Notes under the pieces: generated by a model | What the model saw: the letters and a program-made list of their open reading frames with translations, nothing else | Told to the model about the DNA's origin: nothing | Databases searched by the model: none | Origin: Candidatus Hadarchaeales archaeon | GTDB taxonomy: Archaea; Hadarchaeota; Hadarchaeia; Hadarchaeales; Hadarchaeaceae | DNA length: 33,669 bases | NCBI GenBank assembly: GCA_038851075.1 | Contig: JAWCLG010000011.1 | Span: 1 to 33,669 of the forward strand | Reading direction: 5' to 3' | Part shown: in pieces, positions 1-33,669 of the stretch | Position numbering within the stretch: the first letter of the stretch is position 1 | Layout of the letters: every line of letters starts with the position of its first letter | Made by a program: the position numbers and the translations under genes

Positions 1-5
1 ACCAG

Positions 6-3000
6 GTGACCCTGCTCAACGCACTGAAGTCTCCATTCTACACCAGCAGCTGGGTGCAGGGTGAGAATTTCAAGTATCCTGGAGAGCTTGTCGACGAGGA
101 GTACTACTGGAGGGTGAAAGCGAAGGACGACGCGGGAAACGTTGGAGAAGACTGCGGGGACACGTGGTTCAGGGTGGACACCAAGCCACCGGTTGCTCCT
201 TCCCTCAGCTGGCCAACCTACGGCGAAAACGTGAACGACAGCACGCCTAACCTCAGGTGGACGTACGATTACGCGGGGGGCGAGGTCGGAGGCGGAAACG
301 AGAAGTCGAAGCCCGCCTCATACAGAGTCTGGATCGCACACGATGTCGACTTCACAGAACTAGTTTTGGACTCGGGTTGGATGGCAGATCCAAACCTCGA
401 GGACGTGAATGAGAACTGGGAGGTGCCCGTTGAGAACCTCCTCCCGGACAACGTCAACCACTACTACTGGAAGGTGGGAATCAAGGACGCGGCCGGAAAC
501 GTCGGGGAGAACTCCGAGGTGTGGATATTCTGGATCGATACAGTCAAACCGCCTAAGCCGGATCCCGTCTCTCCGGAAAACAACTGGTGGGTGTCATCGA
601 CCGAGAACCTCCAGTGGACATCTGTTGAGGACAACTCGAAACCCGTCGTTTACAGGGTATGGGTCGCTCGCGATGAGGAGTTCACGATGGTGGACAGGGA
701 CTCCGGATGGAGAACCGAGAACTGGTGGAAGATCTCCCCGCCGCTTGTGGACAACTGGTACTGGTGGAGAGTGCAGGCAATGGATAACGCTGGAAACCTG
801 AGCGAAAATGCAGACGCCAGAAGATTCCTGGTGGACACGCAGGCTCCCGGAAAGACCCAGCTTCTGGCACCAGTTGAGGGGGAGAACATGAAGGACAACA
901 AACCAACCCTGCGCTGGGTGGACAACATAGAGGACCCAGCCCAGCCGGTGCTCTACTACGTGTGGGTGGCGAAAGATCAGGGGTTCACGCAGATTTACTG
1001 GGAAACAGGGGCATGGATCGAGGAGAACGAAGTGGAGGTTGGAACAGAACTTCCCGACAACGTCTACTACTGGAAGGTCGGGATAATGGACAACCTCGGA
1101 AACATCGGTGAGAACTCCGACTATTCCTGGTTCAGAATCGACGTGACCAAGCCGCCAAAGCCAGACCTGTACAGGCCTGCGAATAACACTTCAACCGAAA
1201 ATCTATCAGTTGAGCTGGAGTGGTCTCATCTCACAGACGAATCGGGCATAACTTATCATCTCCAAGTTGGAGCCGGATCAAACTTCGAAATGCTGGTGGA
1301 TAACGACAAGCTGAAGGAGAACATTTACCAGTTCACGGCCCCGCGGACAGGACTGTATGTCTGGAGGGTCTGCGCATACGACAACGCGGGGAACATCGGA
1401 GAATGGTCGGACAACTACGTGTTCACAGTTGGCATGTGGCATCTTGCAGAGAACTGGAGCGGGACGATGGGGGTGCTGGTTTCATGGCTGCAGGCGGAGG
1501 GATGGTCCGGGGATGTGAACGCGCCCGTGGGATGGGTGAGCACGGATACATGGGCGGGATCAGTTGTAGTGCCTGTTTCATGGTTCACAGCCGAATTCTG
1601 GAGCGGAGCGATGGGGGCACCGGTTGCTTGGAGCGAGACGGAGTCCTGGAATGGATCAGTTAACGCTCCCGTCAGCTGGCTGAATGTTGAGTCCTGGAAT
1701 GGATCAGTTAACGCTCCCGTTTCATGGCTGCAGGCCGAGGTATGGTCCGGTGCTTTGAACGCGCCTGTTGGGTGGATGAACGCCGAAACCTGGTCCGGGA
1801 GCTTGGGAACGTTCACCCCGGGCTGGTGCCTCGTGCAGAGCTGGTCAGGGGCCGTTCTAGTTCCGGTTGCTTGGGTGCAGACGATGACATGGAGCGGGAC
1901 GGTGAGTGCTCCGTCCCAATGGTCAGTTGCCGAGTCATGGAACGGGTACGTCGGAGTGGTAGTTTCATGGAACGTCGGAGAAACTTGGGCAGGCGCGATA
2001 GGGGCTCCGGTGGCTTGGGTGAACACGGAAACTTGGGCCGGAAAGGTATACGCGCCCGGTCCCGCACCAACCCTGATTTACCCGTCCAACAACTCAGCCG
2101 TACACGATAACGCCCCAACGTTCACATGGGACAACACTTGGGTCGCGGACAACTGGGAGATATGGGTCGACAATGACAGCAACTTCGACACTCCGGTATT
2201 CGTGGAGAACACGGTCAATAACTTCTTCAACTCGCCCCAGCTTGGAGATGAGAACTATTACTGGCGCGTGCGTGGCTGGCTCGGTCCGTCCGCATCTCCC
2301 TTCACAACGTATTCCGTGCTCATAGACACAGTCAGGCCGACCGTGCCGTTGAAGTCTGACATAGCAGAGGACACAGGAAAATCTGACTCTGACATGATAA
2401 CCAATGACGACAACATAAAGTTCATGTGGGGCGCCTCCTCTGATAGTTCAAACTCACCAACCGGAGAAAAGGCAGGAATCAGATGGTACGAGATAATTGT
2501 TGACGATGATTTGTTGCCTCCGTACGAAATTGCAGAAAATGTGGCGGGGCAGGAGATTTACATAGAGGTTCCGGAGGGCACGTGGAAGTGGATAGTCAGG
2601 GCCTGGGACTGGGCCGGCAACGTGAGCGAAAACGAGGCTCCATGGACGCTGATCGTCGACTTCACGCCTCCCGCTCCTCCCTCACTAATAACGCCGGCCA
2701 ACAACTCCGCAACGAAACAGACATCGGCCCTCCTGTTCCAGTGGGAGAACATGGCGAACTCCGACAACATCTGGAAGTACTGGGTTCAGATAGACAACGA
2801 CCAGAGCTTTCCTGGGAACCATCCGAACAAAACGAATACATATCCCACCGTCAACTACATCACAAAGTACTTCATCTATGACCCCAAGGATGAGAACTAC
2901 TGCTGGCGCGTGAAGGCTTACGACATCGCCGGAAACGAAGGCGACTGGTCTCAGGTTTGGTGTGTGATGATAGACACCAGAGCACCGATGTCTCCTGGAA

Positions 3001-4620
3001 AGTATCAACCTGTGGACAATGAAAACATAACATCATCAACCGTCCTATTCGTCTGGGGCGAGACTAATGACCAGTCTTACTCTCCAACTGGTGAGGTGGC
3101 GGGAATCGAGACCTATGAGATATGGATAGATGAAGATCTGAACTTTGGCTCGCCATATCTCGTCGAGAACTTCTCCCCGACTGGAACGGGATCCGTGGAG
3201 TTCGAAATTTCCCTGCCGGACAACGTATACTACTGGCGCGTCAGAGCCTGGGACAGGGCGGGCAACCCCGGAGGCTTCGAAACCGCGTGGAAGTTCACAG
3301 TGGACAACACGCCACCTTCCGCACCGGATCTGGTTTCGCCAGATAACCTGACCATGATGAACGACAACAGACCCACATTCACCTGGACAGAGGTATATGA
3401 TGTGACCGGAGTGACATACGAGATATGGATCGATAACGTTCCGACCTTTGACGATAACCCGTTCGTGGACAACACGGAAAACACGTTCTATGCTCTTAGC
3501 CTCGAGAACGCGCTCACGGACGAGAACTACTACTGGAAGGTCAGGGCGTGGGATGGAAAGAACTGGAGCGAGATCAGAAAGCCCGGACCGTTTTCTGGAA
3601 TAAATTCCCTGCTGCTGGACACGAGAGGACCGCCGGCTCCGAGTTCCTCTCCTGTGGTACAGATAGAGGGCAAGTGGTATGCCGGAGACGGGCTTATAAC
3701 CGGAGACAACCAGCCGTCCGTCCACTGGAACATGGTCACAGACCTCTCGTACTCTCCGACAGGAGAGGTCTCAGGGGTGAGGTATTACGAGCTGGAGATA
3801 GATAACGACAACGGCTTCACGTCGGTCGAATATCGTTGCTTCACATCCGACAACGTCTTCAACTACCTGGACGATAACTACCCGGTCGGAGCCGGGTTCC
3901 CGGATGAAAACTACTCCTTCAGGATCAGGGTCTGGGACTGGGCAGGGAACCACGGGGACTGGAGCCCCATCTGGAGTTTCATAGTTGACACGACACCTCC
4001 CACGGTTCCTGAACTCAAGGCACCGGATAACAATGCCGCGGAAAACGTGGGCATGGCATCCCTTGAATGGTACGATTCCTATGACGCAACGGGCGTGGAC
4101 CACTATTACATAGAGGTGGATGATGATCCTAGCTTCCTGACGCCGCTCGATCCCGGGTTCTTCTCTGATGATCCCACGAACCTAAAGACCACAGCAGTGG
4201 TGGTGACATTTCCTGAGGATGGCAGATACTACTGGCACGTTAAAGCGATCGACAAAGCTGGGAAGGAGAGTGCCTGGTCAGAAACCTGGGAGGTTGTGAT
4301 TGACTGTGTGAAGCCGCCGGTACCCGATCCTCTCACGCCGGTGGACAACTATCTCACTTCGGATAATACTCCGACTTTCCACTGGACCAGCGTTGAGGAC
4401 AACACAGAGACAACTCCACATGTGAGCGGTGTGGAAAACTACGTCCTTCAGATAGATGACAGCCCGGCGTTCACCTCTCCTGCCAGCTTCGTCACGCAGG
4501 AGAATATGCTCACCATCCCGGCCGACAATTCCCTCGCGGTCGGCGCATGGTACTGGAGGGTGTGCGCTGTCGACAGGGCCGGGAACCAGGGCGACTGGTC
4601 GGAGAACTTCAGGATAAACA
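6..4620 (+). repeat. About 13 FN3/Ig-like protein modules (~100 aa) in the giant protein, interrupted by the Trp-repeat block
   Basis: Recurring YYWRV.A.D.AGN....W.F.VDT.PP..P.L..P signature; counted by eye as 5 copies before 1437 and 8 after 2063. Confidence 0.85.
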
Positions 4621-7600
4621 TCACGGATTTGGTCCTGACTCTCGCGCTATCTGACAACATCGTCAACCCAGGGGAGAACTTCGCGATCTCCGGAAGGGCG
4701 AGCTGGCAACCCGAGAACCTGCCCGTTGACAACAGACCGGTGTATGTGTACGTTGATGACAATCTCATCGATACGTTGTACACCGACAACTACGGATGCT
4801 ACTCCACCTCTTACCTGACGAACGCCCTCGGTACGCATCAGGTCAAGGTGGCGATAACTGACAACCACGGAGTATATGAGGAAAACGTGGTGACCTTCAG
4901 CGTCGAGACGCTCACTGTGACAATAATGCTGGACGATTACGTGGCCAACCCCGGAGAGAGCATCGCGATATCCGGCCAGGTCCTTCGCTGGCTGGACTGG
5001 GAAAATGCTGTTCCAGAGAACAGGAGCGCGACTGACATTGTGATATACGTTGATGAGAACTATCAGACCACGCTTCACCCTGATGAAAATGGAAACTACA
5101 GCGGAGAGATCACGGCTCCTGAAAACCTGGGAGCGCACACAGTGTATGTGGACATCGAGAATCCGGACGGCATCACGGGAGATAACCAGACCAACTTCCA
5201 GGTCAAAACCGTGCACCTCACGTTCTCATTCGAACGCAGCATGGCCAACCCTGCCGAGAGGCTGAGGTACTCAGGTGTGGCTACCCTACTGCCGGACGGG
5301 ACCAAGGTGAGCGGCAAGACGGTCGAGGTCTGGCTGGGGGACACCCTCAAGAGCACCGCCCAGACCAACCCAGACGGGAGCTACTCGGGCGAGGTCATAG
5401 TACCCGAGGAACTCGACACGTACCAGTACACGGCAAAACTCTGGGCAGACGACTGGATAAAGGGAGAGAACACCGCGCTGGTCACCGTGAAGAGAATAGA
5501 TCTAGTAGCGTTTTACGATGACAACACGGTGAACCCCGGGGAGCCGAACCAGATTTACGGAACCGCTTTCCTCCTGCCAGACAACGAGCCGGTGGTAGGA
5601 CAGCAGCTCACGTTCACGCTTGAGGATGATCAGGGCAGGATCGTTGGAGGGGCAACGGGATACACCGGCCCGACCGGAGCGTACGCCATCAGCTTCACCA
5701 CGCCCAACGTCTATGGAGTCTACAGAGGAATGGTCAGCATCACCTATCAGGTGTTTTCGGCGGTTACGGTGAGGTATCTCTACGTGAAGGCGGGCGTTAT
5801 CCCGCTGTACTTCGACGACAACGTTGTGAACCTGACGCAGGACTTCTGGATTTCCGGAACAGCCAGAGTGCTGCCAGACAACGCTCCGGTCGCAAACGCA
5901 GAGGTGAAGATATACAGGGACGGAATACTGTACGACAACACGGTCACGAACGAAAACGGACAGTACTCGTATAAGTACACCGAGGACTCGATCACTCCCG
6001 AAAAACGCACAATAAAGGTAGTTGCGGTAAGCCCGGAGGGAATAGTGTGCGAAAACACGCAGTACTTCGAAAAGCGCGTCCTTCAGTACGAGCAGCTCGT
6101 GTCATACGACTCCCACGATCAGTTCGACAGCGTGCTGAATCCGGGAGAGAACTTCTACCCGAGCGTCCTGATCGAAGAGAATAACGGGACACAGGCTTTC
6201 AAAGTTCAGAAATCTCTGGACACCGACCTGTTGAGGGCCAAGGTCGGAGCAAACGTCTACGTGATGTCGCACATAAGGGAAGGTCGCTGGAAGGTGCCCA
6301 GCCTCCAAACCGCACCGAGCTCTCCCGGACAGTACTATATCATGATCGACGTCATGGGTTCCAGCGAGAACGGGATAACCACGCCCGCTTACGGCCTGCA
6401 GATGTTCTACTATGTCAAGACTCTCTCACTGGAGCTGCGCGCCACCGACTACACGGTGAACCCAGGCCAGCAGAATGTGGTTGCATACGGCACGGTCAGG
6501 CTTGTTCCGGATGGGACTCCGGTCGCTGGAGAAAACGTGGCGATATCGTTTGCCGGTGAAAACTATCTGTTAACCACGGCCGATAACGGATACTACTCAT
6601 GCGTTCTGAACATCCCAATGACCTCCAGAGTTGAGAACCTGAGGGCGAGCATAGTGGACTCCAGAGGGCTTGAGATGGAGAACACGGTGACGATAACGGT
6701 AGGGTCAATAGATATATCGTTAATCCCGGAGACTGAGATAGCAGGAGAGGGGCAGCCGTTCAGAATGTATGGAACTGCGTTGCGCAGGCCAGAAAATACT
6801 CCTGTTCAAAACACTGAGGTGAAGTTCTACATTGACAACTCATACATCAAGAGCGTGTATACCGGCACAAATGGTGCGTATGAAATCATACACACCTTCA
6901 CGACGCGCGGAATATACGAGATCAGAGTGGAGATTGTCGACGCTGATGGTATAGTCGGGGAGAACTACAGGAGTGTAATCGCTGGCAGGCCGCTGCGCAT
7001 CTGGGACAACGTTGGCATAAAGGACGTTTCTGGCACGCCTATACAGGCTACGATGAAGTTCTACGAGCAGGGCACCTCGAATGTCGCTTTTCAGATCACC
7101 ACATCCTCGGACGGTACCTATGACGTCTGGGGATTCGCAGGATACTTCGATCTGGAGATAAGCTTCCCAAGCCAGGCCGTGACCCTGAAATATGAGAACT
7201 TAAACCTTGACGGGTTCAGCGCCTGGGATGAGATAAGCAGATTCATAGAGGCCGACACACCGCCTTCGGCGTATGTTTCAGTTCCGGGAACCAGGGGCAC
7301 TCTCAGGGGAATCGCGATCCGTCCACATCAGGTGTTCACAGAGAACTACAGCAGGCTGGTCGTCACATTCACGTACAGCAGCTACATCCAGCAGGTGGGA
7401 GACATATGGTTCCTAAGAGTGTACAGGACCAAGGGATACCAGCTTGAGAACCGTATGGTGGAGGGAGGCTGGAAGGAACTGGGAGGGACTCTGGATGTTG
7501 CCAACTACAAGATCACCGCGATAGACAACGAGGACCCGCCCGCGGTGGCGTACGTCGTGGCGGAGTACGACCCGCTCTCCGCGGTTCTCCTCACTTTTGA

Positions 7601-10600
7601 AAATGCGGTTTCCACAATTCAGGAAACCGCCGGGCTTCTTGGAGAGATGTCGCAGAGCCTCATGGATAACGCCCTCCTGCTCGCCAGCGTTGTGGATAAT
7701 CTGAAGCAGACCGTGGGCAATCTCGCGACACAGGAGAACATCGCGGCACTGGCGGATATACAGGGGCAGATAGCAAACATCCTGGACAACGTCTCCGGCA
7801 TCCTCAACCAGATTGTGAATCTCGAAAACTCTTCACTGGGGCTTACAGAGAACCTCTGGAGCGCGTTCATCCAGCTGTCACAGCTTCTCGAGAACGCGTC
7901 CAGAAGCTCTCAGGTCGACGAGATAAGGGAGCAGCTCTCCCAGGCATTTGCGGTGCTTCAGGGCCTGGCTCCCAGAGAGTCTCTGAGCATAGACCCATCC
8001 ATAGCCTGGCTTGAAATCTACCAGGGTGAGACCACGGAGTTCTTCGTCAGAATAACAAACACGTCCACATCGGACCTGTCGGTTCATCCTGAGAAGGGCG
8101 TCAGAAACTGGCCTGAGTCTCTTGAGCTCGACAGATCTATCAGGATGTCTTTCGATCCCTCTGTCCTGAGCCTGAAGTCAGCGGAAACCCGCACGCTGAC
8201 GGTAACGGTAGTGGCCGGAACGAACGTGCCGGCGGGCGTATACTCCGGAGAGGTGCTGATCAAGGGCACAGGCGTGGAGAAGGCGCTCCCCGTTGCCATG
8301 AGAGTGCGTCCGTGGGCTAGGGGACTCTTTGACCTCAGCGTGACCTCGCTTGTCAGGACCAGCTATCCTGGAGGAAAGGTCCCGGTGGAGGTACAGCTGA
8401 AGAACATGGGTATCCAGGCCGCTGACGCCGAGGTAACTGTCACCCTGGAGAGCGTATCAGGTGCTAGGCTGGCCACCGTGATGGGCGAGACGGTCAAGGT
8501 GGATGTGAGCGAGACCAAGGTTCAGACATACGAGATCGAGGTGCCGGTTGATATAGAGGAGGGGCAGTACGTTATCAAAGCCGTTGCGGTTTATCACTGG
8601 AACGGAGATAATGTGACGATTTCAGGAGTGGACACGGTGGAGATTGAAAAGTTCATAAAAGTCACGCTTAGAACGCTGGCGCGCGAGGTTGAGCCCGGCG
8701 GAAAGATTCCTTTTGAGGCGGAGTTCAGAAATACCGGGTCGGAGTGGACCGAGGTCAACGTTAAGCTGCAGCTCCTGACACCGGCTGGAGAGCCCTGCTG
8801 GTCGGAATCTGTCAGAATATCTCTCGAGCCAAACTCTGTTGAGAGAAGAACGTATGAGGCGGATGTACCATCAGACACCGCTGGAGGAACGTTCGTGCTC
8901 ACGGCATCCGGCGAATACGTGTGGCTGGAAAAGGCGATTTCAATCACCGAGGCAGAGGCAGAGGTTCAGGTGAAAAGCCCGCCGTTCACCTTCTTCGGCA
9001 TCTCAATACCCTGGTTGATAATCTCGGCCGTGGCAATAGTGGCCGCGGGTATCGCTGGAAGGTTTGGATACAGGTACTACCAGAAGAGAAAAGCTGCAAG
9101 GCGCAGGTTTGAGGCGAGACTGTTTACCGCCGAGCTTCCGAAACCCGGGCCGGACGCCATTAAGATAGGAAAGCTCGCGGAGGCACCTGGAGACGCTCAC
9201 CTTGACATAAATGACCTGAGAATGCATGTCATGACGGCAGGCGCCACCGGAGGCGGAAAAACTATCTCGTCGATGGTAATTGCCGAGGAGGCGCTGCTGA
9301 AGGGCAGGAACGTGATTGTCTTCGACCCGACCGCACAGTGGACCGGGTTCCTGAAGAAGTGTACCTCCGAGAAGATGCTGTCATATTACAAGAACTTTGG
9401 GATGAAGGATAGCGATGCCAGGGGATTCCCTGGTGTGGTCAAGCTTGTAACAAACCCGAGGCAGAAGCTGGACATGAAGGAGCTGCTCGGTGAGGAGGCA
9501 AGAGGAAAGATCACCGTGTTCGTGATAGAGCGTCTGAAGCCGGGAGATATGGACGTGTTCGTAACCAACGTAATACAGTCCATATTCGAGTCACAGCCGA
9601 TGGAGTATCCGGGGCTGAAGACCCTGCTCATATTCGACGAGGTACACAGGCTTCTCCCGAGGTTCGGAGGGACCGGTGCCGGAGTCATACAGCTCGAGCG
9701 CGCCGTCCGTGAGTTCAGAAAGTGGGGAATAGGAGTGATGCTCGTGTCCCAGGTCATGGGAGACTTTGAGGAGGAGATAAGATCAAACATAAGGACTCAG
9801 GTTCAGTTCTGGACCAGGGAGAAGGAGGAACTTGACAGGATATCAAGGACATACGGAGAGGAGCACATGCGTTCGGTCTCCAAGGCCCCGGTTGGATTCG
9901 GCATGCTAGTCAATCCGGATTACAACAGAGGCAGGCCTTACTACATCAACTTCAGGCCGATTCTGCACGAGGTTCAGAGGCTGGATCCAAAGCAGCTCGA
10001 CAGGTACTACGCGGCCGATGAGAGGATAGAGAACATCAAGTACAAGCTGAAGAAGCTGGAGGAGAAAGGAGTTGATGTCTTCGATCTGCGCATTGAACTC
10101 GGGCTGGCAATGCGCAAGCTTGAGGAGGCTTCGTTCGACATGGTTGACGCTTATCTCGAGTCGCTCGAGCCGAGGGTGGAGAGCGTGTGCGCCCAGCACA
10201 AGATGGCCGGATTGAAGCGGGAGATTGAGCTGAGGTCGGAGAAGGAGATAAAGGAGACGCAGATGGCGGCGCTCAGAGAGCGTGAGCGCAGGCTCGGAGC
10301 GGTTGCCAGACGCCCGCCGGAGATTGTGGAAGCCTACAAGGAACTGCTCGCGCGCGCAACTCCGGTGGCAACAGGAGAGACAGGGAAGCCGCTCAAGGAG
10401 GAAGAGGTGGTGCATCCGATGGCGGAGAAGGGACCGCCAAAGAGCGAGGAGGAGATAGAGAAACAGATGGAGGAGATTGAAAAGCCGAAAGAGGCGGCTG
10501 AGAAGAAGGTCGTGGAGGAGAAAGAGGAGCAGGTCAAAAAGGCAAAAGAGGAGAAGAAACCGGCCGCAAAGGCCAAGGCGAAAAACGGCGCTGCGAAAAA

Positions 10601-10625
10601 GTCCAACGGTAAAGGCAGAAGGTAG
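6..10625 (+). CDS. Giant cell-surface protein (5' truncated): FN3/Ig-like repeats, Trp repeats, Ig-like repeats, coiled coil, CARDB-like domains, single TM helix, C-terminal HerA/FtsK/VirB4-like (DUF87-type) ATPase
   Basis: The frame is open from the window edge and begins mid-repeat with no signal peptide, so the true start is upstream. TM helix FFGISIPWLIISAVAIVAAGIAG (~8990-9060) is followed by basic YYQKRKAARRR. Walker A GATGGGKT 9240-9263, VIVFDP, Walker B LLIFDEVH 9624-9647 and REFRKWGIGVMLVSQ are the characteristic HerA/FtsK-superfamily motifs. Lys/Glu-rich tail. Confidence 0.9.
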   Translation: MTLLNALKSPFYTSSWVQGENFKYPGELVDEEYYWRVKAKDDAGNVGEDCGDTWFRVDTKPPVAPSLSWPTYGENVNDSTPNLRWTYDYAGGEVGGGNEKSKPASYRVWIAHDVDFTELVLDSGWMADPNLEDVNENWEVPVENLLPDNVNHYYWKVGIKDAAGNVGENSEVWIFWIDTVKPPKPDPVSPENNWWVSSTENLQWTSVEDNSKPVVYRVWVARDEEFTMVDRDSGWRTENWWKISPPLVDNWYWWRVQAMDNAGNLSENADARRFLVDTQAPGKTQLLAPVEGENMKDNKPTLRWVDNIEDPAQPVLYYVWVAKDQGFTQIYWETGAWIEENEVEVGTELPDNVYYWKVGIMDNLGNIGENSDYSWFRIDVTKPPKPDLYRPANNTSTENLSVELEWSHLTDESGITYHLQVGAGSNFEMLVDNDKLKENIYQFTAPRTGLYVWRVCAYDNAGNIGEWSDNYVFTVGMWHLAENWSGTMGVLVSWLQAEGWSGDVNAPVGWVSTDTWAGSVVVPVSWFTAEFWSGAMGAPVAWSETESWNGSVNAPVSWLNVESWNGSVNAPVSWLQAEVWSGALNAPVGWMNAETWSGSLGTFTPGWCLVQSWSGAVLVPVAWVQTMTWSGTVSAPSQWSVAESWNGYVGVVVSWNVGETWAGAIGAPVAWVNTETWAGKVYAPGPAPTLIYPSNNSAVHDNAPTFTWDNTWVADNWEIWVDNDSNFDTPVFVENTVNNFFNSPQLGDENYYWRVRGWLGPSASPFTTYSVLIDTVRPTVPLKSDIAEDTGKSDSDMITNDDNIKFMWGASSDSSNSPTGEKAGIRWYEIIVDDDLLPPYEIAENVAGQEIYIEVPEGTWKWIVRAWDWAGNVSENEAPWTLIVDFTPPAPPSLITPANNSATKQTSALLFQWENMANSDNIWKYWVQIDNDQSFPGNHPNKTNTYPTVNYITKYFIYDPKDENYCWRVKAYDIAGNEGDWSQVWCVMIDTRAPMSPGKYQPVDNENITSSTVLFVWGETNDQSYSPTGEVAGIETYEIWIDEDLNFGSPYLVENFSPTGTGSVEFEISLPDNVYYWRVRAWDRAGNPGGFETAWKFTVDNTPPSAPDLVSPDNLTMMNDNRPTFTWTEVYDVTGVTYEIWIDNVPTFDDNPFVDNTENTFYALSLENALTDENYYWKVRAWDGKNWSEIRKPGPFSGINSLLLDTRGPPAPSSSPVVQIEGKWYAGDGLITGDNQPSVHWNMVTDLSYSPTGEVSGVRYYELEIDNDNGFTSVEYRCFTSDNVFNYLDDNYPVGAGFPDENYSFRIRVWDWAGNHGDWSPIWSFIVDTTPPTVPELKAPDNNAAENVGMASLEWYDSYDATGVDHYYIEVDDDPSFLTPLDPGFFSDDPTNLKTTAVVVTFPEDGRYYWHVKAIDKAGKESAWSETWEVVIDCVKPPVPDPLTPVDNYLTSDNTPTFHWTSVEDNTETTPHVSGVENYVLQIDDSPAFTSPASFVTQENMLTIPADNSLAVGAWYWRVCAVDRAGNQGDWSENFRINITDLVLTLALSDNIVNPGENFAISGRASWQPENLPVDNRPVYVYVDDNLIDTLYTDNYGCYSTSYLTNALGTHQVKVAITDNHGVYEENVVTFSVETLTVTIMLDDYVANPGESIAISGQVLRWLDWENAVPENRSATDIVIYVDENYQTTLHPDENGNYSGEITAPENLGAHTVYVDIENPDGITGDNQTNFQVKTVHLTFSFERSMANPAERLRYSGVATLLPDGTKVSGKTVEVWLGDTLKSTAQTNPDGSYSGEVIVPEELDTYQYTAKLWADDWIKGENTALVTVKRIDLVAFYDDNTVNPGEPNQIYGTAFLLPDNEPVVGQQLTFTLEDDQGRIVGGATGYTGPTGAYAISFTTPNVYGVYRGMVSITYQVFSAVTVRYLYVKAGVIPLYFDDNVVNLTQDFWISGTARVLPDNAPVANAEVKIYRDGILYDNTVTNENGQYSYKYTEDSITPEKRTIKVVAVSPEGIVCENTQYFEKRVLQYEQLVSYDSHDQFDSVLNPGENFYPSVLIEENNGTQAFKVQKSLDTDLLRAKVGANVYVMSHIREGRWKVPSLQTAPSSPGQYYIMIDVMGSSENGITTPAYGLQMFYYVKTLSLELRATDYTVNPGQQNVVAYGTVRLVPDGTPVAGENVAISFAGENYLLTTADNGYYSCVLNIPMTSRVENLRASIVDSRGLEMENTVTITVGSIDISLIPETEIAGEGQPFRMYGTALRRPENTPVQNTEVKFYIDNSYIKSVYTGTNGAYEIIHTFTTRGIYEIRVEIVDADGIVGENYRSVIAGRPLRIWDNVGIKDVSGTPIQATMKFYEQGTSNVAFQITTSSDGTYDVWGFAGYFDLEISFPSQAVTLKYENLNLDGFSAWDEISRFIEADTPPSAYVSVPGTRGTLRGIAIRPHQVFTENYSRLVVTFTYSSYIQQVGDIWFLRVYRTKGYQLENRMVEGGWKELGGTLDVANYKITAIDNEDPPAVAYVVAEYDPLSAVLLTFENAVSTIQETAGLLGEMSQSLMDNALLLASVVDNLKQTVGNLATQENIAALADIQGQIANILDNVSGILNQIVNLENSSLGLTENLWSAFIQLSQLLENASRSSQVDEIREQLSQAFAVLQGLAPRESLSIDPSIAWLEIYQGETTEFFVRITNTSTSDLSVHPEKGVRNWPESLELDRSIRMSFDPSVLSLKSAETRTLTVTVVAGTNVPAGVYSGEVLIKGTGVEKALPVAMRVRPWARGLFDLSVTSLVRTSYPGGKVPVEVQLKNMGIQAADAEVTVTLESVSGARLATVMGETVKVDVSETKVQTYEIEVPVDIEEGQYVIKAVAVYHWNGDNVTISGVDTVEIEKFIKVTLRTLAREVEPGGKIPFEAEFRNTGSEWTEVNVKLQLLTPAGEPCWSESVRISLEPNSVERRTYEADVPSDTAGGTFVLTASGEYVWLEKAISITEAEAEVQVKSPPFTFFGISIPWLIISAVAIVAAGIAGRFGYRYYQKRKAARRRFEARLFTAELPKPGPDAIKIGKLAEAPGDAHLDINDLRMHVMTAGATGGGKTISSMVIAEEALLKGRNVIVFDPTAQWTGFLKKCTSEKMLSYYKNFGMKDSDARGFPGVVKLVTNPRQKLDMKELLGEEARGKITVFVIERLKPGDMDVFVTNVIQSIFESQPMEYPGLKTLLIFDEVHRLLPRFGGTGAGVIQLERAVREFRKWGIGVMLVSQVMGDFEEEIRSNIRTQVQFWTREKEELDRISRTYGEEHMRSVSKAPVGFGMLVNPDYNRGRPYYINFRPILHEVQRLDPKQLDRYYAADERIENIKYKLKKLEEKGVDVFDLRIELGLAMRKLEEASFDMVDAYLESLEPRVESVCAQHKMAGLKREIELRSEKEIKETQMAALRERERRLGAVARRPPEIVEAYKELLARATPVATGETGKPLKEEEVVHPMAEKGPPKSEEEIEKQMEEIEKPKEAAEKKVVEEKEEQVKKAKEEKKPAAKAKAKNGAAKKSNGKGRR
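1437..2063 (+). repeat. 13 tandem 16-aa Trp-rich repeats (consensus WxxxExWSGxVxAPVx; 48-nt period)
   Basis: Units such as WLQAEGWSGDVNAPVG, WSETESWNGSVNAPVS and WLNVESWNGSVNAPVS (one unit has 17 aa). Exact 32-nt direct repeat GAGTCCTGGAATGGATCAGTTAACGCTCCCGT at 1641-1672 and 1689-1720. Confidence 0.95.
4621..6985 (+). repeat. About 8 second-class Ig-like modules (macroglobulin/carboxypeptidase-regulatory-like) in the giant protein
   Basis: Repeated D..VNPGE...I.G....LPD..PV and T..NG.YS motifs, e.g. LSDNIVNPGENFAISG, LDDYVANPGESIAISG, YDDNTVNPGEPNQIYG, ATDYTVNPGQQNVVAYG. Confidence 0.75.
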
Positions 10626-10651
10626 AATGATGCGTTTGTGTCATTGGCGGC

Positions 10652-10665
10652 CAACCCTTATAATA
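10652..10665 (+). promoter_or_regulatory. Putative BRE/TATA promoter for the 10695 gene
   Basis: CAACCCTTATAATA ending ~30 nt before ATG 10695. Confidence 0.55.
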
Positions 10666-10694
10666 AAATGCGCCCACTTTTAACGTGTGGTTGA

Positions 10695-11486
10695 ATGAGG
10701 GCGGCGGTTAAAGTGCTGGCGATATCTGCGGTGGCCGCACTGGTCTTCACCGGGGTCTATCTATCGCTTAAGGTGACTTTTGAGCTGGCAGGGTTGGATT
10801 TCGTGGCAGATGGCGACTGTTTTATCCGGGTCAGTTACCACACGAACCGCCCCGCGGTTGCTAGGCTTTTGTCATATGATAACAGGGTGCTGGAGGAGGT
10901 GGAGCTGCCTTCTGGATCAGACCATGCCGAAATTAAAATAACAGAGAACCGCAGCAATCCCAAAGAGCCGGTTTTTCTGATAATAGAACAGGGTGGCAGA
11001 GTTATCTGGACCGGTGGTTTCTCGATGCCGGTTGTCCAGCTAAAGCTCATTGGCATAGTGGAGTGGGGCTGGGATCCTGATGCCGGCCTGAGCACCATCA
11101 AGTGCTTGGCTGTCCAGATAAGCAACGGAGGAGGGCTACCAGCGCATGTGTACAGGATAAGCGGTCTGCTGGACGGAAGACTCGTTGGAGGGACTTCAAC
11201 CGAGTGGGAGCCTGCTGGAGAGGGAATTGTGGACAGATGGATAATGCCTGGTGCCGAGGACAATCTGACCGTGGAGTGGAGTGGACCGTCGCTTTCACCA
11301 GGATACCACGGATTCAAGCTCGTCGCCGAGGACATTGACGGTGAAGAAGTCGCAGGTATGGTGTTCCCAGCCTTCGTCAACGTTCCAAGCGAGTACATTC
11401 ACGGCGGGAGGATGGTCGATGAGTGGAGCGGGGAAGTCGGGGCACCGGCTGGATGGTACAGATCGGAGAACTGGAGATTGAGGTAA
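10695..11486 (+). CDS. Membrane-anchored or exported beta-rich protein with a C-terminal Trp-repeat motif
   Basis: N-terminal hydrophobic segment VLAISAVAALVFTGVYLSL; beta-strand-rich body; ends GRMVDEWSGEVGAPAG-WYRSENW, in register with the 16-aa repeat of the giant protein. Confidence 0.8.
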   Translation: MRAAVKVLAISAVAALVFTGVYLSLKVTFELAGLDFVADGDCFIRVSYHTNRPAVARLLSYDNRVLEEVELPSGSDHAEIKITENRSNPKEPVFLIIEQGGRVIWTGGFSMPVVQLKLIGIVEWGWDPDAGLSTIKCLAVQISNGGGLPAHVYRISGLLDGRLVGGTSTEWEPAGEGIVDRWIMPGAEDNLTVEWSGPSLSPGYHGFKLVAEDIDGEEVAGMVFPAFVNVPSEYIHGGRMVDEWSGEVGAPAGWYRSENWRLR

Positions 11487-11511
11487 AGATACTTCAGTTG
11501 ACTAGATACCC

Positions 11512-11540
11512 ACCAATCCGTGGATTTTTCCACGTTTGGT
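11512..11540. terminator. Possible hairpin between convergent genes
   Basis: ACCAA-TC-CGTGGA-TTTT-TCCACG-T-TTGGT inverted repeat in the 69-nt gap between stop codons. Confidence 0.3.
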
Positions 11541-11555
11541 AAGCAGCCCGCGTTT

Positions 11556-12365
11556 CTACCGGGTCCTGCCAATGTGCTTCAGAATCTCTCCAGCCAGATT
11601 TACAAATCCTCTGGATGCCCTGCACCTGGGTCTGTGCTTCACGACAGGTATTCCTGCCGCGGTGGCCTCCTGCACCAGCCTGCTTTCGGGAATCTGGGCG
11701 ACCACCGGCCACCCTAATGATTTTTTCACCTCCGTGATGGACAGCTCAAACGGGTATCCTGCCACCCTGTTTACGACCACGCCGAATATCGGAATTTTGT
11801 ACTTCTCTGCCGCCCGGAATGTCTTGAGAGTGCTGGCTATCGTGGGAACATATGGATTTGTTACTATTATCATCTCGTCGCAGGCTTTCAGCGCCACGAC
11901 CACTTCCTTGCCTATGCCCGGAGCGGTGTCTATCAGGATGAGCTTGAACATGCGCTTGAGGGGTTCTATCAGCTCCCCGAGGTCAGAAACGTATATCTCA
12001 TCCTCGAACGCTATTGATCCGAACACCGCCTTTACGCCCTGGCTTTCAGTTATGGCGTCCTGAATCGGAAGTCCCCTGGAGACCACATCGTGCACGGTTA
12101 TCTCGGGGGTGAGCTCTCCGAAGTGGAGACAGAGGTTTGGGGCGCCGAAGTTGGCGTCCAGCAGCAGCACCCTGTCCTCACCCCACATGTTCGCGAGCGC
12201 AATGCCGGTGTTTACCACTGTGGTGGTTTTTCCTACGCCCCCCTTGCAGGAAAAAACGCCTATGACTCTTGCCTCGCGCTTTTCTATGAATGGGGAATCC
12301 ATCTTCCTGCCGTCCAGCAGGACTTTCAGTTTTCTCGTCGCGCGCGGTTTTTTCAACAGCGACAT
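11556..12365 (-). CDS. minD: MinD/ParA-family ATPase
   Basis: Deviant Walker A KGGVGKTT, LLLDAN..APNL, ILIDTAPG, GVVVNRV, IPES..VQEA...GIPVV; basic ~30-aa N-terminal extension. Confidence 0.85.
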   Translation of the reverse strand: MSLLKKPRATRKLKVLLDGRKMDSPFIEKREARVIGVFSCKGGVGKTTTVVNTGIALANMWGEDRVLLLDANFGAPNLCLHFGELTPEITVHDVVSRGLPIQDAITESQGVKAVFGSIAFEDEIYVSDLGELIEPLKRMFKLILIDTAPGIGKEVVVALKACDEMIIVTNPYVPTIASTLKTFRAAEKYKIPIFGVVVNRVAGYPFELSITEVKKSLGWPVVAQIPESRLVQEATAAGIPVVKHRPRCRASRGFVNLAGEILKHIGRTR

Positions 12366-12393
12366 TATTTCAGTGAAAATTTTGTCTTTCTTC

Positions 12394-12405
12394 TATAAAA
12401 TTAAT
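12394..12405 (-). promoter_or_regulatory. Putative TATA box for the MinD-like gene (leaderless)
   Basis: Minus strand ATTAATTTTATA ending 28 nt upstream of ATG 12365. Confidence 0.5.
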
Positions 12406-12425
12406 TTGGTAGCAGCGCTGGTCTA

Positions 12426-13331
12426 TCAGACGAGGGCGTCGAGCAGCTTTGATATCCCGGTCTCGACCACCTTGATCTCCCTCTCGATCCTGTCTAGTCT
12501 CCTCTGATTTTTCTCATCGTTTTCCTTAAGGGTCTCCACCATCTCCTTTAGCTTTGCGAACTCCACCGGGTCAAGCTCGGACTTCACTTTGGCGGCCAGC
12601 TGGGTGGAGACGAACTTTTCAAAATCAGCTTTGGGCAAGGCCTGCTTAACAGCAGTGTCCACCTGGCTGAGGGTCTTCGACATGTTTTTCACGCTCTCCT
12701 CCACGACTCCGAGCCTCACCAGCATGTCTGTAACCTCCTTCAGCCTTCTCTGAAACTCCATAAAGGCGCTCATCACCTTGTCAGACATCAGCTCGACTTC
12801 ATCCCTGAGTTTCTGTATCCGCATTATGTTTCTCCTAGCATCGTCCGCCATACCCACGACCGTTTCGAACCCCTTGAACTTGGCCATGGTCTCCCTGTAA
12901 CCGCCAATCTCCTTTCTCAGTTCCTTTATCTCCTCGCTCACTAGGGAGAACTTCGTCTTCAGACCCTCTATGTCGTTATCCCTCTTCATTATCATTGACC
13001 TGAACTCCTCGGGCTTTATGCCCTCGAGAGCACCCAAGGCTCTCTCAGCCTTGGCCTTGGCATCAGCGCTGTCCTTTGCCTGGCTGAGGATCATGGACCT
13101 CAGCTCACCGACCTTCTCGTTGAGCATGGATATTCTCGTGTCGGTCGGTTCCCTGAGTGCCATGAGACCCATCACGCTGGCCTCCAGCTGATCCATTTTG
13201 ACCTTTAGTGCCTTGTCAATCTTAGATTCCAATGCAGGCTCGGGCGCGGGAGATTCCTCAGGTTTTTTCTGTTCTTCGGGCTTTTCTGAGGATGCCTCCT
13301 TCTTTTTACCGCGTTTTTTCAGCATCTTCAT
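12426..13331 (-). CDS. Cytoplasmic coiled-coil protein of unknown function
   Basis: 301 aa, heptad-patterned and rich in E/K/L/M/R, no TM segment, charged disordered N-terminus; GGTGA lies just upstream of the ATG AAG ATG start region. Confidence 0.8.
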   Translation of the reverse strand: MKMLKKRGKKKEASSEKPEEQKKPEESPAPEPALESKIDKALKVKMDQLEASVMGLMALREPTDTRISMLNEKVGELRSMILSQAKDSADAKAKAERALGALEGIKPEEFRSMIMKRDNDIEGLKTKFSLVSEEIKELRKEIGGYRETMAKFKGFETVVGMADDARRNIMRIQKLRDEVELMSDKVMSAFMEFQRRLKEVTDMLVRLGVVEESVKNMSKTLSQVDTAVKQALPKADFEKFVSTQLAAKVKSELDPVEFAKLKEMVETLKENDEKNQRRLDRIEREIKVVETGISKLLDALV

Positions 13332-13445
13332 TCACCATAATCTATGGGCACTGGCATTTTATCTTTACCGCTGGTTGGCAAATCTCTCGGGCTTGGTTAT
13401 CCTCCAGCGGAGGGGCTTAATACCACAGAAACAGGATTTGAATTG

Positions 13446-13931
13446 ATGGAGCGAAACGAAATAGCGATAGTTCTGCTCCTAGCCATGCTGGCCTGCGCGT
13501 GGGCTGTCTGGCTATGGGGCGGTTCGTTTGGCGCCGGCACCTCAAATGATAATCTGGAAGGCCTGTTGGACAGAACATCCCTTTTCAGGGGTTATCGGGC
13601 ATATATGGATAACTCGCTGGGCCTCTGTTTCACCACAGGGTCGAGCATGGAGCCGGCCCTCAGGACCGGAGATACGGCTATATGGGTCAAAGTTCCATTT
13701 GAAAATCTTCAAGTTGGAGATGTCATCGTTTACTCACATACCGTCACAGTAGGAGAGAACAGGGGTCAGATCTTCATAGTCGTTCACAGGATCATTAACA
13801 CAGTGGAGGACGGAGTTTTCACGAAGGGAGACAATCTCTCCAGCCCTGATGCTTACAAAGTGAGACCGGGAGATTTTATAGGTCTTGTTAGGGGCGTCCT
13901 GTTCACATCCTCCGGATCGTGGGAGAGGTGA
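13446..13931 (+). CDS. S26 signal peptidase I, ER/archaeal (Sec11/SipW) type, predicted active
   Basis: N-terminal TM; box B TGSSMEPALRTGD (Ser nucleophile), VGDVIVY, IVVHRII (His base), TKGDN...PD. Start moved from 13344 to ATG 13446, with TTAATA ~24 nt upstream. Confidence 0.85.
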   Translation: MERNEIAIVLLLAMLACAWAVWLWGGSFGAGTSNDNLEGLLDRTSLFRGYRAYMDNSLGLCFTTGSSMEPALRTGDTAIWVKVPFENLQVGDVIVYSHTVTVGENRGQIFIVVHRIINTVEDGVFTKGDNLSSPDAYKVRPGDFIGLVRGVLFTSSGSWER

Positions 13932-13935
13932 GAGC

Positions 13936-14370
13936 ATGAGGAGAGCAACTGTTAAAAAGATTGAGAGCGGGATTGTCCTAGTTTTACTTTTCGCAACGAC
14001 TTTCAGCTGGATATTTGCTGTTTCGAGGCTGTTTTCCGAGCAGAAGCTGAATGACGTGTCGGAATATTTTGACAACTTCAGGGTTCTGCTCAGTGATGAG
14101 ATCAATATAACATCCGCTGGAAACTGGGACATGGGGCAGACCATCAGGGAGGGCGATATGGTCATGTGGGTACGGCCTGATCAGGGAAAGGTTGGAACCG
14201 GTGACCTGGTGCTGTGCAGGGATGAAGATAATTCAGTTATCGCACGCAGGGTAATTTCAACCGATAACGGATGCTTTCAAGTCAGGGGAGACTCGCTGGG
14301 AAGTGAGACTTATTCAGTTTCTTTTACAGACATCGTCGGACAGATTATCGGAGTGATTTACGAGAGGTGA
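13936..14370 (+). CDS. S26 signal-peptidase-like paralogue lacking catalytic residues
   Basis: Co-linear with the upstream peptidase (TIREGDMVMW, TGDLVL, RRVI, VRGDS, DIVGQIIGV) but SSMEP is WDMGQ and VHRI is ARRV; GAGGTGA RBS overlaps the upstream stop. Confidence 0.75.
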   Translation: MRRATVKKIESGIVLVLLFATTFSWIFAVSRLFSEQKLNDVSEYFDNFRVLLSDEINITSAGNWDMGQTIREGDMVMWVRPDQGKVGTGDLVLCRDEDNSVIARRVISTDNGCFQVRGDSLGSETYSVSFTDIVGQIIGVIYER

Positions 14371-14374
14371 GGTT

Positions 14375-15040
14375 ATGTCAGCTCCCGCTGAGGAAGTAAA
14401 GATTGGTAAAAAGGACCTGATTAAACTTTTCGTGAAGAAGCGTTGGAAGCACCTGATCCTCGCTGGTGCGTGTATCGCGGTCCTGTCCTTCGTGTTCTGG
14501 CTTGTATTCAAGCCGCCTGAGCCACAGCCAGCCTGGGTGTCAGGGCCGATTTTCAACCAGCCGGGAGAAAACGGCCTTCTCGCCGCGGTTGGTGAGAACA
14601 CCGGGATCGAGAATATATACCTCGCGGCATGGGGAAAATATGGGCCCGCGTACAATCCGAGGGAAGACCTAGCCGCACAGGCAGGTGCGGTTGACGGGGT
14701 GATAAGCTCCAGCGGGCAGTGCGTGCAGATATGGGCGAACAGGCGGTTCGACATAGTCATTGCGGTCAGGGCGAAGACTCCGGAAATAGCCTACGTGGCG
14801 AGGGAAAACATGTGGGTGACGCTTGCCGCGACGGTAAACGGGTTCACCATAGGTCCCGAAAATTCAACCGACCGTAAGGAATACGTGTTCGAGCAGTCGG
14901 GTTACGGGACTACCGAGGGATACATGCGCGTGAACGTTGTGTGGGACAACGACGGGAACGGTTACGAGCTCATGCCGCAGGATAACCTGAAGATAATGTT
15001 GCTGGGCTTCTACACCTGGAGATATCCTGGAAGACTTTAA
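14375..15040 (+). CDS. Exported or membrane-anchored protein, paralogue of the 15110-15922 product
   Basis: GAGGTGAGG RBS; KKRWKH followed by hydrophobic helix LILAGACIAVLSFVFWLVF; shares six ordered motifs with the convergent gene. Confidence 0.8.
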   Translation: MSAPAEEVKIGKKDLIKLFVKKRWKHLILAGACIAVLSFVFWLVFKPPEPQPAWVSGPIFNQPGENGLLAAVGENTGIENIYLAAWGKYGPAYNPREDLAAQAGAVDGVISSSGQCVQIWANRRFDIVIAVRAKTPEIAYVARENMWVTLAATVNGFTIGPENSTDRKEYVFEQSGYGTTEGYMRVNVVWDNDGNGYELMPQDNLKIMLLGFYTWRYPGRL

Positions 15041-15073
15041 GTTGCACCTCAGTGTACCCAGCCCCAGCTGATC

Positions 15074-15097
15074 AAATAAAAAAATAAAAAAAAGAAA
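15074..15097 (-). terminator. Oligo-T archaeal terminator for the 15110-15922 gene
   Basis: Minus strand TTTCTTTTTTTTATTTTTTTATTT starting 12 nt after the TAG. Confidence 0.7.
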
Positions 15098-15109
15098 TGC
15101 GCTGCTGGA

Positions 15110-15922
15110 CTAGCTCCAGATATACAGCGCAATTGTGTCCAAGCTAAGGGTTCCGCCGGCCGGTAGTTTGAAGCCAGCCCCTCCATTGTTGAACACGCAG
15201 TTGACCCTTGCATATCCACTAGCATACGCTCCGTTCTGTGTCCACGGCACGTTGTTGTCAAAGACGAACTCATAGCCAGTGTTCTGCGTGTTTTCAGTCC
15301 CTGAGTGTGCCCCGCTGAAGCTGAGATACCCATACATATTGTCCATGTTCACGTATGCCACGAGCTTCGCATCCTGCTTGTTTCCGGTGTAGCCTGCGTC
15401 GGCCTTAACCTTGCAAGCCATGACTATGGTGAACGGATACTCGTACGGAATCGTTGCTGTGTCAGAGTTTGCGGTTATTATAGCGTCAGAGGCTCCATCC
15501 AGCAACCAGTTGTCATTGTTTTCCCCGGATATGTGCCTGCCGAAATTGGTTGAGTTTGGTGCAAGATTGTCGCAGATGAGCACGTTCTCTATCCCACTGT
15601 TTTCAGGTACGCCTGCGGTAAAGCCAAGCAGAAACTGTCCATCGGCGGTCAGCAGCTGCCCCGAGATCAGCGAAACGGTCCCCTGTCCAGAAACCGTTGA
15701 TGGTGTGGACAGTGCCCATCCAGCTAGCCCTGCCACTATCACTATTGCAACAGCTGCGGTAACCCATTTCCACTGTGCCATTCTTTTTTCCACCTCCATT
15801 TTTTTTATTGGTGCCCTCGCCAGAGGTCCGGGCATAAAATCAAGTCTCCCCTTGCAACGCGGGCATTCCTTCGGGTGTTGCACCCTCGGGTTCCACTCAT
15901 ATCCACAGCGGGGGCACCTCAT
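15110..15922 (-). CDS. Exported protein with N-terminal C4 Zn ribbon, TM/signal helix and Gly/Asn/Ala-rich beta domain (candidate filament or surface subunit)
   Basis: CPRCGYEW.PR...PKECPRCK, then WVTAAVAIVIVAGLAGWAL; alternative start at Met48 (15781) with GGAGGTG RBS. Confidence 0.8.
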   Translation of the reverse strand: MRCPRCGYEWNPRVQHPKECPRCKGRLDFMPGPLARAPIKKMEVEKRMAQWKWVTAAVAIVIVAGLAGWALSTPSTVSGQGTVSLISGQLLTADGQFLLGFTAGVPENSGIENVLICDNLAPNSTNFGRHISGENNDNWLLDGASDAIITANSDTATIPYEYPFTIVMACKVKADAGYTGNKQDAKLVAYVNMDNMYGYLSFSGAHSGTENTQNTGYEFVFDNNVPWTQNGAYASGYARVNCVFNNGGAGFKLPAGGTLSLDTIALYIWS

Positions 15923-15946
15923 ACACTTAAATCTAGTCCCCCCAAC

Positions 15947-15960
15947 TTATTTAAGGGTTG
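15947..15960 (-). promoter_or_regulatory. Putative BRE/TATA promoter for the Zn-ribbon exported-protein gene (leaderless)
   Basis: Minus strand CAACCCTTAAATAA ending 24 nt before ATG 15922. Confidence 0.6.
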
Positions 15961-15967
15961 TTTTTTG

Positions 15968-16180
15968 CTACTATGATGATTTCAGCTCTCTCTCCATCAT
16001 AGTAATAGTTCGCTCTTTATCGAAAGAATTAAAAGTAGTATCCATAAAAACCTTGGAAAAAACGCTATTTTTGCGATTTTTATGCGTGCAACGTTTTCAA
16101 CGAAAAATCGGCGTTTTTTCGCATTATTGGCGAATGCGCCTGATCTCTACTATGATGACTCCTGTAAGTATACTATGATA
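15968..16180. repeat. Four TACTATGAT boxes flanking an A/T-tract-rich imperfect palindrome
   Basis: TACTATGATG 15969-15978 with inverted CATCATAGTA 15995-16004; CTACTATGATGA repeated at 15968 and 16147; TACTATGATA at 16171; GAAAAAACGC 16056/GCGTTTTTTC 16111 and CGATTTTT 16074/AAAAATCG 16103. Confidence 0.8.
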
Positions 16181-16474
16181 ATATTCAGAGAATGTCAGAG
16201 GGGATGTTAAAAATATTCACCGTTGCTTACAGAAAGGGCACTTCCCATGAGATGACAAACGTAGATGAAACATGCGGAAATTGCCGGTTTGTCTGCCGCA
16301 CCGCAGTTCAAAAGCCTTCCACGAACCTCAAGTTCTTTCCGCAGCCAGGCGTTTTTTCCCGCCGGCACGGCTTGATTTATGGCTGGCATGTTGGGATGCA
16401 AGCGTTTTCTCACAGGTCCAGTGATGCCGAGCGATAGTATTAAATCAGGCTCCAATCAAGAAAAAAAGACCAGT

Positions 16475-17728
16475 ATGGCGATGACAATAGCGGAGAAGAT
16501 TCTGGGAAGGGCTTCCGGGAGAAAAAAGGTGTCGCCCGGAGAGATCGTTGAGGCAAAGGTGGATTACTGCATGGCCCACGACCTTACCGCGCCACTTGCC
16601 ATCGAAGTCCTCAAAGAGATGGGCGTGGATGAGGTATGGGACCCGTCAAAGATCGTAATAGTCCTCGATCACCAAGCCCCGCCCACAACGATAGACATGG
16701 CAAGGGACCACGCCGCGCTTAGAAAGTTTGTTGAGGACAACGGCATAGAGCATTTTTACGACCACAGGGGTGTCTGTCATCAGGTCATGCCCGAGGGTGG
16801 TTTCGCCTTGCCAGGGCTTTTGGTCGTCGGAGCGGACTCGCATACATGCACCTATGGTGCTCTGGGGTGTTTTGCAACAGGGGTGGGATCCACCGACATG
16901 GCTGCGGTTTTCGCCACAGGAAAGCTCTGGTTTAAAGTACCAGAGAGCATGCTCTTCAGGCTTGAGGGCGAGTTCCGCAGGCCGGTCTCAGCCAAGGATC
17001 TGATACTGCGGATAATAGGGGACGTCGGCGTGGACGGAGCCACCTACAGATCGGTCGAGTTCTCGGGTGACGGTTTGAAGAACATCAGCGTTTCCGGGAG
17101 GCTGACTATGTGCAACATGGGGGTGGAGATGGGCGCCAAGACAGCAATAGTTCCTCCGGATAAGCTCACCAGGGAATACCTATCGGGAAGAACATCTCAG
17201 AAGTATAATGAGGTTTTCAGCGATCCTGATGCCGAGTACGTGGAAACCATGGAATACGACTTATCAAAGATAGAGCCCCAGGTTGCGTGCCCCCACAGGG
17301 TCGACAACGTGTACACCGCTCGTGAGGTTCAGGGAGTTAAGGTGGACCAGGCTTTCATAGGGAGCTGCACCAACGGAAGGATGGAAGATCTGGTCGAGGC
17401 GGCGAGAATAGTCAAGGGGAGAAAGGTCGCGAGAGGTGTGAGGTTCATAGTTTCCCCCGCTTCTGCCGAGGTGATGCAGAAAGCGCTTAAAGAGGGGATC
17501 ATCCAGATTCTGGCAGAGTCCGGAGCGATAATAGTTCCTCCTTCCTGCGCCGCCTGCATGGGATGCCACGTGGGAGTCATCGGTCCGGGGGAGGTTTCGA
17601 TATCTTCATCGAACAGAAACTTCAAGGGAAGGCAGGGCAGCCCGGATGCAAAGGTCTATCTCGCCTCTCCGGCCACGGTGGCTGCATCCGCCGTGAAGGG
17701 AGAAATAATCGACCCGAGGGATCTCTGA
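16475..17728 (+). CDS. leuC: 3-isopropylmalate dehydratase/homoaconitase family large subunit
   Basis: MTIAEKIL, HD, DH, GVCHQV, GADSHTCTYGALG, Fe-S ligands IGSCTNGR and CAACMG, SSNRNFKGRQGS, YLASPA. Start set at ATG 16475, with TATTAAAT ~30 nt upstream. Confidence 0.9.
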   Translation: MAMTIAEKILGRASGRKKVSPGEIVEAKVDYCMAHDLTAPLAIEVLKEMGVDEVWDPSKIVIVLDHQAPPTTIDMARDHAALRKFVEDNGIEHFYDHRGVCHQVMPEGGFALPGLLVVGADSHTCTYGALGCFATGVGSTDMAAVFATGKLWFKVPESMLFRLEGEFRRPVSAKDLILRIIGDVGVDGATYRSVEFSGDGLKNISVSGRLTMCNMGVEMGAKTAIVPPDKLTREYLSGRTSQKYNEVFSDPDAEYVETMEYDLSKIEPQVACPHRVDNVYTAREVQGVKVDQAFIGSCTNGRMEDLVEAARIVKGRKVARGVRFIVSPASAEVMQKALKEGIIQILAESGAIIVPPSCAACMGCHVGVIGPGEVSISSSNRNFKGRQGSPDAKVYLASPATVAASAVKGEIIDPRDL

Positions 17729-18219
17729 TGTCAAGAGCGTGGGTTTTCGGTGACGACATAAGCACTGACGACATAATCGCAGGAAGATATCTGGTCAAGC
17801 ACGACCCGAAGGAGCTCGGAGCACATGCGATGGAGAATATAGATCCCACTTTCTCAAAAAAGGTGAGGCAGGGGGACGTGATCGTGGGTGGTAAGAACTT
17901 CGGTTGCGGGTCAAGCAGGGAACAGGCGCCCATAACGCTGAAGGCTGCAGGGGTTTCAGCGGTGGTCGCGGAGTCGTTCGCCAGGATATTCTACCGCAAC
18001 GCTATAAATCAGGGACTGCCGGTTCTCTCGTGCAAGGGAATAAAAGGGGAGTTCAAGAATGGCGATGAGGCTAGGATTGACCTGAGGGCGGGCACAGTCA
18101 GGAACCTGAGCACAGGCAAGATATTCAGGTTCGAGCCCTTCCCGAAGTTCATGCTGGACATACTGCGGGCCGGGGGTCTCGTCCCGTACATGAAGAAGGG
18201 CAGGGGCTCCAGGCGCTGA
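17728..18219 (+). CDS. leuD: 3-isopropylmalate dehydratase small subunit
   Basis: FGDDISTDDII.GRYLV, NFGCGSSREQAP, AESFARIFYRNAINQGL; TGATG overlap with leuC. Confidence 0.9.
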   Translation: MSRAWVFGDDISTDDIIAGRYLVKHDPKELGAHAMENIDPTFSKKVRQGDVIVGGKNFGCGSSREQAPITLKAAGVSAVVAESFARIFYRNAINQGLPVLSCKGIKGEFKNGDEARIDLRAGTVRNLSTGKIFRFEPFPKFMLDILRAGGLVPYMKKGRGSRR

Positions 18220-18268
18220 CATTCGGTCAGGTTAAAAGAGCATGACGCCAAGGTTAAAGCGTGAGGCT

Positions 18269-19348
18269 ATGCGAGTCACCTTAATACCCGGCGACGGTGT
18301 TGGGCCTGAGGTCATAGATGCGGCCAGGGCCTGCATAGAGGCCACCGGTGCAAAAGTGGAGTGGGATGTTGTCGAGGCGGGGGCCGGCGTTGTGGAAAAA
18401 TACGGGACTCCACTGCCGGAACATGTGCTTGAGTCCATAAGAAAAAACCGGGTCGCGCTGAAGGGCCCGATAACCACTCCGGTTGGGGAGGGATTCAGGA
18501 GCGTGAATGTTGCCATAAGAAAGGCCCTCGATCTTTACGCGTGTGTGCGCCCTTGCAGGTGGTACAGGGGCGTGAGGTCGAACTATGAGGGCGTGGATCT
18601 GATCATAGTGCGAGAAAACACCGAGGACCTTTATGCTGGCGTAGAGTTCCCAGAGGGAGAGAAGGACACAAGGGATCTCATTGAATTCGTTTCCGTGAGG
18701 GGAAGGGGTGCCGTGAGGGGAGATTCAGGGGTAAGCCTGAAGGCGATCTCCCGTTTCGGGTCTGAGAGGGTAGTGAGGTTCGCATTCAGATATGCGAGGG
18801 AGAACCGCAGGAGAAAGGTCACCGCAGTTCACAAGGCCAATATAATGAAGTTTTCCGATGGGCTATTTCTGGACGCTGCGCGCAGAGTGGCGCAGGAGTT
18901 TCCAGACATTGAGTTTGAGGACAGGATAGTGGACAACATGTGCATGCAGCTTGTACAGAAGCCCCAGCTCTACGATGTTATAGTTGCCCCAAATCTATAT
19001 GGGGATATACTGTCGGATCTCTGTGCCGGCCTTGTTGGTGGCCTAGGTGTGGCACCTGGGGCGAATATAGGTGATGAGTTCGCGGTATTTGAGCCAACGC
19101 ACGGTAGCGCACCGAAGTATGCCGGCAAGAACAAGGTCAACCCCACGGCCGCGATTCTCTCGGGTGTGATGATGCTGAGGCATATTGGCGAGGTCGAAAG
19201 AGCTGCAGCGCTGGAGATGGCGGTCGCAGCGGTGATCGCCGAGGGAAGATACGTTACGTATGACATGAAGGAAAATCCGGGAGACCCTTCGGCGGTCGGC
19301 ACGAGCGAGATGGCAAGAGCGGTGGTAAGGCATCTGGAACGTGCGTAG
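18269..19348 (+). CDS. icd: Isocitrate/isopropylmalate dehydrogenase family, most like NAD-dependent isocitrate dehydrogenase
   Basis: [80 protein letters not shown]. Confidence 0.75.
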
Positions 19349-19422
19349 AGTGCCGTTCTAGCGGTTCTCCGCGGCGCCACAAAATTTTAAGCCTGTGTGG
19401 TGGATAGGCGAACGGTAAATCA

Positions 19423-20556
19423 ATGAAGCGCAGGATAGCGGTGATACCCGGTGACGGGATTGGACCCGAGGTGGTACGGGAGGGCATAAAGGTCCTGAAC
19501 GCAGCGGCAGACTCCACCCCGGGGCTGAAGTTAGATTTTGTGGAGTACCCGTACGGCGCCGAGCACTATCTCAAAACGGGCGAGCTTCTCCCTGAGGAAG
19601 GGCTAAAGGAAATGAAAAAAGCTGATGCGATATATCTCGGAGCGCTCGGCGACCCCAGAGTGAAACCCGGGGTCCTGGAGAAGGGAGTACTGCTAACGCT
19701 GAGGTTTTACTTCGATCAGTACGTTAACCTCCGTCCCGTGAAGCTCTATCACGGCGTGAGGTGCCCAATCGAGGGAAAGGGTCCCGAGCACGTCAACTTC
19801 TACGTGGTGAGGGAGAACACCGAGGACTTTTATGTTGGCGTTGGCGGAAGAGCAGGGTCGGGCAGGTCGCGTAACGAACTCGAGATCGTCAGGTCCATAT
19901 ACAGCGCAAAATTCGGCCTAGATCTCGAGGTGGACAGGGACGAGGTGGCATATCAGATAGGGCTGATAAGCAGAAAGGGTGCGGAGCGAGTCATCAGGTA
20001 TGCGTTCGAACTTGCGAGGAAAAAGGGAAAAAAGAGGGTTACATCCGTGGATAAGGCGAACGTGCTCACGCACATATACGGCCTCTGGAGGGAGGTATTT
20101 GAGAGCGTGGCAAAGGAGTACCCAGACATAGAGACCGAATTCGCTTTTGTAGATGCCATAACCATGTGGTTCGTGAAGAATCCGGAGTGGTATCAGGTGG
20201 TGGTGACGCCCAACATGTTTGGCGATATAATCACGGATCTAGCGGCGATGATACAGGGAGGTCTTGGTCTTGCTCCGGGAGGCAACATAAATCCGAACGG
20301 CATCAGCATGTTTGAGCCCATTCACGGAAGCGCACCCAAGTACGCCGGCAAGAACGTGGCCAACCCTCTGGCATCCATCCTCGCAGGGGCCCTGATGCTG
20401 GAGATCATGGGGGAGCGTGACGCCGCGAACGTTGTTGAGCGGGCGGTCGAGGCTGTGCTCAGGGAGGGCAGGGTTCTCACAAGGGATCTCGGTGGAGAGT
20501 CAAAGACATCAGAAGTTGGAGACGCTGTTGCTGCAAAGATCTCTGAGGGTGCGTGA
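19423..20556 (+). CDS. leuB: 3-isopropylmalate dehydrogenase
   Basis: [68 protein letters not shown]; context with leuCD. Confidence 0.8.
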
Positions 20557-20564
20557 GGATTTCG

Positions 20565-21128
20565 ATGAGGGTGATAGTCGCCATAACGGGATCCAGCGGA
20601 GCAGTTTACGGGCTCAGGTTCCTGAGGGCATGCTCCAGACTGGGTGTCGAAACCGACCTTATCATCTCGAGGGCCGCGGAGACCATAATCGAGCACGAGC
20701 TGAAGATGAGGATTGATGACGTGAGAAAGCTTTCGACGAGGAGCTACGGTCCGGATGAGCTCACGGCACCGATATCCAGCGGGTCATGTCAGCTTGACGG
20801 AATGGTCATTATCCCGTGCAGCATGAAGACCATGGCTGCGGTTGCCTCCGGTTTCACAGCGGATCTGATATCCAGAGCTGCGGACGTCACGCTGAAGCAA
20901 GGACGCCCTCTCGTGCTCGTCCCTCGAGAAACCCCTCTGAGCCTGATACACATTGAGAACATGCTGAAGCTTAAGCGAGCTGGAGCGGTGGTCCTTCCGG
21001 CCTCTCCCGCCTTTTACCACAGCCCCGAGAAGATAGATGATCTGGTGGACTACATTGTGGGGAGGGCCTTAGAAATGCTGGGCATAAAACACGATCTTTA
21101 CCGGGCTTGGGATCGGAGAGCACCTTAG
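20565..21128 (+). CDS. ubiX: Flavin prenyltransferase UbiX
   Basis: VAITGSSGAVYG, APISSGS, IPCSMKT, RAADVTLK, LVLVPRETPL, PAFYH.P. Confidence 0.92.
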   Translation: MRVIVAITGSSGAVYGLRFLRACSRLGVETDLIISRAAETIIEHELKMRIDDVRKLSTRSYGPDELTAPISSGSCQLDGMVIIPCSMKTMAAVASGFTADLISRAADVTLKQGRPLVLVPRETPLSLIHIENMLKLKRAGAVVLPASPAFYHSPEKIDDLVDYIVGRALEMLGIKHDLYRAWDRRAP

Positions 21129-22286
21129 ATGGACAAGATACCTGTCAGGAAGTACGAGTGCGGAAGCTGCGGGTATTCGGATTACAGGATGTCCTCTAGA
21201 GATATAGGTGAGCTTCTCCCTGGAGAGTGCCCCAAGTGCAGGAGCGGAATGGTGGTCAGAGACAGCGACAACCCACTCTGGCTCCTGAGCGTTCTTGATC
21301 ATGTTTCCAGAGAGTTCGAGCTGGTTGATTTTGTGGCTTTGGAGAACGGTCTCGAGGCCGAGGTGAGGTCAAAAAACCCCAAAAAATCGTTCAGAAATCT
21401 CATGAAGAGGGTCAGGACCGCCGGGTATCTCCCGGTAATGCGCGGAAAGGACGGGTCGCTGAGACTTTTCGTGATGAAATACCCCAAGCAGAAGCGCGCC
21501 AATCCCGTCGTCAACATCGCGCTTCTTGCCGCCACATGCGCCAGCACCTTCCTCGCCGGGTATTACTTCATATTCGGCGAGATACCTGACGCCGCCCTCT
21601 TCTCCGTCTCGATAATGCTGATGCTTGGGGTGCACGAGCTGGGGCACAAGATCGCAGCGAGGAGGAGCGGCGTTGAGTCCACCCTGCCTTACTTCATACC
21701 TGCTCCGAACCTTCTCGGAACAATGGGCGCGGTCATTAACGTGAAGAGCCCGATACCGACCAAGGAGTCTCTGATAGAGATGGGGGTTGCGGGTCCTCTG
21801 GCAGGTTTCGCTGTGGCGGTTCCCATAATTCTCGTCGGGCTGTTTATGTCGTCTCCAGACCCGAGCGGCGTGTCATTCGGCTTCGTTCCGGCCGTTTTCG
21901 CGCTCATGCAGATTGCGACCTTCGGCTATGTGCCTCCGGCGATAAGGCTGAACCCTCTGATATTCTCCGGCTGGGTGATGCTGCTCCTGACGATGCTTAA
22001 CATGATGCCGGCGGGACAGCTTGACGGCGGGCACGTTGCGAGAGGACTGATGAGAAAGGAGACCCACTACATCCTCACGCGCTCGGTCGGTTTTGGGCTT
22101 TTCATAACTGGAATTCTCTTCCCGGGTATGCCGTTCTGGTTCTGGGGTTTTCTCATACTGCTGTTTTTCCGTACCTACCATCCGGGAGCCCTGGATGATG
22201 TCTCAGATCTCTCCAGGAGCCACCGGGTTCTTGGGGCAATCGCGTTCGCGGTTTTCGCCCTCTGCCTTCCGGTTCCTCTGGTCTGA
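21129..22286 (+). CDS. Site-2 protease (M50) with N-terminal Zn ribbon
   Basis: HELGH, PYFIP...LGTMGAVI, AGPLAG, LNMMPAGQLDGGHV, multiple TMs; N-terminal CGSC...CPKC. Confidence 0.9.
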   Translation: MDKIPVRKYECGSCGYSDYRMSSRDIGELLPGECPKCRSGMVVRDSDNPLWLLSVLDHVSREFELVDFVALENGLEAEVRSKNPKKSFRNLMKRVRTAGYLPVMRGKDGSLRLFVMKYPKQKRANPVVNIALLAATCASTFLAGYYFIFGEIPDAALFSVSIMLMLGVHELGHKIAARRSGVESTLPYFIPAPNLLGTMGAVINVKSPIPTKESLIEMGVAGPLAGFAVAVPIILVGLFMSSPDPSGVSFGFVPAVFALMQIATFGYVPPAIRLNPLIFSGWVMLLLTMLNMMPAGQLDGGHVARGLMRKETHYILTRSVGFGLFITGILFPGMPFWFWGFLILLFFRTYHPGALDDVSDLSRSHRVLGAIAFAVFALCLPVPLV

Positions 22287-22326
22287 ATCCGCACGCATAA
22301 ATATCCGGGGAGAGGAACTCTGAGTG

Positions 22327-22956
22327 ATGGGCTTGCGCGGCAGGTTCATATCTCTGGACGGCCCCGACGGATGCGGAAAGAGCACGCACGCCAGGTTGCT
22401 CGCGAGGTGGTTGAGGCTCAGAGGATATTCAGTCGTCCTCACCGAGGAGCCGACCGATAGCGTTTTCGGATCGACGATAAAAAAGGCGCTCCGTGGTGAG
22501 TTCAGCCTGCCCGCCGATGTCGAGGCAGTGCTTTTCGCAGCGGATCGTGCATACCATGTCTCCAGAGTGATAAAACCTGCGTTGAGGGCCGGCCGGATTG
22601 TGGTAACGGCGAGGTATGTGCACTCCTCCCTTGCCTATCAGCCTGCCAGAGGTGTGTCCGAGAAATGGGTACTGGCCCTCAACCGCGGAATGCCTAGACC
22701 GGACCTCACGGTGATACTGGACGTTCCAACGGTCGAGACAATGCGAAGGGTCAGCTCGAAGAGGCCTGATGTCTTCGAGAGCAGTGCGGACCTCCAGAGA
22801 AAGGTGAGGGAGAACTACATCAGGCTGGCGAGGCACGAAGGGCTGATGGTGGTCGATTCAACCAGACCGCGTGACGAGGTTCAGCGGGAGATAAGGGCTG
22901 CGGTCGGAAGGCTACTCCGGATCGGGGAGCGCAGCTCACATGCTGATTCTGTCTGA
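22327..22956 (+). CDS. tmk: Thymidylate kinase
   Basis: FISLDGPDGCGKST, TEEPT, LFAADR..H, RYVHSSLAYQ, PDLTVILDV. Confidence 0.9.
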   Translation: MGLRGRFISLDGPDGCGKSTHARLLARWLRLRGYSVVLTEEPTDSVFGSTIKKALRGEFSLPADVEAVLFAADRAYHVSRVIKPALRAGRIVVTARYVHSSLAYQPARGVSEKWVLALNRGMPRPDLTVILDVPTVETMRRVSSKRPDVFESSADLQRKVRENYIRLARHEGLMVVDSTRPRDEVQREIRAAVGRLLRIGERSSHADSV

Positions 22957-24228
22957 CAGCGGTCTCTCCTTGAAAATCCTTGATGCCGCGCGCTCCACCT
23001 TTTTTCTGTCCTCCGGGAAGGTGTATACCCGGATTACGTCCACGTATCCTCCGATCACTTTGACCAGCCTGGAGTGATCCGATAGGCGTGAAAGTACTTT
23101 CGACCTGCCGCTTCCTGAAAACACGGCTATCTCGCGCGGGTCCCCCTCCTTCGGGTAGAGCGGAACCGAGGCAAGTGTGGGCACATCAACGAAGATCCTC
23201 TCCGGACTAACTCCAGCCTTTTCAGCAATCTCCATCTCGTTCTGCCTTCTGACCTCATCATCGCTGAGGAGCTTTGCCACGAATGGATCGCTTATGTGGA
23301 CCTCCCTCTGATACGCCGGCTTCAGCAGCCTTCTGCGCTCCAGCATGTCTATCATGAGACGCGCCCGTTTCACGTCATCCCTCCGGTCACGGTGCTCGGA
23401 TGGGTTCAGGGTCCTCATCCTGCTCATGACAAGCGCGTCGTTCAGCTGCAGGTACTCCTCAGGTCCGGAAAACGTGGTGAGCCCTATGATGTCGTGCACG
23501 CTGTCCATCGCCCTGCCAAGAAGTATTTCAGCGGCCCTGACAGCGTGGTGGTAGTAGACCGCGAGGAACATCTCGTACCTTGCAATCATCAGGGCCTCCA
23601 GGGCGTAAAGTGCCTTCAGATCAACCGCTATCGATCCGCGCACGACCTCCATCGCCTGAATTATCCTGTTTATGTCGATCCTTCCGTACTCCACTCCTGT
23701 GAAGTATGAATCGCGCACAAGAAAGTCCATCCTGTCCGAGTCGAACTGGCTGGAGATGGCCTGCCTCAGGTATCTCTTCTTTCCGGTGTTCGTCCATAGT
23801 CCGACAATTTCCTTTGGCTCATAGCCGCAGCCCCTCAGCACGTCGGACAGCTCGGTTCTGGATATCAACCACCTGCCAATCTCCTCGTGGTTCATTTTTT
23901 CGTGTTTTACCAGCACCTCCTCGGAGGAGTGAGAGAAGGGCCCGTGCCCTATGTCGTGCAGGAGCGCTGCCAGCCTGAGCAGCTGCTTCTCCTCCTCCGG
24001 TATGTCGGCGCTCTTCGAGAGCGCATCTGCCATCATTCCGGCCACGTGCATGGTGCCAACTGAGTGTGAGAATCTGGTGTGGTCCGCTCCTGGATACACC
24101 GCTGAGGCCACGGAAAGCTGTTTTATCCCCCTGAGCCTCTGGACCGGCCACGAGTCCACAACTCTCTTCTCAGTGTCGGTCATCCCGATGTACCCGTGCA
24201 CCGGGTCCCTGATGTATTTCTCGAACAT
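22936..24228 (-). CDS. HD-domain phosphohydrolase, SAMHD1/dNTP triphosphohydrolase-like
   Basis: IRDPVHGYI, QRLRGIKQL, YPGADHTRFSHS.G, LLHDIGHGPFSH, DSDRMDFLVRDSYFTG, ARYEMF.AVYYH. Start set at ATG 24228 (24261 is the alternative). Confidence 0.88.
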   Translation of the reverse strand: MFEKYIRDPVHGYIGMTDTEKRVVDSWPVQRLRGIKQLSVASAVYPGADHTRFSHSVGTMHVAGMMADALSKSADIPEEEKQLLRLAALLHDIGHGPFSHSSEEVLVKHEKMNHEEIGRWLISRTELSDVLRGCGYEPKEIVGLWTNTGKKRYLRQAISSQFDSDRMDFLVRDSYFTGVEYGRIDINRIIQAMEVVRGSIAVDLKALYALEALMIARYEMFLAVYYHHAVRAAEILLGRAMDSVHDIIGLTTFSGPEEYLQLNDALVMSRMRTLNPSEHRDRRDDVKRARLMIDMLERRRLLKPAYQREVHISDPFVAKLLSDDEVRRQNEMEIAEKAGVSPERIFVDVPTLASVPLYPKEGDPREIAVFSGSGRSKVLSRLSDHSRLVKVIGGYVDVIRVYTFPEDRKKVERAASRIFKERPLSDRISM

Positions 24229-24329
24229 ACCGACACCATAGACTATGTCGCCGCATCCCATAAATCAGTTTAAGGTAAGGTCCGGCCAAATTTCGTTAGG
24301 ATTAAATCCCCAGGACATTACCTAAAAAG

Positions 24330-25574
24330 ATGACATCCGATGAGAAAAATCAGGAGAGAAAGGGCAGAGCGGTGCTCAAGTGGGCTTATGTAGCTGTTGG
24401 TCTGGTTATCAACATCCTGCTCGGCACGATATACAGCTGGAGCGTTTTCAGGAACCCGCTGCAGGGAACGCTTGGGTGGAACCAGTTTGAATCATCACTT
24501 CCTTTCACTTTCTTTCTTTTCATGTTTGCGATTCTGATGCCGGTTGGCGGAAGGCTCATCGAGAAGATCGGACCAAGAAGGACAGCCATTCTCGGGGGGG
24601 CGCTCGTTGGGTCCGGATGGATATTGGGGGGCGTGCTTCCGTCAATGGGTCCATCGCTGCTTATGATGGTTCTGACCTACGGCATAATAGGTGGGGCCGG
24701 GGTCGGCATAATATATGGCGTGCCCATAGCGGTTTCCAGCAGGTGGGTCCCTGAGAGGAGGGGTCTCGCTGTCGGGCTCACGGTCATGGGGTTTGGACTC
24801 TCTCCACTCATAACAGCCCCGGTCGCCAGGTACGTGATAAATTCATCGGGAGTTCTCAACACGTTCCTGTACCTGGGTTTGGTCTTTTTCGCGGCTCTCG
24901 TTTTCTTATCGATGCTGATGGTGTTCCCGGGCAAACAGGTGTCGGCAGGTGCCGGAGTGGCGAGTGCGTCTGGGATGAAGCCCGGGGAAATGTTGAGGAC
25001 GGGAACATTTTACGGGGTCTGGCTGGCGTACGTGCTGGGGACAATGGGCGGCTTCATAGCGATCTCCCTGTCATCGCAGTACGGTGAGAACGTGGTGGGG
25101 CTGGATTCCTCCATGGCCGCAGCGGCAACCTCACTTTTTGCCGTGTTCAACGGGATCGGCAGGCCGGCATTCGGATCTCTCTGTGATAAGGCCGGGGTGA
25201 GAATCGGGGCAGTGGTATCATTTGTTCTGATACTCATCGCCTCGCTCACCGCAACACAGTCCAGTACCCTGCCGCTCTATCTGCTCTCTTTTGCGATACT
25301 GTGGTTCACGTTTGGAGGATGGCTCGCCATAGCGCCCACAGCCACCGCCGGCTTTTTCGGTCTTAGAAACCAGAGCATGAACTACGGGATTGTGTTCACG
25401 GCTTACGGTGCCGGCGCTCTGATAGGTCCCTCAGTGGCAGGTTACATATATCAGGCGACCGGAGCGTATCATCTTGCATTCATAACAACTGCAATCATGT
25501 CGGTATCTGGAATGCTCGTCTCTGCATTGCTGTTGAAGCCGGTGAAAACCGTAAAGAGAGAAGTCAGCCGATGA
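24330..25574 (+). CDS. MFS transporter, oxalate/formate antiporter (OFA)-like
   Basis: About 12 hydrophobic helices; LGTIYSWSVF..PL, GGRLIEKIGPR, RWVPERRGLAVGL..MGFG, FNGIGRP.FG, NYGIVFTAYG. Confidence 0.88.
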   Translation: MTSDEKNQERKGRAVLKWAYVAVGLVINILLGTIYSWSVFRNPLQGTLGWNQFESSLPFTFFLFMFAILMPVGGRLIEKIGPRRTAILGGALVGSGWILGGVLPSMGPSLLMMVLTYGIIGGAGVGIIYGVPIAVSSRWVPERRGLAVGLTVMGFGLSPLITAPVARYVINSSGVLNTFLYLGLVFFAALVFLSMLMVFPGKQVSAGAGVASASGMKPGEMLRTGTFYGVWLAYVLGTMGGFIAISLSSQYGENVVGLDSSMAAAATSLFAVFNGIGRPAFGSLCDKAGVRIGAVVSFVLILIASLTATQSSTLPLYLLSFAILWFTFGGWLAIAPTATAGFFGLRNQSMNYGIVFTAYGAGALIGPSVAGYIYQATGAYHLAFITTAIMSVSGMLVSALLLKPVKTVKREVSR

Positions 25575-26739
25575 CCTTGTGGTATGTGCTGTTCAGGGCA
25601 TCCATTGTGGCGCGCCAGTTGAACTTTTTCACCTTCTCCAGCGCGCCAGCGGATATTCGCTTCATCTCGTTTGCGCTGTTGATGAGGTAGTTTATTCCCC
25701 ACGCGACAGAGTCGGGGTTCACGTACACCTTCACCCCGTCAACAAAGTTTTCTATGTTCTCACCCAGACCCCCCACCTCGGTTGCGACCACAGGTCTTCC
25801 GGTGGCCCAGGCCTCCAGCAGCACTATGCCAAAGGGCTCGTTCCTGCTGGGTATGCATATTATATCGCATGTGTTGAGCAGTTCGAGGTGCGCCCAGAAG
25901 GGTATGAAACCGAGGAACCTTGTAGCGTGAGCCACTCCGAGCTCGTGCGCCCTGCGCTCTAGGTGAGGCCTCATTCCACCCTCACCAGCGAATATGAACT
26001 TAACGTCCCACCTGTTTGCGATGACACGAGGAATCGCCTCCATCAGGAGATCTGGCCCCTTCTGGTAGGTCATCCGCCCTAGAAATCCAACAGTCGGCGC
26101 CAGCGGATGTATGCCGTATTTCTCTTTCACCCTGCCGGGGTCGACATGCATCTGGTACTCCCTCGGCTCAACGGCGTTTGGTATCACATCTATTTTTTCA
26201 GTCGGGACCTTATAGAGCCATGAGAGCTCGTTCTTCATCGCGTTGGATACTGTCGTTATTCTATCTGCGATGTATCCACCGTACCACTCCTTTCCAGAAA
26301 TTTCACCGAACTCCCACCAGTCCCCGAATATCCCGCCGTTCCTTCCGTACTCCGTGGAGTGAAAGGTTATGACGATTTTTCTGCCCATCTGCTTCAGATC
26401 GTTAAGTGCGTCCACCACGTGCCAGTCGTGGCCGTGGATGATGTCAAATCTTCCGCGGTATCTTTCAGTTTCCTGTACCGCGCTCACCATTGCCTTGGAC
26501 ATGTTGCGTGCGAGTTCGAGAATGTTTGACCCGGGGTTGAACTTGCACCTGTGGTAGTTCACGCCGTTTATATACTCGTACTCCGGATAACCCTCCGACC
26601 ACCTGGTGAAAACGTGTACCTCATTGCCGCGCTTTGCCGTTTCCTCCGCGAGCTTTGAGACGACCGTGGCAAGGCCTCCCACTCGTATGGAGTGTAAGGA
26701 TTCCCATGCAAGGTGGGCTATTTTCAAGTTATTCACCAA
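25564..26739 (-). CDS. Glycosyltransferase family 4 (glycogen-cluster type)
   Basis: VGGLA, IIHGHDWH, TFHSTEYGRNG, GRMTYQKGPDLL, PSRNEPFGIVLLEAW. Confidence 0.9.
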   Translation of the reverse strand: MVNNLKIAHLAWESLHSIRVGGLATVVSKLAEETAKRGNEVHVFTRWSEGYPEYEYINGVNYHRCKFNPGSNILELARNMSKAMVSAVQETERYRGRFDIIHGHDWHVVDALNDLKQMGRKIVITFHSTEYGRNGGIFGDWWEFGEISGKEWYGGYIADRITTVSNAMKNELSWLYKVPTEKIDVIPNAVEPREYQMHVDPGRVKEKYGIHPLAPTVGFLGRMTYQKGPDLLMEAIPRVIANRWDVKFIFAGEGGMRPHLERRAHELGVAHATRFLGFIPFWAHLELLNTCDIICIPSRNEPFGIVLLEAWATGRPVVATEVGGLGENIENFVDGVKVYVNPDSVAWGINYLINSANEMKRISAGALEKVKKFNWRATMDALNSTYHKVIG

Positions 26740-26778
26740 TTCAATTCTGCGCCAACGTATTTAAATGGAATTGCAGTT

Positions 26779-28314
26779 TCATCGATAACAGGCGAGTTCG
26801 TTTATTCTGGCTCCGATTTTTTCTGACAGAGCTTTTCTGACGTCAGCATCAGCTTTGATTTTTGATATTTCTCCTGCAAGTTTCCGGTCCCCCACCGTTT
26901 CAGCCACCCATCTTTCAAGATCCCCGTTTTCCAAGTGTTGAACAATCGATTTTTCAGGGACAATCTGTACAACTTCGTAAAGTTCCATCAGGCTGTGGGC
27001 AGAGAGGTTTATGTACCTGCCGCCCTCAAAGAAGTGAAACGCCCTGTCCGGGGGAAGCGGTCTGAGCAGTCTGAGATGCTCCCCGGCGTCCCCCGACCTT
27101 TCTGATACCTTGGCGTAAAAGTCGGATAAAACCCTCATCATCACCCAGAATGCCTCAGAGGGGAACTGCTGGCTGAAGTACCCGTGAACCATGCCAGACG
27201 GACCTGGAGTTGAGTACATGTAATATACCAGATCGCTAGTCTGAAGGTATCTCCAGACCTTTGTCAGATCCGGTTCACGAACTTTTCTGATCCATGGTTC
27301 CAGCGACTTTATGTGTCTGAAGGCAGTTCTCTGCATGTCGTTTCCGAGCCACGCGTTTGCGCTGCGCTCCGCGTCCGCCCATGAGATTGTCGCGAAGTCG
27401 TGGACGTCTATCTCCCCGACGGGTTCATGTCTCAGAAGATCGGATGGAAGGGAGAACTCCAGGTGACTGTGGTTAAGGACCTCGCCCGGTAGCCAGCGCA
27501 GGAACTCGTGTATGCCCGTTTCGGGCCACTGGTGTTCCCCCATGGTTTCATAGTCCATGAATATGTTTATGCATACCCCAGGGGTGGCGGAAAGCCAGAA
27601 TGCGTATCTGCCAGCCGTGAGCGGCCATCCTCCCCAGTCTCTGTTGGAGAACTTGAACGCCACATCGTCGGAGAGCCTAAAGTTCCTGAGCAGCACTTTT
27701 ATGTCTGCGGAGCTCGCCCGATAGACATAGTTCGGGGACCTCCAGCCCAGGATCCTCTCCGCACCCTCGGTGAATATCCCTCTGAAGCCCATCGATTCGA
27801 CTGTCTTTGCGATCGAGTTGTTGTAGATGAACTCCGTGTTCTCAAAAACGGTTGGTTTCATTCCAGTTATTTCCGCTACCTTTTTTCTGTGCATGTCCAC
27901 CTGTTCGATGAATTCCGTTCTGTCGGATGAGAAGATGCTTGACAGCGAGTGATAGTATGTCTGGGATAGGAACTCTGCGCATCCGGTCCTCGCCACTTCC
28001 CTGAAGCAATCCAGCACCTCGGGGGACCAGCGCTCGCACTGCTCGATTAGGGTCCCTGAGAGGCTGAATGCCACCTTGAACTTCCTCCTCTCCTTTCTGT
28101 ATCTCTCCAGGTTCTCCAGAATTATGTTCGTGGCTGGGAGGTAGCACTTTCTGACGACCCTGAGAAATATTTCTTTGTTTAGAGAGTTGTCGAAGTAGGT
28201 TTCCATAAGTTCGGAGGGTTTTTTACCTCTCGCCATTTCTTCGCTGAATTTCCGGTTTAACCTGAACGGCTGATGCACCTCGAAGCCGAGACATATCTCA
28301 GTCACGTCTGGCAC
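26779..28314 (-). CDS. Glycoside hydrolase family 57 (alpha-amylase type) with C-terminal DUF5752-like domain
   Basis: FEVHQPFRL, KCYLPA, QTYYHSL, FENTEFIYNN, LSDDVAF.FS, FMDYETMGEHQW.ETGI, LQTSD..YYM; C-terminal FHF...AHSL.EL...SI..H...GD..RW....GD..LA. Confidence 0.9.
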   Translation of the reverse strand: MPDVTEICLGFEVHQPFRLNRKFSEEMARGKKPSELMETYFDNSLNKEIFLRVVRKCYLPATNIILENLERYRKERRKFKVAFSLSGTLIEQCERWSPEVLDCFREVARTGCAEFLSQTYYHSLSSIFSSDRTEFIEQVDMHRKKVAEITGMKPTVFENTEFIYNNSIAKTVESMGFRGIFTEGAERILGWRSPNYVYRASSADIKVLLRNFRLSDDVAFKFSNRDWGGWPLTAGRYAFWLSATPGVCINIFMDYETMGEHQWPETGIHEFLRWLPGEVLNHSHLEFSLPSDLLRHEPVGEIDVHDFATISWADAERSANAWLGNDMQRTAFRHIKSLEPWIRKVREPDLTKVWRYLQTSDLVYYMYSTPGPSGMVHGYFSQQFPSEAFWVMMRVLSDFYAKVSERSGDAGEHLRLLRPLPPDRAFHFFEGGRYINLSAHSLMELYEVVQIVPEKSIVQHLENGDLERWVAETVGDRKLAGEISKIKADADVRKALSEKIGARINELACYR

Positions 28315-30277
28315 CCAACCTTAACTCATATTCCGGTCTGCGCCGGAGTATGTCCTCACAATAAGCCCGCAGCACCTCAGCCACGCTCCATGCCTGTGAG
28401 ATGCATCCCCTCGGCACGTGCGGTTCATCTCCGTCGAATATCTCGGATATCGTGCCGAGTCCTGCCTCTGTGAGGTGTTGTCCCGCGAGGTATTTCAGGT
28501 ATCCTGCCGCCTCCTGCCTGCTTCCTCCAGTCCTCACAAATGCGGTGATGAACGGACCGATCAGCCAGCCCCAGACTGTTCCCTGGTGATATGCGAAATC
28601 GCGCTCCTCCTGGTTTCCGGCGCACCTCCCCCTGTATCCCGGATCCCCCTGCGCGAGACTCCTGAGCCCGACCCGTGTGAGGAGCTTCGTCCGGACCGCG
28701 TCCACGACTGAAGCTGCCATATTTCCTTCGATTACCGGGAAAGGCATACTAACCGCGAATATCTGATTTGGCCTCACCCTGCCGTCTGCTCCATCGTCCG
28801 AGACCACATCGTAAAGATATCCTCCGGACGGATTCCAGAAGACATTCGCGAAGCTCTCCCTCACCGTCTCTGAGAGTCCGGAGTACGGGAATTTCTCCCC
28901 TATGGTCCTCCCAATCTCCTCCATGCTTCTCAGGGCGTTGTACCACATGGAGTTTATCTCCACCGCCTTTCCGCGCCTTGGGGTCACCTCCCTTCCCCCA
29001 ACAACCGCGTCCATCCAGGTTCTACCCTCGTTGACCACCAGACAGTCTCCGTCAATCCTTGCCACACCCTCCCTCCCTTTCACCAGGATGTCCGTGATTC
29101 TCACCATAAAATTCCACATCCTTCTCGCGAGCTCGAGGTCGTAGGTGTAACAGAGGTATTTATAGAACGCGTAGATGTACAGCAGGGACACATCTATCGG
29201 TCCGTACTCCGCGCTTTTTTCGTCGAACCAGTTTGGCAGAATCCCGTCCCTGTCGCGCGCCGCCATATCGAGCAGTATCTTTCTTGCCTCGCTGTGCCTG
29301 CGGGTCACAAGCGTCAGCCCGGGAAGGCTGATCAGCGTGTCCCTGCCCCAGCATCCGAACCAGTGGTATCCCGCGATCACCCTGCCGCTGGTCAGAAAGG
29401 AGTCTGAGGCGTGGACAAGCGGAGCGAGCTCCCTCATGCCGCTGTCCCTCACAAGACCTTCCAGCCGGGCCTCTTCATCCGACTGTATGGCAGCCGGACC
29501 GCGAGACAGTTTGGATAGGATATCTTCAAGGGTGGAGTGGGCCCTGCTCCCGCAGACCGCTATCATGGTGAAGTCCGCGGATGACCTTAACCTGGACTCA
29601 AAATACCCCGGGCAGTAGCAGTCCTCCAGAAAATCGTAACCGCGCTCCCTTTCTTCTCGGTGCAGGACGTTTCTGTACCACCTCTGCTCCTCAGGCAGGC
29701 TTGACCTGATGTACAGCATGCCCGGAACGCTCATGATAAGGAACGGAGTTCCCCTGAAGGACAGTTCGATGGAGTTATGGGTCTCCCACTGATGAAACTG
29801 CACTTGGCCGTACCTCATCAGGGAATGAATGTCCCTGAAGCTAACCAGTGGTCTGAGAACGAGCTTCAGTCTGAGCCCTCCTGGGTTCTCGACTTCGTAC
29901 CTGATCACCGTTGCGTTCTTTCCGTGCGGCATGGTTACCGTCTTTTTAATTCTGACGCCGTCGTGTTCGTAGCGGAATGTGGGAAACGGTCTGAGCGAGA
30001 ACTTTACGAGGTGTTTGTATCCATCGGGATGGATGGAGGACGGATATTCCGAGGACGATAGGTGGAAAGATGCATCTCCGGAGATCTCCTCTTCAATGCC
30101 GGTTAGTACCATCATCCTGCCAAAAGGCGGTTCGGAGAAAGGGGCCGCGAGAAGCCCGTGGTACCTTCTGGTGTTTATTCCTGCAACGGTTGAGGATGCG
30201 TATCCTCCAAGCCCGTTCGTGATTATCCACTCGCGTGAGAGCATTTCGTCTAGGCCGCTGAACGGGCCGAACTCCAC
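28298..30277 (-). CDS. Amylo-alpha-1,6-glucosidase (archaeal-type glycogen debranching enzyme)
   Basis: REWIITNGLGGYASST..G.NTRRYHGLL, IAGYHWF..WGRDTLISLPGL, TWMDA, PRRGKAVEIN.MWYNAL, RPNQIFA, AYHQGTVW.WL, SEIFDGD.PH.PRGCISQAWSVAE. Confidence 0.93.
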   Translation of the reverse strand: MEFGPFSGLDEMLSREWIITNGLGGYASSTVAGINTRRYHGLLAAPFSEPPFGRMMVLTGIEEEISGDASFHLSSSEYPSSIHPDGYKHLVKFSLRPFPTFRYEHDGVRIKKTVTMPHGKNATVIRYEVENPGGLRLKLVLRPLVSFRDIHSLMRYGQVQFHQWETHNSIELSFRGTPFLIMSVPGMLYIRSSLPEEQRWYRNVLHREERERGYDFLEDCYCPGYFESRLRSSADFTMIAVCGSRAHSTLEDILSKLSRGPAAIQSDEEARLEGLVRDSGMRELAPLVHASDSFLTSGRVIAGYHWFGCWGRDTLISLPGLTLVTRRHSEARKILLDMAARDRDGILPNWFDEKSAEYGPIDVSLLYIYAFYKYLCYTYDLELARRMWNFMVRITDILVKGREGVARIDGDCLVVNEGRTWMDAVVGGREVTPRRGKAVEINSMWYNALRSMEEIGRTIGEKFPYSGLSETVRESFANVFWNPSGGYLYDVVSDDGADGRVRPNQIFAVSMPFPVIEGNMAASVVDAVRTKLLTRVGLRSLAQGDPGYRGRCAGNQEERDFAYHQGTVWGWLIGPFITAFVRTGGSRQEAAGYLKYLAGQHLTEAGLGTISEIFDGDEPHVPRGCISQAWSVAEVLRAYCEDILRRRPEYELRLGARRD

Positions 30278-30285
30278 CTCACCAC

Positions 30286-31536
30286 CTATCCACCGGCGTC
30301 CGAGATCGCCTGCCAGTAGACGTGAAGTGTCCTATCGACGACCTTGTCCAGCGCAAACTCCTCCAGAACCCTGTTCCTCGCGTTATTTCCTAGCTTTTTT
30401 CTCAGCCCTTCATCCTTCAGCAGCTCAACAGCAAACTTGGCGATGTCGTTCGGGTCATCGGGGTTTATGTGGGAGCCGCACCTCTTCGGGCCGAAGGGTA
30501 TCACCTGCTCCCTGAAGCCCGATGTTCCCTTAGCGCCCACTATCACAGGCTTACCCATGCTCATCGCCTCTGTGCAGACTATACCAAACGGCTCATATTT
30601 TGAGGGGAAAACCGCCACATCGCAAGCCGCGTAGTAGGTTATCCTCTCCTCCTCTGGCACGTAGCTAAAGACGCACTTTACGCTGTTCTGGATGCCCATG
30701 TGGGAGATCATCTCCTTTATCATGTTCTCCTGGTCGCCCTTCCCCACGAGGACGAGCTTGGCGTTGGGCACCTCGCTGAGTATTGCGGGCATGGCCCTGA
30801 CTAAGGTATCGGCGCCCTTCACCCATGTCAGTCTTCCTATAAACAGGAGCATCGGGTCGTTTCCCACACCCAGCTTCTGTCTGAGTTCGGCTACTTTTTC
30901 AGGCGGCACGTTGTCAGGGTTGTATTTCTGCTCGTCAACTCCGTTGTACACCACCCTTATCTTCTTCTCGTCGTAACCGAGGGAGATGAGCTGATCACGC
31001 ATAGCGTAGCTAACTGTTATCACTATATCGGCCGCTTTTGCCCCTCCCCTCTCCAGCGCCTTGATGGATGGAGATCCGTCCCCGACCCTTCCCTCCTCCA
31101 CCGAGTGCAGGTGTATGACCATGGGCTTCTTCAGCGCCCTTTTGGTCACAATGCCGGCCACGGCGGAGAGCCAGTCGTGCGCCACAACAAGATCGAACTT
31201 TCTTCCCTCGACCTCTGAGAGCAGGTTCACCGCCTTTGTTGTCGAGAGGATGTTGTAAAGGAGGACCCCCGCGAAGTACCTTTGGGAGTCCAGTGGCCAG
31301 CGCTTGACCTCATCCGGGATAAGCGCGGCTAGAAGCTCTGTCACATCCACGGTTATCGGCCTGTGGACCTCAACGCCATCGACGATCTGCTTTGTCGGTG
31401 CTCCTTCCACCTTGTTGGAGAAAACCGTGACATTATGCCCGAGTCGCACGAATCGTCTGCTCATCTCGTAGGCGTAGGTGCCCAGTCCGCCCACGAAGAA
31501 AGGCGGATATTCATATGAGAAGTACAGGATGTTCAC
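30286..31536 (-). CDS. Glycosyltransferase family 4 (glycogen synthase-like)
   Basis: EYPP..VGGLG, AHDWLS, HLHSVE.GR, IGRLTWVKG, PSKYEPFGIVCTEAM. Confidence 0.9.
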   Translation of the reverse strand: MNILYFSYEYPPFFVGGLGTYAYEMSRRFVRLGHNVTVFSNKVEGAPTKQIVDGVEVHRPITVDVTELLAALIPDEVKRWPLDSQRYFAGVLLYNILSTTKAVNLLSEVEGRKFDLVVAHDWLSAVAGIVTKRALKKPMVIHLHSVEEGRVGDGSPSIKALERGGAKAADIVITVSYAMRDQLISLGYDEKKIRVVYNGVDEQKYNPDNVPPEKVAELRQKLGVGNDPMLLFIGRLTWVKGADTLVRAMPAILSEVPNAKLVLVGKGDQENMIKEMISHMGIQNSVKCVFSYVPEEERITYYAACDVAVFPSKYEPFGIVCTEAMSMGKPVIVGAKGTSGFREQVIPFGPKRCGSHINPDDPNDIAKFAVELLKDEGLRKKLGNNARNRVLEEFALDKVVDRTLHVYWQAISDAGG

Positions 31537-31683
31537 CGGTATCCCCTGTGTTAATGGACACGGAGTGGTTTAAATTTATTTGTCCCGTGATTCGGGATTC
31601 ACCCGAACTTGTTGTGGATCAATCTGTAACCTCGCCCTTCAGCGGGTATCACACATGCGTCATGAGAACAGCCGACTGGGCGT

Positions 31684-32724
31684 TCATAAATAGTCCCTCA
31701 TCGTGACCGCCACATCCTCAGGCATCGCCTCTATAACTGGTTCTAGCTGGAGCCTTTCCATGAAGCCGCAGTCGCTTATGTGGAATGGGGCAGGAGCCGG
31801 CCTGCTTATGATCCTCGCATTTAACCAGTAGTATTCTGAAAGATCCTCATCCGATGGTCCTGAAAAGGTCGTGAAGTTCATGCTCCTCACGCCCATATCG
31901 TGATATCCTCTGAGAAGTGCAGAGAGCCCATCGCACAGATCCTTCAGTCCGTCTCCGAGCTGATCAAGGGACGAGGCTCCCTCCGCTATTCCTATCACCT
32001 CACGGCTTGCTCTGGGAGCGTAGCCGGCAAGCCAGTGCACCCGCCCAGTTCTCCCTATGTACCTCTCGCCCTTCTCTTCCTCGAGCCGCACGAGGTCCAT
32101 CCAGTAGTTTGAGCCATGTCTCTTCCGGTACTCCATGCTCCTCTTCAAGAGGTTCTCCAGATAGGGAGAGGGTAGCGGCTCCGCGAGTATCTGAACATGA
32201 GGGTGGATTATGCTGGACGCTGCAGGCTGCATGTAGTTCCAGCTTATCTGCCAGAAGCGCTGGGATGGATCGAGCTTCATCACGGACCTGAAGTACTGAA
32301 TGCATGCAGAGAAACAGTCGACTATCATGTCAGCGGGGAACTTATTTAGGGGAAGATAATGATCCTCAGAAAAAACACCGACGGCGTGAAAACCGCCGAA
32401 CGGGAAGAGATTCGGGAACACGACCGCCCTGCCGACCCTTATCCTCTCACCAAGCCCCGCTGGAAGCTTTGGAGTCTTCTCCTCGATGCTGTGGGGACAG
32501 AAAAAACATCTCCCCTCTGATTCCTTCACTATCTTCCTAAGGTCCTCTGATTCAACCGGTGACTGCTTTGGTCTCTTCGTCCTCTCAACGTTTATCCTGC
32601 ACCTTTCCCCGGTGAGCGGGTCGGTCCTTATCTCTATCAGCTGTTCTACCTCTGAGAACCCGCAGAGCGGGCTTCGGAACCTCGCCAGCTGGTGGGATTT
32701 GATGAAGCTTATTCCCCCGCGCAT
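31684..32724 (-). CDS. galT: Galactose-1-phosphate uridylyltransferase-like (GalT/HIT) nucleotidyltransferase
   Basis: EIRTDPLTG, R.KRP, Zn site CFFCP, FPNLFPF, NY...AASSIIHPHVQ active-site motif. Start set at ATG 32724. Confidence 0.8.
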   Translation of the reverse strand: MRGGISFIKSHQLARFRSPLCGFSEVEQLIEIRTDPLTGERCRINVERTKRPKQSPVESEDLRKIVKESEGRCFFCPHSIEEKTPKLPAGLGERIRVGRAVVFPNLFPFGGFHAVGVFSEDHYLPLNKFPADMIVDCFSACIQYFRSVMKLDPSQRFWQISWNYMQPAASSIIHPHVQILAEPLPSPYLENLLKRSMEYRKRHGSNYWMDLVRLEEEKGERYIGRTGRVHWLAGYAPRASREVIGIAEGASSLDQLGDGLKDLCDGLSALLRGYHDMGVRSMNFTTFSGPSDEDLSEYYWLNARIISRPAPAPFHISDCGFMERLQLEPVIEAMPEDVAVTMRDYL

Positions 32725-32761
32725 CTTCTCACGGTAGAAGTCTGGGACAGACGATTTTAAT

Positions 32762-33667
32762 TTATCTGCTGGAGAGGATCTTCTCGGCCGCAAGGTTGAG
32801 AACGACCTCAGCTATGTCGCAGCTGTACTCGTATACCCTGCGCAGGCTCTCGGCGATAAACCTCAGCATGACAGCATCTCCAAGCAATTTTCTGCCGTGT
32901 ATCTGGTCCGCTATCGCTTTCTCAACTACAACCATTGATCCCTTTCCTTCGATTACGGCCTCGGCTAGCTCCGTGTCCTCCTTGAAAAGCGACTCCATGG
33001 CATTCTCGAAGTATTTCAACGCTATATCTTTCATCTCCACAAATTTTGTCTGCAGCTGAGGGTCAACTCTCCGCTCAATTTCCATTGCGTTTTTTGATAT
33101 CAGCGCTGCGTGGTCGGCTATTCTCTCAACGCTTTTGACGATCAACCGGTATCCCAGACAATCACGTGCGCTTCTCAGTCCTATATCGCCCAGCACCGCC
33201 CTATCTTTTACAGCGGATTTCAGCTGTCTTATGACATACATGCCGAATCGGTCAACGTCGTCGTCTCTGTCCACGATGCTTTCCGCCAAGTTCTGATCCC
33301 TGTTGTTCATCAGGGACAGGGCATCTTCCAGCATCGATTTGGCGATGAGCGCCATCCTCCTTATCGCGTCCTTCACGGGAAGTTCCGGGTAGCCCAGAAC
33401 GATTTTCACAACTATTTCGTTCGGCAGGTCCATTATCACCTCGGTTCCGGCAAGCTTGGTTCTGGTGAAACTTTTTACGGTCTCCCGCTGCGCGGGAGAA
33501 ATTCGGTCCCGGTCTGACAATATCCTGATCGTGTTGTAGCCCACAAGATAGAGCGACACCAGCTTTCTCGCTATCCTGTTTGGATCCTCATCTGGGGAAA
33601 TATTCAGGACGGCCTCATCCTTTTTAAATCGTTCCGTGACCGGTGCTGTGGTTATCAGAAGGGACAT
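32762..33667 (-). CDS. phoU: Archaeal phosphate uptake regulator PhoU (N-terminal AbrB-like part outside the window)
   Basis: RKLVSLYLVGY..I, two PhoU repeats RDDDVDRF...IRQL, KSVERIADHA, ESLRRV.EYS.DIAE..LN; frame runs to the window edge. Confidence 0.88.
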   Translation of the reverse strand: MSLLITTAPVTERFKKDEAVLNISPDEDPNRIARKLVSLYLVGYNTIRILSDRDRISPAQRETVKSFTRTKLAGTEVIMDLPNEIVVKIVLGYPELPVKDAIRRMALIAKSMLEDALSLMNNRDQNLAESIVDRDDDVDRFGMYVIRQLKSAVKDRAVLGDIGLRSARDCLGYRLIVKSVERIADHAALISKNAMEIERRVDPQLQTKFVEMKDIALKYFENAMESLFKEDTELAEAVIEGKGSMVVVEKAIADQIHGRKLLGDAVMLRFIAESLRRVYEYSCDIAEVVLNLAAEKILSSR

Positions 33668-33669
33668 GT

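Follow-up and report, generated by a model that had tools for sequence, protein, structure and literature searches.

A candidate composite cell-surface island of two separable gene modules in a Hadarchaeales archaeon

Described relatives exist for several components of the locus reported here. PDB relatives of the ATPase at the end of gene 1 are HerA proteins (E 1e-11 to 3e-7), gene 3 encodes a MinD/ParA-type ATPase and gene 5 passes the model TIGR02228 (56.9 bits; cut-off 51.85). No family model of an archaellum, type IV pilus or Ced gene set was met, consistent with the preliminary description of this DNA, which recognised none of these sets. The window, meaning the whole stretch analysed (33,669 nucleotides, contig JAWCLG010000011.1 of a Candidatus Hadarchaeales archaeon), is the entire contig, and the 5′ end of gene 1 is thereby cut off. 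The source is a hot-spring archaeon. By sequence and ORF analysis of the window, eight contiguous genes, none metabolic, as first described, span 3–15922. They belong to two separable modules, A and B, not to one fixed eight-gene apparatus, and are interleaved in the order A, B, B-type MinD, A, B, B, B, B. Gene 1 has the following parts:

3–10625, + strand: gene 1, giant membrane protein of type I (≥3540 aa, 5′-cut by the contig end) with ectodomain, single TM helix and cytoplasmic HerA-type ATPase
3–4622, + strand: Ig-like repeat region of Rha78A_N/Big_13 type, with ‘YYWRV..D.AGN’ modules (10 strict motif matches)
1449–2072, + strand: Trp repeat array, 13 tandem 16-aa units (aa 483–690)
4623–6992, + strand: Big_1/transthyretin-like/MG4-like beta-sandwich modules, all below Pfam cut-offs
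8100–8972, + strand: membrane-proximal NEW3/CARDB-type Ig domains (NPCBM_assoc 26.9 bits; cut-off 24.4)
8985–9059, + strand: sole TM helix (aa 2995–3019), identified from sequence
9120–10007, + strand: HerA/DUF87-type P-loop ATPase domain, identified by Pfam and motifs
10008–10622, + strand: helical cytoplasmic tail with a Lys-rich end and a ‘DVFDL.(I/L)EL’ segment conserved in alignments A1 and A4

The Ig-like repeats match Pfam Ig_Rha78A_N (77.2 bits) and Big_13 (72.3 bits); the beta-sandwich modules that follow score below cut-offs for Big_1 (31.5 bits), TTR-52 (24.0 bits) and MG4 (21.3 bits). The NEW3/CARDB-type domain also recurs in DPANN relatives, PF10633 being common among the relatives listed. 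The ATPase domain, previously placed at 9130–10030, is located there, exceeds the cut-offs of HerA_C (31.9 bits; cut-off 22) and DUF87 (30.1 bits; cut-off 23.2) and carries Walker A (GATGGGKT; 9240–9263, aa 3080–3087) and Walker B (LLIFDEVHRL; 9624–9653, aa 3208–3217), its catalytic motifs being invariant across the 14-sequence alignment A1. Full-length relatives of gene 1 are open frames of 7944 aa (genome G025) and 7554 aa (G034), the former with a signal-peptide-like stretch at its N-terminus.

The Trp unit (W-x-x-[IV]-E-[ST]-W-[ST]-G-x-V-x-A-P-x-x) matches no Pfam family at E≤1 when the array is searched. The array is predicted to be a beta-solenoid, the best VIA match of its AF2 model (pLDDT 72.0, pTM 0.63) being Ag43 (Z 15.5, rmsd 4.0 Å, 223 aligned). 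Trp repeats also lie inside other ATPase giants, e.g. the 7944-aa ORF of G025, and are present in 24 of 41 related genomes (kin and incomplete MAGs, so that counts suggest more independence than there is and a missing gene may reflect an assembly gap at a repeat). Three full-length giants without the ATPase are type I proteins anchored by a C-terminal TM, their basic tails carrying repeated ‘L..LE.F...RR’ motifs; a similar basic tail is found at the end of shorter giants. Such proteins could instead constitute a structural envelope, i.e. a sheath or S-layer-like coat and not a discrete appendage, with S26 removing their signal peptides, the small subunits anchoring the coat and MinD and the ATPase taking part in insertion or turnover. 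Several giants per genome (three in G025, of 7944, 5638 and 3170 aa within 64 kb; at least three fragments in G000), Sec-type N-termini with C-terminal TM anchors, and ectodomains composed of Ig-like and solenoid modules, an architecture common among envelope proteins, would fit a coat. However, every member of the order would be expected to have an essential coat, and Trp giants are absent from 17 and the ATPase giant from 30 of the 41 genomes. The strongly variable ectodomains of the giants, combined with a conserved ATPase, are also the pattern of contact or recognition proteins, and a coat appears rather improbable.

The remaining genes, and a 9-mer found upstream of two of them, are:

10652–10660, + strand: 9-mer CAACCCTTA, beside a TATA-like box, 35 nt upstream of gene 2
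10695–11486, + strand: gene 2, 263-aa exported protein with an N-terminal anchor and a single Trp unit at the C-terminus
11556–12365, − strand: gene 3, MinD/ParA-type ATPase (KGGVGKT from aa 41)
12426–13331, − strand: gene 4, cytoplasmic coiled-coil protein of 301 aa, N-terminus rich in Lys; its pairing with the ATPase giant is conserved
13344–13931, + strand: gene 5, archaeal-type S26 signal peptidase I (GSSMEP Ser, VHRI His, KGDN; likely true start ATG at 13446)
13885–14370, + strand: gene 6, S26-like paralogue lacking both catalytic residues, with NWDMGQ at the Ser position and ARRV at the His position (likely true start ATG at 13936)
14375–15040, + strand: gene 7, 221-aa exported, TM-anchored subunit, paralogue of the gene 8 ectodomain
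15110–15922, − strand: gene 8, 270 aa, with cytoplasmic CxxC...CxxC Zn-ribbon, TM helix and extracellular beta-sandwich domain
15952–15960, − strand: 9-mer CAACCCTTA, beside a TATA-like box, 30 nt upstream of gene 8 and in the same place in the sister genome

Module A is gene 1, the giant with the HerA-type ATPase, plus the coiled-coil gene 4. Strong ATPase matches (E≤1.7e-98) were found in 11 of the 41 related Hadarchaeales genomes and gene 4 matches in the same 11. Gene 4 lies immediately downstream of the ATPase gene in seven of nine fetched relatives’ loci and adjoins it, inverted, in a same-genus relative; contig C25 of the genome that contains the window carries a second giant-ATPase/coiled-coil pair. 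The pair recurs DPANN-wide. A relative is encoded in 506 of 599 candidate stretches from species genomes, and the titles of the loci (80 kept from this survey) name Hadarchaeota and Woese-, Pace-, Aenigmat- and Nanoarchaeota. The ATPase domain (341 clusters at E≤1e-30) retains 40–55% identity across phyla with invariant Walker A/B. In the 150 proteins listed, many of which are fragments, it mostly lies close to the C-terminus. A gene-4-family HMM trained on 41 DPANN sequences and one Hadarchaeota sequence was used to look for the partner downstream of ATPase genes (same strand, ≤3 kb): 28 of 33 long-form genes (≥1000 aa) have one, versus 3/26 short-form genes. Searched against all ORFs of the genome, this HMM matches only gene 4 and its C25 copy, so that the match does not reflect coiled-coil similarity of a generic kind. 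Conserved polytopic membrane partners were not found in Hadarchaeales.

An integrated mobile element or virus, with the HerA/FtsK-type ATPase as its packaging or conjugation motor, is very improbable as an origin of the island. One source labels relative P0003 a ‘predicted phage tail protein’, PHROG gives weak matches that include a terminase family (E 3e-7), and distribution among relatives is patchy. However, unlike a free terminase, the ATPase is attached to a membrane protein as its tail, and PADLOC yields only generic HerA matches; the window has no tRNA gene and an even G+C content (0.50–0.58), the genes flanking the island are housekeeping genes, and integrase, capsid and relaxase families are absent from all Pfam scans.

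Module B is a Hadarchaeales-specific cassette of a Zn-ribbon/TM/beta-sandwich protein (gene 8), a predicted active S26 peptidase (gene 5), a paralogous subunit (gene 7), a serine-less pseudo-peptidase (gene 6) and, sometimes, a gene-2-like protein. The suggestion that both peptidases are dedicated to the locus holds in part: gene 5 is probably an active S26 signal peptidase and, since two further S26 genes are located elsewhere in the genome, need not be the housekeeping enzyme, but gene 6 lacks catalytic Ser and His and is thus a predicted, catalytically dead pseudo-peptidase. The Ser is missing from every S26b row of the alignment (seven rows: gene 6 and six homologues). Paralogy, as proposed, was recovered both for genes 5 and 6 (blastp E 2e-4; phmmer 1e-5 to 1e-7) and for genes 7 and 8 (blastp E 4e-12 to 6e-12), the latter pair with invariant GIEN, F and AY positions in alignment A2. 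The gene 8 ectodomain is modelled as an Ig-like beta-sandwich (AF2; pLDDT 67.4, pTM 0.60). This model and that of the Trp array are of medium confidence (pLDDT 67 and 72). Neither in fold nor in sequence was a significant link to known fibre subunits found (best Foldseek E 0.012, best VIA Z 5.7), and Peptidase_M73 is absent. The reported [DE]N bias of exported parts is evident in the gene 1 ectodomain (115 dipeptides versus 28.5 expected) and in genes 7 and 8 (~4% of dipeptides versus 0.46% in 647 other ORFs of the genome).

Gene 2 matches no Pfam family at E≤1. Its Trp unit (nt 11418–11456, aa 242–254) is kept in the same-genus orthologue and in homologues of G023, and the repeat is indeed common to genes 1 and 2, with 13 units in the former and one in the latter. 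Gene 2 had been taken for a partner of gene 1, but groups instead with the peptidase cassette, to which the gene-2-like proteins of G023 belong: the order is gene 8–S26a–gene-2-like–S26b–gene 7 at the first G023 locus and gene 8–S26a–gene-2-like–S26b at the second. The order gene 8–S26a–gene 7–S26b is colinear in 4/12 loci fetched with 1.5-kb flanks, with shorter versions in others. The 9-mer CAACCCTTA, noted earlier as shared by two promoters, has exactly two copies in the window (0.20 expected; at least two copies in 3/100 shuffles), of which the sister genome keeps only that of gene 8.

Gene 8 (E≤1e-10) was identified in 24 of the 41 genomes, 21 of which also carry the Trp repeat; three genomes have gene 8 alone, three the repeat alone and 14 neither. 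The cassette is ≤5 kb from a Trp-repeat ORF in 13 of its 24 genomes, with MinD between or beside them in 11, and this neighbourhood holds with or without the ATPase. The identities of gene 3 as MinD and of gene 4 as a coiled-coil protein were confirmed; gene 3 scores under the minD_arch cut-off (168 bits; cut-off 201.75). In the MinD tree it falls within a 10-row clade, every row of which adjoins a Trp giant or the cassette (support 82/87). MinD is present in 30/41 genomes, including all 27 with gene 8 or the Trp repeat; the 11 genomes without MinD have neither. Outside the order MinD is not a partner of the ATPase, whose gene it adjoins in only 3/80 loci beyond close kin.

The concordance of gene neighbourhoods and phyletic distributions, proposed earlier as a check, was found within each set but not between them. 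The ATPase giant and coiled-coil gene are adjacent and occur in the same 11/41 genomes; the S26 pair, genes 7 and 8, the MinD clade and Trp giants travel together. Module A (11/41; DPANN-wide) and the cassette (24/41; Hadarchaeales only) are distributed differently and each also occurs alone (module A only in G010; module B only in G002, G008, G011, G018 and others), which excludes a single obligate machine; the eight genes do not form one inseparable set. The modules might even be functionally unrelated chance neighbours at a site where surface-protein genes accumulate, A acting alone as in DPANN and B being a separate envelope or fibre biogenesis cassette. This is possible but doubtful. It would account for the discordance, for the 7/11 module-A genomes in which the cassette is on another contig or not found nearby, and for the absence of MinD from 77 and of S26 genes from 79 of the 80 kept loci. 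However, in four genomes from three families (G000, G001, G031 on contig C29, and G025, 25 kb apart) the modules are neighbours or share an island, their genes are interleaved in the window, ATPase giants themselves contain the Trp solenoid typical of module-B neighbourhoods, and gene 8 is found in 10 of 11 module-A genomes.

The preferred reading, with a probability of roughly 0.55, is a composite cell-surface island of two conserved modules, encoding a positioned cell-contact or adhesion apparatus. Building on the demonstrated anatomy, catalytic motifs, co-occurrence and gene order, we infer ring formation, binding, cleavage, positioning and any role in adhesion or uptake along the following lines. 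Gene 1 would be exported by Sec, its huge, variable, adhesin-like ectodomain joined via the single TM to the conserved ATPase, with gene 4 as a dedicated cytoplasmic partner. By analogy with the FtsK-HerA superfamily, the ATPase may form a ring beneath the membrane, so that some six giant chains would be bundled as a single surface stalk and ATP hydrolysis coupled to work at the contact point. Module B in this scheme would group genes 2, 3 and 5–8 with the Trp-repeat part of gene 1. The active S26 peptidase would mature two or three small exported beta-sandwich subunits, one held by the Zn-ribbon/TM anchor; these and the single Trp unit of gene 2 might dock on the giant’s solenoid, and MinD would place the membrane-anchored giants via their basic cytoplasmic tails.

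Within the composite-island reading, the ATPase could plausibly, at somewhat less than even odds, pull a polymer inwards or outwards, DNA being the likeliest; a tentative second option is that ATP controls how the adhesin is clustered or anchored on the coiled-coil scaffold, and other roles make up the rest. A DNA-channel role is weakened by the single TM per chain (at most about six helices per ring) and by the lack of a conserved polytopic partner. Neither module corresponds to a description in the database names, family models or literature searched, and the recurring partner genes in many small-genome archaea point to an undescribed cell-surface machine.

The eight genes of interest occupy positions 3-15922 of the window, which is the whole of contig C11 in an 88% complete assembly of 1.01 Mb and 29 contigs. 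Gene 1 is open at the contig start, with 3540 residues present, and judging by the N-terminal similarity of a C22 product to a protein of a related genome of the order (G025), its missing 5′ part probably lies on contig C22 (8466-11810). From the outermost part of gene 1 inward, and then gene by gene, the locus reads as follows.

Features of the eight genes at the locus
Gene 1, outermost part, ~1540 residues: Ig-like modules of Rha78A_N/Big_13 type (Pfam, 77 and 72 bits)
Gene 1, aa 483-690, inside the Ig-like region: 13 tandem Trp units of 16 residues
Gene 1, inward of the Ig-like/Trp region: additional beta-sandwich modules
Gene 1, membrane-adjacent: NEW3/CARDB-type domains
Gene 1, aa 2995-3019: single transmembrane (TM) helix
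Gene 1, Walker A at 3080 and Walker B at 3208: HerA/DUF87 P-loop domain (Pfam, motifs)
Gene 1, C-terminal tail: helical, Lys-rich
Gene 2: TM-anchored protein of 263 aa
Gene 3: MinD/ParA ATPase
Gene 4: coiled-coil protein of 301 aa
Genes 5 and 6: S26-type proteins
Genes 7 and 8: small TM proteins, gene 8 also with an N-terminal Zn-ribbon

The Ig-like region of gene 1 contains 10 copies of the strict motif ‘YYWRV..D.AGN’. Each 16-aa Trp unit carries two Trp and corresponds to no Pfam family, and the array went undetected at the DNA level by Tandem Repeats Finder. The ATPase domain passes the Pfam cut-offs for HerA_C (31.9 vs 22 bits) and DUF87 (30.1 vs 23.2 bits), retains Walker A and Walker B of the HerA/DUF87 core and has HerA proteins as its only sequence relatives in the PDB (E 1e-11 to 3e-7). 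A complete relative of gene 1 has a Sec-type N-terminus. No product of the locus passed a functional family model beyond the generic P-loop, MinD/ParA and S26 models.

Beyond 16.4 kb the window carries housekeeping genes (aconitase-type dehydratase subunits, two Iso_dh, a flavoprotein, an M50 peptidase, thymidylate kinase and glycogen enzymes); the tandem Iso_dh-family genes (18242-20556) come after the aconitase-type large/small subunit pair, and the glycogen cluster (25564-31536) comprises GT4, GH57, debranching enzyme and GT4. A search of sequencing runs placed the stretch in three DNA runs, all from one hot-spring study, and in no RNA run. That the eight genes belong to a mobile element or virus is barely credible, given an even G+C content along the whole window, no tRNA gene and no integrase in it, and PHROG and PADLOC matches that are only generic. 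A phage reading was rejected since the PHROGs matches are weak, and a defence-system reading since those in PADLOC are just generic HerA/mad8.

Further giant genes are present in the same genome. Contig C25 (2-5431) carries a second giant-ATPase gene, its ATPase part 48.7% identical to that of gene 1 over 651 aa, and a gene-4 homologue begins 4 nt past it. On C22 two 3′-open N-terminal giant fragments (1-5430 and 8466-11810) lie on either side of a MinD-like gene, and C18 (10982-15532) holds a third, 5′-open Trp-repeat giant without ATPase. All giants on C25, C22 and C18 are at contig ends, which indicates that giants break the assembly. Two other large surface proteins without ATPase (C18:4071-8453, 1461 aa; C6:31763-35653, 1297 aa) share a TM helix at the C-terminus and a coiled-coil tail, nearly identical in the two, on the cytoplasmic side.

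The preliminary description had treated the eight genes as a single linked apparatus. Comparison across 41 genomes of the order upheld this for genes 1 and 4 (module A), which are concordant in their distribution, and did not for the whole, as module A is separable from a module B made up of genes 2, 3 and 5-8 and the Trp-repeat part of gene 1. Strong matches to the gene-1 ATPase were found in 11/41 genomes and gene-4 matches in the identical 11; complete open frames of the giant ATPase, of 7944 and 7554 aa, are available in two of these. Gene 4 lies directly 3′ of the ATPase gene on the same strand in 7/9 fetched loci of relatives, while in the same-genus locus it is near the ATPase gene but inverted, as in the window. 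In one locus (L030) with an ATPase domain 94% identical to that of gene 1, gene order is unchanged.

The ATPase-domain family extends well outside the order: a search of 1.84 billion representatives gave 341 clusters (50% identity) at E≤1e-30. Of the 150 proteins listed (429-6253 aa, many of them fragments), the majority carry the domain close to the C-terminus. The 131 relatives of 1947-6195 aa, from Hadarchaeales and Aenigmat-, Woese-, Pace-, Nano-, Micr- and Nanohaloarchaeota, are named no more than ‘DUF87’, ‘HerA-like’ or ‘hypothetical’, and source names are uninformative for the families of both modules. Among species genomes, an ATPase relative is encoded in 506/599 candidate stretches, and 80 loci from such genomes were kept. 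Complete ATPase proteins in the 80 loci are bimodal in length, either 706-864 aa (short) or ≥1131 aa (long), and sometimes lie in tandem (DPANN loci L068, L074, L079 and L081). An HMM of the gene-4 family, made with 41 sequences from DPANN and one from Hadarchaeota, placed a partner ≤3 kb downstream of 28/33 long, 3/26 short and 2/5 edge-cut forms. Over all ORFs of the window's genome the same HMM matched gene 4 and the C25 copy alone (E 3e-49 and 3e-62), so that the relation is one of specific homology and not of coiled-coil composition. A Lys-rich protein of ~200 aa, encoded directly downstream in DPANN loci (55/80 loci), was not found in the window's genome, and a secreted ~300-aa protein is encoded in 32 loci. 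MinD occurs in just 3 of the 80 loci, and genes 2 and 5-8 solely in the same-genus locus. Eight loci of typical DPANN-type order (L045, L049, L053, L062, L083, L086, L087 and L097) are titled ‘uncultured Methanosarcinales archaeon’, perhaps an artefact of binning or naming.

A word-indexed search returned 89 members of the gene-4 family, with ‘hypothetical’ or generic automatic names, and the named taxa are almost all those of the ATPase family. Pfam and NCBIfam matches of gene 4 are all under cut-offs, and a PDB profile search for the fold (best E 1.4e-5) yielded no more than coiled coils that are generic or designed. Co-folding of the cytoplasmic part of gene 1 (461 aa) with gene 4 scored 0.00, which is evidence neither way.

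Module B is more widespread within the order. The Trp repeat was identified in 24/41 genomes, in ORFs of up to 5638 aa, and gene 8 (E≤1e-10) likewise in 24/41, 14 of them without module A; the two occur together in 21 genomes, each alone in three, and neither in 14. Genes 5 to 8 and their homologues form a cassette in which the order gene 8 - S26a - gene 7 - S26b (S26a and S26b being the gene-5 and gene-6 types) is colinear in several genera. From coordinates, this cassette is ≤5 kb from a Trp-repeat ORF in 13 genomes, with MinD between or beside them in 11; the remaining 11 genomes with gene 8 are uninformative on order because the pieces are on short or different contigs. In one genome without module A (G023), a gene-2 homologue with one or two Trp units at its C-terminus lies within the cassette. 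In another (G008, C1 ~571-574 kb; L128/L136) masked bases, read as X, split a Trp-repeat gene into ORFs of 686 and 499 aa.

Gene 3 meets models of the MinD/ParA superfamily (ParA, 56.8 vs 27.1 bits; CbiA, 52.9 vs 25.4 bits), has the deviant Walker A KGGxGK[ST] as KGGVGKT from aa 41, and is below the cut-off of the archaeal MinD subfamily TIGR01969 (minD_arch; 168 vs 201.75 bits). Close relatives (E≤1e-40) are encoded in 30/41 genomes, including all 27 with gene 8 or the Trp repeat; none of the 11 genomes without MinD has either (0/11). In a MinD tree of 19 rows, from which rows with weaker or shorter matches were excluded, gene 3 is in a 10-row clade, every row of which adjoins a Trp giant or a cassette (support 82/87). 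The sister clade includes a sub-clade (89/98) made up of the MinDs encoded directly after gene 4 in three genomes (G013, G025 and G035), and the 10-row clade and its sister together split off from the genome's other MinD/ParA genes (97/96). The three full-length giants without ATPase are type I proteins that end in a TM helix plus a basic tail containing a repeated ‘L..LE.F...RR’, and shorter ones end in a comparable basic tail. ‘L..LE.F...RR(K)’ is repeated two or three times in the giants at fetched loci L133:2-5863, L134:5443-14568 (-) and L140:167-11755. We regard this repeat as a candidate MinD-contact peptide.

For the Trp array a model from a 6-row alignment (pLDDT 72.0, pTM 0.63) predicted one long strand per unit. 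Its neighbours in VIA searches were Ag43 (Z 15.5, rmsd 4.0 Å, 223 aligned), TibA (Z 15.2) and a Ca-dependent antifreeze solenoid (15.0), in a range where a repeat fold inflates Z and even values near 13 can reflect mere common arrangement; Foldseek gave no match at E≤0.001. On this model the array is likely of the beta-solenoid class, nothing beyond that.

The S26-type proteins had been proposed as dedicated peptidases; gene 5 keeps the catalytic boxes of a peptidase and gene 6 does not. Gene 5 passes TIGR02228 (56.9 vs 51.85 bits) with all boxes present (GSSMEP, VHRI and KGDN, holding Ser, His and GDN). At the catalytic places gene 6 has NWDMGQ and ARRV, and so has lost both Ser and His; it has no NCBIfam match and stays below the cut-off of Pfam S24 (16.2 vs 23.3 bits). 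The Ser is missing in 7/7 S26b rows (gene 6 and six homologues), so that the pseudo-peptidase is a conserved feature and not a decayed gene. From alignment with relatives, gene 5 probably starts at 13446 and gene 6 at 13936. Two more S26 genes, of the usual type, are located elsewhere in the genome.

The gene-7/8 family comprises 24 members in 5.8 billion proteins (word-indexed search), all unnamed or labelled Hadarchaeales and none with a Pfam domain. A PDB profile search returned Zn-ribbon matches only (E≥0.095), and scores in an Atlas feature search were ≤0.79, for viral jelly-roll families that serve as leads only. A gene-8 model from the 16-row family alignment (A2; pLDDT 67.4, pTM 0.60) consists of a TM helix and a beta-sandwich. 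Foldseek found nothing at E≤0.001 (best, a streptococcal pilin, E 0.012, TM 0.22), and a wide VIA search ranked PitB first (Z 5.7, rmsd 3.7 Å, 105 aligned), followed by many Ig-like domains, with Spy0128 at Z 5.3. On this predicted model, the pilin-like matches are taken to represent a common arrangement and not a family tie, being under the level that separates relatives from common folds. A TasA identity for genes 7 and 8 was rejected on sequence, as Peptidase_M73/TasA (PF12389) had no match at E≤1 in the window's genome, with a positive B. subtilis control, and none to any of the 16 sequences in A2. The fold-search lists for the gene-8 model (pLDDT 67.4) do not contain TasA or AbpA and are headed by Ig-like pilin domains, with Z no higher than 5.7.

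The internal links proposed in the preliminary description were all borne out. The Trp unit common to genes 1 and 2 recurs in the sister genome (a same-genus relative with a comparable locus), in its gene-2 orthologue, as well as in remoter homologues of gene 2; two pairs are paralogous, genes 7 and 8 (E about 5e-12, alignment A2) and, by sequence comparison, genes 5 and 6. The [DE]N bias noted in the exported parts also holds, at fourfold over composition in the gene-1 ectodomain and ~eightfold over genome background per dipeptide: in the ectodomain (window 3-8984) Asp or Glu precedes 115/208 Asn, and the bias extends to genes 5-8. Its reading as an N-glycosylation mark was rejected, just 14/115 sites being in an N-x-S/T sequon. 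Within the window the 9-mer CAACCCTTA does have just two copies, one before gene 2 and one before gene 8, each at promoter distance; this link is only marginally above chance (3/100 shuffles), and the sister genome keeps the gene-8 copy but not that of gene 2.

The separability of the two modules is evident from genomes with module A alone (G010) and with module B alone (G002, G008, G011, G018, G024 and others), and would be expected if two unrelated systems shared a surface-gene hotspot. This explanation we regard as unlikely. The modules meet more often than their sizes suggest: gene 8 is present in 10/11 module-A genomes, genes of the two modules are interleaved in the window and in the sister genome, on contig C29 of one genome (G031) the cassette begins ~300 nt after gene 4, and Trp repeats are also found inside ATPase giants. 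In G025 a stretch of 64 kb (C1, ~77-141 kb, ~5% of the genome; L017-L019 and L141) encodes the 7944-aa ATPase giant, gene 4 and two MinDs together with giants of 3170 and 5638 aa and a peptidase cassette. These counts are descriptive and not tests, because the MAGs compared are related to one another, incomplete and broken at repeats.

In gene 1 the HerA-type catalytic core is intact and strongly conserved and the cytoplasmic partner is fixed, while the outer domains are highly variable. We infer that a conserved motor with a variable ectodomain fits a contact or recognition device, the inner end of which would do ATP-driven work; that the proteins make up a structural coat rather than an appendage appears distinctly improbable. 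As a ring-former, on general knowledge of the FtsK-HerA superfamily, the ATPase would gather about six giant chains into one stalk. Translocation of a polymer (e.g. DNA) at the contact site is a possibility that we place somewhat short of even odds, a pump role being made less likely by there being only one TM helix and, in this order, no conserved channel partner. ATP-controlled clustering or anchoring on a gene-4 scaffold is a more doubtful proposal. In module B, gene 5 would mature genes 2, 7 and 8 (tapA-sipW-tasA being the nearest logic) and gene 6 may be a non-catalytic binder. The subunits might associate with the Trp solenoid of the giants, to which the Trp unit of gene 2 would add, and MinD might place the giants via their basic tails, by analogy with MinD4 of Haloferax.

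The broadest reading, with a probability of about 0.2, is that the ATPase giant and gene 4 are the core of an undescribed ‘adhesin-motor’ organelle of pan-DPANN and Hadarchaeales distribution, in which a ring ATPase, covalently tied to six stalks that bind a host or neighbour, would, on contact, power the passage of DNA or another polymer through the membrane. If true, the organelle and a lineage-specific kit of subunits, peptidases and MinD in ~1-Mb genomes would make Hadarchaeales, so far read as free-living, also contact-dependent. The architecture was not described in the literature searched on DUF87/HerA in DPANN, Woesearchaeota and Hadarchaeota, subscription journals and supplements being outside the scope. 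How small-genome archaea attach to and exchange material with other cells is an open question for which few surface machines are known, and the present family is large (341 clusters; 506 loci), with a conserved motor, a variable outer part and a fixed partner. Expressible targets include the cytoplasmic ATPase with gene 4, the active and dead S26 peptidases and the Trp solenoid, and the family could act as a marker when contact sites are sought by cryo-ET. A possible route to the maturation and placement of giant proteins anchored in the membrane is suggested by the kit specific to Hadarchaeales, which adds a conserved pseudo-signal-peptidase and a 16-residue Trp solenoid repeat, neither having a family model in the libraries searched.

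Parts of the locus can be compared with known systems. Gene 3 is a MinD/ParA-type ATPase like MinD4 of Haloferax volcanii, which is reported to position the archaellum and chemosensory arrays (10.1101/2020.04.03.021790, PMC11588486). Unlike MinD4, it falls into a clade that is specific to the order and tied to giant surface proteins. The cassette resembles tapA-sipW-tasA of Bacillus subtilis, where a dedicated S26 peptidase of SipW type stands between an anchoring/minor and a major subunit (PMC9245690), in its succession of subunit, dedicated S26 peptidase and subunit, with gene 8 - S26a - gene 7 kept in relatives; gene 5 weakly matches the SipW model NF046067 (26.6 bits). It differs in its second, Ser-less peptidase paralogue and in the Zn-ribbon on the anchor subunit. 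Loci of archaeal bundling pili (ABP; AbpA/AbpB) are reported to be without a dedicated peptidase (PMC9245690).

The Trp array, modelled as a likely beta-solenoid, may in this respect be like the self-associating autotransporter adhesins Ag43 and TibA; unlike these, it is part of an archaeal type-I membrane protein and not of an autotransporter, and the 5-7% identity amounts to no sequence similarity. The solenoids of Ag43 and TibA mediate cell-cell aggregation. SPEARE proteins of Nanohaloarchaeota, which are DPANN symbionts, are giant surface proteins with protease and nuclease domains. Like gene 1 they are multi-thousand-residue adhesin-like membrane proteins of small-genome archaea, thought to act in host contact, and they are not known to carry the C-terminal HerA-type ATPase of gene 1.

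The gene-1 ATPase is in the same P-loop clade as HerA helicases (HerA-NurA, bacterial defence-linked HerA and YjgR/DUF853); HerA-type proteins of the FtsK-HerA superfamily are reportedly ring ATPases that move along or pump DNA. Unlike HerA, it is joined through a preceding TM helix to a giant ectodomain, with only ~60 residues from the helix (2995-3019) to Walker A (3080), and its partner is a coiled-coil protein. It is far below the cut-off of the HerA equivalog NF040819 (17.7 vs 970 bits), the HAS-barrel family is absent from its Pfam matches at E≤0.01, and none of the eight products of the locus has a NurA-like match in Pfam or NCBIfam. The best NCBIfam match of gene 1 is CedD, in one local stretch over Walker A (aa 3055-3119; 34.1 vs a cut-off of 600 bits). 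Type IV secretion models are not passed (VirB4_plasma, 17.3 vs 590; T4SS-DNA_transf, 15.4 vs 20.1) and FtsK_SpoIIIE is not among its Pfam matches at E≤0.01, in a protein with a single TM helix and no polytopic N-terminus. The locus encodes no pilin or relaxase, and no polytopic (CedA-type) product was seen by inspection among the seven neighbours. Gene 1 differs from Ced (CedA/CedB, Crenarchaeota), FtsK/SpoIIIE, TraB and VirB4/VirD4 in having one TM helix rather than a polytopic channel or channel partner, and in bearing its own adhesin ectodomain, which none of them is known to have. With all of these it shares a membrane-tethered FtsK-HerA-type ATPase at the cell surface, and the nearest functional analogy is a Ced-type role in moving DNA between touching cells.

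Follow-up and report, generated by a model that had tools for sequence, protein, structure and literature searches.

Acceptor recognition in the known systems

The closest described systems are the AglB/STT3 enzymes, which glycosylate proteins at N-X-S/T. The AglB of Hadarchaeales belongs to the same family and shares their fold and membrane side. The targets enriched here are also alike (surface proteins, archaellin-locus proteins and the external domain of the enzyme itself) and Pro after the Asn is disfavoured here too. Unlike these systems, Hadarchaeales lack WWDYG, show no preference for Ser/Thr at +2 and have an acid at -1. In characterised OSTs the WWD motif binds the +2 Ser/Thr by a hydrogen bond (PMC7226087, in excerpt), and position four of WWDXG is the one place where the excerpt of PMC11407970 describes variation of AglB. 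In Campylobacter PglB, R331 binds the acid of the extended sequon D/E-X-N-X-S/T (PMC7226087, in excerpt). There, as proposed for Hadarchaeales, the signal includes an acid on the N-terminal side of the Asn. However, PglB has this acid at -2 and keeps WWD, while Hadarchaeales have it at -1 with no Ser/Thr at +2, and no counterpart of R331 was found in their AglB.

The STT3 paralogues of Trypanosoma brucei still need N-X-S/T and retain WWD. They are likewise OST variants, and which acceptors they choose varies with the flanking residues (PMC2722254 and PMC5724017, in excerpt). A precedent for a new acceptor motif on the fold is the C-mannosyltransferase DPY19, a GT-C enzyme with STT3-like fold, and the Hadarchaeales enzyme is far nearer to OSTs (E 4e-17) than to DPY19 (E 4.5e-9). 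DPY19 mannosylates Trp in WxxW. Its donor is Dol-P-Man, as given in a PDB entry title.

Asparagine context in the giant surface protein and its neighbours

The window is a stretch of 33,669 nucleotides of contig JAWCLG010000011.1 from a Hadarchaeales archaeon. Hadarchaeales are an uncultivated, heat-loving archaeal order. The first ORF (6-10625) runs off the 5' end of the contig, where it is open, and encodes a giant surface protein. It is composed of an extracellular part (6..8984, + strand, aa 1-2993), a single transmembrane (TM) segment (8985..9059, +, aa 2994-3018) and a cytoplasmic part (9060..10625, +) with a HerA/DUF87-type ATPase (aa 3052-3270, nt 9159-9815) followed by a Lys/Glu-rich tail. 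The ATPase matches the DUF87 profile at aa 3052-3146 (30.1 bits, above the cut-off of 23.2) and the HerA_C profile at aa 3155-3270 (31.9 bits, above the cut-off of 22). The repeats of the extracellular part are FN3/Ig-like, Big_13/Rha78A-like and CarboxypepD/Big_1-like.

Ahead of the TM segment, 115 of 208 Asn residues are in [D/E]-N against 28.5 expected (OR 4.0), and 2000 shuffles of this part gave a mean of 28.6 (sd 4.8) and a maximum of 46. EN (60 against 14.5 expected, z 11.9) and DN (55 against 14.0, z 11.0) headed the ranking of all dipeptides by enrichment, the third-ranked having a z of 4.7, while the reversed pair N[DE] occurred 17 times against 28.5 expected. N-X-S/T was not enriched in this part (30 vs 31.7 expected) and overlaps only 14 of the 115 sites, which agrees with the remark of the initial annotation that most sites are not N-X-S/T. 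Its hand count for aa 1-476 was exact (25 of 41 Asn after D/E, 11 in DN and 14 in EN, with 6.7 expected), and recounting returned the same 1 of 12 for the part after the TM segment, which forms an internal negative control. The bias was found in four distinct region types of the protein. Two regions lack it, with 1/14 in the WSG repeats and 1/9 in the 313 aa next to the membrane.

Among the neighbouring genes, a secreted or anchored 263-aa protein (10695..11486, +), for which no family match was found, has 4 of its 8 Asn in [D/E]-N, with 1.0 expected. An archaeal signal peptidase I with N-terminal anchor (13344..13931, +; TIGR02228 56.9 bits, cut-off 51.85) has 5 of 9 (0.9 expected). It is followed by an anchored 161-aa protein (13885..14370, +) with 3 of 6 (0.8 expected), which weakly resembles signal peptidase I (14.7 bits, under the cut-off). 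An anchored or secreted 221-aa protein (14375..15040, +), with 7 of 13 (1.3 expected), is a paralogue of the 270-aa product of 15110..15922 on the - strand. The latter consists of a cytoplasmic zinc ribbon, one TM segment and an external Ig-like sandwich, and 8 of its 21 Asn are in [D/E]-N (1.7 expected), every site being past the TM segment. The strings quoted from these two products in the initial annotation are present in them. Among 17 members of the 15110 family, [D/E]-N was found at 0 of 16 cytoplasmic Asn vs 157 of 313 external Asn. Modelled with AF2, the 15110 product has 6 of its 8 sites in or beside strands. Three sites are invariant in the family, with Asp and Glu interchanging at -1; lying in or at the ends of β-strands, these three could be structural.

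Genome-wide bias in exported proteins

The dipeptide analysis was extended to the whole genome of this archaeon (G000; assembly 88% complete). Genes and topology classes were called with a crude in-house script, and expected counts were derived from each protein's own composition. The three classes with signal peptide or TM segment gave [D/E]-N ORs of 2.15, 2.39 and 2.51, against 1.06 for 707 ORFs without hydrophobic segment. In 87 proteins with an N-terminal anchor, the giant protein excluded, the mature parts contained 353 pairs vs 170.1 expected, and 612 cytoplasmic ORFs contained 767 vs 730.0. Observed counts exceeded expectation in 45 of 55 external and 134 of 297 cytoplasmic proteins. 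DN and EN ranked first and second among all dipeptides in external/cytoplasmic ratio, EN being slightly raised in cytoplasmic proteins too (1.27). The bias is directional and Asn-specific, the control pairs in exported proteins having ORs of 0.80 (N[DE]), 0.96 ([DE]xN), 0.76 ([DE]Q) and 0.70 ([DE]D). N-X-S/T was not enriched in these proteins (OR 1.01), and together with the [DE]xN value this leaves no PglB-type D/E-X-N-X-S/T signature in them.

Loops predicted as inside by the crude topology model had ORs of 1.65-1.78, not 1.0. Single proteins were followed where topology is known from the family. The two large external loops of an MMPL protein have 6/11 and 5/6 of their Asn in [D/E]-N vs 0/2 in the K/R-rich loops, an EMC3/YidC-like protein has 5/6 vs 0/2, a DUF5518 protein has 8/8 and the external domain of an ABC permease has 11/24. 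Families rich in [D/E]-N include GLUG, MMPL, beta-propeller, transglutaminase, M50, PKD, fn3, CBM and pilin proteins, and in some surface proteins about half of all Asn are in the pair.

The initial annotation had allowed that the enrichment might vanish after correction for composition and repeats, or be absent from unrelated secreted proteins. Neither was the case, as the bias is present in unrelated families and external loops and persists in singletons. When 198 signal/TM proteins were grouped in 142 BLAST clusters, the singleton clusters contained 288 pairs vs 159.9 expected, about 11 sd above 500 shuffles with a maximum of 192. Repeats add to the total, one cluster of 39 Ig/FN3 proteins having 512 sites. 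The bias is a protein-level signal, and GANAAY is raised in the coding frame only (3.71 per kb in signal/TM-class genes vs 1.31 in others).

Distribution in the order

The bias was common to all eight sampled relatives in the order. The ORs for signal/TM vs no-TM proteins were 1.95/0.86 in G008, 2.18/1.08 in G010, 1.94/0.93 in G025, 1.56/1.09 in G038, 3.13/1.04 in G031, 2.49/0.92 in G028 and 1.56/0.89 in G001. G011 (94% complete) showed an OR of 1.46, and AglB was not found in this genome with three queries. In G041, which belongs to the phylum and lies outside the order, the same pipeline gave 1.04/0.85 over 381 kb, and its AglB has the motifs DPYFHFR, SIAEHQP and WWDYGYWI. The link between AglB motif and bias rests on one evolutionary origin; kin within the order are not independent, and G041 is the only whole outgroup genome.

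AglB of Hadarchaeales

The genome has one STT3 match, aglB (contig C1:17246-19750, 834 aa). It reached 44.7 bits against the STT3 profile PF02516 (cut-off 24.5; profile positions 62-216 of 405 covered) and did not reach NCBIfam TIGR04154 archaeo_STT3 (48.9 bits vs cut-off 450). A profile of 19 orthologues searched against PDB matched STT3B at E 6.9e-17. The AF2 model (pLDDT 84.0, pTM 0.80; low pLDDT at aa 487-534) shows a multi-TM GT-C fold with an external C-terminal globular domain, and ranks 1-19 of its Foldseek PDB matches were all STT3, AglB or PglB (E 3.9e-17 to 1.5e-13).

The initial annotation had pointed to the WWDYG motif of AglB, and this became the key lead. The motif for +2 Ser/Thr (WWDYG, WWDXG) is not present in the Hadarchaeales AglB, the only STT3/AglB homologue of the genome. 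At its place EWSFGH aligned with WWDYGY of human and yeast STT3. The form xWS[FYH]GH occurs in 30 of 30 AglB loci of the order, where WWDYG is replaced by [E/Q/P]WS[F/Y/H]G. The DK or MI motif, which contacts the +2 residue, could not be located in the sequence. In external loop 2 the metal-binding D-x-D/E motif is GAFDRE, in alignment with GSFDNE and GSYDNE of STT3; among 19 orthologues D154 is invariant and R155 is conserved to at least 90%. D41 (TTSDSG), E301 (YA[G/S]E[A/M]QAP), R366 and R369 are invariant in the same set. D41 and E301 are situated about where the catalytic Asp of external loop 1 and the Glu of the loop 5 motif TIXE/SVSE would be looked for, in columns that HMMER alignments to solved OSTs leave uncovered or unfixed. 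AglB appears to keep invariant acidic and basic residues where OST catalysis expects them. No basic residue to bind an acid at -1 was identified in AglB. In the 88% complete genome no PF00953 match and only two GT2 genes were found for the donor pathway, and no glycosylation genes were found beside aglB.

Reciprocal enrichment in AglB external domains

The best 150 library matches comprised 37 of xWSxG type, 89 of WWDxG type and 24 others or fragments. Among these matches, the external domains of the 37 xWSxG enzymes contained 390 [DE]N vs 120.1 expected (OR 3.25), with an excess in 36 of 37, and had an OR of 1.18 for N-X-S/T. When five conserved columns were removed, 283 [DE]N sites were left vs at most 120 expected. 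The external domains of the 89 WWDxG enzymes showed the reciprocal pattern, with an OR of 1.12 for [DE]N and 454 N-X-S/T vs 294.1 expected (OR 1.54), NxT accounting for 295 vs 142.9.

Site context and conservation

Pro at +1 was 0.38-fold at [DE]N sites vs 1.43-fold at other Asn; though depleted, it still occurs at 24 of 1221 sites. Lys in the position just past the Asn was also disfavoured. Ser/Thr at +2 was found at 164 of 1221 sites (13.4% vs 14.4% background). A hydrophobic pattern at -4, -2, +1 and +3 suggests strand-turn junctions. In orthologue comparisons the conservation of [D/E]-N Asn vs other Asn was 0.33 vs 0.36 and 0.53 vs 0.62, so that the sites turn over at the pace of other Asn.

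Possible explanations of the bias

The loss of the Ser/Thr-reading motif of AglB and the external excess of acid-Asn pairs suggest that the lineage may use a different signal for sugar attachment. Judged from these sequence patterns, there is slightly better than an even chance that a remodelled AglB reads [D/E]-N in place of the usual N-glycosylation sequon. The pair would then be the acceptor of a lineage-specific Asn modification, most probably N-glycosylation, on proteins exposed beyond the cytoplasmic membrane. This reading is favoured because the bias is extracytoplasmic, fold-independent and order-wide, because it co-occurs with the loss of WWD in the only AglB, and because [DE]N replaces the N-X-S/T enrichment of canonical AglB external domains. 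Proteins would first be exported across the cytoplasmic membrane, and AglB, a multi-TM GT-C enzyme, would transfer a glycan from its lipid carrier to the amide of the Asn. With WWD replaced by [E/Q/P]-W-S, the reading of +2 would be lost, and recognition may have shifted to the acidic residue immediately ahead of the Asn, with Pro and Lys right after the acceptor disfavoured. Under selection to modify surface proteins densely, [D/E]-N would then have become enriched in them, as N-X-S/T is in the surface proteins of other archaea. We know of no OST that reads position -1, and no earlier report of a [D/E]-N sequon or bias was found in the literature searched. The sequon with an acid at -1, first suggested in the initial annotation, gains partial support from compartment, fold independence, AglB motif and reciprocal enrichment. 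Points against it are the single evolutionary origin, the bias of G011, where AglB was not found with three queries, the raised ORs in loops predicted as inside, site conservation no higher than for other Asn, and the two regions of the giant protein that lack the bias.

The pair could instead be a physico-chemical adaptation of exported proteins unrelated to AglB, such as a Ca2+/Mg2+-binding or turn pair, or one that stabilises or solubilises proteins at high temperature. The hydrophobic flanks, the strand positions in the 15110 model, the three invariant sites of that family with their D/E swap, and G011, which retains the bias without detectable AglB, would all fit. A structural pair should track folds, however, and [D/E]-N tracks compartment, being spread over unrelated folds and transporter loops, which counts against such an adaptation. 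The bias is also absent from G041 and from the 89 canonical AglB external domains (among the best 150 matches), which share the fold. Turnover of the sites resembles that of other Asn, and the vanishing of N-X-S/T enrichment exactly where [DE]N appears is left unexplained. We therefore consider adaptation unlikely, and the pervasive Ca2+-binding turn, the second suggestion of the initial annotation, is disfavoured on the same grounds while keeping some probability. The contexts HDNAPTF and NDNRPTF in the giant protein resemble cadherin-like linkers, whose motif is DxNDNxP. A fold-specific cadherin-like DxNDN Ca2+ motif is not supported, as the sites are spread over unrelated families and transporter loops and are conserved to the same degree as other Asn. 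Deamidation of an Asn depends little on the residue ahead of it, and the pair is therefore not expected to protect against it.

Somewhat less likely again is a different extracytoplasmic reader, with the STT3 homologue doing something else. It could be another modifying enzyme, possibly acting on the acid, a signal for or protection from an Asn-protease, or surface-layer docking. Restriction by compartment and lineage fits any reader specific for exported proteins, the variant AglB scores far under the TIGR04154 cut-off, and an STT3-like fold can switch its acceptor, DPY19 being the next-best structural match after the OSTs. Against this, no candidate enzyme was identified, AglB appears to retain, at the expected catalytic positions, its invariant acidic and basic residues, its change sits precisely in the peptide-reading motif, and the bias is Asn-specific. 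That the bias is an artefact, arising from composition, repeats, the gene calls or a motif at nucleotide level, to which the crude script and the 39-protein cluster could have contributed, is hardly credible and was not supported when tested, given the per-protein expectations, the singleton clusters, the flat result of the same pipeline in G041, the coding-frame restriction of GANAAY and the reverse and gapped pairs without enrichment.

If the sequon reading is true, acceptor recognition by OSTs can be re-invented, glycosite prediction from N-X-S/T is wrong for the phylum, and a thermostable enzyme with a two-residue tag would be at hand for glyco-engineering. It would also be a natural experiment on a proteome tracking a changed modification code. 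Even if glycosylation is not involved, so strong a dipeptide code tied to one compartment still lacks an explanation.

Archaellin loci and deeper-branching relatives

The wider proposal is that the order, with deeper metagenomic relatives, gave up the otherwise universal N-X-S/T sequon and N-glycosylates its surface proteins at [D/E]-N through an [E/Q]-W-S AglB, which would be the first natural OST to read -1 and ignore +2; we place this a little below an even chance. Two further sets of counts speak for the sequon reading. ORFs at the archaellin loci of the order contain 57 [DE]N vs 19.5 expected and 18 N-X-S/T vs 19.2. A deeper-branching STT3 of the PFGIGH type has the same Rad50 synteny as in the order. 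The exported 1374-aa protein adjoining it has 39 [DE]N vs 10.5 expected. For its 10 neighbours that are cytoplasmic the count is 9 vs 10.9.

Distribution of [DE]N in the giant surface protein

The giant ORF of the window (nt 6-10625, forward strand) encodes 3539 aa, and the 5' end of the contig cuts into it. Pfam identified Ig-like repeats (Ig_Rha78A_N, Big_13 and, more weakly, Big_1) and, towards the C-terminus (aa 3052-3270), the ATPase domains DUF87 and HerA_C. As the sole hydrophobic segment begins at aa 2994, about 3000 residues are placed outside and about 520 inside the cell. This architecture, composed of more than 3000 external Ig/FN3-like residues, one TM segment and, on the cytoplasmic side, a HerA/DUF87-type ATPase with a Lys/Glu-rich tail, is unusual. 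Two other large ORFs of the assembly (G000), at C18:10979-15532 and C25:2-4435, have one late hydrophobic segment; the former starts with the WSG-type repeat that also occurs in the giant ORF. Rfam gave zero matches over the whole window.

The initial annotation had counted by hand Asn directly preceded by Asp or Glu ([DE]N) in the first 476 aa and in the cytoplasmic part, and both counts proved exact (aa 1-476, 25/41 Asn with 6.7 expected; 1/12 after the TM segment). Over the external part as a whole, [DE]N accounts for 115 of 208 Asn (28.5 expected), and 2000 shuffles of this part gave a mean of 28.6 (sd 4.8, max 46). EN (z 11.9) and DN (z 11.0) are its two most enriched dipeptides, the third having z 4.7; N[DE], with 17 sites, is depleted. 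N-X-S/T is not enriched there (30 vs 31.7 expected), and with an overlap of 14/115 it is true, as first supposed, that most [DE]N sites are not N-X-S/T. The FN3-like (25/41 Asn), Ig/Big_13 (43/72), CarboxypepD/Big_1-like (33/54) and coiled-coil-like (7/11) regions all carry the dipeptide. The bias is absent from the WSG repeats (window 1434-2105, aa 477-700; 1/14 Asn), because Val precedes the repeat Asn, and from the membrane-proximal 313 residues (window 8046-8984, aa 2681-2993; 1/9 Asn), possibly as these residues are less accessible or belong to another type of domain. The WSG repeat consists of about 10 tandem 21-residue Trp-Ser-Gly copies (...NAPVSWLxAExWSGxV...).

Other exported proteins of the window

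All N-terminally anchored genes of the window are enriched in [DE]N and the cytoplasmic ones are not. Named by window start position, the anchored genes are 10695 (4 vs 1.0 expected), 13344 (5 vs 0.9), 13885 (3 vs 0.8), 14375 (7 vs 1.3) and 15110 (8 vs 1.7), the last two bearing out the pattern seen earlier in their products. The 15110 product is composed of a cytoplasmic zinc ribbon (CPxC...CPxC), one TM segment and an external Ig-like sandwich. In its family (n=17), [DE]N makes up 0/16 Asn of the cytoplasmic part and 157/313 Asn of the external part (34.4 expected), in which N-X-S/T is not enriched (41 vs 46.2). Three [DE]N sites are invariant in the family and lie within or at strands.

A small cluster at window 13344-15922 encodes archaeal signal peptidase I (TIGR02228, 56.9 bits) and its degenerate paralogue, which overlaps the end of the peptidase gene, together with a pair of exported Ig-like paralogues whose genes lie on opposite strands. 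The Ig-like exported family has about 18 members, found only in metagenomes and Hadarchaeales MAGs, and no Pfam family or specific structural match was obtained for it. A TasA-like identity of the small secreted 14375 and 15110 proteins was rejected: Pfam and NCBIfam gave zero matches, the best Foldseek match was not below E 0.28, and wide VIA-align retrieved generic Ig-like sandwiches only (Z up to 5.6).

Genome-wide analysis of [DE]N

In the G000 assembly (1.009 Mb, 29 contigs, 88% complete), of which the window is contig C11, 1025 ORFs were called by a simple script and classed by hydrophobic segments, and expected [DE]N was computed protein by protein from its own composition. The [DE]N odds ratio (OR) was 1.06 for ORFs with no hydrophobic segment (n=707), 2.15 for those with an N-terminal segment only (n=101), 2.39 for those with 1-2 TM segments (n=119) and 2.51 for multi-TM ORFs (n=98). 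A signal or TM segment is present in nearly all top-scoring proteins. Summed over 87 N-terminally anchored proteins, leaving out the giant protein, mature parts contain 353 [DE]N vs 170.1 expected, and 612 cytoplasmic ORFs contain 767 vs 730.0; by protein, the observed number exceeds the expected in 45/55 external vs 134/297 cytoplasmic proteins. Among all dipeptides ranked by external/cytoplasmic ratio, DN is first and EN second. Exported proteins show no enrichment of N[DE] (0.80), [DE]xN (0.96), [DE]Q (0.76) or N-X-S/T (1.01). GANAAY is elevated solely in the coding frame (3.71 per kb in genes of the signal/TM classes vs 1.31 in the others).

For repeat control, BLAST clustering grouped 198 proteins into 142 clusters; 47 clusters exceed expectation and 24 do not. 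Singleton clusters alone contain 288 [DE]N vs 159.9 expected, with 500 shuffles giving a mean of 159.6 (sd 11.3, max 192). The enrichment thus persists after correction for composition and repeat homology and is present in unrelated secreted proteins of the genome. The [DE]N-rich families include GLUG, two MMPL, PQQ-like propeller, EMC3/YidC-like and transglutaminase proteins, all mutually unrelated, and the likewise unrelated ABC permease with DUF2341, M50 protease, fn3, PKD and CBM with Pilin_N.

A positive-inside model applied to proteins with at least two TM segments gave ORs of 2.4-2.8 outside and 1.65-1.78 inside. It was set aside as the home-made TM detection is too crude, and loops of families with known topology were therefore used instead. 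In these, [DE]N sites fall in external loops. MMPL (C3:56808) has [DE]N at 6/11 and 5/6 external Asn and at 0/2 in K/R-rich or other loops; the corresponding values are 5/6 and 0/2 for the EMC3-like protein, 8/8 and 0/1 for the DUF5518 protein, and 11/24 and 0/2 for the ABC permease with its external domain. In AglB, the STT3-family oligosaccharyltransferase (OST), the C-terminal domain has 7/19, the first loop 1/3 Asn, and the remaining loops no [DE]N.

Residue context was compared across 192 external segments from G000 and six relatives, in which 1221 Asn belong to [DE]N and 2673 do not. Immediately after the Asn (+1), Pro is 0.38-fold in [DE]N and 1.43-fold elsewhere; in [DE]N this position is likewise poor in Lys (0.36-fold) and has about 1.4-fold Leu, Tyr, Met and Phe. 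Ser/Thr occupies +2 at 13.4% of [DE]N sites, which is the background level. At -1, Glu (771) is more frequent than Asp (450). Among orthologues, the Asn of [DE]N is conserved no more than other Asn, so conservation does not discriminate.

AglB lacks the WWDYG motif

One STT3-family gene was found in G000 (C1:17246-19750, 834 aa). Inspection of its WWDYG motif, suggested in the initial annotation, showed that the motif is absent and EWSFGH occupies its place. G000 AglB VVAVEWSFGHLVGGATHRMTVCDG aligns with a 23-residue stretch of human STT3B and likewise with yeast STT3, and a 19-sequence profile reproduces the alignment to STT3. Excerpts of the literature describe the WWD Trp indole and Asp carboxylate as hydrogen-bonding the hydroxyl of the +2 Ser/Thr (PMC7226087); in a passage of a 2024 review, the fourth residue of WWDXG is the only one at which AglB is described as varying (PMC11407970). 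Unlike canonical archaeal STT3, the G000 protein is devoid of the defining WWDYG, and it scores 48.9 bits against the NCBIfam archaeal STT3 model, below the cut-off of 450. D41, D154, E301, R366, R369, W469, S470, G472 and H473 are invariant among 19 orthologues. In the AF2 model (pLDDT 84), Foldseek ranks 1-19 are all OST catalytic subunits. Judged from these residues and structural matches, AglB looks like an active enzyme with a rebuilt peptide-reading motif.

The C-terminus of AglB (aa 740-834, C1:19460-19750) is an FN3-like domain of the giant-surface-protein repeat type, which alone matched dozens of 1000-8000-aa ORFs in relatives.

Relatives and outgroup

G000 AglB has a match in 40/41 genomes searched, G000 included, from five families of the order, and all 30 AglB loci retrieved possess xWS[FYH]GH. 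In samples of 100-400 kb per genome from relatives, which are not independent samples, signal/TM and no-TM ORs were 1.56 and 0.89 in G001 (EWSFGH, ~387 kb), 1.95 and 0.86 in G008 (QWSFGH, 300 kb), 2.18 and 1.08 in G010 (QWSYGH, 100 kb), 1.94 and 0.93 in G025 (EWSYGH, 100 kb), 1.56 and 1.09 in G038 (PWSYGH, 300 kb), 3.13 and 1.04 in G031 (EWSYGH, 200 kb), and 2.49 and 0.92 in G028 (EWSYGH, 200 kb). The outgroup G041 was the only phylum genome outside the order in two phylum searches, one restricted to at least 80% completeness. Its AglB is canonical (DPYFHFR, SIAEHQP, WWDYGYWI), and its ORs were 1.04 for signal/TM proteins (120 in the 381 kb sample) and 0.85 for no-TM proteins. Reciprocal best hits between G000 and G041 yielded only 13 TM pairs, too few to weigh ([DE]N 24 vs 10.6 against 17 vs 12.6).

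AglB was not detected in G011 (family f1, genus g11; 94% complete, 20 contigs) by protein, Pfam family or the 19-sequence profile, and is present in six other genomes of the genus. This genome keeps a weaker bias (OR 1.46). It is uninformative as a natural test of AglB loss, because the 6% that is missing may contain aglB, or the gene may have been lost recently.

Archaellins are typical N-glycoproteins. Archaellin genes occur in 5/61 genomes of the order and were not found in G000. Twelve distinct archaellin-locus ORFs with an N-terminal hydrophobic helix contain 57 [DE]N vs 19.5 expected and 18 N-X-S/T vs 19.2.

Fold-matched comparison of AglB variants

A profile search over 1.84 billion representatives retrieved 57 AglB matches at E up to 1e-30, followed by a gap. 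Among the best 150 matches, 37 possess xWSxG and 89 possess WWDxG, all of the latter past the gap; the remaining 24 comprise fragments and further variants (EWAIGH, EWSYGS, HWELGY, DWEIGY, PWPVGY, DWYLGY, PFGIGH and others). The external domains of variant and canonical AglBs served as a fold-matched control. Those of xWSxG enzymes (n=37) contain 390 [DE]N vs 120.1 (OR 3.25), with 36/37 above expectation and an N-X-S/T OR of 1.18; after removal of five conserved columns, 283 [DE]N remain vs at most 120 expected. Those of WWDxG enzymes (n=89) have a [DE]N OR of 1.12 and 454 N-X-S/T vs 294.1 (OR 1.54), NxT reaching 2.06. Seven more distant WWD-less proteins contain 33 [DE]N vs 8.4 and 7 N-X-S/T vs 6.8 expected.

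A distant STT3-like set (library proteins P0042, P0043, P0049, P0050, P0053, P0057, P0152 and P0160) comes only from metagenomes and has HWELGY, DWEIGY, PWPVGY, DWYLGY, PFGIGH and HWEMGY in place of WWD. For members of two of its clusters the longest contig has the same length (250,561 bp), so that they may be paralogues from one genome. Scanning the metagenomes gave no matches for P0152 as sole query and 11 loci for alignment A2. At locus L185, which encodes a PFGIGH-type enzyme, the exported 1374-aa protein adjoining STT3 contains 39 [DE]N vs 10.5 expected, and ten cytoplasmic neighbours contain 9 vs 10.9. Locus L184, with a relative 56% identical to the HWELGY-type P0152, was set aside, its STT3 gene being in pieces and the classes unreliable.

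Possible change of sequon

Of the initial proposals, an acid-at--1 sequon or a Ca2+-binding turn, the first fares better: a change of sequon would be the simplest account of the combined results and appears moderately probable. AglB would have lost its +2 reader, and the proteome would have lost N-X-S/T enrichment and gained [D/E]-N enrichment exactly on the surfaces accessible to an external OST. The Hadarchaeales system would work like archaeal N-glycosylation and use an STT3 superfamily member; its motif would differ from that of PglB, where the acid is at -2 and a +2 Ser/Thr is still required. Neither a [D/E]-N sequon nor a WWD-less AglB was found described in the literature searched, which covered few subscription journals.

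Our estimate for the sequon change is restrained because the correlation represents a single evolutionary event. It is restrained also by the ordinary conservation of [DE]N Asn and by the three invariant 15110-family sites, which could be structural. Two further reasons are that no residue to read the acid was found in AglB, the invariant H473, R481, R535 and R536 or the catalytic metal being candidate partners, and that G011 retains its bias with no detectable AglB. The alternative that [D/E]-N is a physico-chemical or metal-binding adaptation is unlikely in our judgement. Another extracytoplasmic reader might recognize [D/E]-N, with the STT3 homologue in another role, as in DPY19; this is rated lower again. 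An artefact is hardly credible: home-made methods supplied the gene calls, the signal/TM classes and the topology, all of them noisy, but the same pipeline is unbiased in G041, and noise is expected to dilute a contrast rather than create one.

Genes for glycan assembly and neighbourhood of aglB

The 88% complete G000 yielded no member of the AglH/Alg7 family (PF00953) and just two GT2 genes (C2:31569-32015 and C18:464-820). No glycosylation cluster lies beside aglB, the neighbours being Mre11/Rad50-like genes, HisRS and inositol-lipid genes. If N-glycosylation operates in G000, the glycan pathway would be minimal or unconventional. The Rad50-like gene is immediately upstream of the divergent aglB (C1:13967-19750), and this synteny recurs at L185:7615-12535, with the same Rad50 gene directly upstream of the more distant PFGIGH-type STT3. 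G000 also possesses a full-length topoisomerase IB of eukaryote type (C1:7941-9500), comprising Topoisom_I_N, the catalytic core and the C-terminal domain (E down to 1.8e-64).

Follow-up and report, generated by a model that had tools for sequence, protein, structure and literature searches.

The giant gene and its surroundings

The window, i.e. the whole stretch of DNA analysed here (33669 nucleotides), is an entire contig, positions 1-33669, of a Candidatus Hadarchaeales archaeon. According to the ORF list it begins with a giant gene, which runs in one frame from 3 to 10625 (+), codes for 3540 aa and is open at its 5' end. Because the window is the entire contig, the contig edge truncates this gene. 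The following features were assigned to it and to the genes next to it:

3..8990 (+), aa 1-2996: ectodomain of Ig-like/beta-sandwich repeats, N-terminus missing at the contig edge
8991..9059 (+), aa 2997-3019: single TM helix, the sole Kyte-Doolittle segment >=1.6 (peak 2.30)
9060..9098 (+), aa 3020-3032: basic stop-transfer and juxtamembrane helix, predicted from charges and the AlphaFold model
9099..9980 (+), aa 3033-3326: HerA/DUF87-type RecA-like ATPase core
9240-9263 (+), aa 3080: Walker A, GATGGGKT
9624-9647 (+), aa 3208: Walker B, LLIFDEVH
9708-9728 (+), aa 3236: Arg-finger region, REFRKWG
9747-9752: SQ sensor, S3249-Q3250
9987..10352 (+), aa 3329-3450: C-terminal helical domain, from the AlphaFold model
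10353..10625 (+): K/E-rich charged tail, predicted to be disordered (pLDDT <50 from model residue 443), and stop codon, from the translation
10695..11486 (+): 263-aa ORF with an N-terminal hydrophobic segment, from the translation
11556..12365 (-): MinD/ParA-type ATPase gene (Pfam ParA/CbiA; NCBIfam minD_arch below cut-off)
12426..13331 (-): partner gene c0, 301 aa, all-helical coiled-coil protein without known family, here inverted relative to the giant gene

All 3540 aa were scanned for hydrophobicity (Kyte-Doolittle, 19-aa windows), and the second-highest window, after the 2.30 of the TM helix, reached 1.34. Nine K/R residues lie in the 20 residues after the helix vs two in the 20 before it, and the ATPase is thus predicted to be cytoplasmic by the positive-inside rule. 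By this prediction the ATPase and the Ig repeats lie on opposite sides of the membrane; a location on the same side is what an earlier note on this DNA had named as refuting its reading. In the AlphaFold model of aa 3012-3470 (pLDDT 90.1, pTM 0.85), a continuous helix at model residues 2-22 leads from the membrane into the RecA-type core, which is followed by helices at model 318-343, 349-363, 367-387, 402-425 and 429-439 (pLDDT mostly >90 up to about model 420) and then by the disordered tail. A 21-nt tandem repeat at 10449-10494 lies inside the part coding for this tail.

The order that the earlier note had described within one frame, ectodomain, TM helix, basic stop-transfer, ATPase, helical domain and charged tail, could be located completely, together with the intact Walker A, Walker B and REFRKWG...SQ motifs; its "helical bundle" and "charged tail" correspond to the modelled helices at 318-439 and the disordered tail. 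Its ectodomain size of about 3000 aa holds in that 2996 aa precede the TM helix, but this figure is a lower bound, since the gene is cut at the contig start.

Pfam matches in the ectodomain included Ig_Rha78A_N (77 bits), Big_13 (72 bits), Big_1, MG4, TTR-52 and Ig_J. It further contains a block of Trp-rich 16-aa repeats (aa 501-675) and a segment devoid of Pro and Trp that is probably helical (aa 2525-2618). Tryptophan accounts for 4.0% of its residues vs 0.6% in the cytoplasmic part, and lysine for 3.0% vs 10.4%. The repeats are diverged at the DNA level, and Tandem Repeats Finder did not detect DNA-level tandem arrays in the ectodomain. Pfam did not match a laminin-G family in the ectodomain part present; the N-terminal part lies beyond the contig edge.

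The host genome (about 1 Mb, 88% complete) contains two such paralogous giant genes. The second, on contig C25, also begins at a contig edge and is followed, 34 bp downstream, by a c0 copy of its own. Matching repeat modules also lie at the edges of contigs C22 and C18 of this genome.

Authenticity of the junction

The fusion of ectodomain and ATPase was compared with contigs from other sequencing runs. Run X2 (a different sample of the same study) provided a contig that spans 8651-9208 with 0 differences, one from run X4 (another study) spans 8802-9045, and one from run X1, which may be the source sample, spans 8500-9700 in one piece. The join is thus not chimeric, which the earlier note had named as a refuting outcome, and homologues do carry the ectodomain: 148 proteins of 1947-6195 aa end in the same C-terminal ATPase. 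It is true that giant repetitive genes break assemblies and that both the window gene and its paralogue begin at contig edges, but given the bridging X2 contig, and given that 81 of the 88 family ORFs, which stem from independent assemblies, show the same junction, a mis-assembly is refuted for practical purposes and its probability is negligible.

Affiliation of the ATPase

Pfam detected DUF87 ("Helicase HerA central domain", 33.4 bits, cut-off 23.2), HerA_C (31.8 bits, cut-off 22) and ResIII (PF04851, 26.5 bits, cut-off 22.5) in the ATPase domain, as well as a weak Zot match (19.3 bits vs a cut-off of 20.3); the PADLOC models mad8 and HerA also match it. In a PDB profile search the eight best matches were HerA-type (9c1m, 9x1l, 4d2i, 8wiv, 8xau, 8ziq, 8yho and YjgR), DotL, TrwB and FtsK ranked weaker, and no VirB4 chain was found among the 14 matches at E <= 1. 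The top Foldseek matches were all HerA. Pfam, PDB profiles and fold matches thus agree with the earlier assignment to the HerA/FtsK/VirB4 superfamily. By sequence profile the ATPase groups with HerA and not with VirB4, a distinction that the modelled fold alone cannot make. Scores for the NCBIfam HerA equivalogs were far below cut-off (HerA_Thermprot 22.7 vs 800 bits, helicase_HerA 18.9 vs 970).

In an alignment of 37 sequences D201, H204, R225-G231, S238 and Q239 are invariant, and the Walker A G/T/G/G/K positions are kept in at least 90%. The gene product is a genuine cell-surface protein of an archaeon, very large, and carries an intact HerA-type motor ATPase at its inner end.

Distribution of the family

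With a limit of E <= 1e-3 the homology search yielded 889 representatives, of which 350 also passed E <= 1e-30; in the 150 matches that were listed, the ATPase mostly lies near the C-terminus. Source labels of the 148 large proteins include Hadarchaeales, Aenigmatarchaeota, Woesearchaeota, Pacearchaeota, Nanohaloarchaea and Micrarchaeota. A relative is encoded in 504 of 599 candidate metagenome stretches, and the architecture is common to hundreds of independent assemblies. Twelve of 66 Hadarchaeota genomes contain this type of gene, and a single-protein search for related loci in genome contigs returned one close locus.

Family members span small forms of 583-840 aa as well as frames of some 7,900 aa, and ectodomain lengths lie between about 200 and nearly 8,000 aa. 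All 88 family ORFs have a Walker A motif, and in 80 of them K/R residues are more frequent behind the helix than in front of it. The spacing between TM helix and Walker A is constant across the family: in 81 of the 88 the helix ends 20-120 aa before Walker A, mostly 53-68 aa. In relative G062, with a frame of 7944 aa, a hydrophobic, signal-like stretch lies close to the N-terminus, and in ORFs that start inside their own locus the first hydrophobic segment mostly falls within aa 1-56. The family tree is a quick IQ-TREE result with midpoint rooting.

Neighbouring genes

Sixty-eight loci offer at least 1500 bp of downstream sequence, and the count for c0 was limited to these. A c0 homologue starts at most 3 kb downstream in 48 of them, 44 times on the same strand. 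The remaining 20, including a whole sub-clade of 776-840-aa forms, have no c0 within 3 kb, and c0 is therefore not obligatory. Its predicted structure is all helix, E72, G75, E76, R78 and P107 are invariant, and Protein Atlas returned only "hypothetical protein" clusters from DPANN archaea. A complex prediction of the cytoplasmic domain with c0 residues 38-301 gave a score of 0.00, which is neutral on pairing either way.

Another soluble helical protein, the small c1, is present in 33 of 87 loci. MinD-like matches occur in 14 of 87, nearly all within the Hadarchaeales-type clade of the window; the copy in the window scored 168 bits with minD_arch (cut-off 201.75). The 263-aa ORF carries one copy of the Trp-rich repeat of the giant protein at its C-terminus (motif at aa 244); homologues of this ORF were confined to L010 and L027, the closest two loci. 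Among the 16 recurrent neighbour clusters, the sole membrane family assigned by Pfam was SpoIIM-like (10 loci). Neither in these clusters nor among the neighbours in the window did Pfam and NCBIfam detect a nuclease, a pilin or a T4SS component, and NurA was absent among the latter.

Comparison with known systems

The earlier note implied that the architecture is unprecedented, but it has been published as that of the SPEARE giant proteins (PMC6642349, PMC10266531). In passages of Hamm et al. 2019 (PMC6642349) these are described as giant, mostly extracytoplasmic proteins with a TM helix near the C-terminus, a conserved cytoplasmic part and an ectodomain with one or more laminin-G domains, and the SPEARE protein of Nanohaloarchaeota was detected by proteomics. 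A re-annotation outlined in Reva et al. 2023 (PMC10266531) gives the order signal peptide, Ig repeats, TM helix, cytosolic "VirB4/TraG-like ATPase" and coiled-coil tip. Judged by its sequence, the window protein is of this SPEARE type: it shares the giant, Ig-rich adhesion-domain ectodomain, the single C-terminal TM helix, the ResIII-matching P-loop domain and the coiled-coil/helical tip. The likeness rests on such descriptions and on homology of the ATPase part to giant proteins labelled Nanohaloarchaea (P0044, E 7e-112, and P0027).

Differences exist as well. Neither a laminin-G nor a protease-like region was seen in the part present here, although the N-terminus is missing, and the downstream partners are a coiled-coil protein and a MinD-like ATPase vs the VirB4 gene reported for nanohaloarchaea. 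The window host belongs to the Hadarchaeales, within a different phylum outside DPANN, and it is the member in this group that is new, while the design was already known. We did not find literature linking Hadarchaeota to SPEARE, though SI Fig. S17/Table S3 of Hamm 2019, on lineages with similar sequences, might already include relatives of Hadarchaeota, nor literature pairing DUF87 with DPANN. SPEARE was absent among the matches listed when it was searched together with HerA, FtsK, DUF87 and VirB4. Excerpts of Makarova 2014 (PMC4158269) mention HerA-like arCOG00280 only as virus-associated.

HerA of Sulfolobus (4d2i) is the best profile and fold match, with Walker A/B, Arg-finger region and SQ sensor aligned. 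HerA carries an N-terminal HAS-barrel domain. Pfam matched no HAS-barrel family in the giant protein, in which the TM helix ends at aa 3019 and the DUF87 match already sets in at aa 3053, leaving just 33 residues in between; the ring entrance would therefore differ from that of HerA. The window ATPase further differs in having no NurA neighbour, in its membrane anchor and in the extra C-terminal helical domain.

CedB/CedD are, according to passages of PMC11868833, TM-anchored HerA/VirB4-like ATPases that form homo-oligomers and are needed for DNA import in Sulfolobales. They resemble the window protein as archaeal, cytoplasm-facing ATPases of the HerA/VirB4 clade with a TM anchor, but have a cytoplasmic VirB4-like N-domain instead of an ectodomain and are partnered by polytopic CedA/CedE, a gene for which was not found here.

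VirB4 shares the C-terminal ATPase fold, whereas its N-terminal CagE_TrbE_VirB domain (PF03135) is absent from the window protein and from the whole host genome (88% complete). Pfam did not reveal T4SS neighbours among the 16 recurrent clusters, and sequence profiles favour HerA over VirB4 and VirD4/TrwB. FtsK/SpoIIIE combine an FtsK_SpoIIIE motor domain with a polytopic N-terminal anchor, which the window protein does not. FtsK/SpoIIIE, EssC/EccC and the pI/Zot assembly ATPase of filamentous phages belong or are related to the same superfamily; tethered to the membrane, they use ATP hydrolysed in the cytoplasm for transport across the envelope.

Proposed mechanism and alternatives

As the overall explanation, we consider it rather probable that the gene codes for a SPEARE-type giant surface protein with a ring-forming motor of the HerA clade. 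A Sec-type signal peptide, missing here and seen in the full-length relative, would export the chain of Ig domains, several thousand residues long; the one TM helix would stop transfer, and the HerA-clade P-loop ATPase with its intact motifs, the helical domain and the charged tail would stay in the cytoplasm. By analogy with every characterised HerA/VirB4/FtsK relative, the ATPase would form a ring directly under the membrane. We regard ring formation as fairly probable. The TM-to-Walker A spacer is rigid and of constant length. Several ectodomains would be brought together in one place by such a ring, and where the adhesin touches another cell or a surface, ATP hydrolysis would serve to move a cytoplasmic partner or a polymer, either DNA or polypeptide. 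The single stalk of bundled ectodomains and the mechanosignalling or retraction that the earlier note put forward would be speculative consequences of it. Translocation of a polymer linked to cell contact is put forward tentatively, as somewhat improbable. The coiled-coil protein c0 may take part, a role that we infer from gene linkage, and the MinD-like ATPase may position the assembly in Hadarchaeales. Six single TM helices are unlikely to suffice as a pore for DNA or protein, and Pfam did not reveal a polytopic channel protein consistently adjoining the giant gene among the 16 recurrent clusters. We know of no Hadarchaeales that are ectosymbionts. Since passages of Hamm 2019 (PMC6642349) report ectodomain vs TM/cytoplasmic peptides from different gel size fractions, the two parts may separate after synthesis.

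Alternatively, the ring may move nothing across the membrane and anchor the adhesin from the inside, gripping or remodelling c0 (with c1 and, in Hadarchaeales, MinD). This is rather doubtful, and so is its proposed outcome, in which the adhesin is clustered, positioned, tensioned or released. The most conserved neighbours, c0 and c1, are indeed soluble helical proteins, MinD-type ATPases accompany the Hadarchaeales clade, and the constant TM-to-core spacing and the continuous juxtamembrane helix would suit force transmission. However, the basis for this reading is gene linkage, and to our knowledge no characterised HerA-clade protein acts on a coiled-coil protein.

A motor for DNA exchange, in which the adhesin joins cells and the ATPase imports or exports DNA, seems improbable to a similar degree. 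It has a precedent in CedB/CedD, the superfamily is dominated by DNA pumps, and CedD is the best NCBIfam match. Yet this match, confined to the Walker A region, reached 37.4 bits where the cut-off is 600, and a CedA-like polytopic channel, a pilin or a nuclease was not found in the neighbourhood.

Reva et al. 2023 proposed a T4SS-like "straw", with a VirB4/TraG-type secretion ATPase and the giant protein as a channel that injects effectors into the host. We hold this to be quite unlikely: VirB4 chains and PF03135 were not found in the searches described above, and none of the 16 recurrent neighbour clusters matched a T4SS family in Pfam. Furthermore, we know of no chains of Ig domains that form sealed conduits.

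The type III restriction endonuclease of the original SPEARE proposal (Hamm et al. 2019), which would degrade imported DNA, is very improbable: its family is precomputed on many homologues, but PF04851 models the helicase/P-loop part of Res subunits, the match here overlaps the Walker A-Walker B span also matched by DUF87 and HerA_C, Pfam found no nuclease family in the giant protein, the fold matches are HerA/VirB4 rings, and Reva et al. 2023 (PMC10266531) likewise conclude against it.

Significance

The SPEARE design extends beyond DPANN to Hadarchaeales, and its motor can be assigned to the HerA clade by sequence. In many archaea with reduced genomes, no genes are larger than those for SPEARE-type proteins, for which a role in host attachment has been proposed. 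The members of 583-840 aa should lend themselves to expression and structure determination far better than proteins of 5,000-9,000 aa, and the conserved adjoining gene c0 is a specific, directly testable candidate partner. If the predicted ring couples to events outside the cell, it would be a new link of cytoplasmic energy to an archaeal surface adhesin. It is conceivable, though unlikely, that the TM-HerA unit, c0 and c1 make up an unrecognised archaeal envelope machine, in which single TM helices covalently link the ring to a variable ectodomain, for contact-dependent transfer or the generation of force. If so, two paralogues within about 1 Mb of genome would imply that hot-spring Hadarchaeales engage in obligate cell-cell interactions like those of DPANN symbionts.

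Architecture of the giant protein

The giant gene belongs to a 1.0 Mb archaeal source genome (29 contigs, 88% complete), one complete contig of which makes up the window. The gene and the motifs of its ATPase are located as follows.

3-10625, plus strand: giant gene, first gene of the window, one frame of 3540 codons, open at the contig edge
Giant protein, aa 3080: Walker A motif
Giant protein, aa 3208: Walker B motif
Giant protein, aa 3236: REFRKWG motif
Giant protein, S3249-Q3250: SQ motif

A hydropathy scan of the 3540 residues revealed one strongly hydrophobic segment (aa 2997-3019, nt 8991-9059; peak 2.30), the second-highest value anywhere in the protein being 1.34. It is followed by nine K/R in 20 residues and preceded by two in 20. 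The earlier note's observation of an ectodomain, a TM helix and an ATPase in one frame was correct, and the four motifs are intact and lie at the positions it gave. Pfam matches in the ectodomain are Ig_Rha78A_N, Big_13, Big_1, MG4, TTR-52 and Ig_J.

A Trp-rich 16-aa repeat (W-x-G-...-A/P-P/V-...-W) is present in at least 10 copies in the ectodomain (window 1503-2024, aa 501-675). Since one copy of the motif is also found at the C-terminus (aa 244) of the small, membrane-anchored product of the ORF directly downstream (10695-11486, plus strand), a common binding or assembly module is suggested for the two proteins. A second segment (aa 2525-2618, window 7575-7856), about 380 residues outside the membrane, comprises 94 residues without Pro or Trp, 79% of which are L/A/E/Q/I/S/N/V. 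Judging from its sequence, this segment probably forms a helix or coiled coil outside the cell and could drive oligomerisation of the stalk.

Open frames of 1517 and 1810 aa with the same repeat modules are found at contig edges of the source genome (C18:12029-15532 and C22:151-345, both minus strand). They may supply the N-terminal sequence that the giant gene, or its paralogue on contig C25, lacks; giant genes appear to break this assembly.

Reality of the fusion

Contigs from public sequencing runs were compared with window positions 8500-9700. A contig from a different sample (run X2) spans 8651-9208 with zero differences, one from another study (X4) spans 8802-9045, and run X1, possibly the source sample, covers the whole interval. 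The join between ectodomain and ATPase is thus real and not chimeric, as it is bridged by a second-sample contig and recurs in independent assemblies.

Scoring the 2313 candidates that shared most words gave at least 148 proteins, 1947-6195 aa long, with a match to the last 581 residues. An exhaustive search yielded 889 representatives at E <= 1e-3, of which 350 reach E <= 1e-30; among the 150 matches listed (429-6253 aa), the ATPase is mostly near the C-terminus. In metagenomes, 504 of 599 candidate stretches encode a relative. All 88 ATPase-bearing ORFs (87 loci) contain Walker A; in 81 of them a hydrophobic helix ends 20-120 aa (mostly 53-68 aa) before it, and 80 obey the positive-inside rule. 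Most ORFs that start within their locus have their first hydrophobic segment within aa 1-56, and in one relative, whose frame spans 7944 aa, a signal-like segment lies close to the N-terminus.

Identity of the ATPase

Both DUF87 (“Helicase HerA central domain”) and HerA_C match the ATPase region above their Pfam cut-offs, with weaker overlapping matches to ResIII, T4SS-DNA_transf, TrwB_AAD_bind, Zot and AAA_10. When 37 family members are aligned, the catalytic positions prove invariant or nearly so. Confidence is high for the AlphaFold model of aa 3012-3470 (pLDDT 90.1, pTM 0.85), which runs from a helix continuing the TM segment through a RecA-type core and a C-terminal helical domain to a disordered tail. 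Foldseek places HerA structures at the top, but fold alone cannot distinguish HerA from VirB4. When the family profile was searched against PDB sequences, the best matches were HerA-type (9c1m, 9x1l, 4d2i, 8wiv, 8xau, 8ziq, 8yho and YjgR), DotL, TrwB and FtsK ranked below them, and VirB4 was absent among the 14 matches at E <= 1; sequence therefore favours HerA/DUF87. The VirB4 N-domain (PF03135) was found neither in the giant protein nor in the 88%-complete genome. The HerA HAS barrel is absent, just 33 residues separating the TM helix from the DUF87 match, and the scores of the curated equivalog models for HerA and CedD fall far under their cut-offs. A separate small HerA-like P-loop gene is present on contig C9 (13879-14643, minus strand; 266 aa, E 8.5e-15 to the window ATPase).

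Relation to SPEARE proteins

The SPEARE proteins of Nanohaloarchaeota, as published, reach 8,553 aa and are mostly extracytoplasmic; a TM segment lies in the direction of the C-terminus, and the intracellular portion, which is conserved, was taken for a type III restriction enzyme (Hamm et al. 2019, PMC6642349). Similar sequences were reported there in Woesearchaeota, Aenigmarchaeota, Micrarchaeota and Altiarchaeales, and proteomics detected the protein, peptides of the ectodomain falling in other size fractions than those of the TM/cytoplasmic part (PMC6642349). Re-annotation gave the order signal peptide, Ig repeats, TM, cytosolic “VirB4/TraG-like ATPase” and coiled-coil tip; a T4SS-like “straw” was proposed and a nuclease rejected (Reva et al. 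2023, PMC10266531). Compared by published description, the order of parts in the window protein is identical, and it has the same ResIII match that was the source of the first, restriction-enzyme mis-annotation. It is also homologous to giant proteins labelled Nanohaloarchaea. The window protein is thus a SPEARE-type member from another phylum: the HerA-type ATPase and genuine fusion of the earlier note hold, its interpretation finds partial support, and the architecture it had presented was already published.

A literature search returned no publication linking Hadarchaeota with SPEARE, and the Hadarchaeales host is new here. The nearest named record is a Candidatus Hadarchaeales MAG (93% identity). 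The giant gene occurs in 12 of 66 genomes and 5 of 20 genera of the phylum, a count in which absence from incomplete MAGs proves little, with frames of up to 7944 and 7554 aa. The 45 ORFs complete within their locus measure 583-2822 aa (median 1174), a range skewed toward short forms as loci hold at most 8 kb upstream. In a quick tree, frames of at least 2,000 aa are scattered over several separate clades among shorter forms, so that the ectodomain has probably grown or shortened repeatedly while the TM-ATPase unit stayed constant. One metagenome contig (L071) carries two family members in tandem (7182-9521, 779 aa; 12977-17140, 1387 aa; both plus strand).

Partner gene and other neighbours

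Downstream of the giant gene lies c0, which encodes an all-helical protein of 226-649 aa with conserved E72, G75, E76, R78 and P107, for which Pfam and fold searches gave no family or recognisable fold. In 48 of the 68 loci whose downstream sequence extends for 1500 bp or more, c0 begins no more than 3 kb downstream, 44 of them with both genes on one strand; in 5 of 6 genome-derived loci compared, it begins within 40 bp of the giant gene's stop codon. The window and its two closest relatives (L010, L027) have c0 in inverted orientation along with a MinD-like gene. The paralogue at the edge of contig C25 (L025, C25:1-8162; 2-4435, plus strand; 1477-aa open frame, 62% identical in the ATPase) is accompanied by a c0 copy 34 bp downstream (4469-5434, plus strand), and the two genes seem to have been duplicated as a pair. 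Many DPANN-type c0 proteins (e.g. L068, L072, L089, L093) start with a short basic “MGLFGKKK”-like N-terminus reminiscent of ESCRT-III N-termini; kinship with ESCRT-III/PspA found no support in Pfam or fold searches.

A second neighbour, c1, encodes a small helical protein and is present near the ATPase gene in 33 loci; most often it comes immediately after that gene, preceding c0 in loci that have both. Surface proteins (CARDB, PKD), a SpoIIM-like membrane protein and a wHTH regulator also recur in the neighbourhood. A sub-clade of 776-840 aa (loci such as L052, L057, L080, L098) lacks c0 downstream; in its place come c1 and next, in convergent orientation, a secreted protein of 558 aa anchored at its C-terminus, along with a SpoIIM-like membrane protein and a CARDB surface protein.

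Two adjacent, slightly overlapping plus-strand ORFs of the window resemble archaeal signal peptidase I / S24-S26 peptidases: 13344-13931 (sigpep_I_arch, 56.9 bits, cut-off 51.85) and 13885-14370 (weak Peptidase_S24 match under cut-off). They are neighbours of a giant secreted protein, and their conservation is confined to the two closest loci. Window 16379-22286 (plus strand) appears to be an ordinary amino-acid biosynthesis cluster, syntenic with Hadarchaeales MAG locus L010; its first gene, the one scanned, encodes a homoaconitase/isopropylmalate dehydratase large subunit (618 bits).

Possible function and significance

By analogy with its structural relatives, the ATPase domain would form a ring beneath the membrane, and such a ring would bring several ectodomains together in one place. 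Some form of contact-linked polymer translocation, T4SS-like and Ced-like taken together, is a tentative possibility. Its Ced-like version, DNA transfer, is unlikely by itself, and cytoplasmic anchoring or positioning via c0 and MinD is likewise doubtful; MinD-like genes go with the Hadarchaeales-type clade. A T4SS-like transfer is distinctly improbable, and T4SS, pilus and nuclease families were not seen in the 16 neighbour-cluster representatives scanned. The simple model of a pump through its own pore is weakened, because six single TM helices make a poor conduit for DNA or protein and a conserved polytopic partner was not found.

Three things go beyond the published design: assignment of the ATPase to HerA, the existence of short forms and the conserved partner gene. 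The giant protein also comes from a phylum new to this architecture.

Follow-up and report, generated by a model that had tools for sequence, protein, structure and literature searches.

The protein P0002 of a Candidatus Hadarchaeales archaeon carries at its C-terminus a short copy of the Trp-rich repeat that the neighbouring giant surface protein bears as a tandem array. This copy is a fragment of the repeat, comprising 1.5 units at the end of a 263-residue protein, and not a long tandem array. Judged by profile comparison it is homologous to the repeat of the giant, and the comparison of orthologues and more distant relatives indicates that it predates the genus and is under purifying selection. 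Like-with-like docking of the tail onto Trp arrays is the best explanation of the sequence and model data that we can offer, and it is put forward tentatively, at somewhat less than even confidence.

The two neighbouring genes and their products

The window, i.e., the whole stretch of DNA that was analysed, comprises 33,669 nucleotides (contig JAWCLG010000011.1, positions 1 to 33,669). The features relevant here are the following:

3..10625, + strand: giant surface protein, 3,540 aa visible, 5'-open at the contig end
1437..2060, + strand: Trp array of 13 tandem units, aa 479-686 of the giant (13 profile matches; period 16, one unit of 17)
8991..9059, + strand: transmembrane segment of the giant, aa 2997-3019 (hydropathy windows; KRKAARRR next)
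9159..9815, + strand: HerA/DUF87-type P-loop ATPase region of the giant, aa 3053-3271 (Pfam, NCBIfam, PDB chains)
10657..10670, + strand: TATA-box-like element CTTATAATAAAATG, read from the sequence, 38 nt upstream of the ATG of the P0002 gene
10695..11486, + strand: small protein P0002, 263 aa plus stop; unnamed family, membrane-anchored, two beta-sandwich domains
10698..10769, + strand: N-terminal membrane helix of P0002, aa 2-25 (AF2 helix 2-25; hydropathy)
10779..11384, + strand: two beta-sandwich (Ig-like) ectodomains of P0002, aa 29-109 and aa 114-230 (AF2)
11406..11477, + strand: Trp tail of P0002, aa 238-261 (GRMVDEWSGEVGAPAGWYRSENWR), unit positions 3-16 plus 1-7

In the giant, a single transmembrane segment links Ig-like domains and the Trp array to a cytoplasmic HerA-like ATPase (Pfam Big_13, Ig_Rha78A_N, HerA_C, DUF87), whose region is matched by PDB chains of HerA (E=5.5e-8). 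The positive-inside rule is an established basis for membrane topology, and since the basic stretch KRKAARRR follows the transmembrane segment, the approximately 3,000 N-terminal residues of the giant are predicted to lie outside the cell and the ATPase inside. The array sits about 2,300 residues from the membrane anchor.

Within the giant the Trp unit reads W-x3-E-x-W-S/T-G-x-V-x-A-P-x-x over 16 residues, and the phylum consensus, likewise of period 16, is W-x-(L/V)-(I/V)-E-(T/S)-W-(T/S)-G-x-(V/I/L)-x-A-P-A-x. A phylum-wide profile made from 154 units of 20 arrays has an acidic residue at unit position 5 (E 90%, D 9%). No Pfam or NCBIfam model covers the array, literature searches retrieved no description of a Hadarchaeal Trp repeat, and the Protein Atlas yielded no usable lead for the array or for the unnamed protein encoded at 15113-15922. 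In the AF2 model the array forms a regular stack with a single strand of ~13 residues per unit (pLDDT 81), a model that is only moderately reliable given the pLDDT values of 81, 68, 63, 57 and 49 in the five models. In structural alignments with VIA-align the best matches were the beta-helix proteins pertactin, TibA, Ag43 and tailspikes, with Z scores of 13-15 over ~200 residues (14.9 for pertactin, at an rmsd of 3.0 over 206 residues); scores below ~13 are common for repeats. A Foldseek search of the array model against the PDB returned nothing at E<=0.001, with CsgA (8c50_A, E=0.49) and FapC as weak rows. The Trp repeat is probably a lineage-specific all-beta unit with a solenoid-like arrangement.

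P0002 had been labelled a membrane protein in the initial annotation, and this label agrees with the hydropathy profile, where aa 1-27 form the sole hydrophobic segment, and with the AF2 helix of aa 2-25. This N-terminal helix is a signal anchor, or else a signal peptide of unusual length. Both beta-sandwich domains are complete in the AF2 model, mostly with pLDDT >90, and Foldseek found generic tandem-Ig matches only (TM about 0.23-0.34). The C-terminal tail is unfolded in the AF2 monomer model (pLDDT <50 for aa 236-263). The predicted topologies of both proteins place the tail as well as the array outside the cell. A C-terminal sorting signal consisting of a hydrophobic helix and a basic end was considered and ruled out, as the tail is not hydrophobic and hydropathy marks the N-terminal segment only. 

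Neither Pfam nor NCBIfam contains a match to P0002, and Pfam searches with eight members of its family at E<=1 gave no consistent family. In a representative library, 295 relatives were found at E<=0.001. P0002 shares the features of this family, which are the N-terminal hydrophobic helix, the two beta-sandwich domains, W124-G125 and N144-x-G146-x-x-P149 (invariant alignment columns, AF2). The TATA-box-like element upstream of the start codon may be a promoter of its own for the P0002 gene. A scan for bacterial-type promoters and terminators around the gene gave nothing exceeding shuffled sequences, and an Rfam scan of the whole window gave no match.

A short copy of the Trp repeat at the end of P0002

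Nucleotides 11406-11474 encode GRMVDEWSGEVGAPAGWYRSENW, corresponding to aa 238-260 of the 263-aa open reading frame at 10695-11486. The two strings quoted in the initial annotation are both found at the coordinates given there. The tail aligns without gaps to unit pairs of the array: 9/23 residues of the tail are identical to unit 1 (WLQAEGWSGDVNAPVGWVSTDTW), and the same number to each of units 3, 5 and 6. The description as 1.5 copies is accurate, since the tail comprises positions 3-16 and 1-7 of the 16-residue unit. It lacks the first Trp of the first unit, which is replaced by Gly, and an Arg directly after its last Trp is conserved. By our count against the phylum-wide profile, 12/13 conserved unit positions are matched.

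The relationship was assessed among 18,622 six-frame open reading frames of at least 30 aa from the genome. A repeat profile of 17 columns in the W7 register, built from 29 array windows, recovered the P0002 tail with 19.2 bits (E=0.0012), and the next non-array reading frame scored 8.7 bits (E=2.6). With a 16-column profile in the W1 register, the tail was absent among the matches at E<=10. The genome search for other proteins with the motif, suggested at the outset, was carried out with a loose regular expression and retrieved 3/18,622 reading frames, namely the giant, an array protein encoded on contig C18 and P0002. In the reverse direction, the columns of the P0002-family profile that represent the tail (228-252) also match array proteins, one of them over as many as 35 stretches. 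A word-based search with aa 222-263 among proteins of 144-461 aa, a method that needs exact shared words of five residues, returned the query alone (2 candidates).

At the DNA level, the 33-mers at 11424 and 1599 share 25/33 bases. When all 69 nt of the tail are compared, the best unit reaches 42/69, a level expected from the shared residues alone. This value and the dN/dS of the tail speak against an origin by recent gene conversion or duplication, which is rejected.

Conservation and selection

The Trp tail is kept in three orthologues of P0002 with 57-59% overall identity. W244, G246, APAGW, R256, E258, W260 and R261 are invariant in 4/4 orthologues, and so are all three Trp residues. P0002 relatives at 27% identity bear about 2.3 Trp units, and other members of the subclade have divergent Trp-rich tails, the length of the tail ranging from 1 to 2.5 units. 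Most P0002 relatives end exactly where domain 2 ends ("...VP"). In a 92-row tree, which results from a quick tree search only, all 10 tail-bearing rows fall within a single branch of 12 rows (SH-aLRT 93). The presence of the tail in this branch and in relatives at 27% identity indicates that it predates the genus.

The dN/dS ratio of the tail is 0.08-0.39 (5 computable pairs), compared to 0.19-0.29 for the body of the protein, and synonymous sites in the tail are saturated (dS 0.7-1.4). By these ratios the tail is under purifying selection. The initial annotation had proposed to check whether orthologues keep the tail, and had reasoned that its loss would mark it as a non-functional remnant of a local duplication; it is in fact kept in 4/4, with low dN/dS. 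The view that the tail is a non-functional duplication remnant, or a chance resemblance, draws on the likeness of the pair of 33-mers alone. Against it stand the persistence of the tail despite saturated synonymous sites, its presence in relatives at 27% identity, the profile score and the low DNA identity of the whole tail to any unit. A remnant is thus refuted by orthologue conservation, occurrence in distant relatives and purifying selection, and we consider this explanation extremely improbable.

Distribution of arrays and tails

Trp arrays are found in 33/66 genomes of the phylum and occur in open frames of up to about 8,000 aa; judged by this spread, the array is a phylum-wide module of surface proteins. 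Tail-bearing proteins were found in 3/65 genomes of the order, and P0002-family members without a tail coexist with arrays in six genomes (G013, G032, G025, G029, G035 and G039). When five other genomes were searched with a stringent DNA pattern of the unit core, 28 matches were obtained, most of them within arrays, and two of the 28 are tails of P0002-family proteins (G023 C4, G001 C19). Among the isolated single matches, two were inspected and are spurious reading frames, and three more were seen only as matches; an in-frame TGA is present in one of the inspected and one of the uninspected cases.

The four close orthologues were searched as an alignment against metagenome contigs for further loci. 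A P0002-type gene lies directly 3' of the giant in 4/4 loci of the genus-level clade (G000, G001, L082 and L083), and in the two loci whose contig reaches the array, the giant bears 13 and 16 units. Elsewhere, giants with the HerA module are followed by a P0002-family gene in 0/9 loci; in these loci, which belong to other genera or to a paralogue on contig C25 of the same genome, a coiled-coil gene comes next. Two tail-bearing paralogues in G023 have no adjoining giant within the visible flanks and are accompanied instead by genes for signal peptidases and unnamed surface proteins. Cognate co-variation between tail and array is not apparent, as tails score no higher on the array of their own neighbour than on foreign arrays, and the P0004 tail scores lowest on that of its own neighbour. 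The interaction tag proposed in the initial annotation is supported in part. Against a strict scaffold-and-tag pairing stand the much wider spread of arrays than of tails, the nine giant loci elsewhere, this lack of co-variation and the absence of cohesin, dockerin, curlin and usher-type matches; the distance between the array and the membrane anchor of the giant likewise counts against a simple obligate tag.

That arrays reside in many different surface proteins and genomes with no tail-bearing partner, that giant orthologues manage without a P0002-type protein and that tail and array do not co-vary would suit a different reading, in which the Trp unit is an autonomous binding element for, e.g., an envelope glycan, the S-layer, lipid head-groups or a partner cell. 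The giant, with many copies, and P0002, with 1.5, would then share a third component and not bind each other. Two Trp per 16 residues on one strand face, together with the conserved acidic residue, also favour such a ligand-binding module. In known aromatic binding repeats the sites arise between adjacent units of a folded array. A fragment of 1.5 units would probably neither fold nor bind by itself, and the model shows a disordered tail. In addition, P0002 is already membrane-anchored, and no known family of binding repeats was found in Pfam or NCBIfam. We regard a shared ligand as rather unlikely.

The tails of several P0002 copies might also stack on each other and thus oligomerise the ectodomains independently of the giant. 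This would fit the conservation of the tail in G023 paralogues away from a giant, the variation of tail length among subclade members, and features that the tail has of its own and that are missing from arrays, i.e., a conserved G (position 16) and an R behind both the first and the last Trp of the half unit. Self-assembly leaves unexplained why the gene was inserted immediately 3' of the giant in this genus, and its probability appears low.

Proposed like-with-like docking

The docking explanation, which remains the preferred one, starts from the last ~26 residues of P0002, which are a selectively maintained short copy of the Trp repeat at the outer tip of a membrane-anchored two-Ig protein. 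Alone, 1.5 units could not make the repeat fold, and the tail is modelled unfolded; it would gain order by strand-turn-strand addition to the open end or the edge of a Trp array. The partner would be the giant next to it, the other array protein, encoded on contig C18, or both. As an outcome, P0002 would be tied to array-bearing surface proteins, or the folding of the array would be seeded or capped as it emerges at the membrane. What the data establish is the homology, the conservation, the purifying selection, the extracellular position of both parts and the adjacency within this genus; the binding of tail and array, its geometry and a role as anchor, cap or nucleus are plausible inferences.

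The geometry constrains where such a contact might take place. No more than two Ig domains separate the tail from its own membrane anchor, and the array is ~2,300 residues from that of the giant. For the two to meet on one cell, the giant would have to fold back, or else they would meet during export or between cells. One possible version is a tail that serves as an extracellular folding primer, whose 1.5 solenoid rungs seed or cap giant adhesin arrays leaving the translocon. Alternatively, the tail might be a receptor for the distal array of a neighbouring cell, which would amount to kin-specific cell-cell contact coupled to the cytoplasmic HerA-type ATPase of the giant. The reading as primer or receptor is improbable in our estimation.

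Comparison with known systems

The HET-s motif forms a beta-solenoid. Adjacent genes that share a short motif are described for the fungal NWD2/HET-S and the bacterial and archaeal BASS amyloid-signalling pairs by Dyrka et al. (bioRxiv 10.1101/2020.01.06.895854). As in the present case, a motif is common to adjacent genes, it forms a beta stack (here according to the model of the array), and a short copy lies at the terminus of one partner; there the short copy is proposed to template or stack on the partner, which would be the counterpart of the role proposed for the tail. The amyloid-signalling pairs, however, join a cytoplasmic NLR-type ATPase and a cell-death effector with one or two motifs each, whereas in the present pair both parts lie outside the cell and one partner has 13 or more units. 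The shared motif is C-terminal in P0002 and internal, not terminal, in the adjacent giant. Pfam searches found HerA/DUF87 and no NACHT, NB-ARC, Bell or HeLo domain. There is no sign of prion-like signalling.

In curli, CsgB seeds the beta-solenoid subunits of CsgA. The likeness lies in a membrane-proximal protein with the same type of repeat that could seed or cap an extracellular beta-solenoid. While small secreted molecules of CsgA and CsgB assemble into a polymer, the array here is internal to one giant polypeptide, and Curlin_rpt and usher-type families gave no Pfam or NCBIfam match.

The initial annotation had also invoked cohesin-dockerin, with which the pair shares its logic: one protein is a scaffold that repeats a module, and another ends in a short tag. 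Dockerins are helical duplicates that bind Ca and recognise a fold unlike their own, whereas the tag described here copies the unit of the scaffold itself. No cohesin or dockerin match was obtained in P0001 and P0002 (Pfam and NCBIfam, E<=0.01) or in eight family members (E<=1). Aromatic cell-wall and choline-binding repeats, on which the shared-ligand reading is modelled, are likewise short, tandem, Trp-rich repeats of surface proteins, but they differ in period and consensus, and the host here is archaeal; CW_binding and related Pfam families gave no match.

In the WxL system, which is confined to Bacillota according to Sleutel et al. (bioRxiv 10.64898/2026.10.17.759780), pilins with a WxL domain receive a strand from ElrE/WxLIP (DUF916/DUF3324), a chaperone with two domains and a membrane anchor. 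Common to both cases are membrane-anchored tandem beta-sandwiches, a surface-protein cluster and a Trp-motif partner completed by beta-strand addition, the latter being proposed here. In ElrE the anchor is C-terminal and the donated element is an internal hairpin, whereas in P0002 the anchor is N-terminal and the tail, at the end of the chain, is a copy of the repeat of its partner. Donor-strand complementation, in the chaperone-usher as in the WxL/ElrE type, pairs a grooved acceptor of incomplete Ig fold with a donor strand of alternating hydrophobic residues and involves a DUF916/DUF3324 or PapD-like chaperone; both domains of P0002 are modelled as complete. The WxLIP chain 9i1y_B is among the Foldseek rows of P0002 (E=2.1e-5), with a generic TM of 0.23 like that of transglutaminase, SiiE and Fn3 pairs. 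No Pfam match to DUF916, DUF3324 or PapD families was obtained in P0001, P0002 or family members.

Implications

Across the Hadarchaeota, giant surface proteins have a major building block in the Trp repeat, for which no Pfam or NCBIfam model exists, and the conserved short copy of this repeat on a separate membrane-anchored protein provides a concrete handle on the function of the arrays. The tail peptide and the array form a defined pair; both can be produced in E. coli to look for binding, folding upon binding or a shared ligand, which is valuable because the lineage cannot be cultured. If the tail indeed acts as a primer or receptor, the pair would be an archaeal extracellular counterpart of amyloid signalling or curli nucleation, derived from an undescribed repeat family. 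If like-with-like stacking holds true, it would add an extracellular archaeal example to the few systems in which a repeat fragment templates or caps the beta-solenoid of another protein.

Architecture of the giant surface protein and its small neighbour

The small membrane-anchored protein encoded directly behind a giant archaeal surface protein ends in a real, conserved copy of part of the giant's tryptophan (Trp) repeat. Both genes lie on one complete contig (C11) of a genome of ~1.0 Mb in 29 contigs, with the following features:

3-10625, + strand: giant surface protein, first gene, 5'-open at the contig end, 3,540 residues visible
1437-2060, + strand: Trp array of the giant (aa 479-686), 13 tandem 16-residue units, one of 17 residues
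8991-9059, + strand: transmembrane segment of the giant (aa 2997-3019), its sole hydrophobic segment, with KRKAARRR directly after
9159-9815, + strand: HerA/DUF87-type ATPase of the giant (Pfam, solved-structure relatives)
10657-10670: TATA-box-like CTTATAATAAAATG, 38 nt upstream of the small gene's ATG
10695-11486, + strand: gene of the small protein P0002 (263 aa), directly after the giant
11559-15946: conserved cluster around the giant, also found at L097 (G031:C29) and at L044 and L045 (G023)

Pfam detects Ig-like domains (Big_13, Ig_Rha78A_N) in the giant, and HerA_C and DUF87 near its C-terminus; HerA helicases are the closest solved relatives of the ATPase part (E=5.5e-8). The positive-inside rule, by which membrane topology is deduced from basic residues, would place the ~3,000 N-terminal residues outside the cell and the ATPase in the cytoplasm; extracellular stretch, single transmembrane segment and cytoplasmic HerA/DUF87-type ATPase would then share one polypeptide. 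HerA-type giants are present in 13 of the 65 genomes of the order, and this genome harbours a paralogue on contig C25. The units of the giant's array have the form W-x3-E-x-W-(S/N/A)-G-x-V-x-A-P-V-x.

P0002 belongs to no named family in Pfam or NCBIfam. In its AF2 model (8-sequence alignment, mean pLDDT 83.7), a helix at the N-terminus (aa 2-25) precedes two beta-sandwich domains (aa 29-109 and 114-230, mostly pLDDT >90), and the C-terminal stretch aa 236-263 has pLDDT <50. Foldseek yields generic tandem-Ig matches only (TM 0.23-0.34), including transglutaminase C-terminal domains, SiiE, Fn3 pairs and an Enterococcus WxL-interacting protein. The TATA-box-like element falls between the two genes, within the 69 nt that follow the giant's stop codon, and may drive the small gene's own transcription.

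The tail as a fragment of the Trp repeat

The initial annotation described the tail as a gapless match to 1.5 repeat units that extends to the DNA, and this description is accurate. The two protein strings and two DNA 33-mers it quoted are all in place, pairs of array units align gaplessly with the tail GRMVDEWSGEVGAPAGWYRSENW (aa 238-260; best, 9/23 identities), and the 33-mers are identical at 25 of 33 bases. The figure of 1.5 copies is exact, as the tail spans unit positions 3-16 plus positions 1-7 of the next unit. Over its full 69 nt, the tail has 42 bases in common with the best array unit. A Gly occupies the position of the repeat's first Trp, and by our count the tail agrees with a unit profile for the whole phylum (154 units, 20 arrays) at 12 of 13 conserved positions.

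Within the genome, a permissive regular expression based on the unit retrieves 3 of 18,622 six-frame ORFs, namely the giant, a second array protein on contig C18 and P0002. A 29-window array profile, run on the genome ORFs, gives the tail 19.2 bits (E=0.0012) and the next non-array ORF 8.7 bits (E=2.6); in the other register, the profile does not find the tail at E<=10. Tail-array homology is independently confirmed by the P0002-family profile, since its tail columns match array proteins, one of them over as many as 35 stretches. In five other genomes, a stringent nucleotide pattern of the unit core has 28 matches, most of them within arrays and two in P0002-family tails (G023 C4, G001 C19), compared to 0-1 matches per strand per genome for reversed-pattern controls. 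Two stray single matches were inspected and are spurious ORFs; beyond these, three are isolated (G001 C23; G025 C1 at 174714 and 435102), and those at G001 C23 and G025 C1 435102 contain an in-frame TGA.

The initial annotation had also raised the prospect that orthologues are devoid of the tail, yet three orthologues at 57-59% identity keep it (...AENWEGSVNAPAGWHRPESWRM, ...AEGWSGGIWAPAGWYRPENWRM, ...AEEWSGGVEAPAGWYRSENWRI), with W244, G246, A250-W254, R256, E258, W260 and R261 invariant. Genome G023 encodes two paralogues at 27% identity, with tails of ~2.3 units, e.g., WERIEQWNGIAENHFGVEHWKGIIRAPVRWEVATRWWIRG. Nei-Gojobori dN/dS ratios are 0.08-0.39 for the tail (five pairs with computable dS; dS is saturated in the sixth) and 0.19-0.29 for the body. 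Retention in orthologues and distant paralogues, together with low dN/dS, implies that the tail is translated and under constraint, and that it predates the genus. A remnant or a chance match is excluded.

Searched with a profile, 1.84 billion representatives yield 295 P0002-family relatives at E<=0.001. Members are anchored at the N-terminus and have two beta-sandwich domains, the second of which contains a conserved N-x-G-x-x-P motif. Most relatives either terminate precisely with the final strand of domain 2 ("...VP") or run on into other domains, and the extra C-terminal domains of some comprise 200-500 aa. Trp-rich tails are found in P0002-P0007, P0009, P0011, P0014, P0029 and P0058, and in degenerate form in P0010. 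After trimming of the tails, a quick ML tree was built from 92 bodies. It places all 10 tail rows, along with two tail-less ones, in one 12-row branch (SH-aLRT 93); P0029 and P0058 were omitted because these fragments lack the N-terminal half.

The Trp repeat across the phylum

Of the order's 65 genomes, 33 contain matches to the array query, as do 33 of 66 at the level of the phylum; there are often several matches per genome, often at contig ends, in open frames of up to 7,944-8,249 aa. The common unit consensus is WQLIETWTGTVEAPAA; no model in Pfam or NCBIfam covers the repeat. Neither the repeat nor these proteins are described in the literature on Hadarchaeota giant, surface-repeat or HerA proteins (for HerA, among the matches listed), nor is the repeat among the listed matches on archaeal tryptophan-rich repeats or beta-solenoids. 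The repeat represents an archaeal family without description in the literature searched.

In AF2 models of the array (20-row alignment; best pLDDT 81, the other four 49-68), each unit contributes a single strand of ~13 residues, and the three residues x-A-P form a break. Foldseek returns no PDB match at E<=0.001. The best VIA-align matches are beta-helix proteins, i.e., pertactin (Z 14.9, rmsd 3.0 over 206 residues), followed by a Dot T4SS outer-membrane-core (OMC) chain (14.2), TibA (13.8) and Ag43 (13.6), Z values of a size that the program itself warns is common for repeats. The models suggest a regular all-beta stack, which is probably solenoid-like, and judging from the consensus, the odd unit positions W1, L3, W7, V11 and A13 would form a hydrophobic face. 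Several units in this genome's array (1437-2060) read W-N-G-S, an N-x-S/T sequon, where the phylum-wide consensus is W-T-G-T; N-glycosylation of the array is a possibility.

The second array protein (C18, 10982-15532, - strand) is a 5'-open surface protein with 1,517 aa visible. It starts with ~20 regular Trp units and carries a degenerate second block near aa 1030-1170. A linker rich in Pro then leads to a transmembrane segment and a basic tail; there is no HerA domain. The four orthologue tails score higher on its units than on those of the neighbouring giant, and the C18 protein is a candidate alternative docking partner.

Genomic context

The small gene directly follows the giant's HerA end in 4/4 loci of the clade (this genome, G001, and the metagenome loci L082 and L083). 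The giant of L083 has 16 units visible, and the L082 and G001 contigs end short of the array. Downstream follow genes for a MinD-like ATPase (TIGR01969; 167.9 bits, short of the 201.75 required), a coiled-coil protein and two signal-peptidase-like proteins, one of which (13341-13928) passes the cut-off of TIGR02228, archaeal signal peptidase I (56.8 vs 51.85 bits). Two related unnamed proteins complete the cluster: one of ~225 aa (14357-15037), and one of ~275 aa (15113-15946) that starts with a CxxC...CP zinc-ribbon-like motif. Dedicated signal peptidases adjoining unnamed surface proteins would resemble the tapA-sipW-tasA arrangement.

At nine further loci (giants of other genera and the C25 paralogue), the coiled-coil gene comes next in 9/9 and a MinD-like gene is present in 5/9, while a P0002 relative follows the giant in 0/9; a tenth locus (G039) was dropped, as it comprises 182 bases only. 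The family profile finds P0002-family members in 13 of 65 genomes and reaches the tail columns at only four places in three genomes (this genome, G001, and G023 twice). Tail-less members in G013, G032, G025, G035 and G009 sit amid housekeeping genes, with no array in their visible flanks. The tail-bearing G023 paralogues are flanked by parts of the same conserved cluster, signal-peptidase genes and a zinc-ribbon-protein relative, and no giant lies within their visible flanks. At L089 (G009:C11) a tail-less member adjoins a MinD-like ATPase gene (E=1.3e-31 to that of the window), and hence, the adjacency of the two families recurs outside the giant's locus.

Possible docking of the tail on the array

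An interaction between tail and array is a reasonable hypothesis. The tail is part of a repeat whose units depend on their neighbours for folding, and it is disordered in the model. It is conserved and forms the exposed end of a membrane-anchored protein, in this genus encoded beside the array-bearing giant. Stacking on a Trp array might fold it, and a tail docked like with like would anchor, cap or seed the array. We infer such docking as the simplest reading, a more specific form of the idea in the initial annotation.

From the proposed scaffold-and-tag pairing, tail-array homology and adjacency within the genus stand, but several results argue against an obligate one-to-one pair. Arrays generally occur without tails, orthologues of the giant in other genera have no small-protein neighbour, and the tails show no co-variation with their own array. 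Moreover, the array lies ~2,300 residues from the giant's anchor, and therefore, contact on the same cell requires a folded-back giant, the alternatives being contact during export or between cells. The main rival to docking is a shared third component bound by the Trp units; a second is self-assembly of tails with each other.

In their logic, amyloid signalling, curli nucleation and ElrE/WxLIP come closest to tail plus array; none is a family match, and Pfam and NCBIfam detect no defining domain of these systems. The structural match of P0002 to WxLIP is generic. Amyloid signalling employs paired short beta-stack motifs on adjacent genes (bioRxiv 10.1101/2020.01.06.895854), and in ElrE/WxLIP a membrane-anchored chaperone of two domains donates the strand that completes WxL pilins (bioRxiv 10.64898/2026.10.17.759780). 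Tail and array would combine a short repeat fragment with a repeat array in a form of beta-stack complementation, based on an undescribed archaeal repeat family.

Follow-up and report, generated by a model that had tools for sequence, protein, structure and literature searches.

A signal peptidase-linked family of small surface proteins in Hadarchaeota, with a peptidase duplicate that lacks the catalytic serine

Two convergent genes from a Hadarchaeales archaeon, A and B, encode small, acidic cell-surface proteins with an all-beta fold, one from each of the two branches of a hitherto undescribed family. They share a cluster with an archaeal-type signal peptidase, Pep1, and with a paralogue of it, Pep2, that has lost the catalytic serine; the protein–peptidase pair seems to have been duplicated as a unit. 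Paralogy, architecture, catalytic residues, linkage, module duplication and transcription signals rest on direct evidence. The window referred to throughout is the whole 33,669-nucleotide stretch of DNA that was analysed, and its relevant features are as follows.

3..10625, forward strand: giant surface protein of more than 3,540 amino acids, 5′ end open
10695..11486, forward strand: membrane protein of 263 amino acids with no family match
11556..12365, reverse strand: MinD-type P-loop ATPase (minD_arch E 2e-49, below cut-off)
12426..13331, reverse strand: coiled-coil protein of 301 amino acids, divergent from Pep1
13446..13931, forward strand: Pep1, single-span archaeal/ER-type signal peptidase I
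13936..14370, forward strand: Pep2, S26-fold paralogue with Asp65 for Ser, Arg104 for His and Asp119 kept
14375..15040, forward strand: A, 221 amino acids
14453..14509, forward strand: single hydrophobic membrane segment of A (residues 27–45)
14510..15037, forward strand: Pro-rich stretch, then all-beta ectodomain of A
15074..15097, reverse strand: oligo-T tract T8-A-T7-A-T3, starting 16 nt past the B stop codon
15110..15922, reverse strand: B, 270 amino acids
15707..15763, reverse strand: single hydrophobic membrane segment of B (residues 54–72), followed by a Ser/Thr/Gly-rich stretch and then the acidic all-beta ectodomain (to 15113)
15836..15922, reverse strand: N-terminal four-cysteine zinc ribbon of B (residues 1–29)
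15947..15954, reverse strand: TATA-like box TTAAATAA

Proteins A and B and the transcript of B

Both open reading frames lie where the initial annotation had placed them, 69 nt apart. BLASTP aligned A with B at E 2e-15 (27% identity over 241 columns) and the family profile matched A at E 3e-64 and B at E 3e-83, values that make the similarity a matter of homology, not chance; judged by their sequences, the two are true paralogues, as had been proposed. All six motifs that the initial annotation listed as shared are present in both translations, and so is the one membrane segment that it had seen in each. The predicted topology is N-in/C-out for both, with that segment near the N terminus. A begins with a short, basic N terminus without a zinc ribbon; in B, a cytoplasmic linker joins the ribbon to the membrane segment. 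Family ectodomains measure about 150–190 amino acids and are acidic (median pI 4.27, Asp plus Glu 12.9%; 75 members). The homologue search returned roughly 100 representative clusters, and in named genomes the family, as retrieved through zinc-ribbon words, is essentially confined to Hadarchaeota.

The true start of B is the ATG at 15922. The window's gene call begins at residue 42, and the NCBI call for the B-like gene of the nearest relative (locus L001) also starts about 42 residues late, so that gene callers have cut off the zinc ribbon in both. The initial annotation makes no mention of the ribbon. It is the most conserved part of B, with 18 of the 45 invariant columns falling within the first 28 residues, a figure to be read in the light of an alignment and a set of loci that were partly selected via the ribbon. 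Such conservation would be odd for a discarded segment and suggests that the ribbon is retained or has a role of its own. Pfam and NCBIfam gave no family for A and none for B outside the ribbon, the matches of B being zinc-ribbon types and one weak chance match (TIGR02588); when 95 members were scanned singly, the 25 commonest of 89 matching families were all zinc-ribbon types.

Transcription signals point to a transcript of B's own. The TATA-like box, read directly, lies about 28 nt upstream of the B ATG, from which position we infer that the mRNA is leaderless or nearly so. The oligo-T tract, whose T8-A-T7 part spans 15078–15093, is taken as a putative archaeal terminator signal, and runs of at least five T occur no more than 65 nt after the B-like gene in 26 of 26 loci, compared with 8.5% of random windows. 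The promoter and long T terminator that had been ascribed to the minus-strand copy can thus be recognized in the TTAAATAA box and the T8-A-T7 tract, and B is, by these signals, a separate transcription unit with a predicted oligo-T terminator in every locus examined. A scan for sigma-70 promoters and hairpin terminators was set aside as inapplicable to archaea. Rfam gave no match in the window, and a palindrome, TTAGCGNTAGCTA, lies upstream of Pep1 in seven loci, the window not being one of them.

Linkage to S26 peptidases and duplication of the pair

Pep1 scored 56.9 bits against TIGR02228 (curated cut-off 51.85), and its SMEP, HR and GDN boxes align with those of SEC11A/C, with Ser67, His114 and Asp129 intact; it thus combines the above-threshold profile match with the Ser/His/Asp boxes that mark archaeal/ER-type signal peptidase I. 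Pep2 is related to it (BLASTP E 3e-8) and is predicted to be N-in with a single span, like A and B. Both peptidase genes lie upstream of A, with gaps of 4 nt between Pep1 and Pep2 and between Pep2 and A. The claim that A stands beside signal peptidases therefore holds in that both genes are of S26 type, and fails for the second as an enzyme, which lacks the catalytic Ser and His. A homologue search with Pep2 matched only the query itself.

For a wider comparison, 30 loci were found through zinc-ribbon words of the B-type alignment, a route by which ribbon-less relatives are invisible to the genome scan. Wherever the sequence runs on for more than 400 bp past the B-like gene (24 of the 30 loci), that gene adjoins an intact S26 peptidase, and the remaining six loci end at most 396 bp past it; the linkage on which the initial annotation had staked its filament reading is therefore present. 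Among 34 peptidase open reading frames, 24 keep Ser, His and Asp, including every first copy (24/24). Second copies lack the Ser in ten of ten cases, having Asp, Gly, Glu or Asn in its place within a conserved W-x-M-G motif; His is kept in six and lost in four.

A-type genes are present in eight loci, the other 22 showing no A/Pep2 pair, and all eight share their locus with a Ser-less peptidase copy. Two further Ser-less copies without an A-type gene lie near the end of a contig, at distances of 236 and 133 bp. A and Pep2 are no more than 10 nt apart or overlap in seven of the eight, B followed by Pep1 is the order in most loci, and four (L010, L015, L016 and L019) read B-Pep1-A-Pep2. One branch of the protein tree (100/100 support) parts A-type from B-type proteins, and one branch of the peptidase tree (SH-aLRT 98) parts Ser-less from intact copies. 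Gene order and the two trees together indicate a single tandem duplication of the protein–peptidase pair, by which account Pep2 is a duplicate of the neighbouring active peptidase. The proposed asymmetry between a major and a minor protein is also borne out: B occurs in every locus, is predicted to be monocistronic and is the slowest-evolving of the four proteins (identity to L001 of 85–86% for B, 73–74% for A, 56% for Pep1 and 53% for Pep2), and A is restricted to its eight loci.

Ecto-proteins and S26 proteins thus co-occur one to one and were duplicated pairwise, which would also fit A and B being non-catalytic S26 partners, with B:Pep1 and A:Pep2 heterodimers maturing the large secreted protein of the cluster. 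We think this rather unlikely. In its favour, A is closely spaced with a protein incapable of cleaving it, both partners are predicted to be N-in with a single span, the conserved ribbon fits a retained N terminus, and duplicated tafD/tafG pairs have been used to argue likewise for a peptidase accessory protein (as reported in PMC11821415). The parallels would be SEC11–SPC22/23 (7P2P/7P2Q), the core of the eukaryotic signal peptidase complex, and the proposed DUF5305 accessory subunit. With the former in mind, the catalytic boxes of Pep1 align with SEC11A/C, and the candidate partner, one per peptidase, is single-span and N-in with a beta-rich outer domain. However, no SPC22/23 chain was among the best 50 Foldseek matches for the A and B models and neither protein matched DUF5305 in Pfam or NCBIfam, so that A and B resemble neither type of accessory subunit. 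Such a complex is hypothetical, B is transcribed separately, and a separate, strongly terminated transcript fits an abundant product better than a stoichiometric subunit.

The cluster sits among housekeeping genes and recurs across named Hadarchaeota genomes. The giant surface protein, found in 19 of 30 loci and with classical N-terminal signal peptides in two relatives, combines Ig-like modules and W-rich 11-residue repeats with a C-terminal membrane segment and, on the cytoplasmic side, a HerA/DUF87-type ATPase. The 263-residue membrane protein shares homology with a portion of the giant surface proteins that other loci encode. The MinD-type ATPase occurs in 14 of 30 loci, and the coiled-coil protein is confined to the window, L001 and L007. 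An M50 site-2-type protease (21129–22286) was rejected as a cluster member, being linked only in the window and L001.

The M50 gene does bear on another possibility, that B is a membrane-tethered signalling protein with a ligand-sensing ectodomain and a regulated site-1 cut, after which the zinc-ribbon stub would be released or degraded. B has the corresponding type II layout (zinc-binding domain in the cytoplasm, a single span, beta domain outside the cell) with a signal peptidase nearby. This is the layout of RsiV and RsiP, anti-sigma factors with a ligand-binding extracellular domain that are reported to be cut at site 1 by signal peptidase (PMC4183432, PMC8844934), a case of the enzyme cutting a non-classical secretory precursor. 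We nevertheless regard a signalling role as improbable. As far as we know, archaea have no sigma factors, which counts against an anti-sigma-like function; RsiV and RsiP are bacterial and sigma-factor based, and we found neither homology to them nor a conserved site-2 protease linkage, given the two loci in which the M50 gene is linked. Moreover, many archaea have the 28-residue ribbon, a generic module, as a stand-alone unit, A lacks it, and the strong terminator and high conservation of B fit a structural protein better.

Fold, family searches and processing

The high-confidence AlphaFold models show an ectodomain that is all-beta, and they are complete monomers. For A, the ectodomain model (pLDDT 95.5, pTM 0.91) is one in which a strand starting six residues past the membrane segment belongs to the fold, and the monomer models of both A and B contain N-terminal strands. 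The linker of 25–30 residues described in the initial annotation appears in the model instead as beta strands that pack against the domain (pLDDT 91–93 in A), and the distal cleavage sites suggested there, LLAA-V and GFTA-G, lie within a modelled strand. A complete monomeric domain was also what that annotation had named as evidence against its filament reading. It is not decisive against strand donation, because the AlphaFold monomer of AbpA is likewise reported to self-complement its donor strand (PMC9245690).

Searches for relatives outside the family yielded little. The family profile, run against 177,635 PDB sequences, gave three irrelevant matches only (E of at least 0.48). With two confident models, Foldseek placed no TasA, AbpA, CanA/cannula or thread chain among its best 50 (TM at most 0.43), the weak best matches being beta-sandwich adhesin, pilin or capsid domains. 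Against a viral library, A matched uncharacterized proteins only (TM at most 0.47). The ESM Atlas yielded no usable match for A; for the B ectodomain it gave only leads below 0.9, which point to jelly-roll capsid families. The top Foldseek matches of full-length B, S. pyogenes and PI-2 pilins, were discarded (TM about 0.22, dominated by helix and ribbon). These pilins are ones that need SipA.

A kinship to TasA, AbpA, cannula and thread subunits, which the initial annotation named for comparison, thus found no backing in Pfam, NCBIfam, the PDB profile search or the best 50 Foldseek matches, and neither A nor B matches the sequence families of the TasA superfamily, Peptidase_M73 and DUF1102 included. 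That A and B are true, extremely divergent members of that superfamily, with a jelly roll completed by donor-strand complementation, is in our estimation highly improbable. The locus grammar is alike, with a subunit, a TIGR02228-type peptidase and a minor paralogue (10.64898/2026.01.04.697558), and the S26 linkage seen in 24 of 24 loci is a trait that is frequent, not universal, in the superfamily. Ectodomain size and acidity and the jelly-roll leads of the ESM Atlas agree with membership, and distant branches are said to be detectable by the most sensitive methods only (PMC9245690). However, TasA, AbpA, CanA and thread chains were missing from the best 50 Foldseek matches for both models, Pfam and NCBIfam were silent, and no relevant PDB profile match appeared at E up to 10.

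With a crude −3/−1 rule, all 30 B-type proteins have candidate cleavage sites where the membrane segment ends, usually A-W-A and then L. A-type proteins are Pro-rich at this point, and four of eight rows had marginal sites only. A predicted small-x-small site thus marks the membrane-segment end in B-type and mostly not in A-type proteins. The zinc-ribbon region of B, about 50 residues long, is atypical for a signal peptide. Between the membrane segment and the GIEN motif, B-type proteins have 30 to 54 residues, often rich in Pro, Thr and Ala, and this variable stretch resembles the stalk of an anchored protein.

The stalk-like stretch is one reason to consider that A and B remain uncleaved as type II stalked ectodomains, serving as adhesins, lectin-like receptors or docking partners of the giant protein, and that the peptidase is the general one of the cluster or cell, acting on the giant protein and not on A or B. 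We regard this as possible, if on the unlikely side. The classical signal peptides of giant proteins, which occur in 19 of 30 loci, would supply the substrate; the complete monomer fold, the conserved ribbon and the weak adhesin, pilin and capsid matches are all compatible with it. Left unexplained are the duplication of protein and peptidase as a unit, the retention of a nucleophile-less duplicate that always accompanies an A-type gene, and the position of B as the invariable immediate neighbour of a peptidase.

Proposed function and relation to known systems

Our preferred reading, which we offer tentatively, is a peptidase-coupled surface-structure module with B as its abundant, processed unit and A as a membrane-held minor unit. 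B, whose separate transcript is predicted to be leaderless and strongly terminated and whose partner is the intact Pep1, would be the abundant building block. Cleavage by Pep1 at the small-x-small site, where the membrane segment reaches the outside, would release the beta domain, which could then form a surface assembly through strand donation or some other route. A would stay uncut in the membrane, where Pep2 might keep it in the peptide-binding cleft, as proposed for SipA, and would serve as base or nucleator of the surface structure. The 22 of 30 loci without an A/Pep2 pair argue that any anchor function of A is not general.

Several observations weigh against the module reading. No fold or sequence link to known strand-donating subunits was found, although Foldseek is described as having sufficed to reach AbpX from TasA (10.64898/2026.01.04.697558); the AlphaFold models are complete monomers; the highly conserved ribbon would be an odd thing to discard; the stretch behind the membrane segment of B-type proteins is stalk-like; and the giant proteins with ordinary signal peptides could be the real substrates of Pep1. 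Pep1 may also be the sole housekeeping signal peptidase of these small genomes. A further pair of options, which we hold to be fairly doubtful, comprises a two-subunit signal peptidase complex with an obligate partner and an all-pseudo A/Pep2 duplicate, or a B polymer of non-TasA fold. In the obligate-partner arrangement, the zinc ribbon would lie on the cytoplasmic side and the A/Pep2 pair would have turned to a new task at the cell surface, in binding or as a chaperone.

The proposed module shares with tapA-sipW-tasA, tafA/tafD and Pyrodictium abpX a small beta-rich exported protein encoded beside an archaeal-type signal peptidase I. Processing of the fimbrial subunit TafA is reported to depend on TafD, a cluster-encoded S26 peptidase (PMC11821415), and abpX, with a predicted signal of 54 residues, is described as preceding a TIGR02228 peptidase in loci that carry minor subunits (10.64898/2026.01.04.697558). 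As in the TasA superfamily, a minor paralogue is present in some loci and the ectodomain is acidic; in P. abyssi the subunit gene is reported to precede that of the peptidase, the order of B and Pep1 in most loci. Unlike TasA-superfamily filaments, however, B has a folded zinc ribbon on the N-terminal side of its membrane segment and showed no sequence or Foldseek similarity to them. Pep1 has one membrane segment, whereas four are described for TafD and ten for the AbpX-linked peptidase. Neither a DUF5305 nor a TapA-like gene is part of the B/Pep1 cluster, which encodes in addition a pseudo-peptidase, a MinD-type ATPase and a giant surface protein anchored in the membrane.

For Pep2, the closest parallel is SipA of S. 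pyogenes, an inactive signal peptidase reported to be essential for pilus polymerization (PMC4049620). Like SipA-type inactive peptidases, Pep2 combines S26 homology and fold with a lost nucleophile (Asp in the window, the replacement also seen in SipA). It has been conserved, and its gene neighbours that of a small surface protein of beta-sandwich type. SipA, however, is of the bacterial Ser/Lys type and is found with a sortase and LPXTG pilins, whereas Pep2 derives from the Ser/His/Asp Sec11 type, as a duplicate of the active peptidase next to it. No sortase or LPXTG protein is encoded in the window, so Pep2 does not belong to a SipA-type pilus operon. A predicted complex of the Pep2 ectodomain (residues 30–144) with the A ectodomain gave an ipSAE of 0.00 in two runs that had no folded controls, a result that carries no weight in either direction; binding of A to Pep2 would be by analogy with SipA. 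Our literature searches found no earlier description of an archaeal SipA-like inactive signal peptidase, and Pep2 is apparently the first equivalent of the streptococcal protein in archaea.

The A/B family adds a protein family without a named domain. The duplication of its protein–peptidase pair as a unit, followed by loss of catalysis in one copy, amounts to a natural experiment on stable partner binding by S26 peptidases. To our knowledge, Hadarchaeota are uncultured and nothing is known of their cell surface; the housekeeping context of the cluster and its recurrence in named Hadarchaeota genomes make it a concrete candidate for a principal system of envelope or appendages in this lineage.

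Two convergent paralogues, an intact signal peptidase and its serine-less copy

Proteins A and B are encoded by convergent ORFs that together span exactly 14375..15922, and the initial annotation had taken them for paralogous exported proteins beside SipW-type peptidases.

Principal features of the cluster
3-10625, plus strand: giant ORF, >3540 aa, 5' end open
13446..13931, plus strand: Pep1, TIGR02228 (archaeal signal peptidase I), above the curated cut-off
13936..14370, plus strand: Pep2, paralogue of Pep1 (E 3e-8)
14375..15040, plus strand: A, 221-aa ORF
15110..15922, minus strand: B, 270-aa ORF

Paralogy was borne out: A and B align over 241 columns at 27% identity (BLASTP, E 2e-15), and all of the ordered motif pairs are present. 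The ectodomains, meaning the conserved part after the membrane segment, had no family match in Pfam or NCBIfam. In A, a short basic N-terminus precedes a hydrophobic segment (residues 27-45), a proline-rich stretch and the domain. In B, two CPxC pairs at the N-terminus lead into some 25 cytoplasmic residues, and a hydrophobic segment (residues 54-72) then separates these from the conserved domain; B's Pfam and NCBIfam matches are essentially weak zinc-ribbon ones at residues 1-29. This ribbon was missed because the start is placed about 42 residues too late both in the window's gene call for B (229 aa, where the full ORF is 15110-15922, minus strand) and in the NCBI call for the nearest related locus, L001 (227 aa, for the gene at 7726-8538). 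The ribbon is in frame and conserved in 29/29 related loci, and is visible in only 32 of the 95 members of the family alignment, a shortfall that may be due in part to the same late starts.

Pep1 scored 56.9 bits against TIGR02228 (curated cut-off, 51.85), and its SMEP, HR and GDN boxes align with those of human SEC11A/C. In Pep2, the nucleophile Ser is replaced by Asp and the His by Arg. The description of the neighbours as SipW-type peptidases holds for Pep1, which is intact and of TIGR02228 type, and needs correcting for Pep2, which lacks the catalytic Ser and His. Gaps of 4 nt separate Pep1 from Pep2 and Pep2 from A; B forms a separate convergent unit. In intact and Ser-less peptidases alike, a conserved stretch of about 25 residues separates the membrane segment from the Ser box (alignment A5; consensus N-x-T ... 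F-x-G-Y-x-A-Y-L-D, often including an N-x-T sequon). No such stretch is known before the Ser box in canonical Sec11/SipW sequences.

Besides A and B themselves, word-based searches returned 4 A-like and 17 B-like proteins, with Candidatus Hadarchaeales the sole source name given. A profile search run exhaustively against 1.84 billion representatives yielded 247 matches with E no worse than 1e-3; about the first hundred covered the ectodomain and the remainder only ribbon positions. Scanning species-representative genomes with two ribbon words yielded 62 loci, of which L001-L029 carry the ectodomain. Nearly all of these bear a Hadarchaeota or Hadesarchaea label, the exceptions being L015 ('archaeon'), L027 ('Methanobacteriota archaeon') and L018 ('Hodarchaeaceae'). 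The B-like protein of L018 (JASEJC010000028.1, Candidatus Hodarchaeaceae, an Asgard lineage) nests within the Hadarchaeota B clade, which may reflect a binning or labelling issue or gene transfer.

Linkage of the family to S26 peptidases was upheld when neighbourhoods were counted from six-frame ORFs of the 29 loci and the window: an intact S26 peptidase directly adjoins the B-like gene in 24/30 loci, and the other 6 end within 396 bp past the gene. Of the 30 loci, 14 have a MinD-type ATPase and 19 a giant surface protein with Ig repeats. On its far side, B is flanked by housekeeping genes (Trm1, triose-phosphate isomerase) or a weak helix-turn-helix protein, and in the window by homoaconitase- and isocitrate-dehydrogenase-family genes; the cluster therefore belongs to the core genome, and B marks the cluster's edge. 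The window's giant ORF comprises Ig-like/FN3-like modules, a W-rich 11-residue repeat block and a C-terminal membrane segment, after which come a cytoplasmic HerA/DUF87-type P-loop ATPase and a Lys/Glu-rich tail. Only the window, L001 and L007 showed this fusion; elsewhere the giant proteins finish with a membrane segment and a basic tail. A glycogen/alpha-glucan block (25564-31536, minus strand; two GT4/starch-synthase-like transferases, a GH57 enzyme and a glycogen debranching enzyme) is unrelated to the module.

Amid housekeeping genes 5 kb from B lies an M50 (site-2 type) membrane protease (21129-22286, plus strand). A signalling protein triggered by the signal peptidase is nevertheless very improbable, in part because the M50 gene is linked only in the window and L001.

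Duplication of the protein-peptidase pair

Ser, His and Asp are all kept in 24 of the 34 peptidase ORFs. Second copies lack the Ser in every case (10/10) and retain the His in 6/10. A-type genes occur at 8 loci, each with a Ser-less peptidase copy; where a Ser-less copy has no A-type gene (two cases), the contig ends 236 or 133 bp away. In an ectodomain tree of 35 proteins, which left out L017, the fragment L028 and the N-masked L014 copy, a single branch (support 100/100) separates 7 A-type from 28 B-type rows. A peptidase tree of 30 rows (10/10 Ser-less and 20/24 intact copies; L004, L011, L019 and L022 omitted) likewise places the Ser-less copies on one side of a branch (SH-aLRT 98). Gene order is B-Pep1-A-Pep2 in L010, L015, L016 and L019.

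The simplest history, read from sequence, would be one tandem duplication of the protein and peptidase genes as a pair, after which one pair was retained despite losing its zinc ribbon and its nucleophile. This history is the strongest evidence that ectodomain protein and S26 protein work together physically. It likewise means that what links A to Pep2 cannot be cleavage by Pep2. Duplication as a pair would also suit A and B as non-catalytic partner subunits of the peptidases, a reading we consider unlikely; SPC22/23 chains were absent among the best 50 matches of a Foldseek structure search.

Expression signals and possible cleavage of B

B's long-form ATG is preceded, about 28 nt upstream, by a TATA-like TTAAATAA box, and its stop codon is followed by a T8-A-T7 tract. 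Within 65 nt past B, T5+ runs occur in 26/26 loci examined and T6+ runs in 23, compared with 8.5% and 2.5% of random 65-nt windows from the same loci. Many loci have a TATA-like box ahead of Pep1, past these runs. Conservation is likewise highest in B among the four proteins (identity to L001: B 85-86%, A 73-74%, Pep1 56%, Pep2 53%). Together, the T runs and this conservation suggest that B is produced by itself and in surplus, which is the usual pattern for structural subunits. A and Pep2 are probably made together, given that their genes overlap or lie within 10 nt in 7/8 loci.

The 456-bp intergenic region between B and the homoaconitase-family gene (15923-16378) is AT-richer, contains B's promoter and had no Rfam match. 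Between the B terminator and the TATA-like box before Pep1, seven loci of a single-copy clade (L002, for example at 8062-8074, L006, L009, L011, L012, L013 and L029) share an exact palindrome-like motif, TTAGCGNTAGCTA, which may be a regulator site and is absent from the window.

At the end of the membrane segment, B-type proteins carry small-x-small motifs, typically A-W-A then L, and a crude, permissive rule found candidate cleavage sites in 30/30 B-type rows. A-type proteins are proline-rich in this region, and in 4/8 A-type rows (one of the rows N-masked) the same crude rule found nothing better than marginal sites. Three observations argue against cleavage of B. The ribbon is its most conserved part: of 45 invariant columns, 18 lie in residues 1-28, in a set whose selection was biased towards the ribbon. 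The region past the membrane segment is variable and stalk-like (30 to 54 residues, with Pro, Thr and Ala frequently enriched); and the giant proteins have ordinary signal peptides and could be Pep1 substrates. That A and B are uncleaved, anchored surface proteins and the peptidase serves the giant protein is a rather unlikely alternative.

Predicted folds and known filament systems

From a 95-row alignment, AlphaFold2 modelled full-length B (mean pLDDT 85.2; ectodomain mostly 90-97) and the A ectodomain (residues 46-221; pTM 0.91, pLDDT 95.5). Both ectodomains are predicted to be all-beta, with about 11 strands. The first strand of A begins, confidently, 6 residues past the membrane segment; the equivalent N-terminal strands of B score 61-72. 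The distal cleavage sites proposed in the initial annotation fall in the second modelled N-terminal beta strand. That the monomer models are complete does not decide the question of donor-strand exchange, because the AlphaFold monomer of AbpA likewise folds its own donor strand back into itself (PMC9245690).

Among 350,542 PDB chains, Foldseek found none at E 1e-3 or better (best, 1.7e-3 and 4.3e-2; TM-scores <=0.43). The best 50 matches included no TasA, AbpA, cannula or thread chain, the family profile matched no PDB sequence, and neither the viral structure library nor the ESM Atlas gave anything usable for A or B. The proposed structural kinship thus found no support, and a true but very divergent relationship to TasA, which the shared layout might suggest, is the least probable reading.

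The layout itself is familiar. In Haloarcula, processing of the fimbrial subunit TafA is reported to need the cluster-encoded peptidase TafD, and duplicated tafD/tafG pairs were taken as a sign of cooperation (PMC11821415). Pyrodictium abpX is described as having a 54-residue predicted signal, with a TIGR02228 peptidase gene following it, and related loci as also encoding minor subunits and an accessory protein of the DUF5305 kind (bioRxiv 10.64898/2026.01.04.697558). For Pep2 the parallel is S. pyogenes SipA, a signal peptidase made inactive by the same Ser-to-Asp change and reported to be essential for pilus polymerisation (PMC4049620). Our literature search found no account of the A/B family or of an archaeal inactive signal peptidase.

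The initial observation of two convergent paralogues linked to S26 peptidases is thus confirmed and extended. Its interpretation as a filament or sheath analogous to those of TasA is supported in part: the layout is that of TasA-superfamily loci, but membership of that superfamily is unsupported by every test run, and the likeness is one of layout and likely logic, without demonstrable homology. We tentatively favour, as the best explanation, a peptidase-coupled surface-structure module in which B would be the abundant unit, freed by Pep1, and A a minor, membrane-held unit kept by the pseudo-peptidase Pep2.
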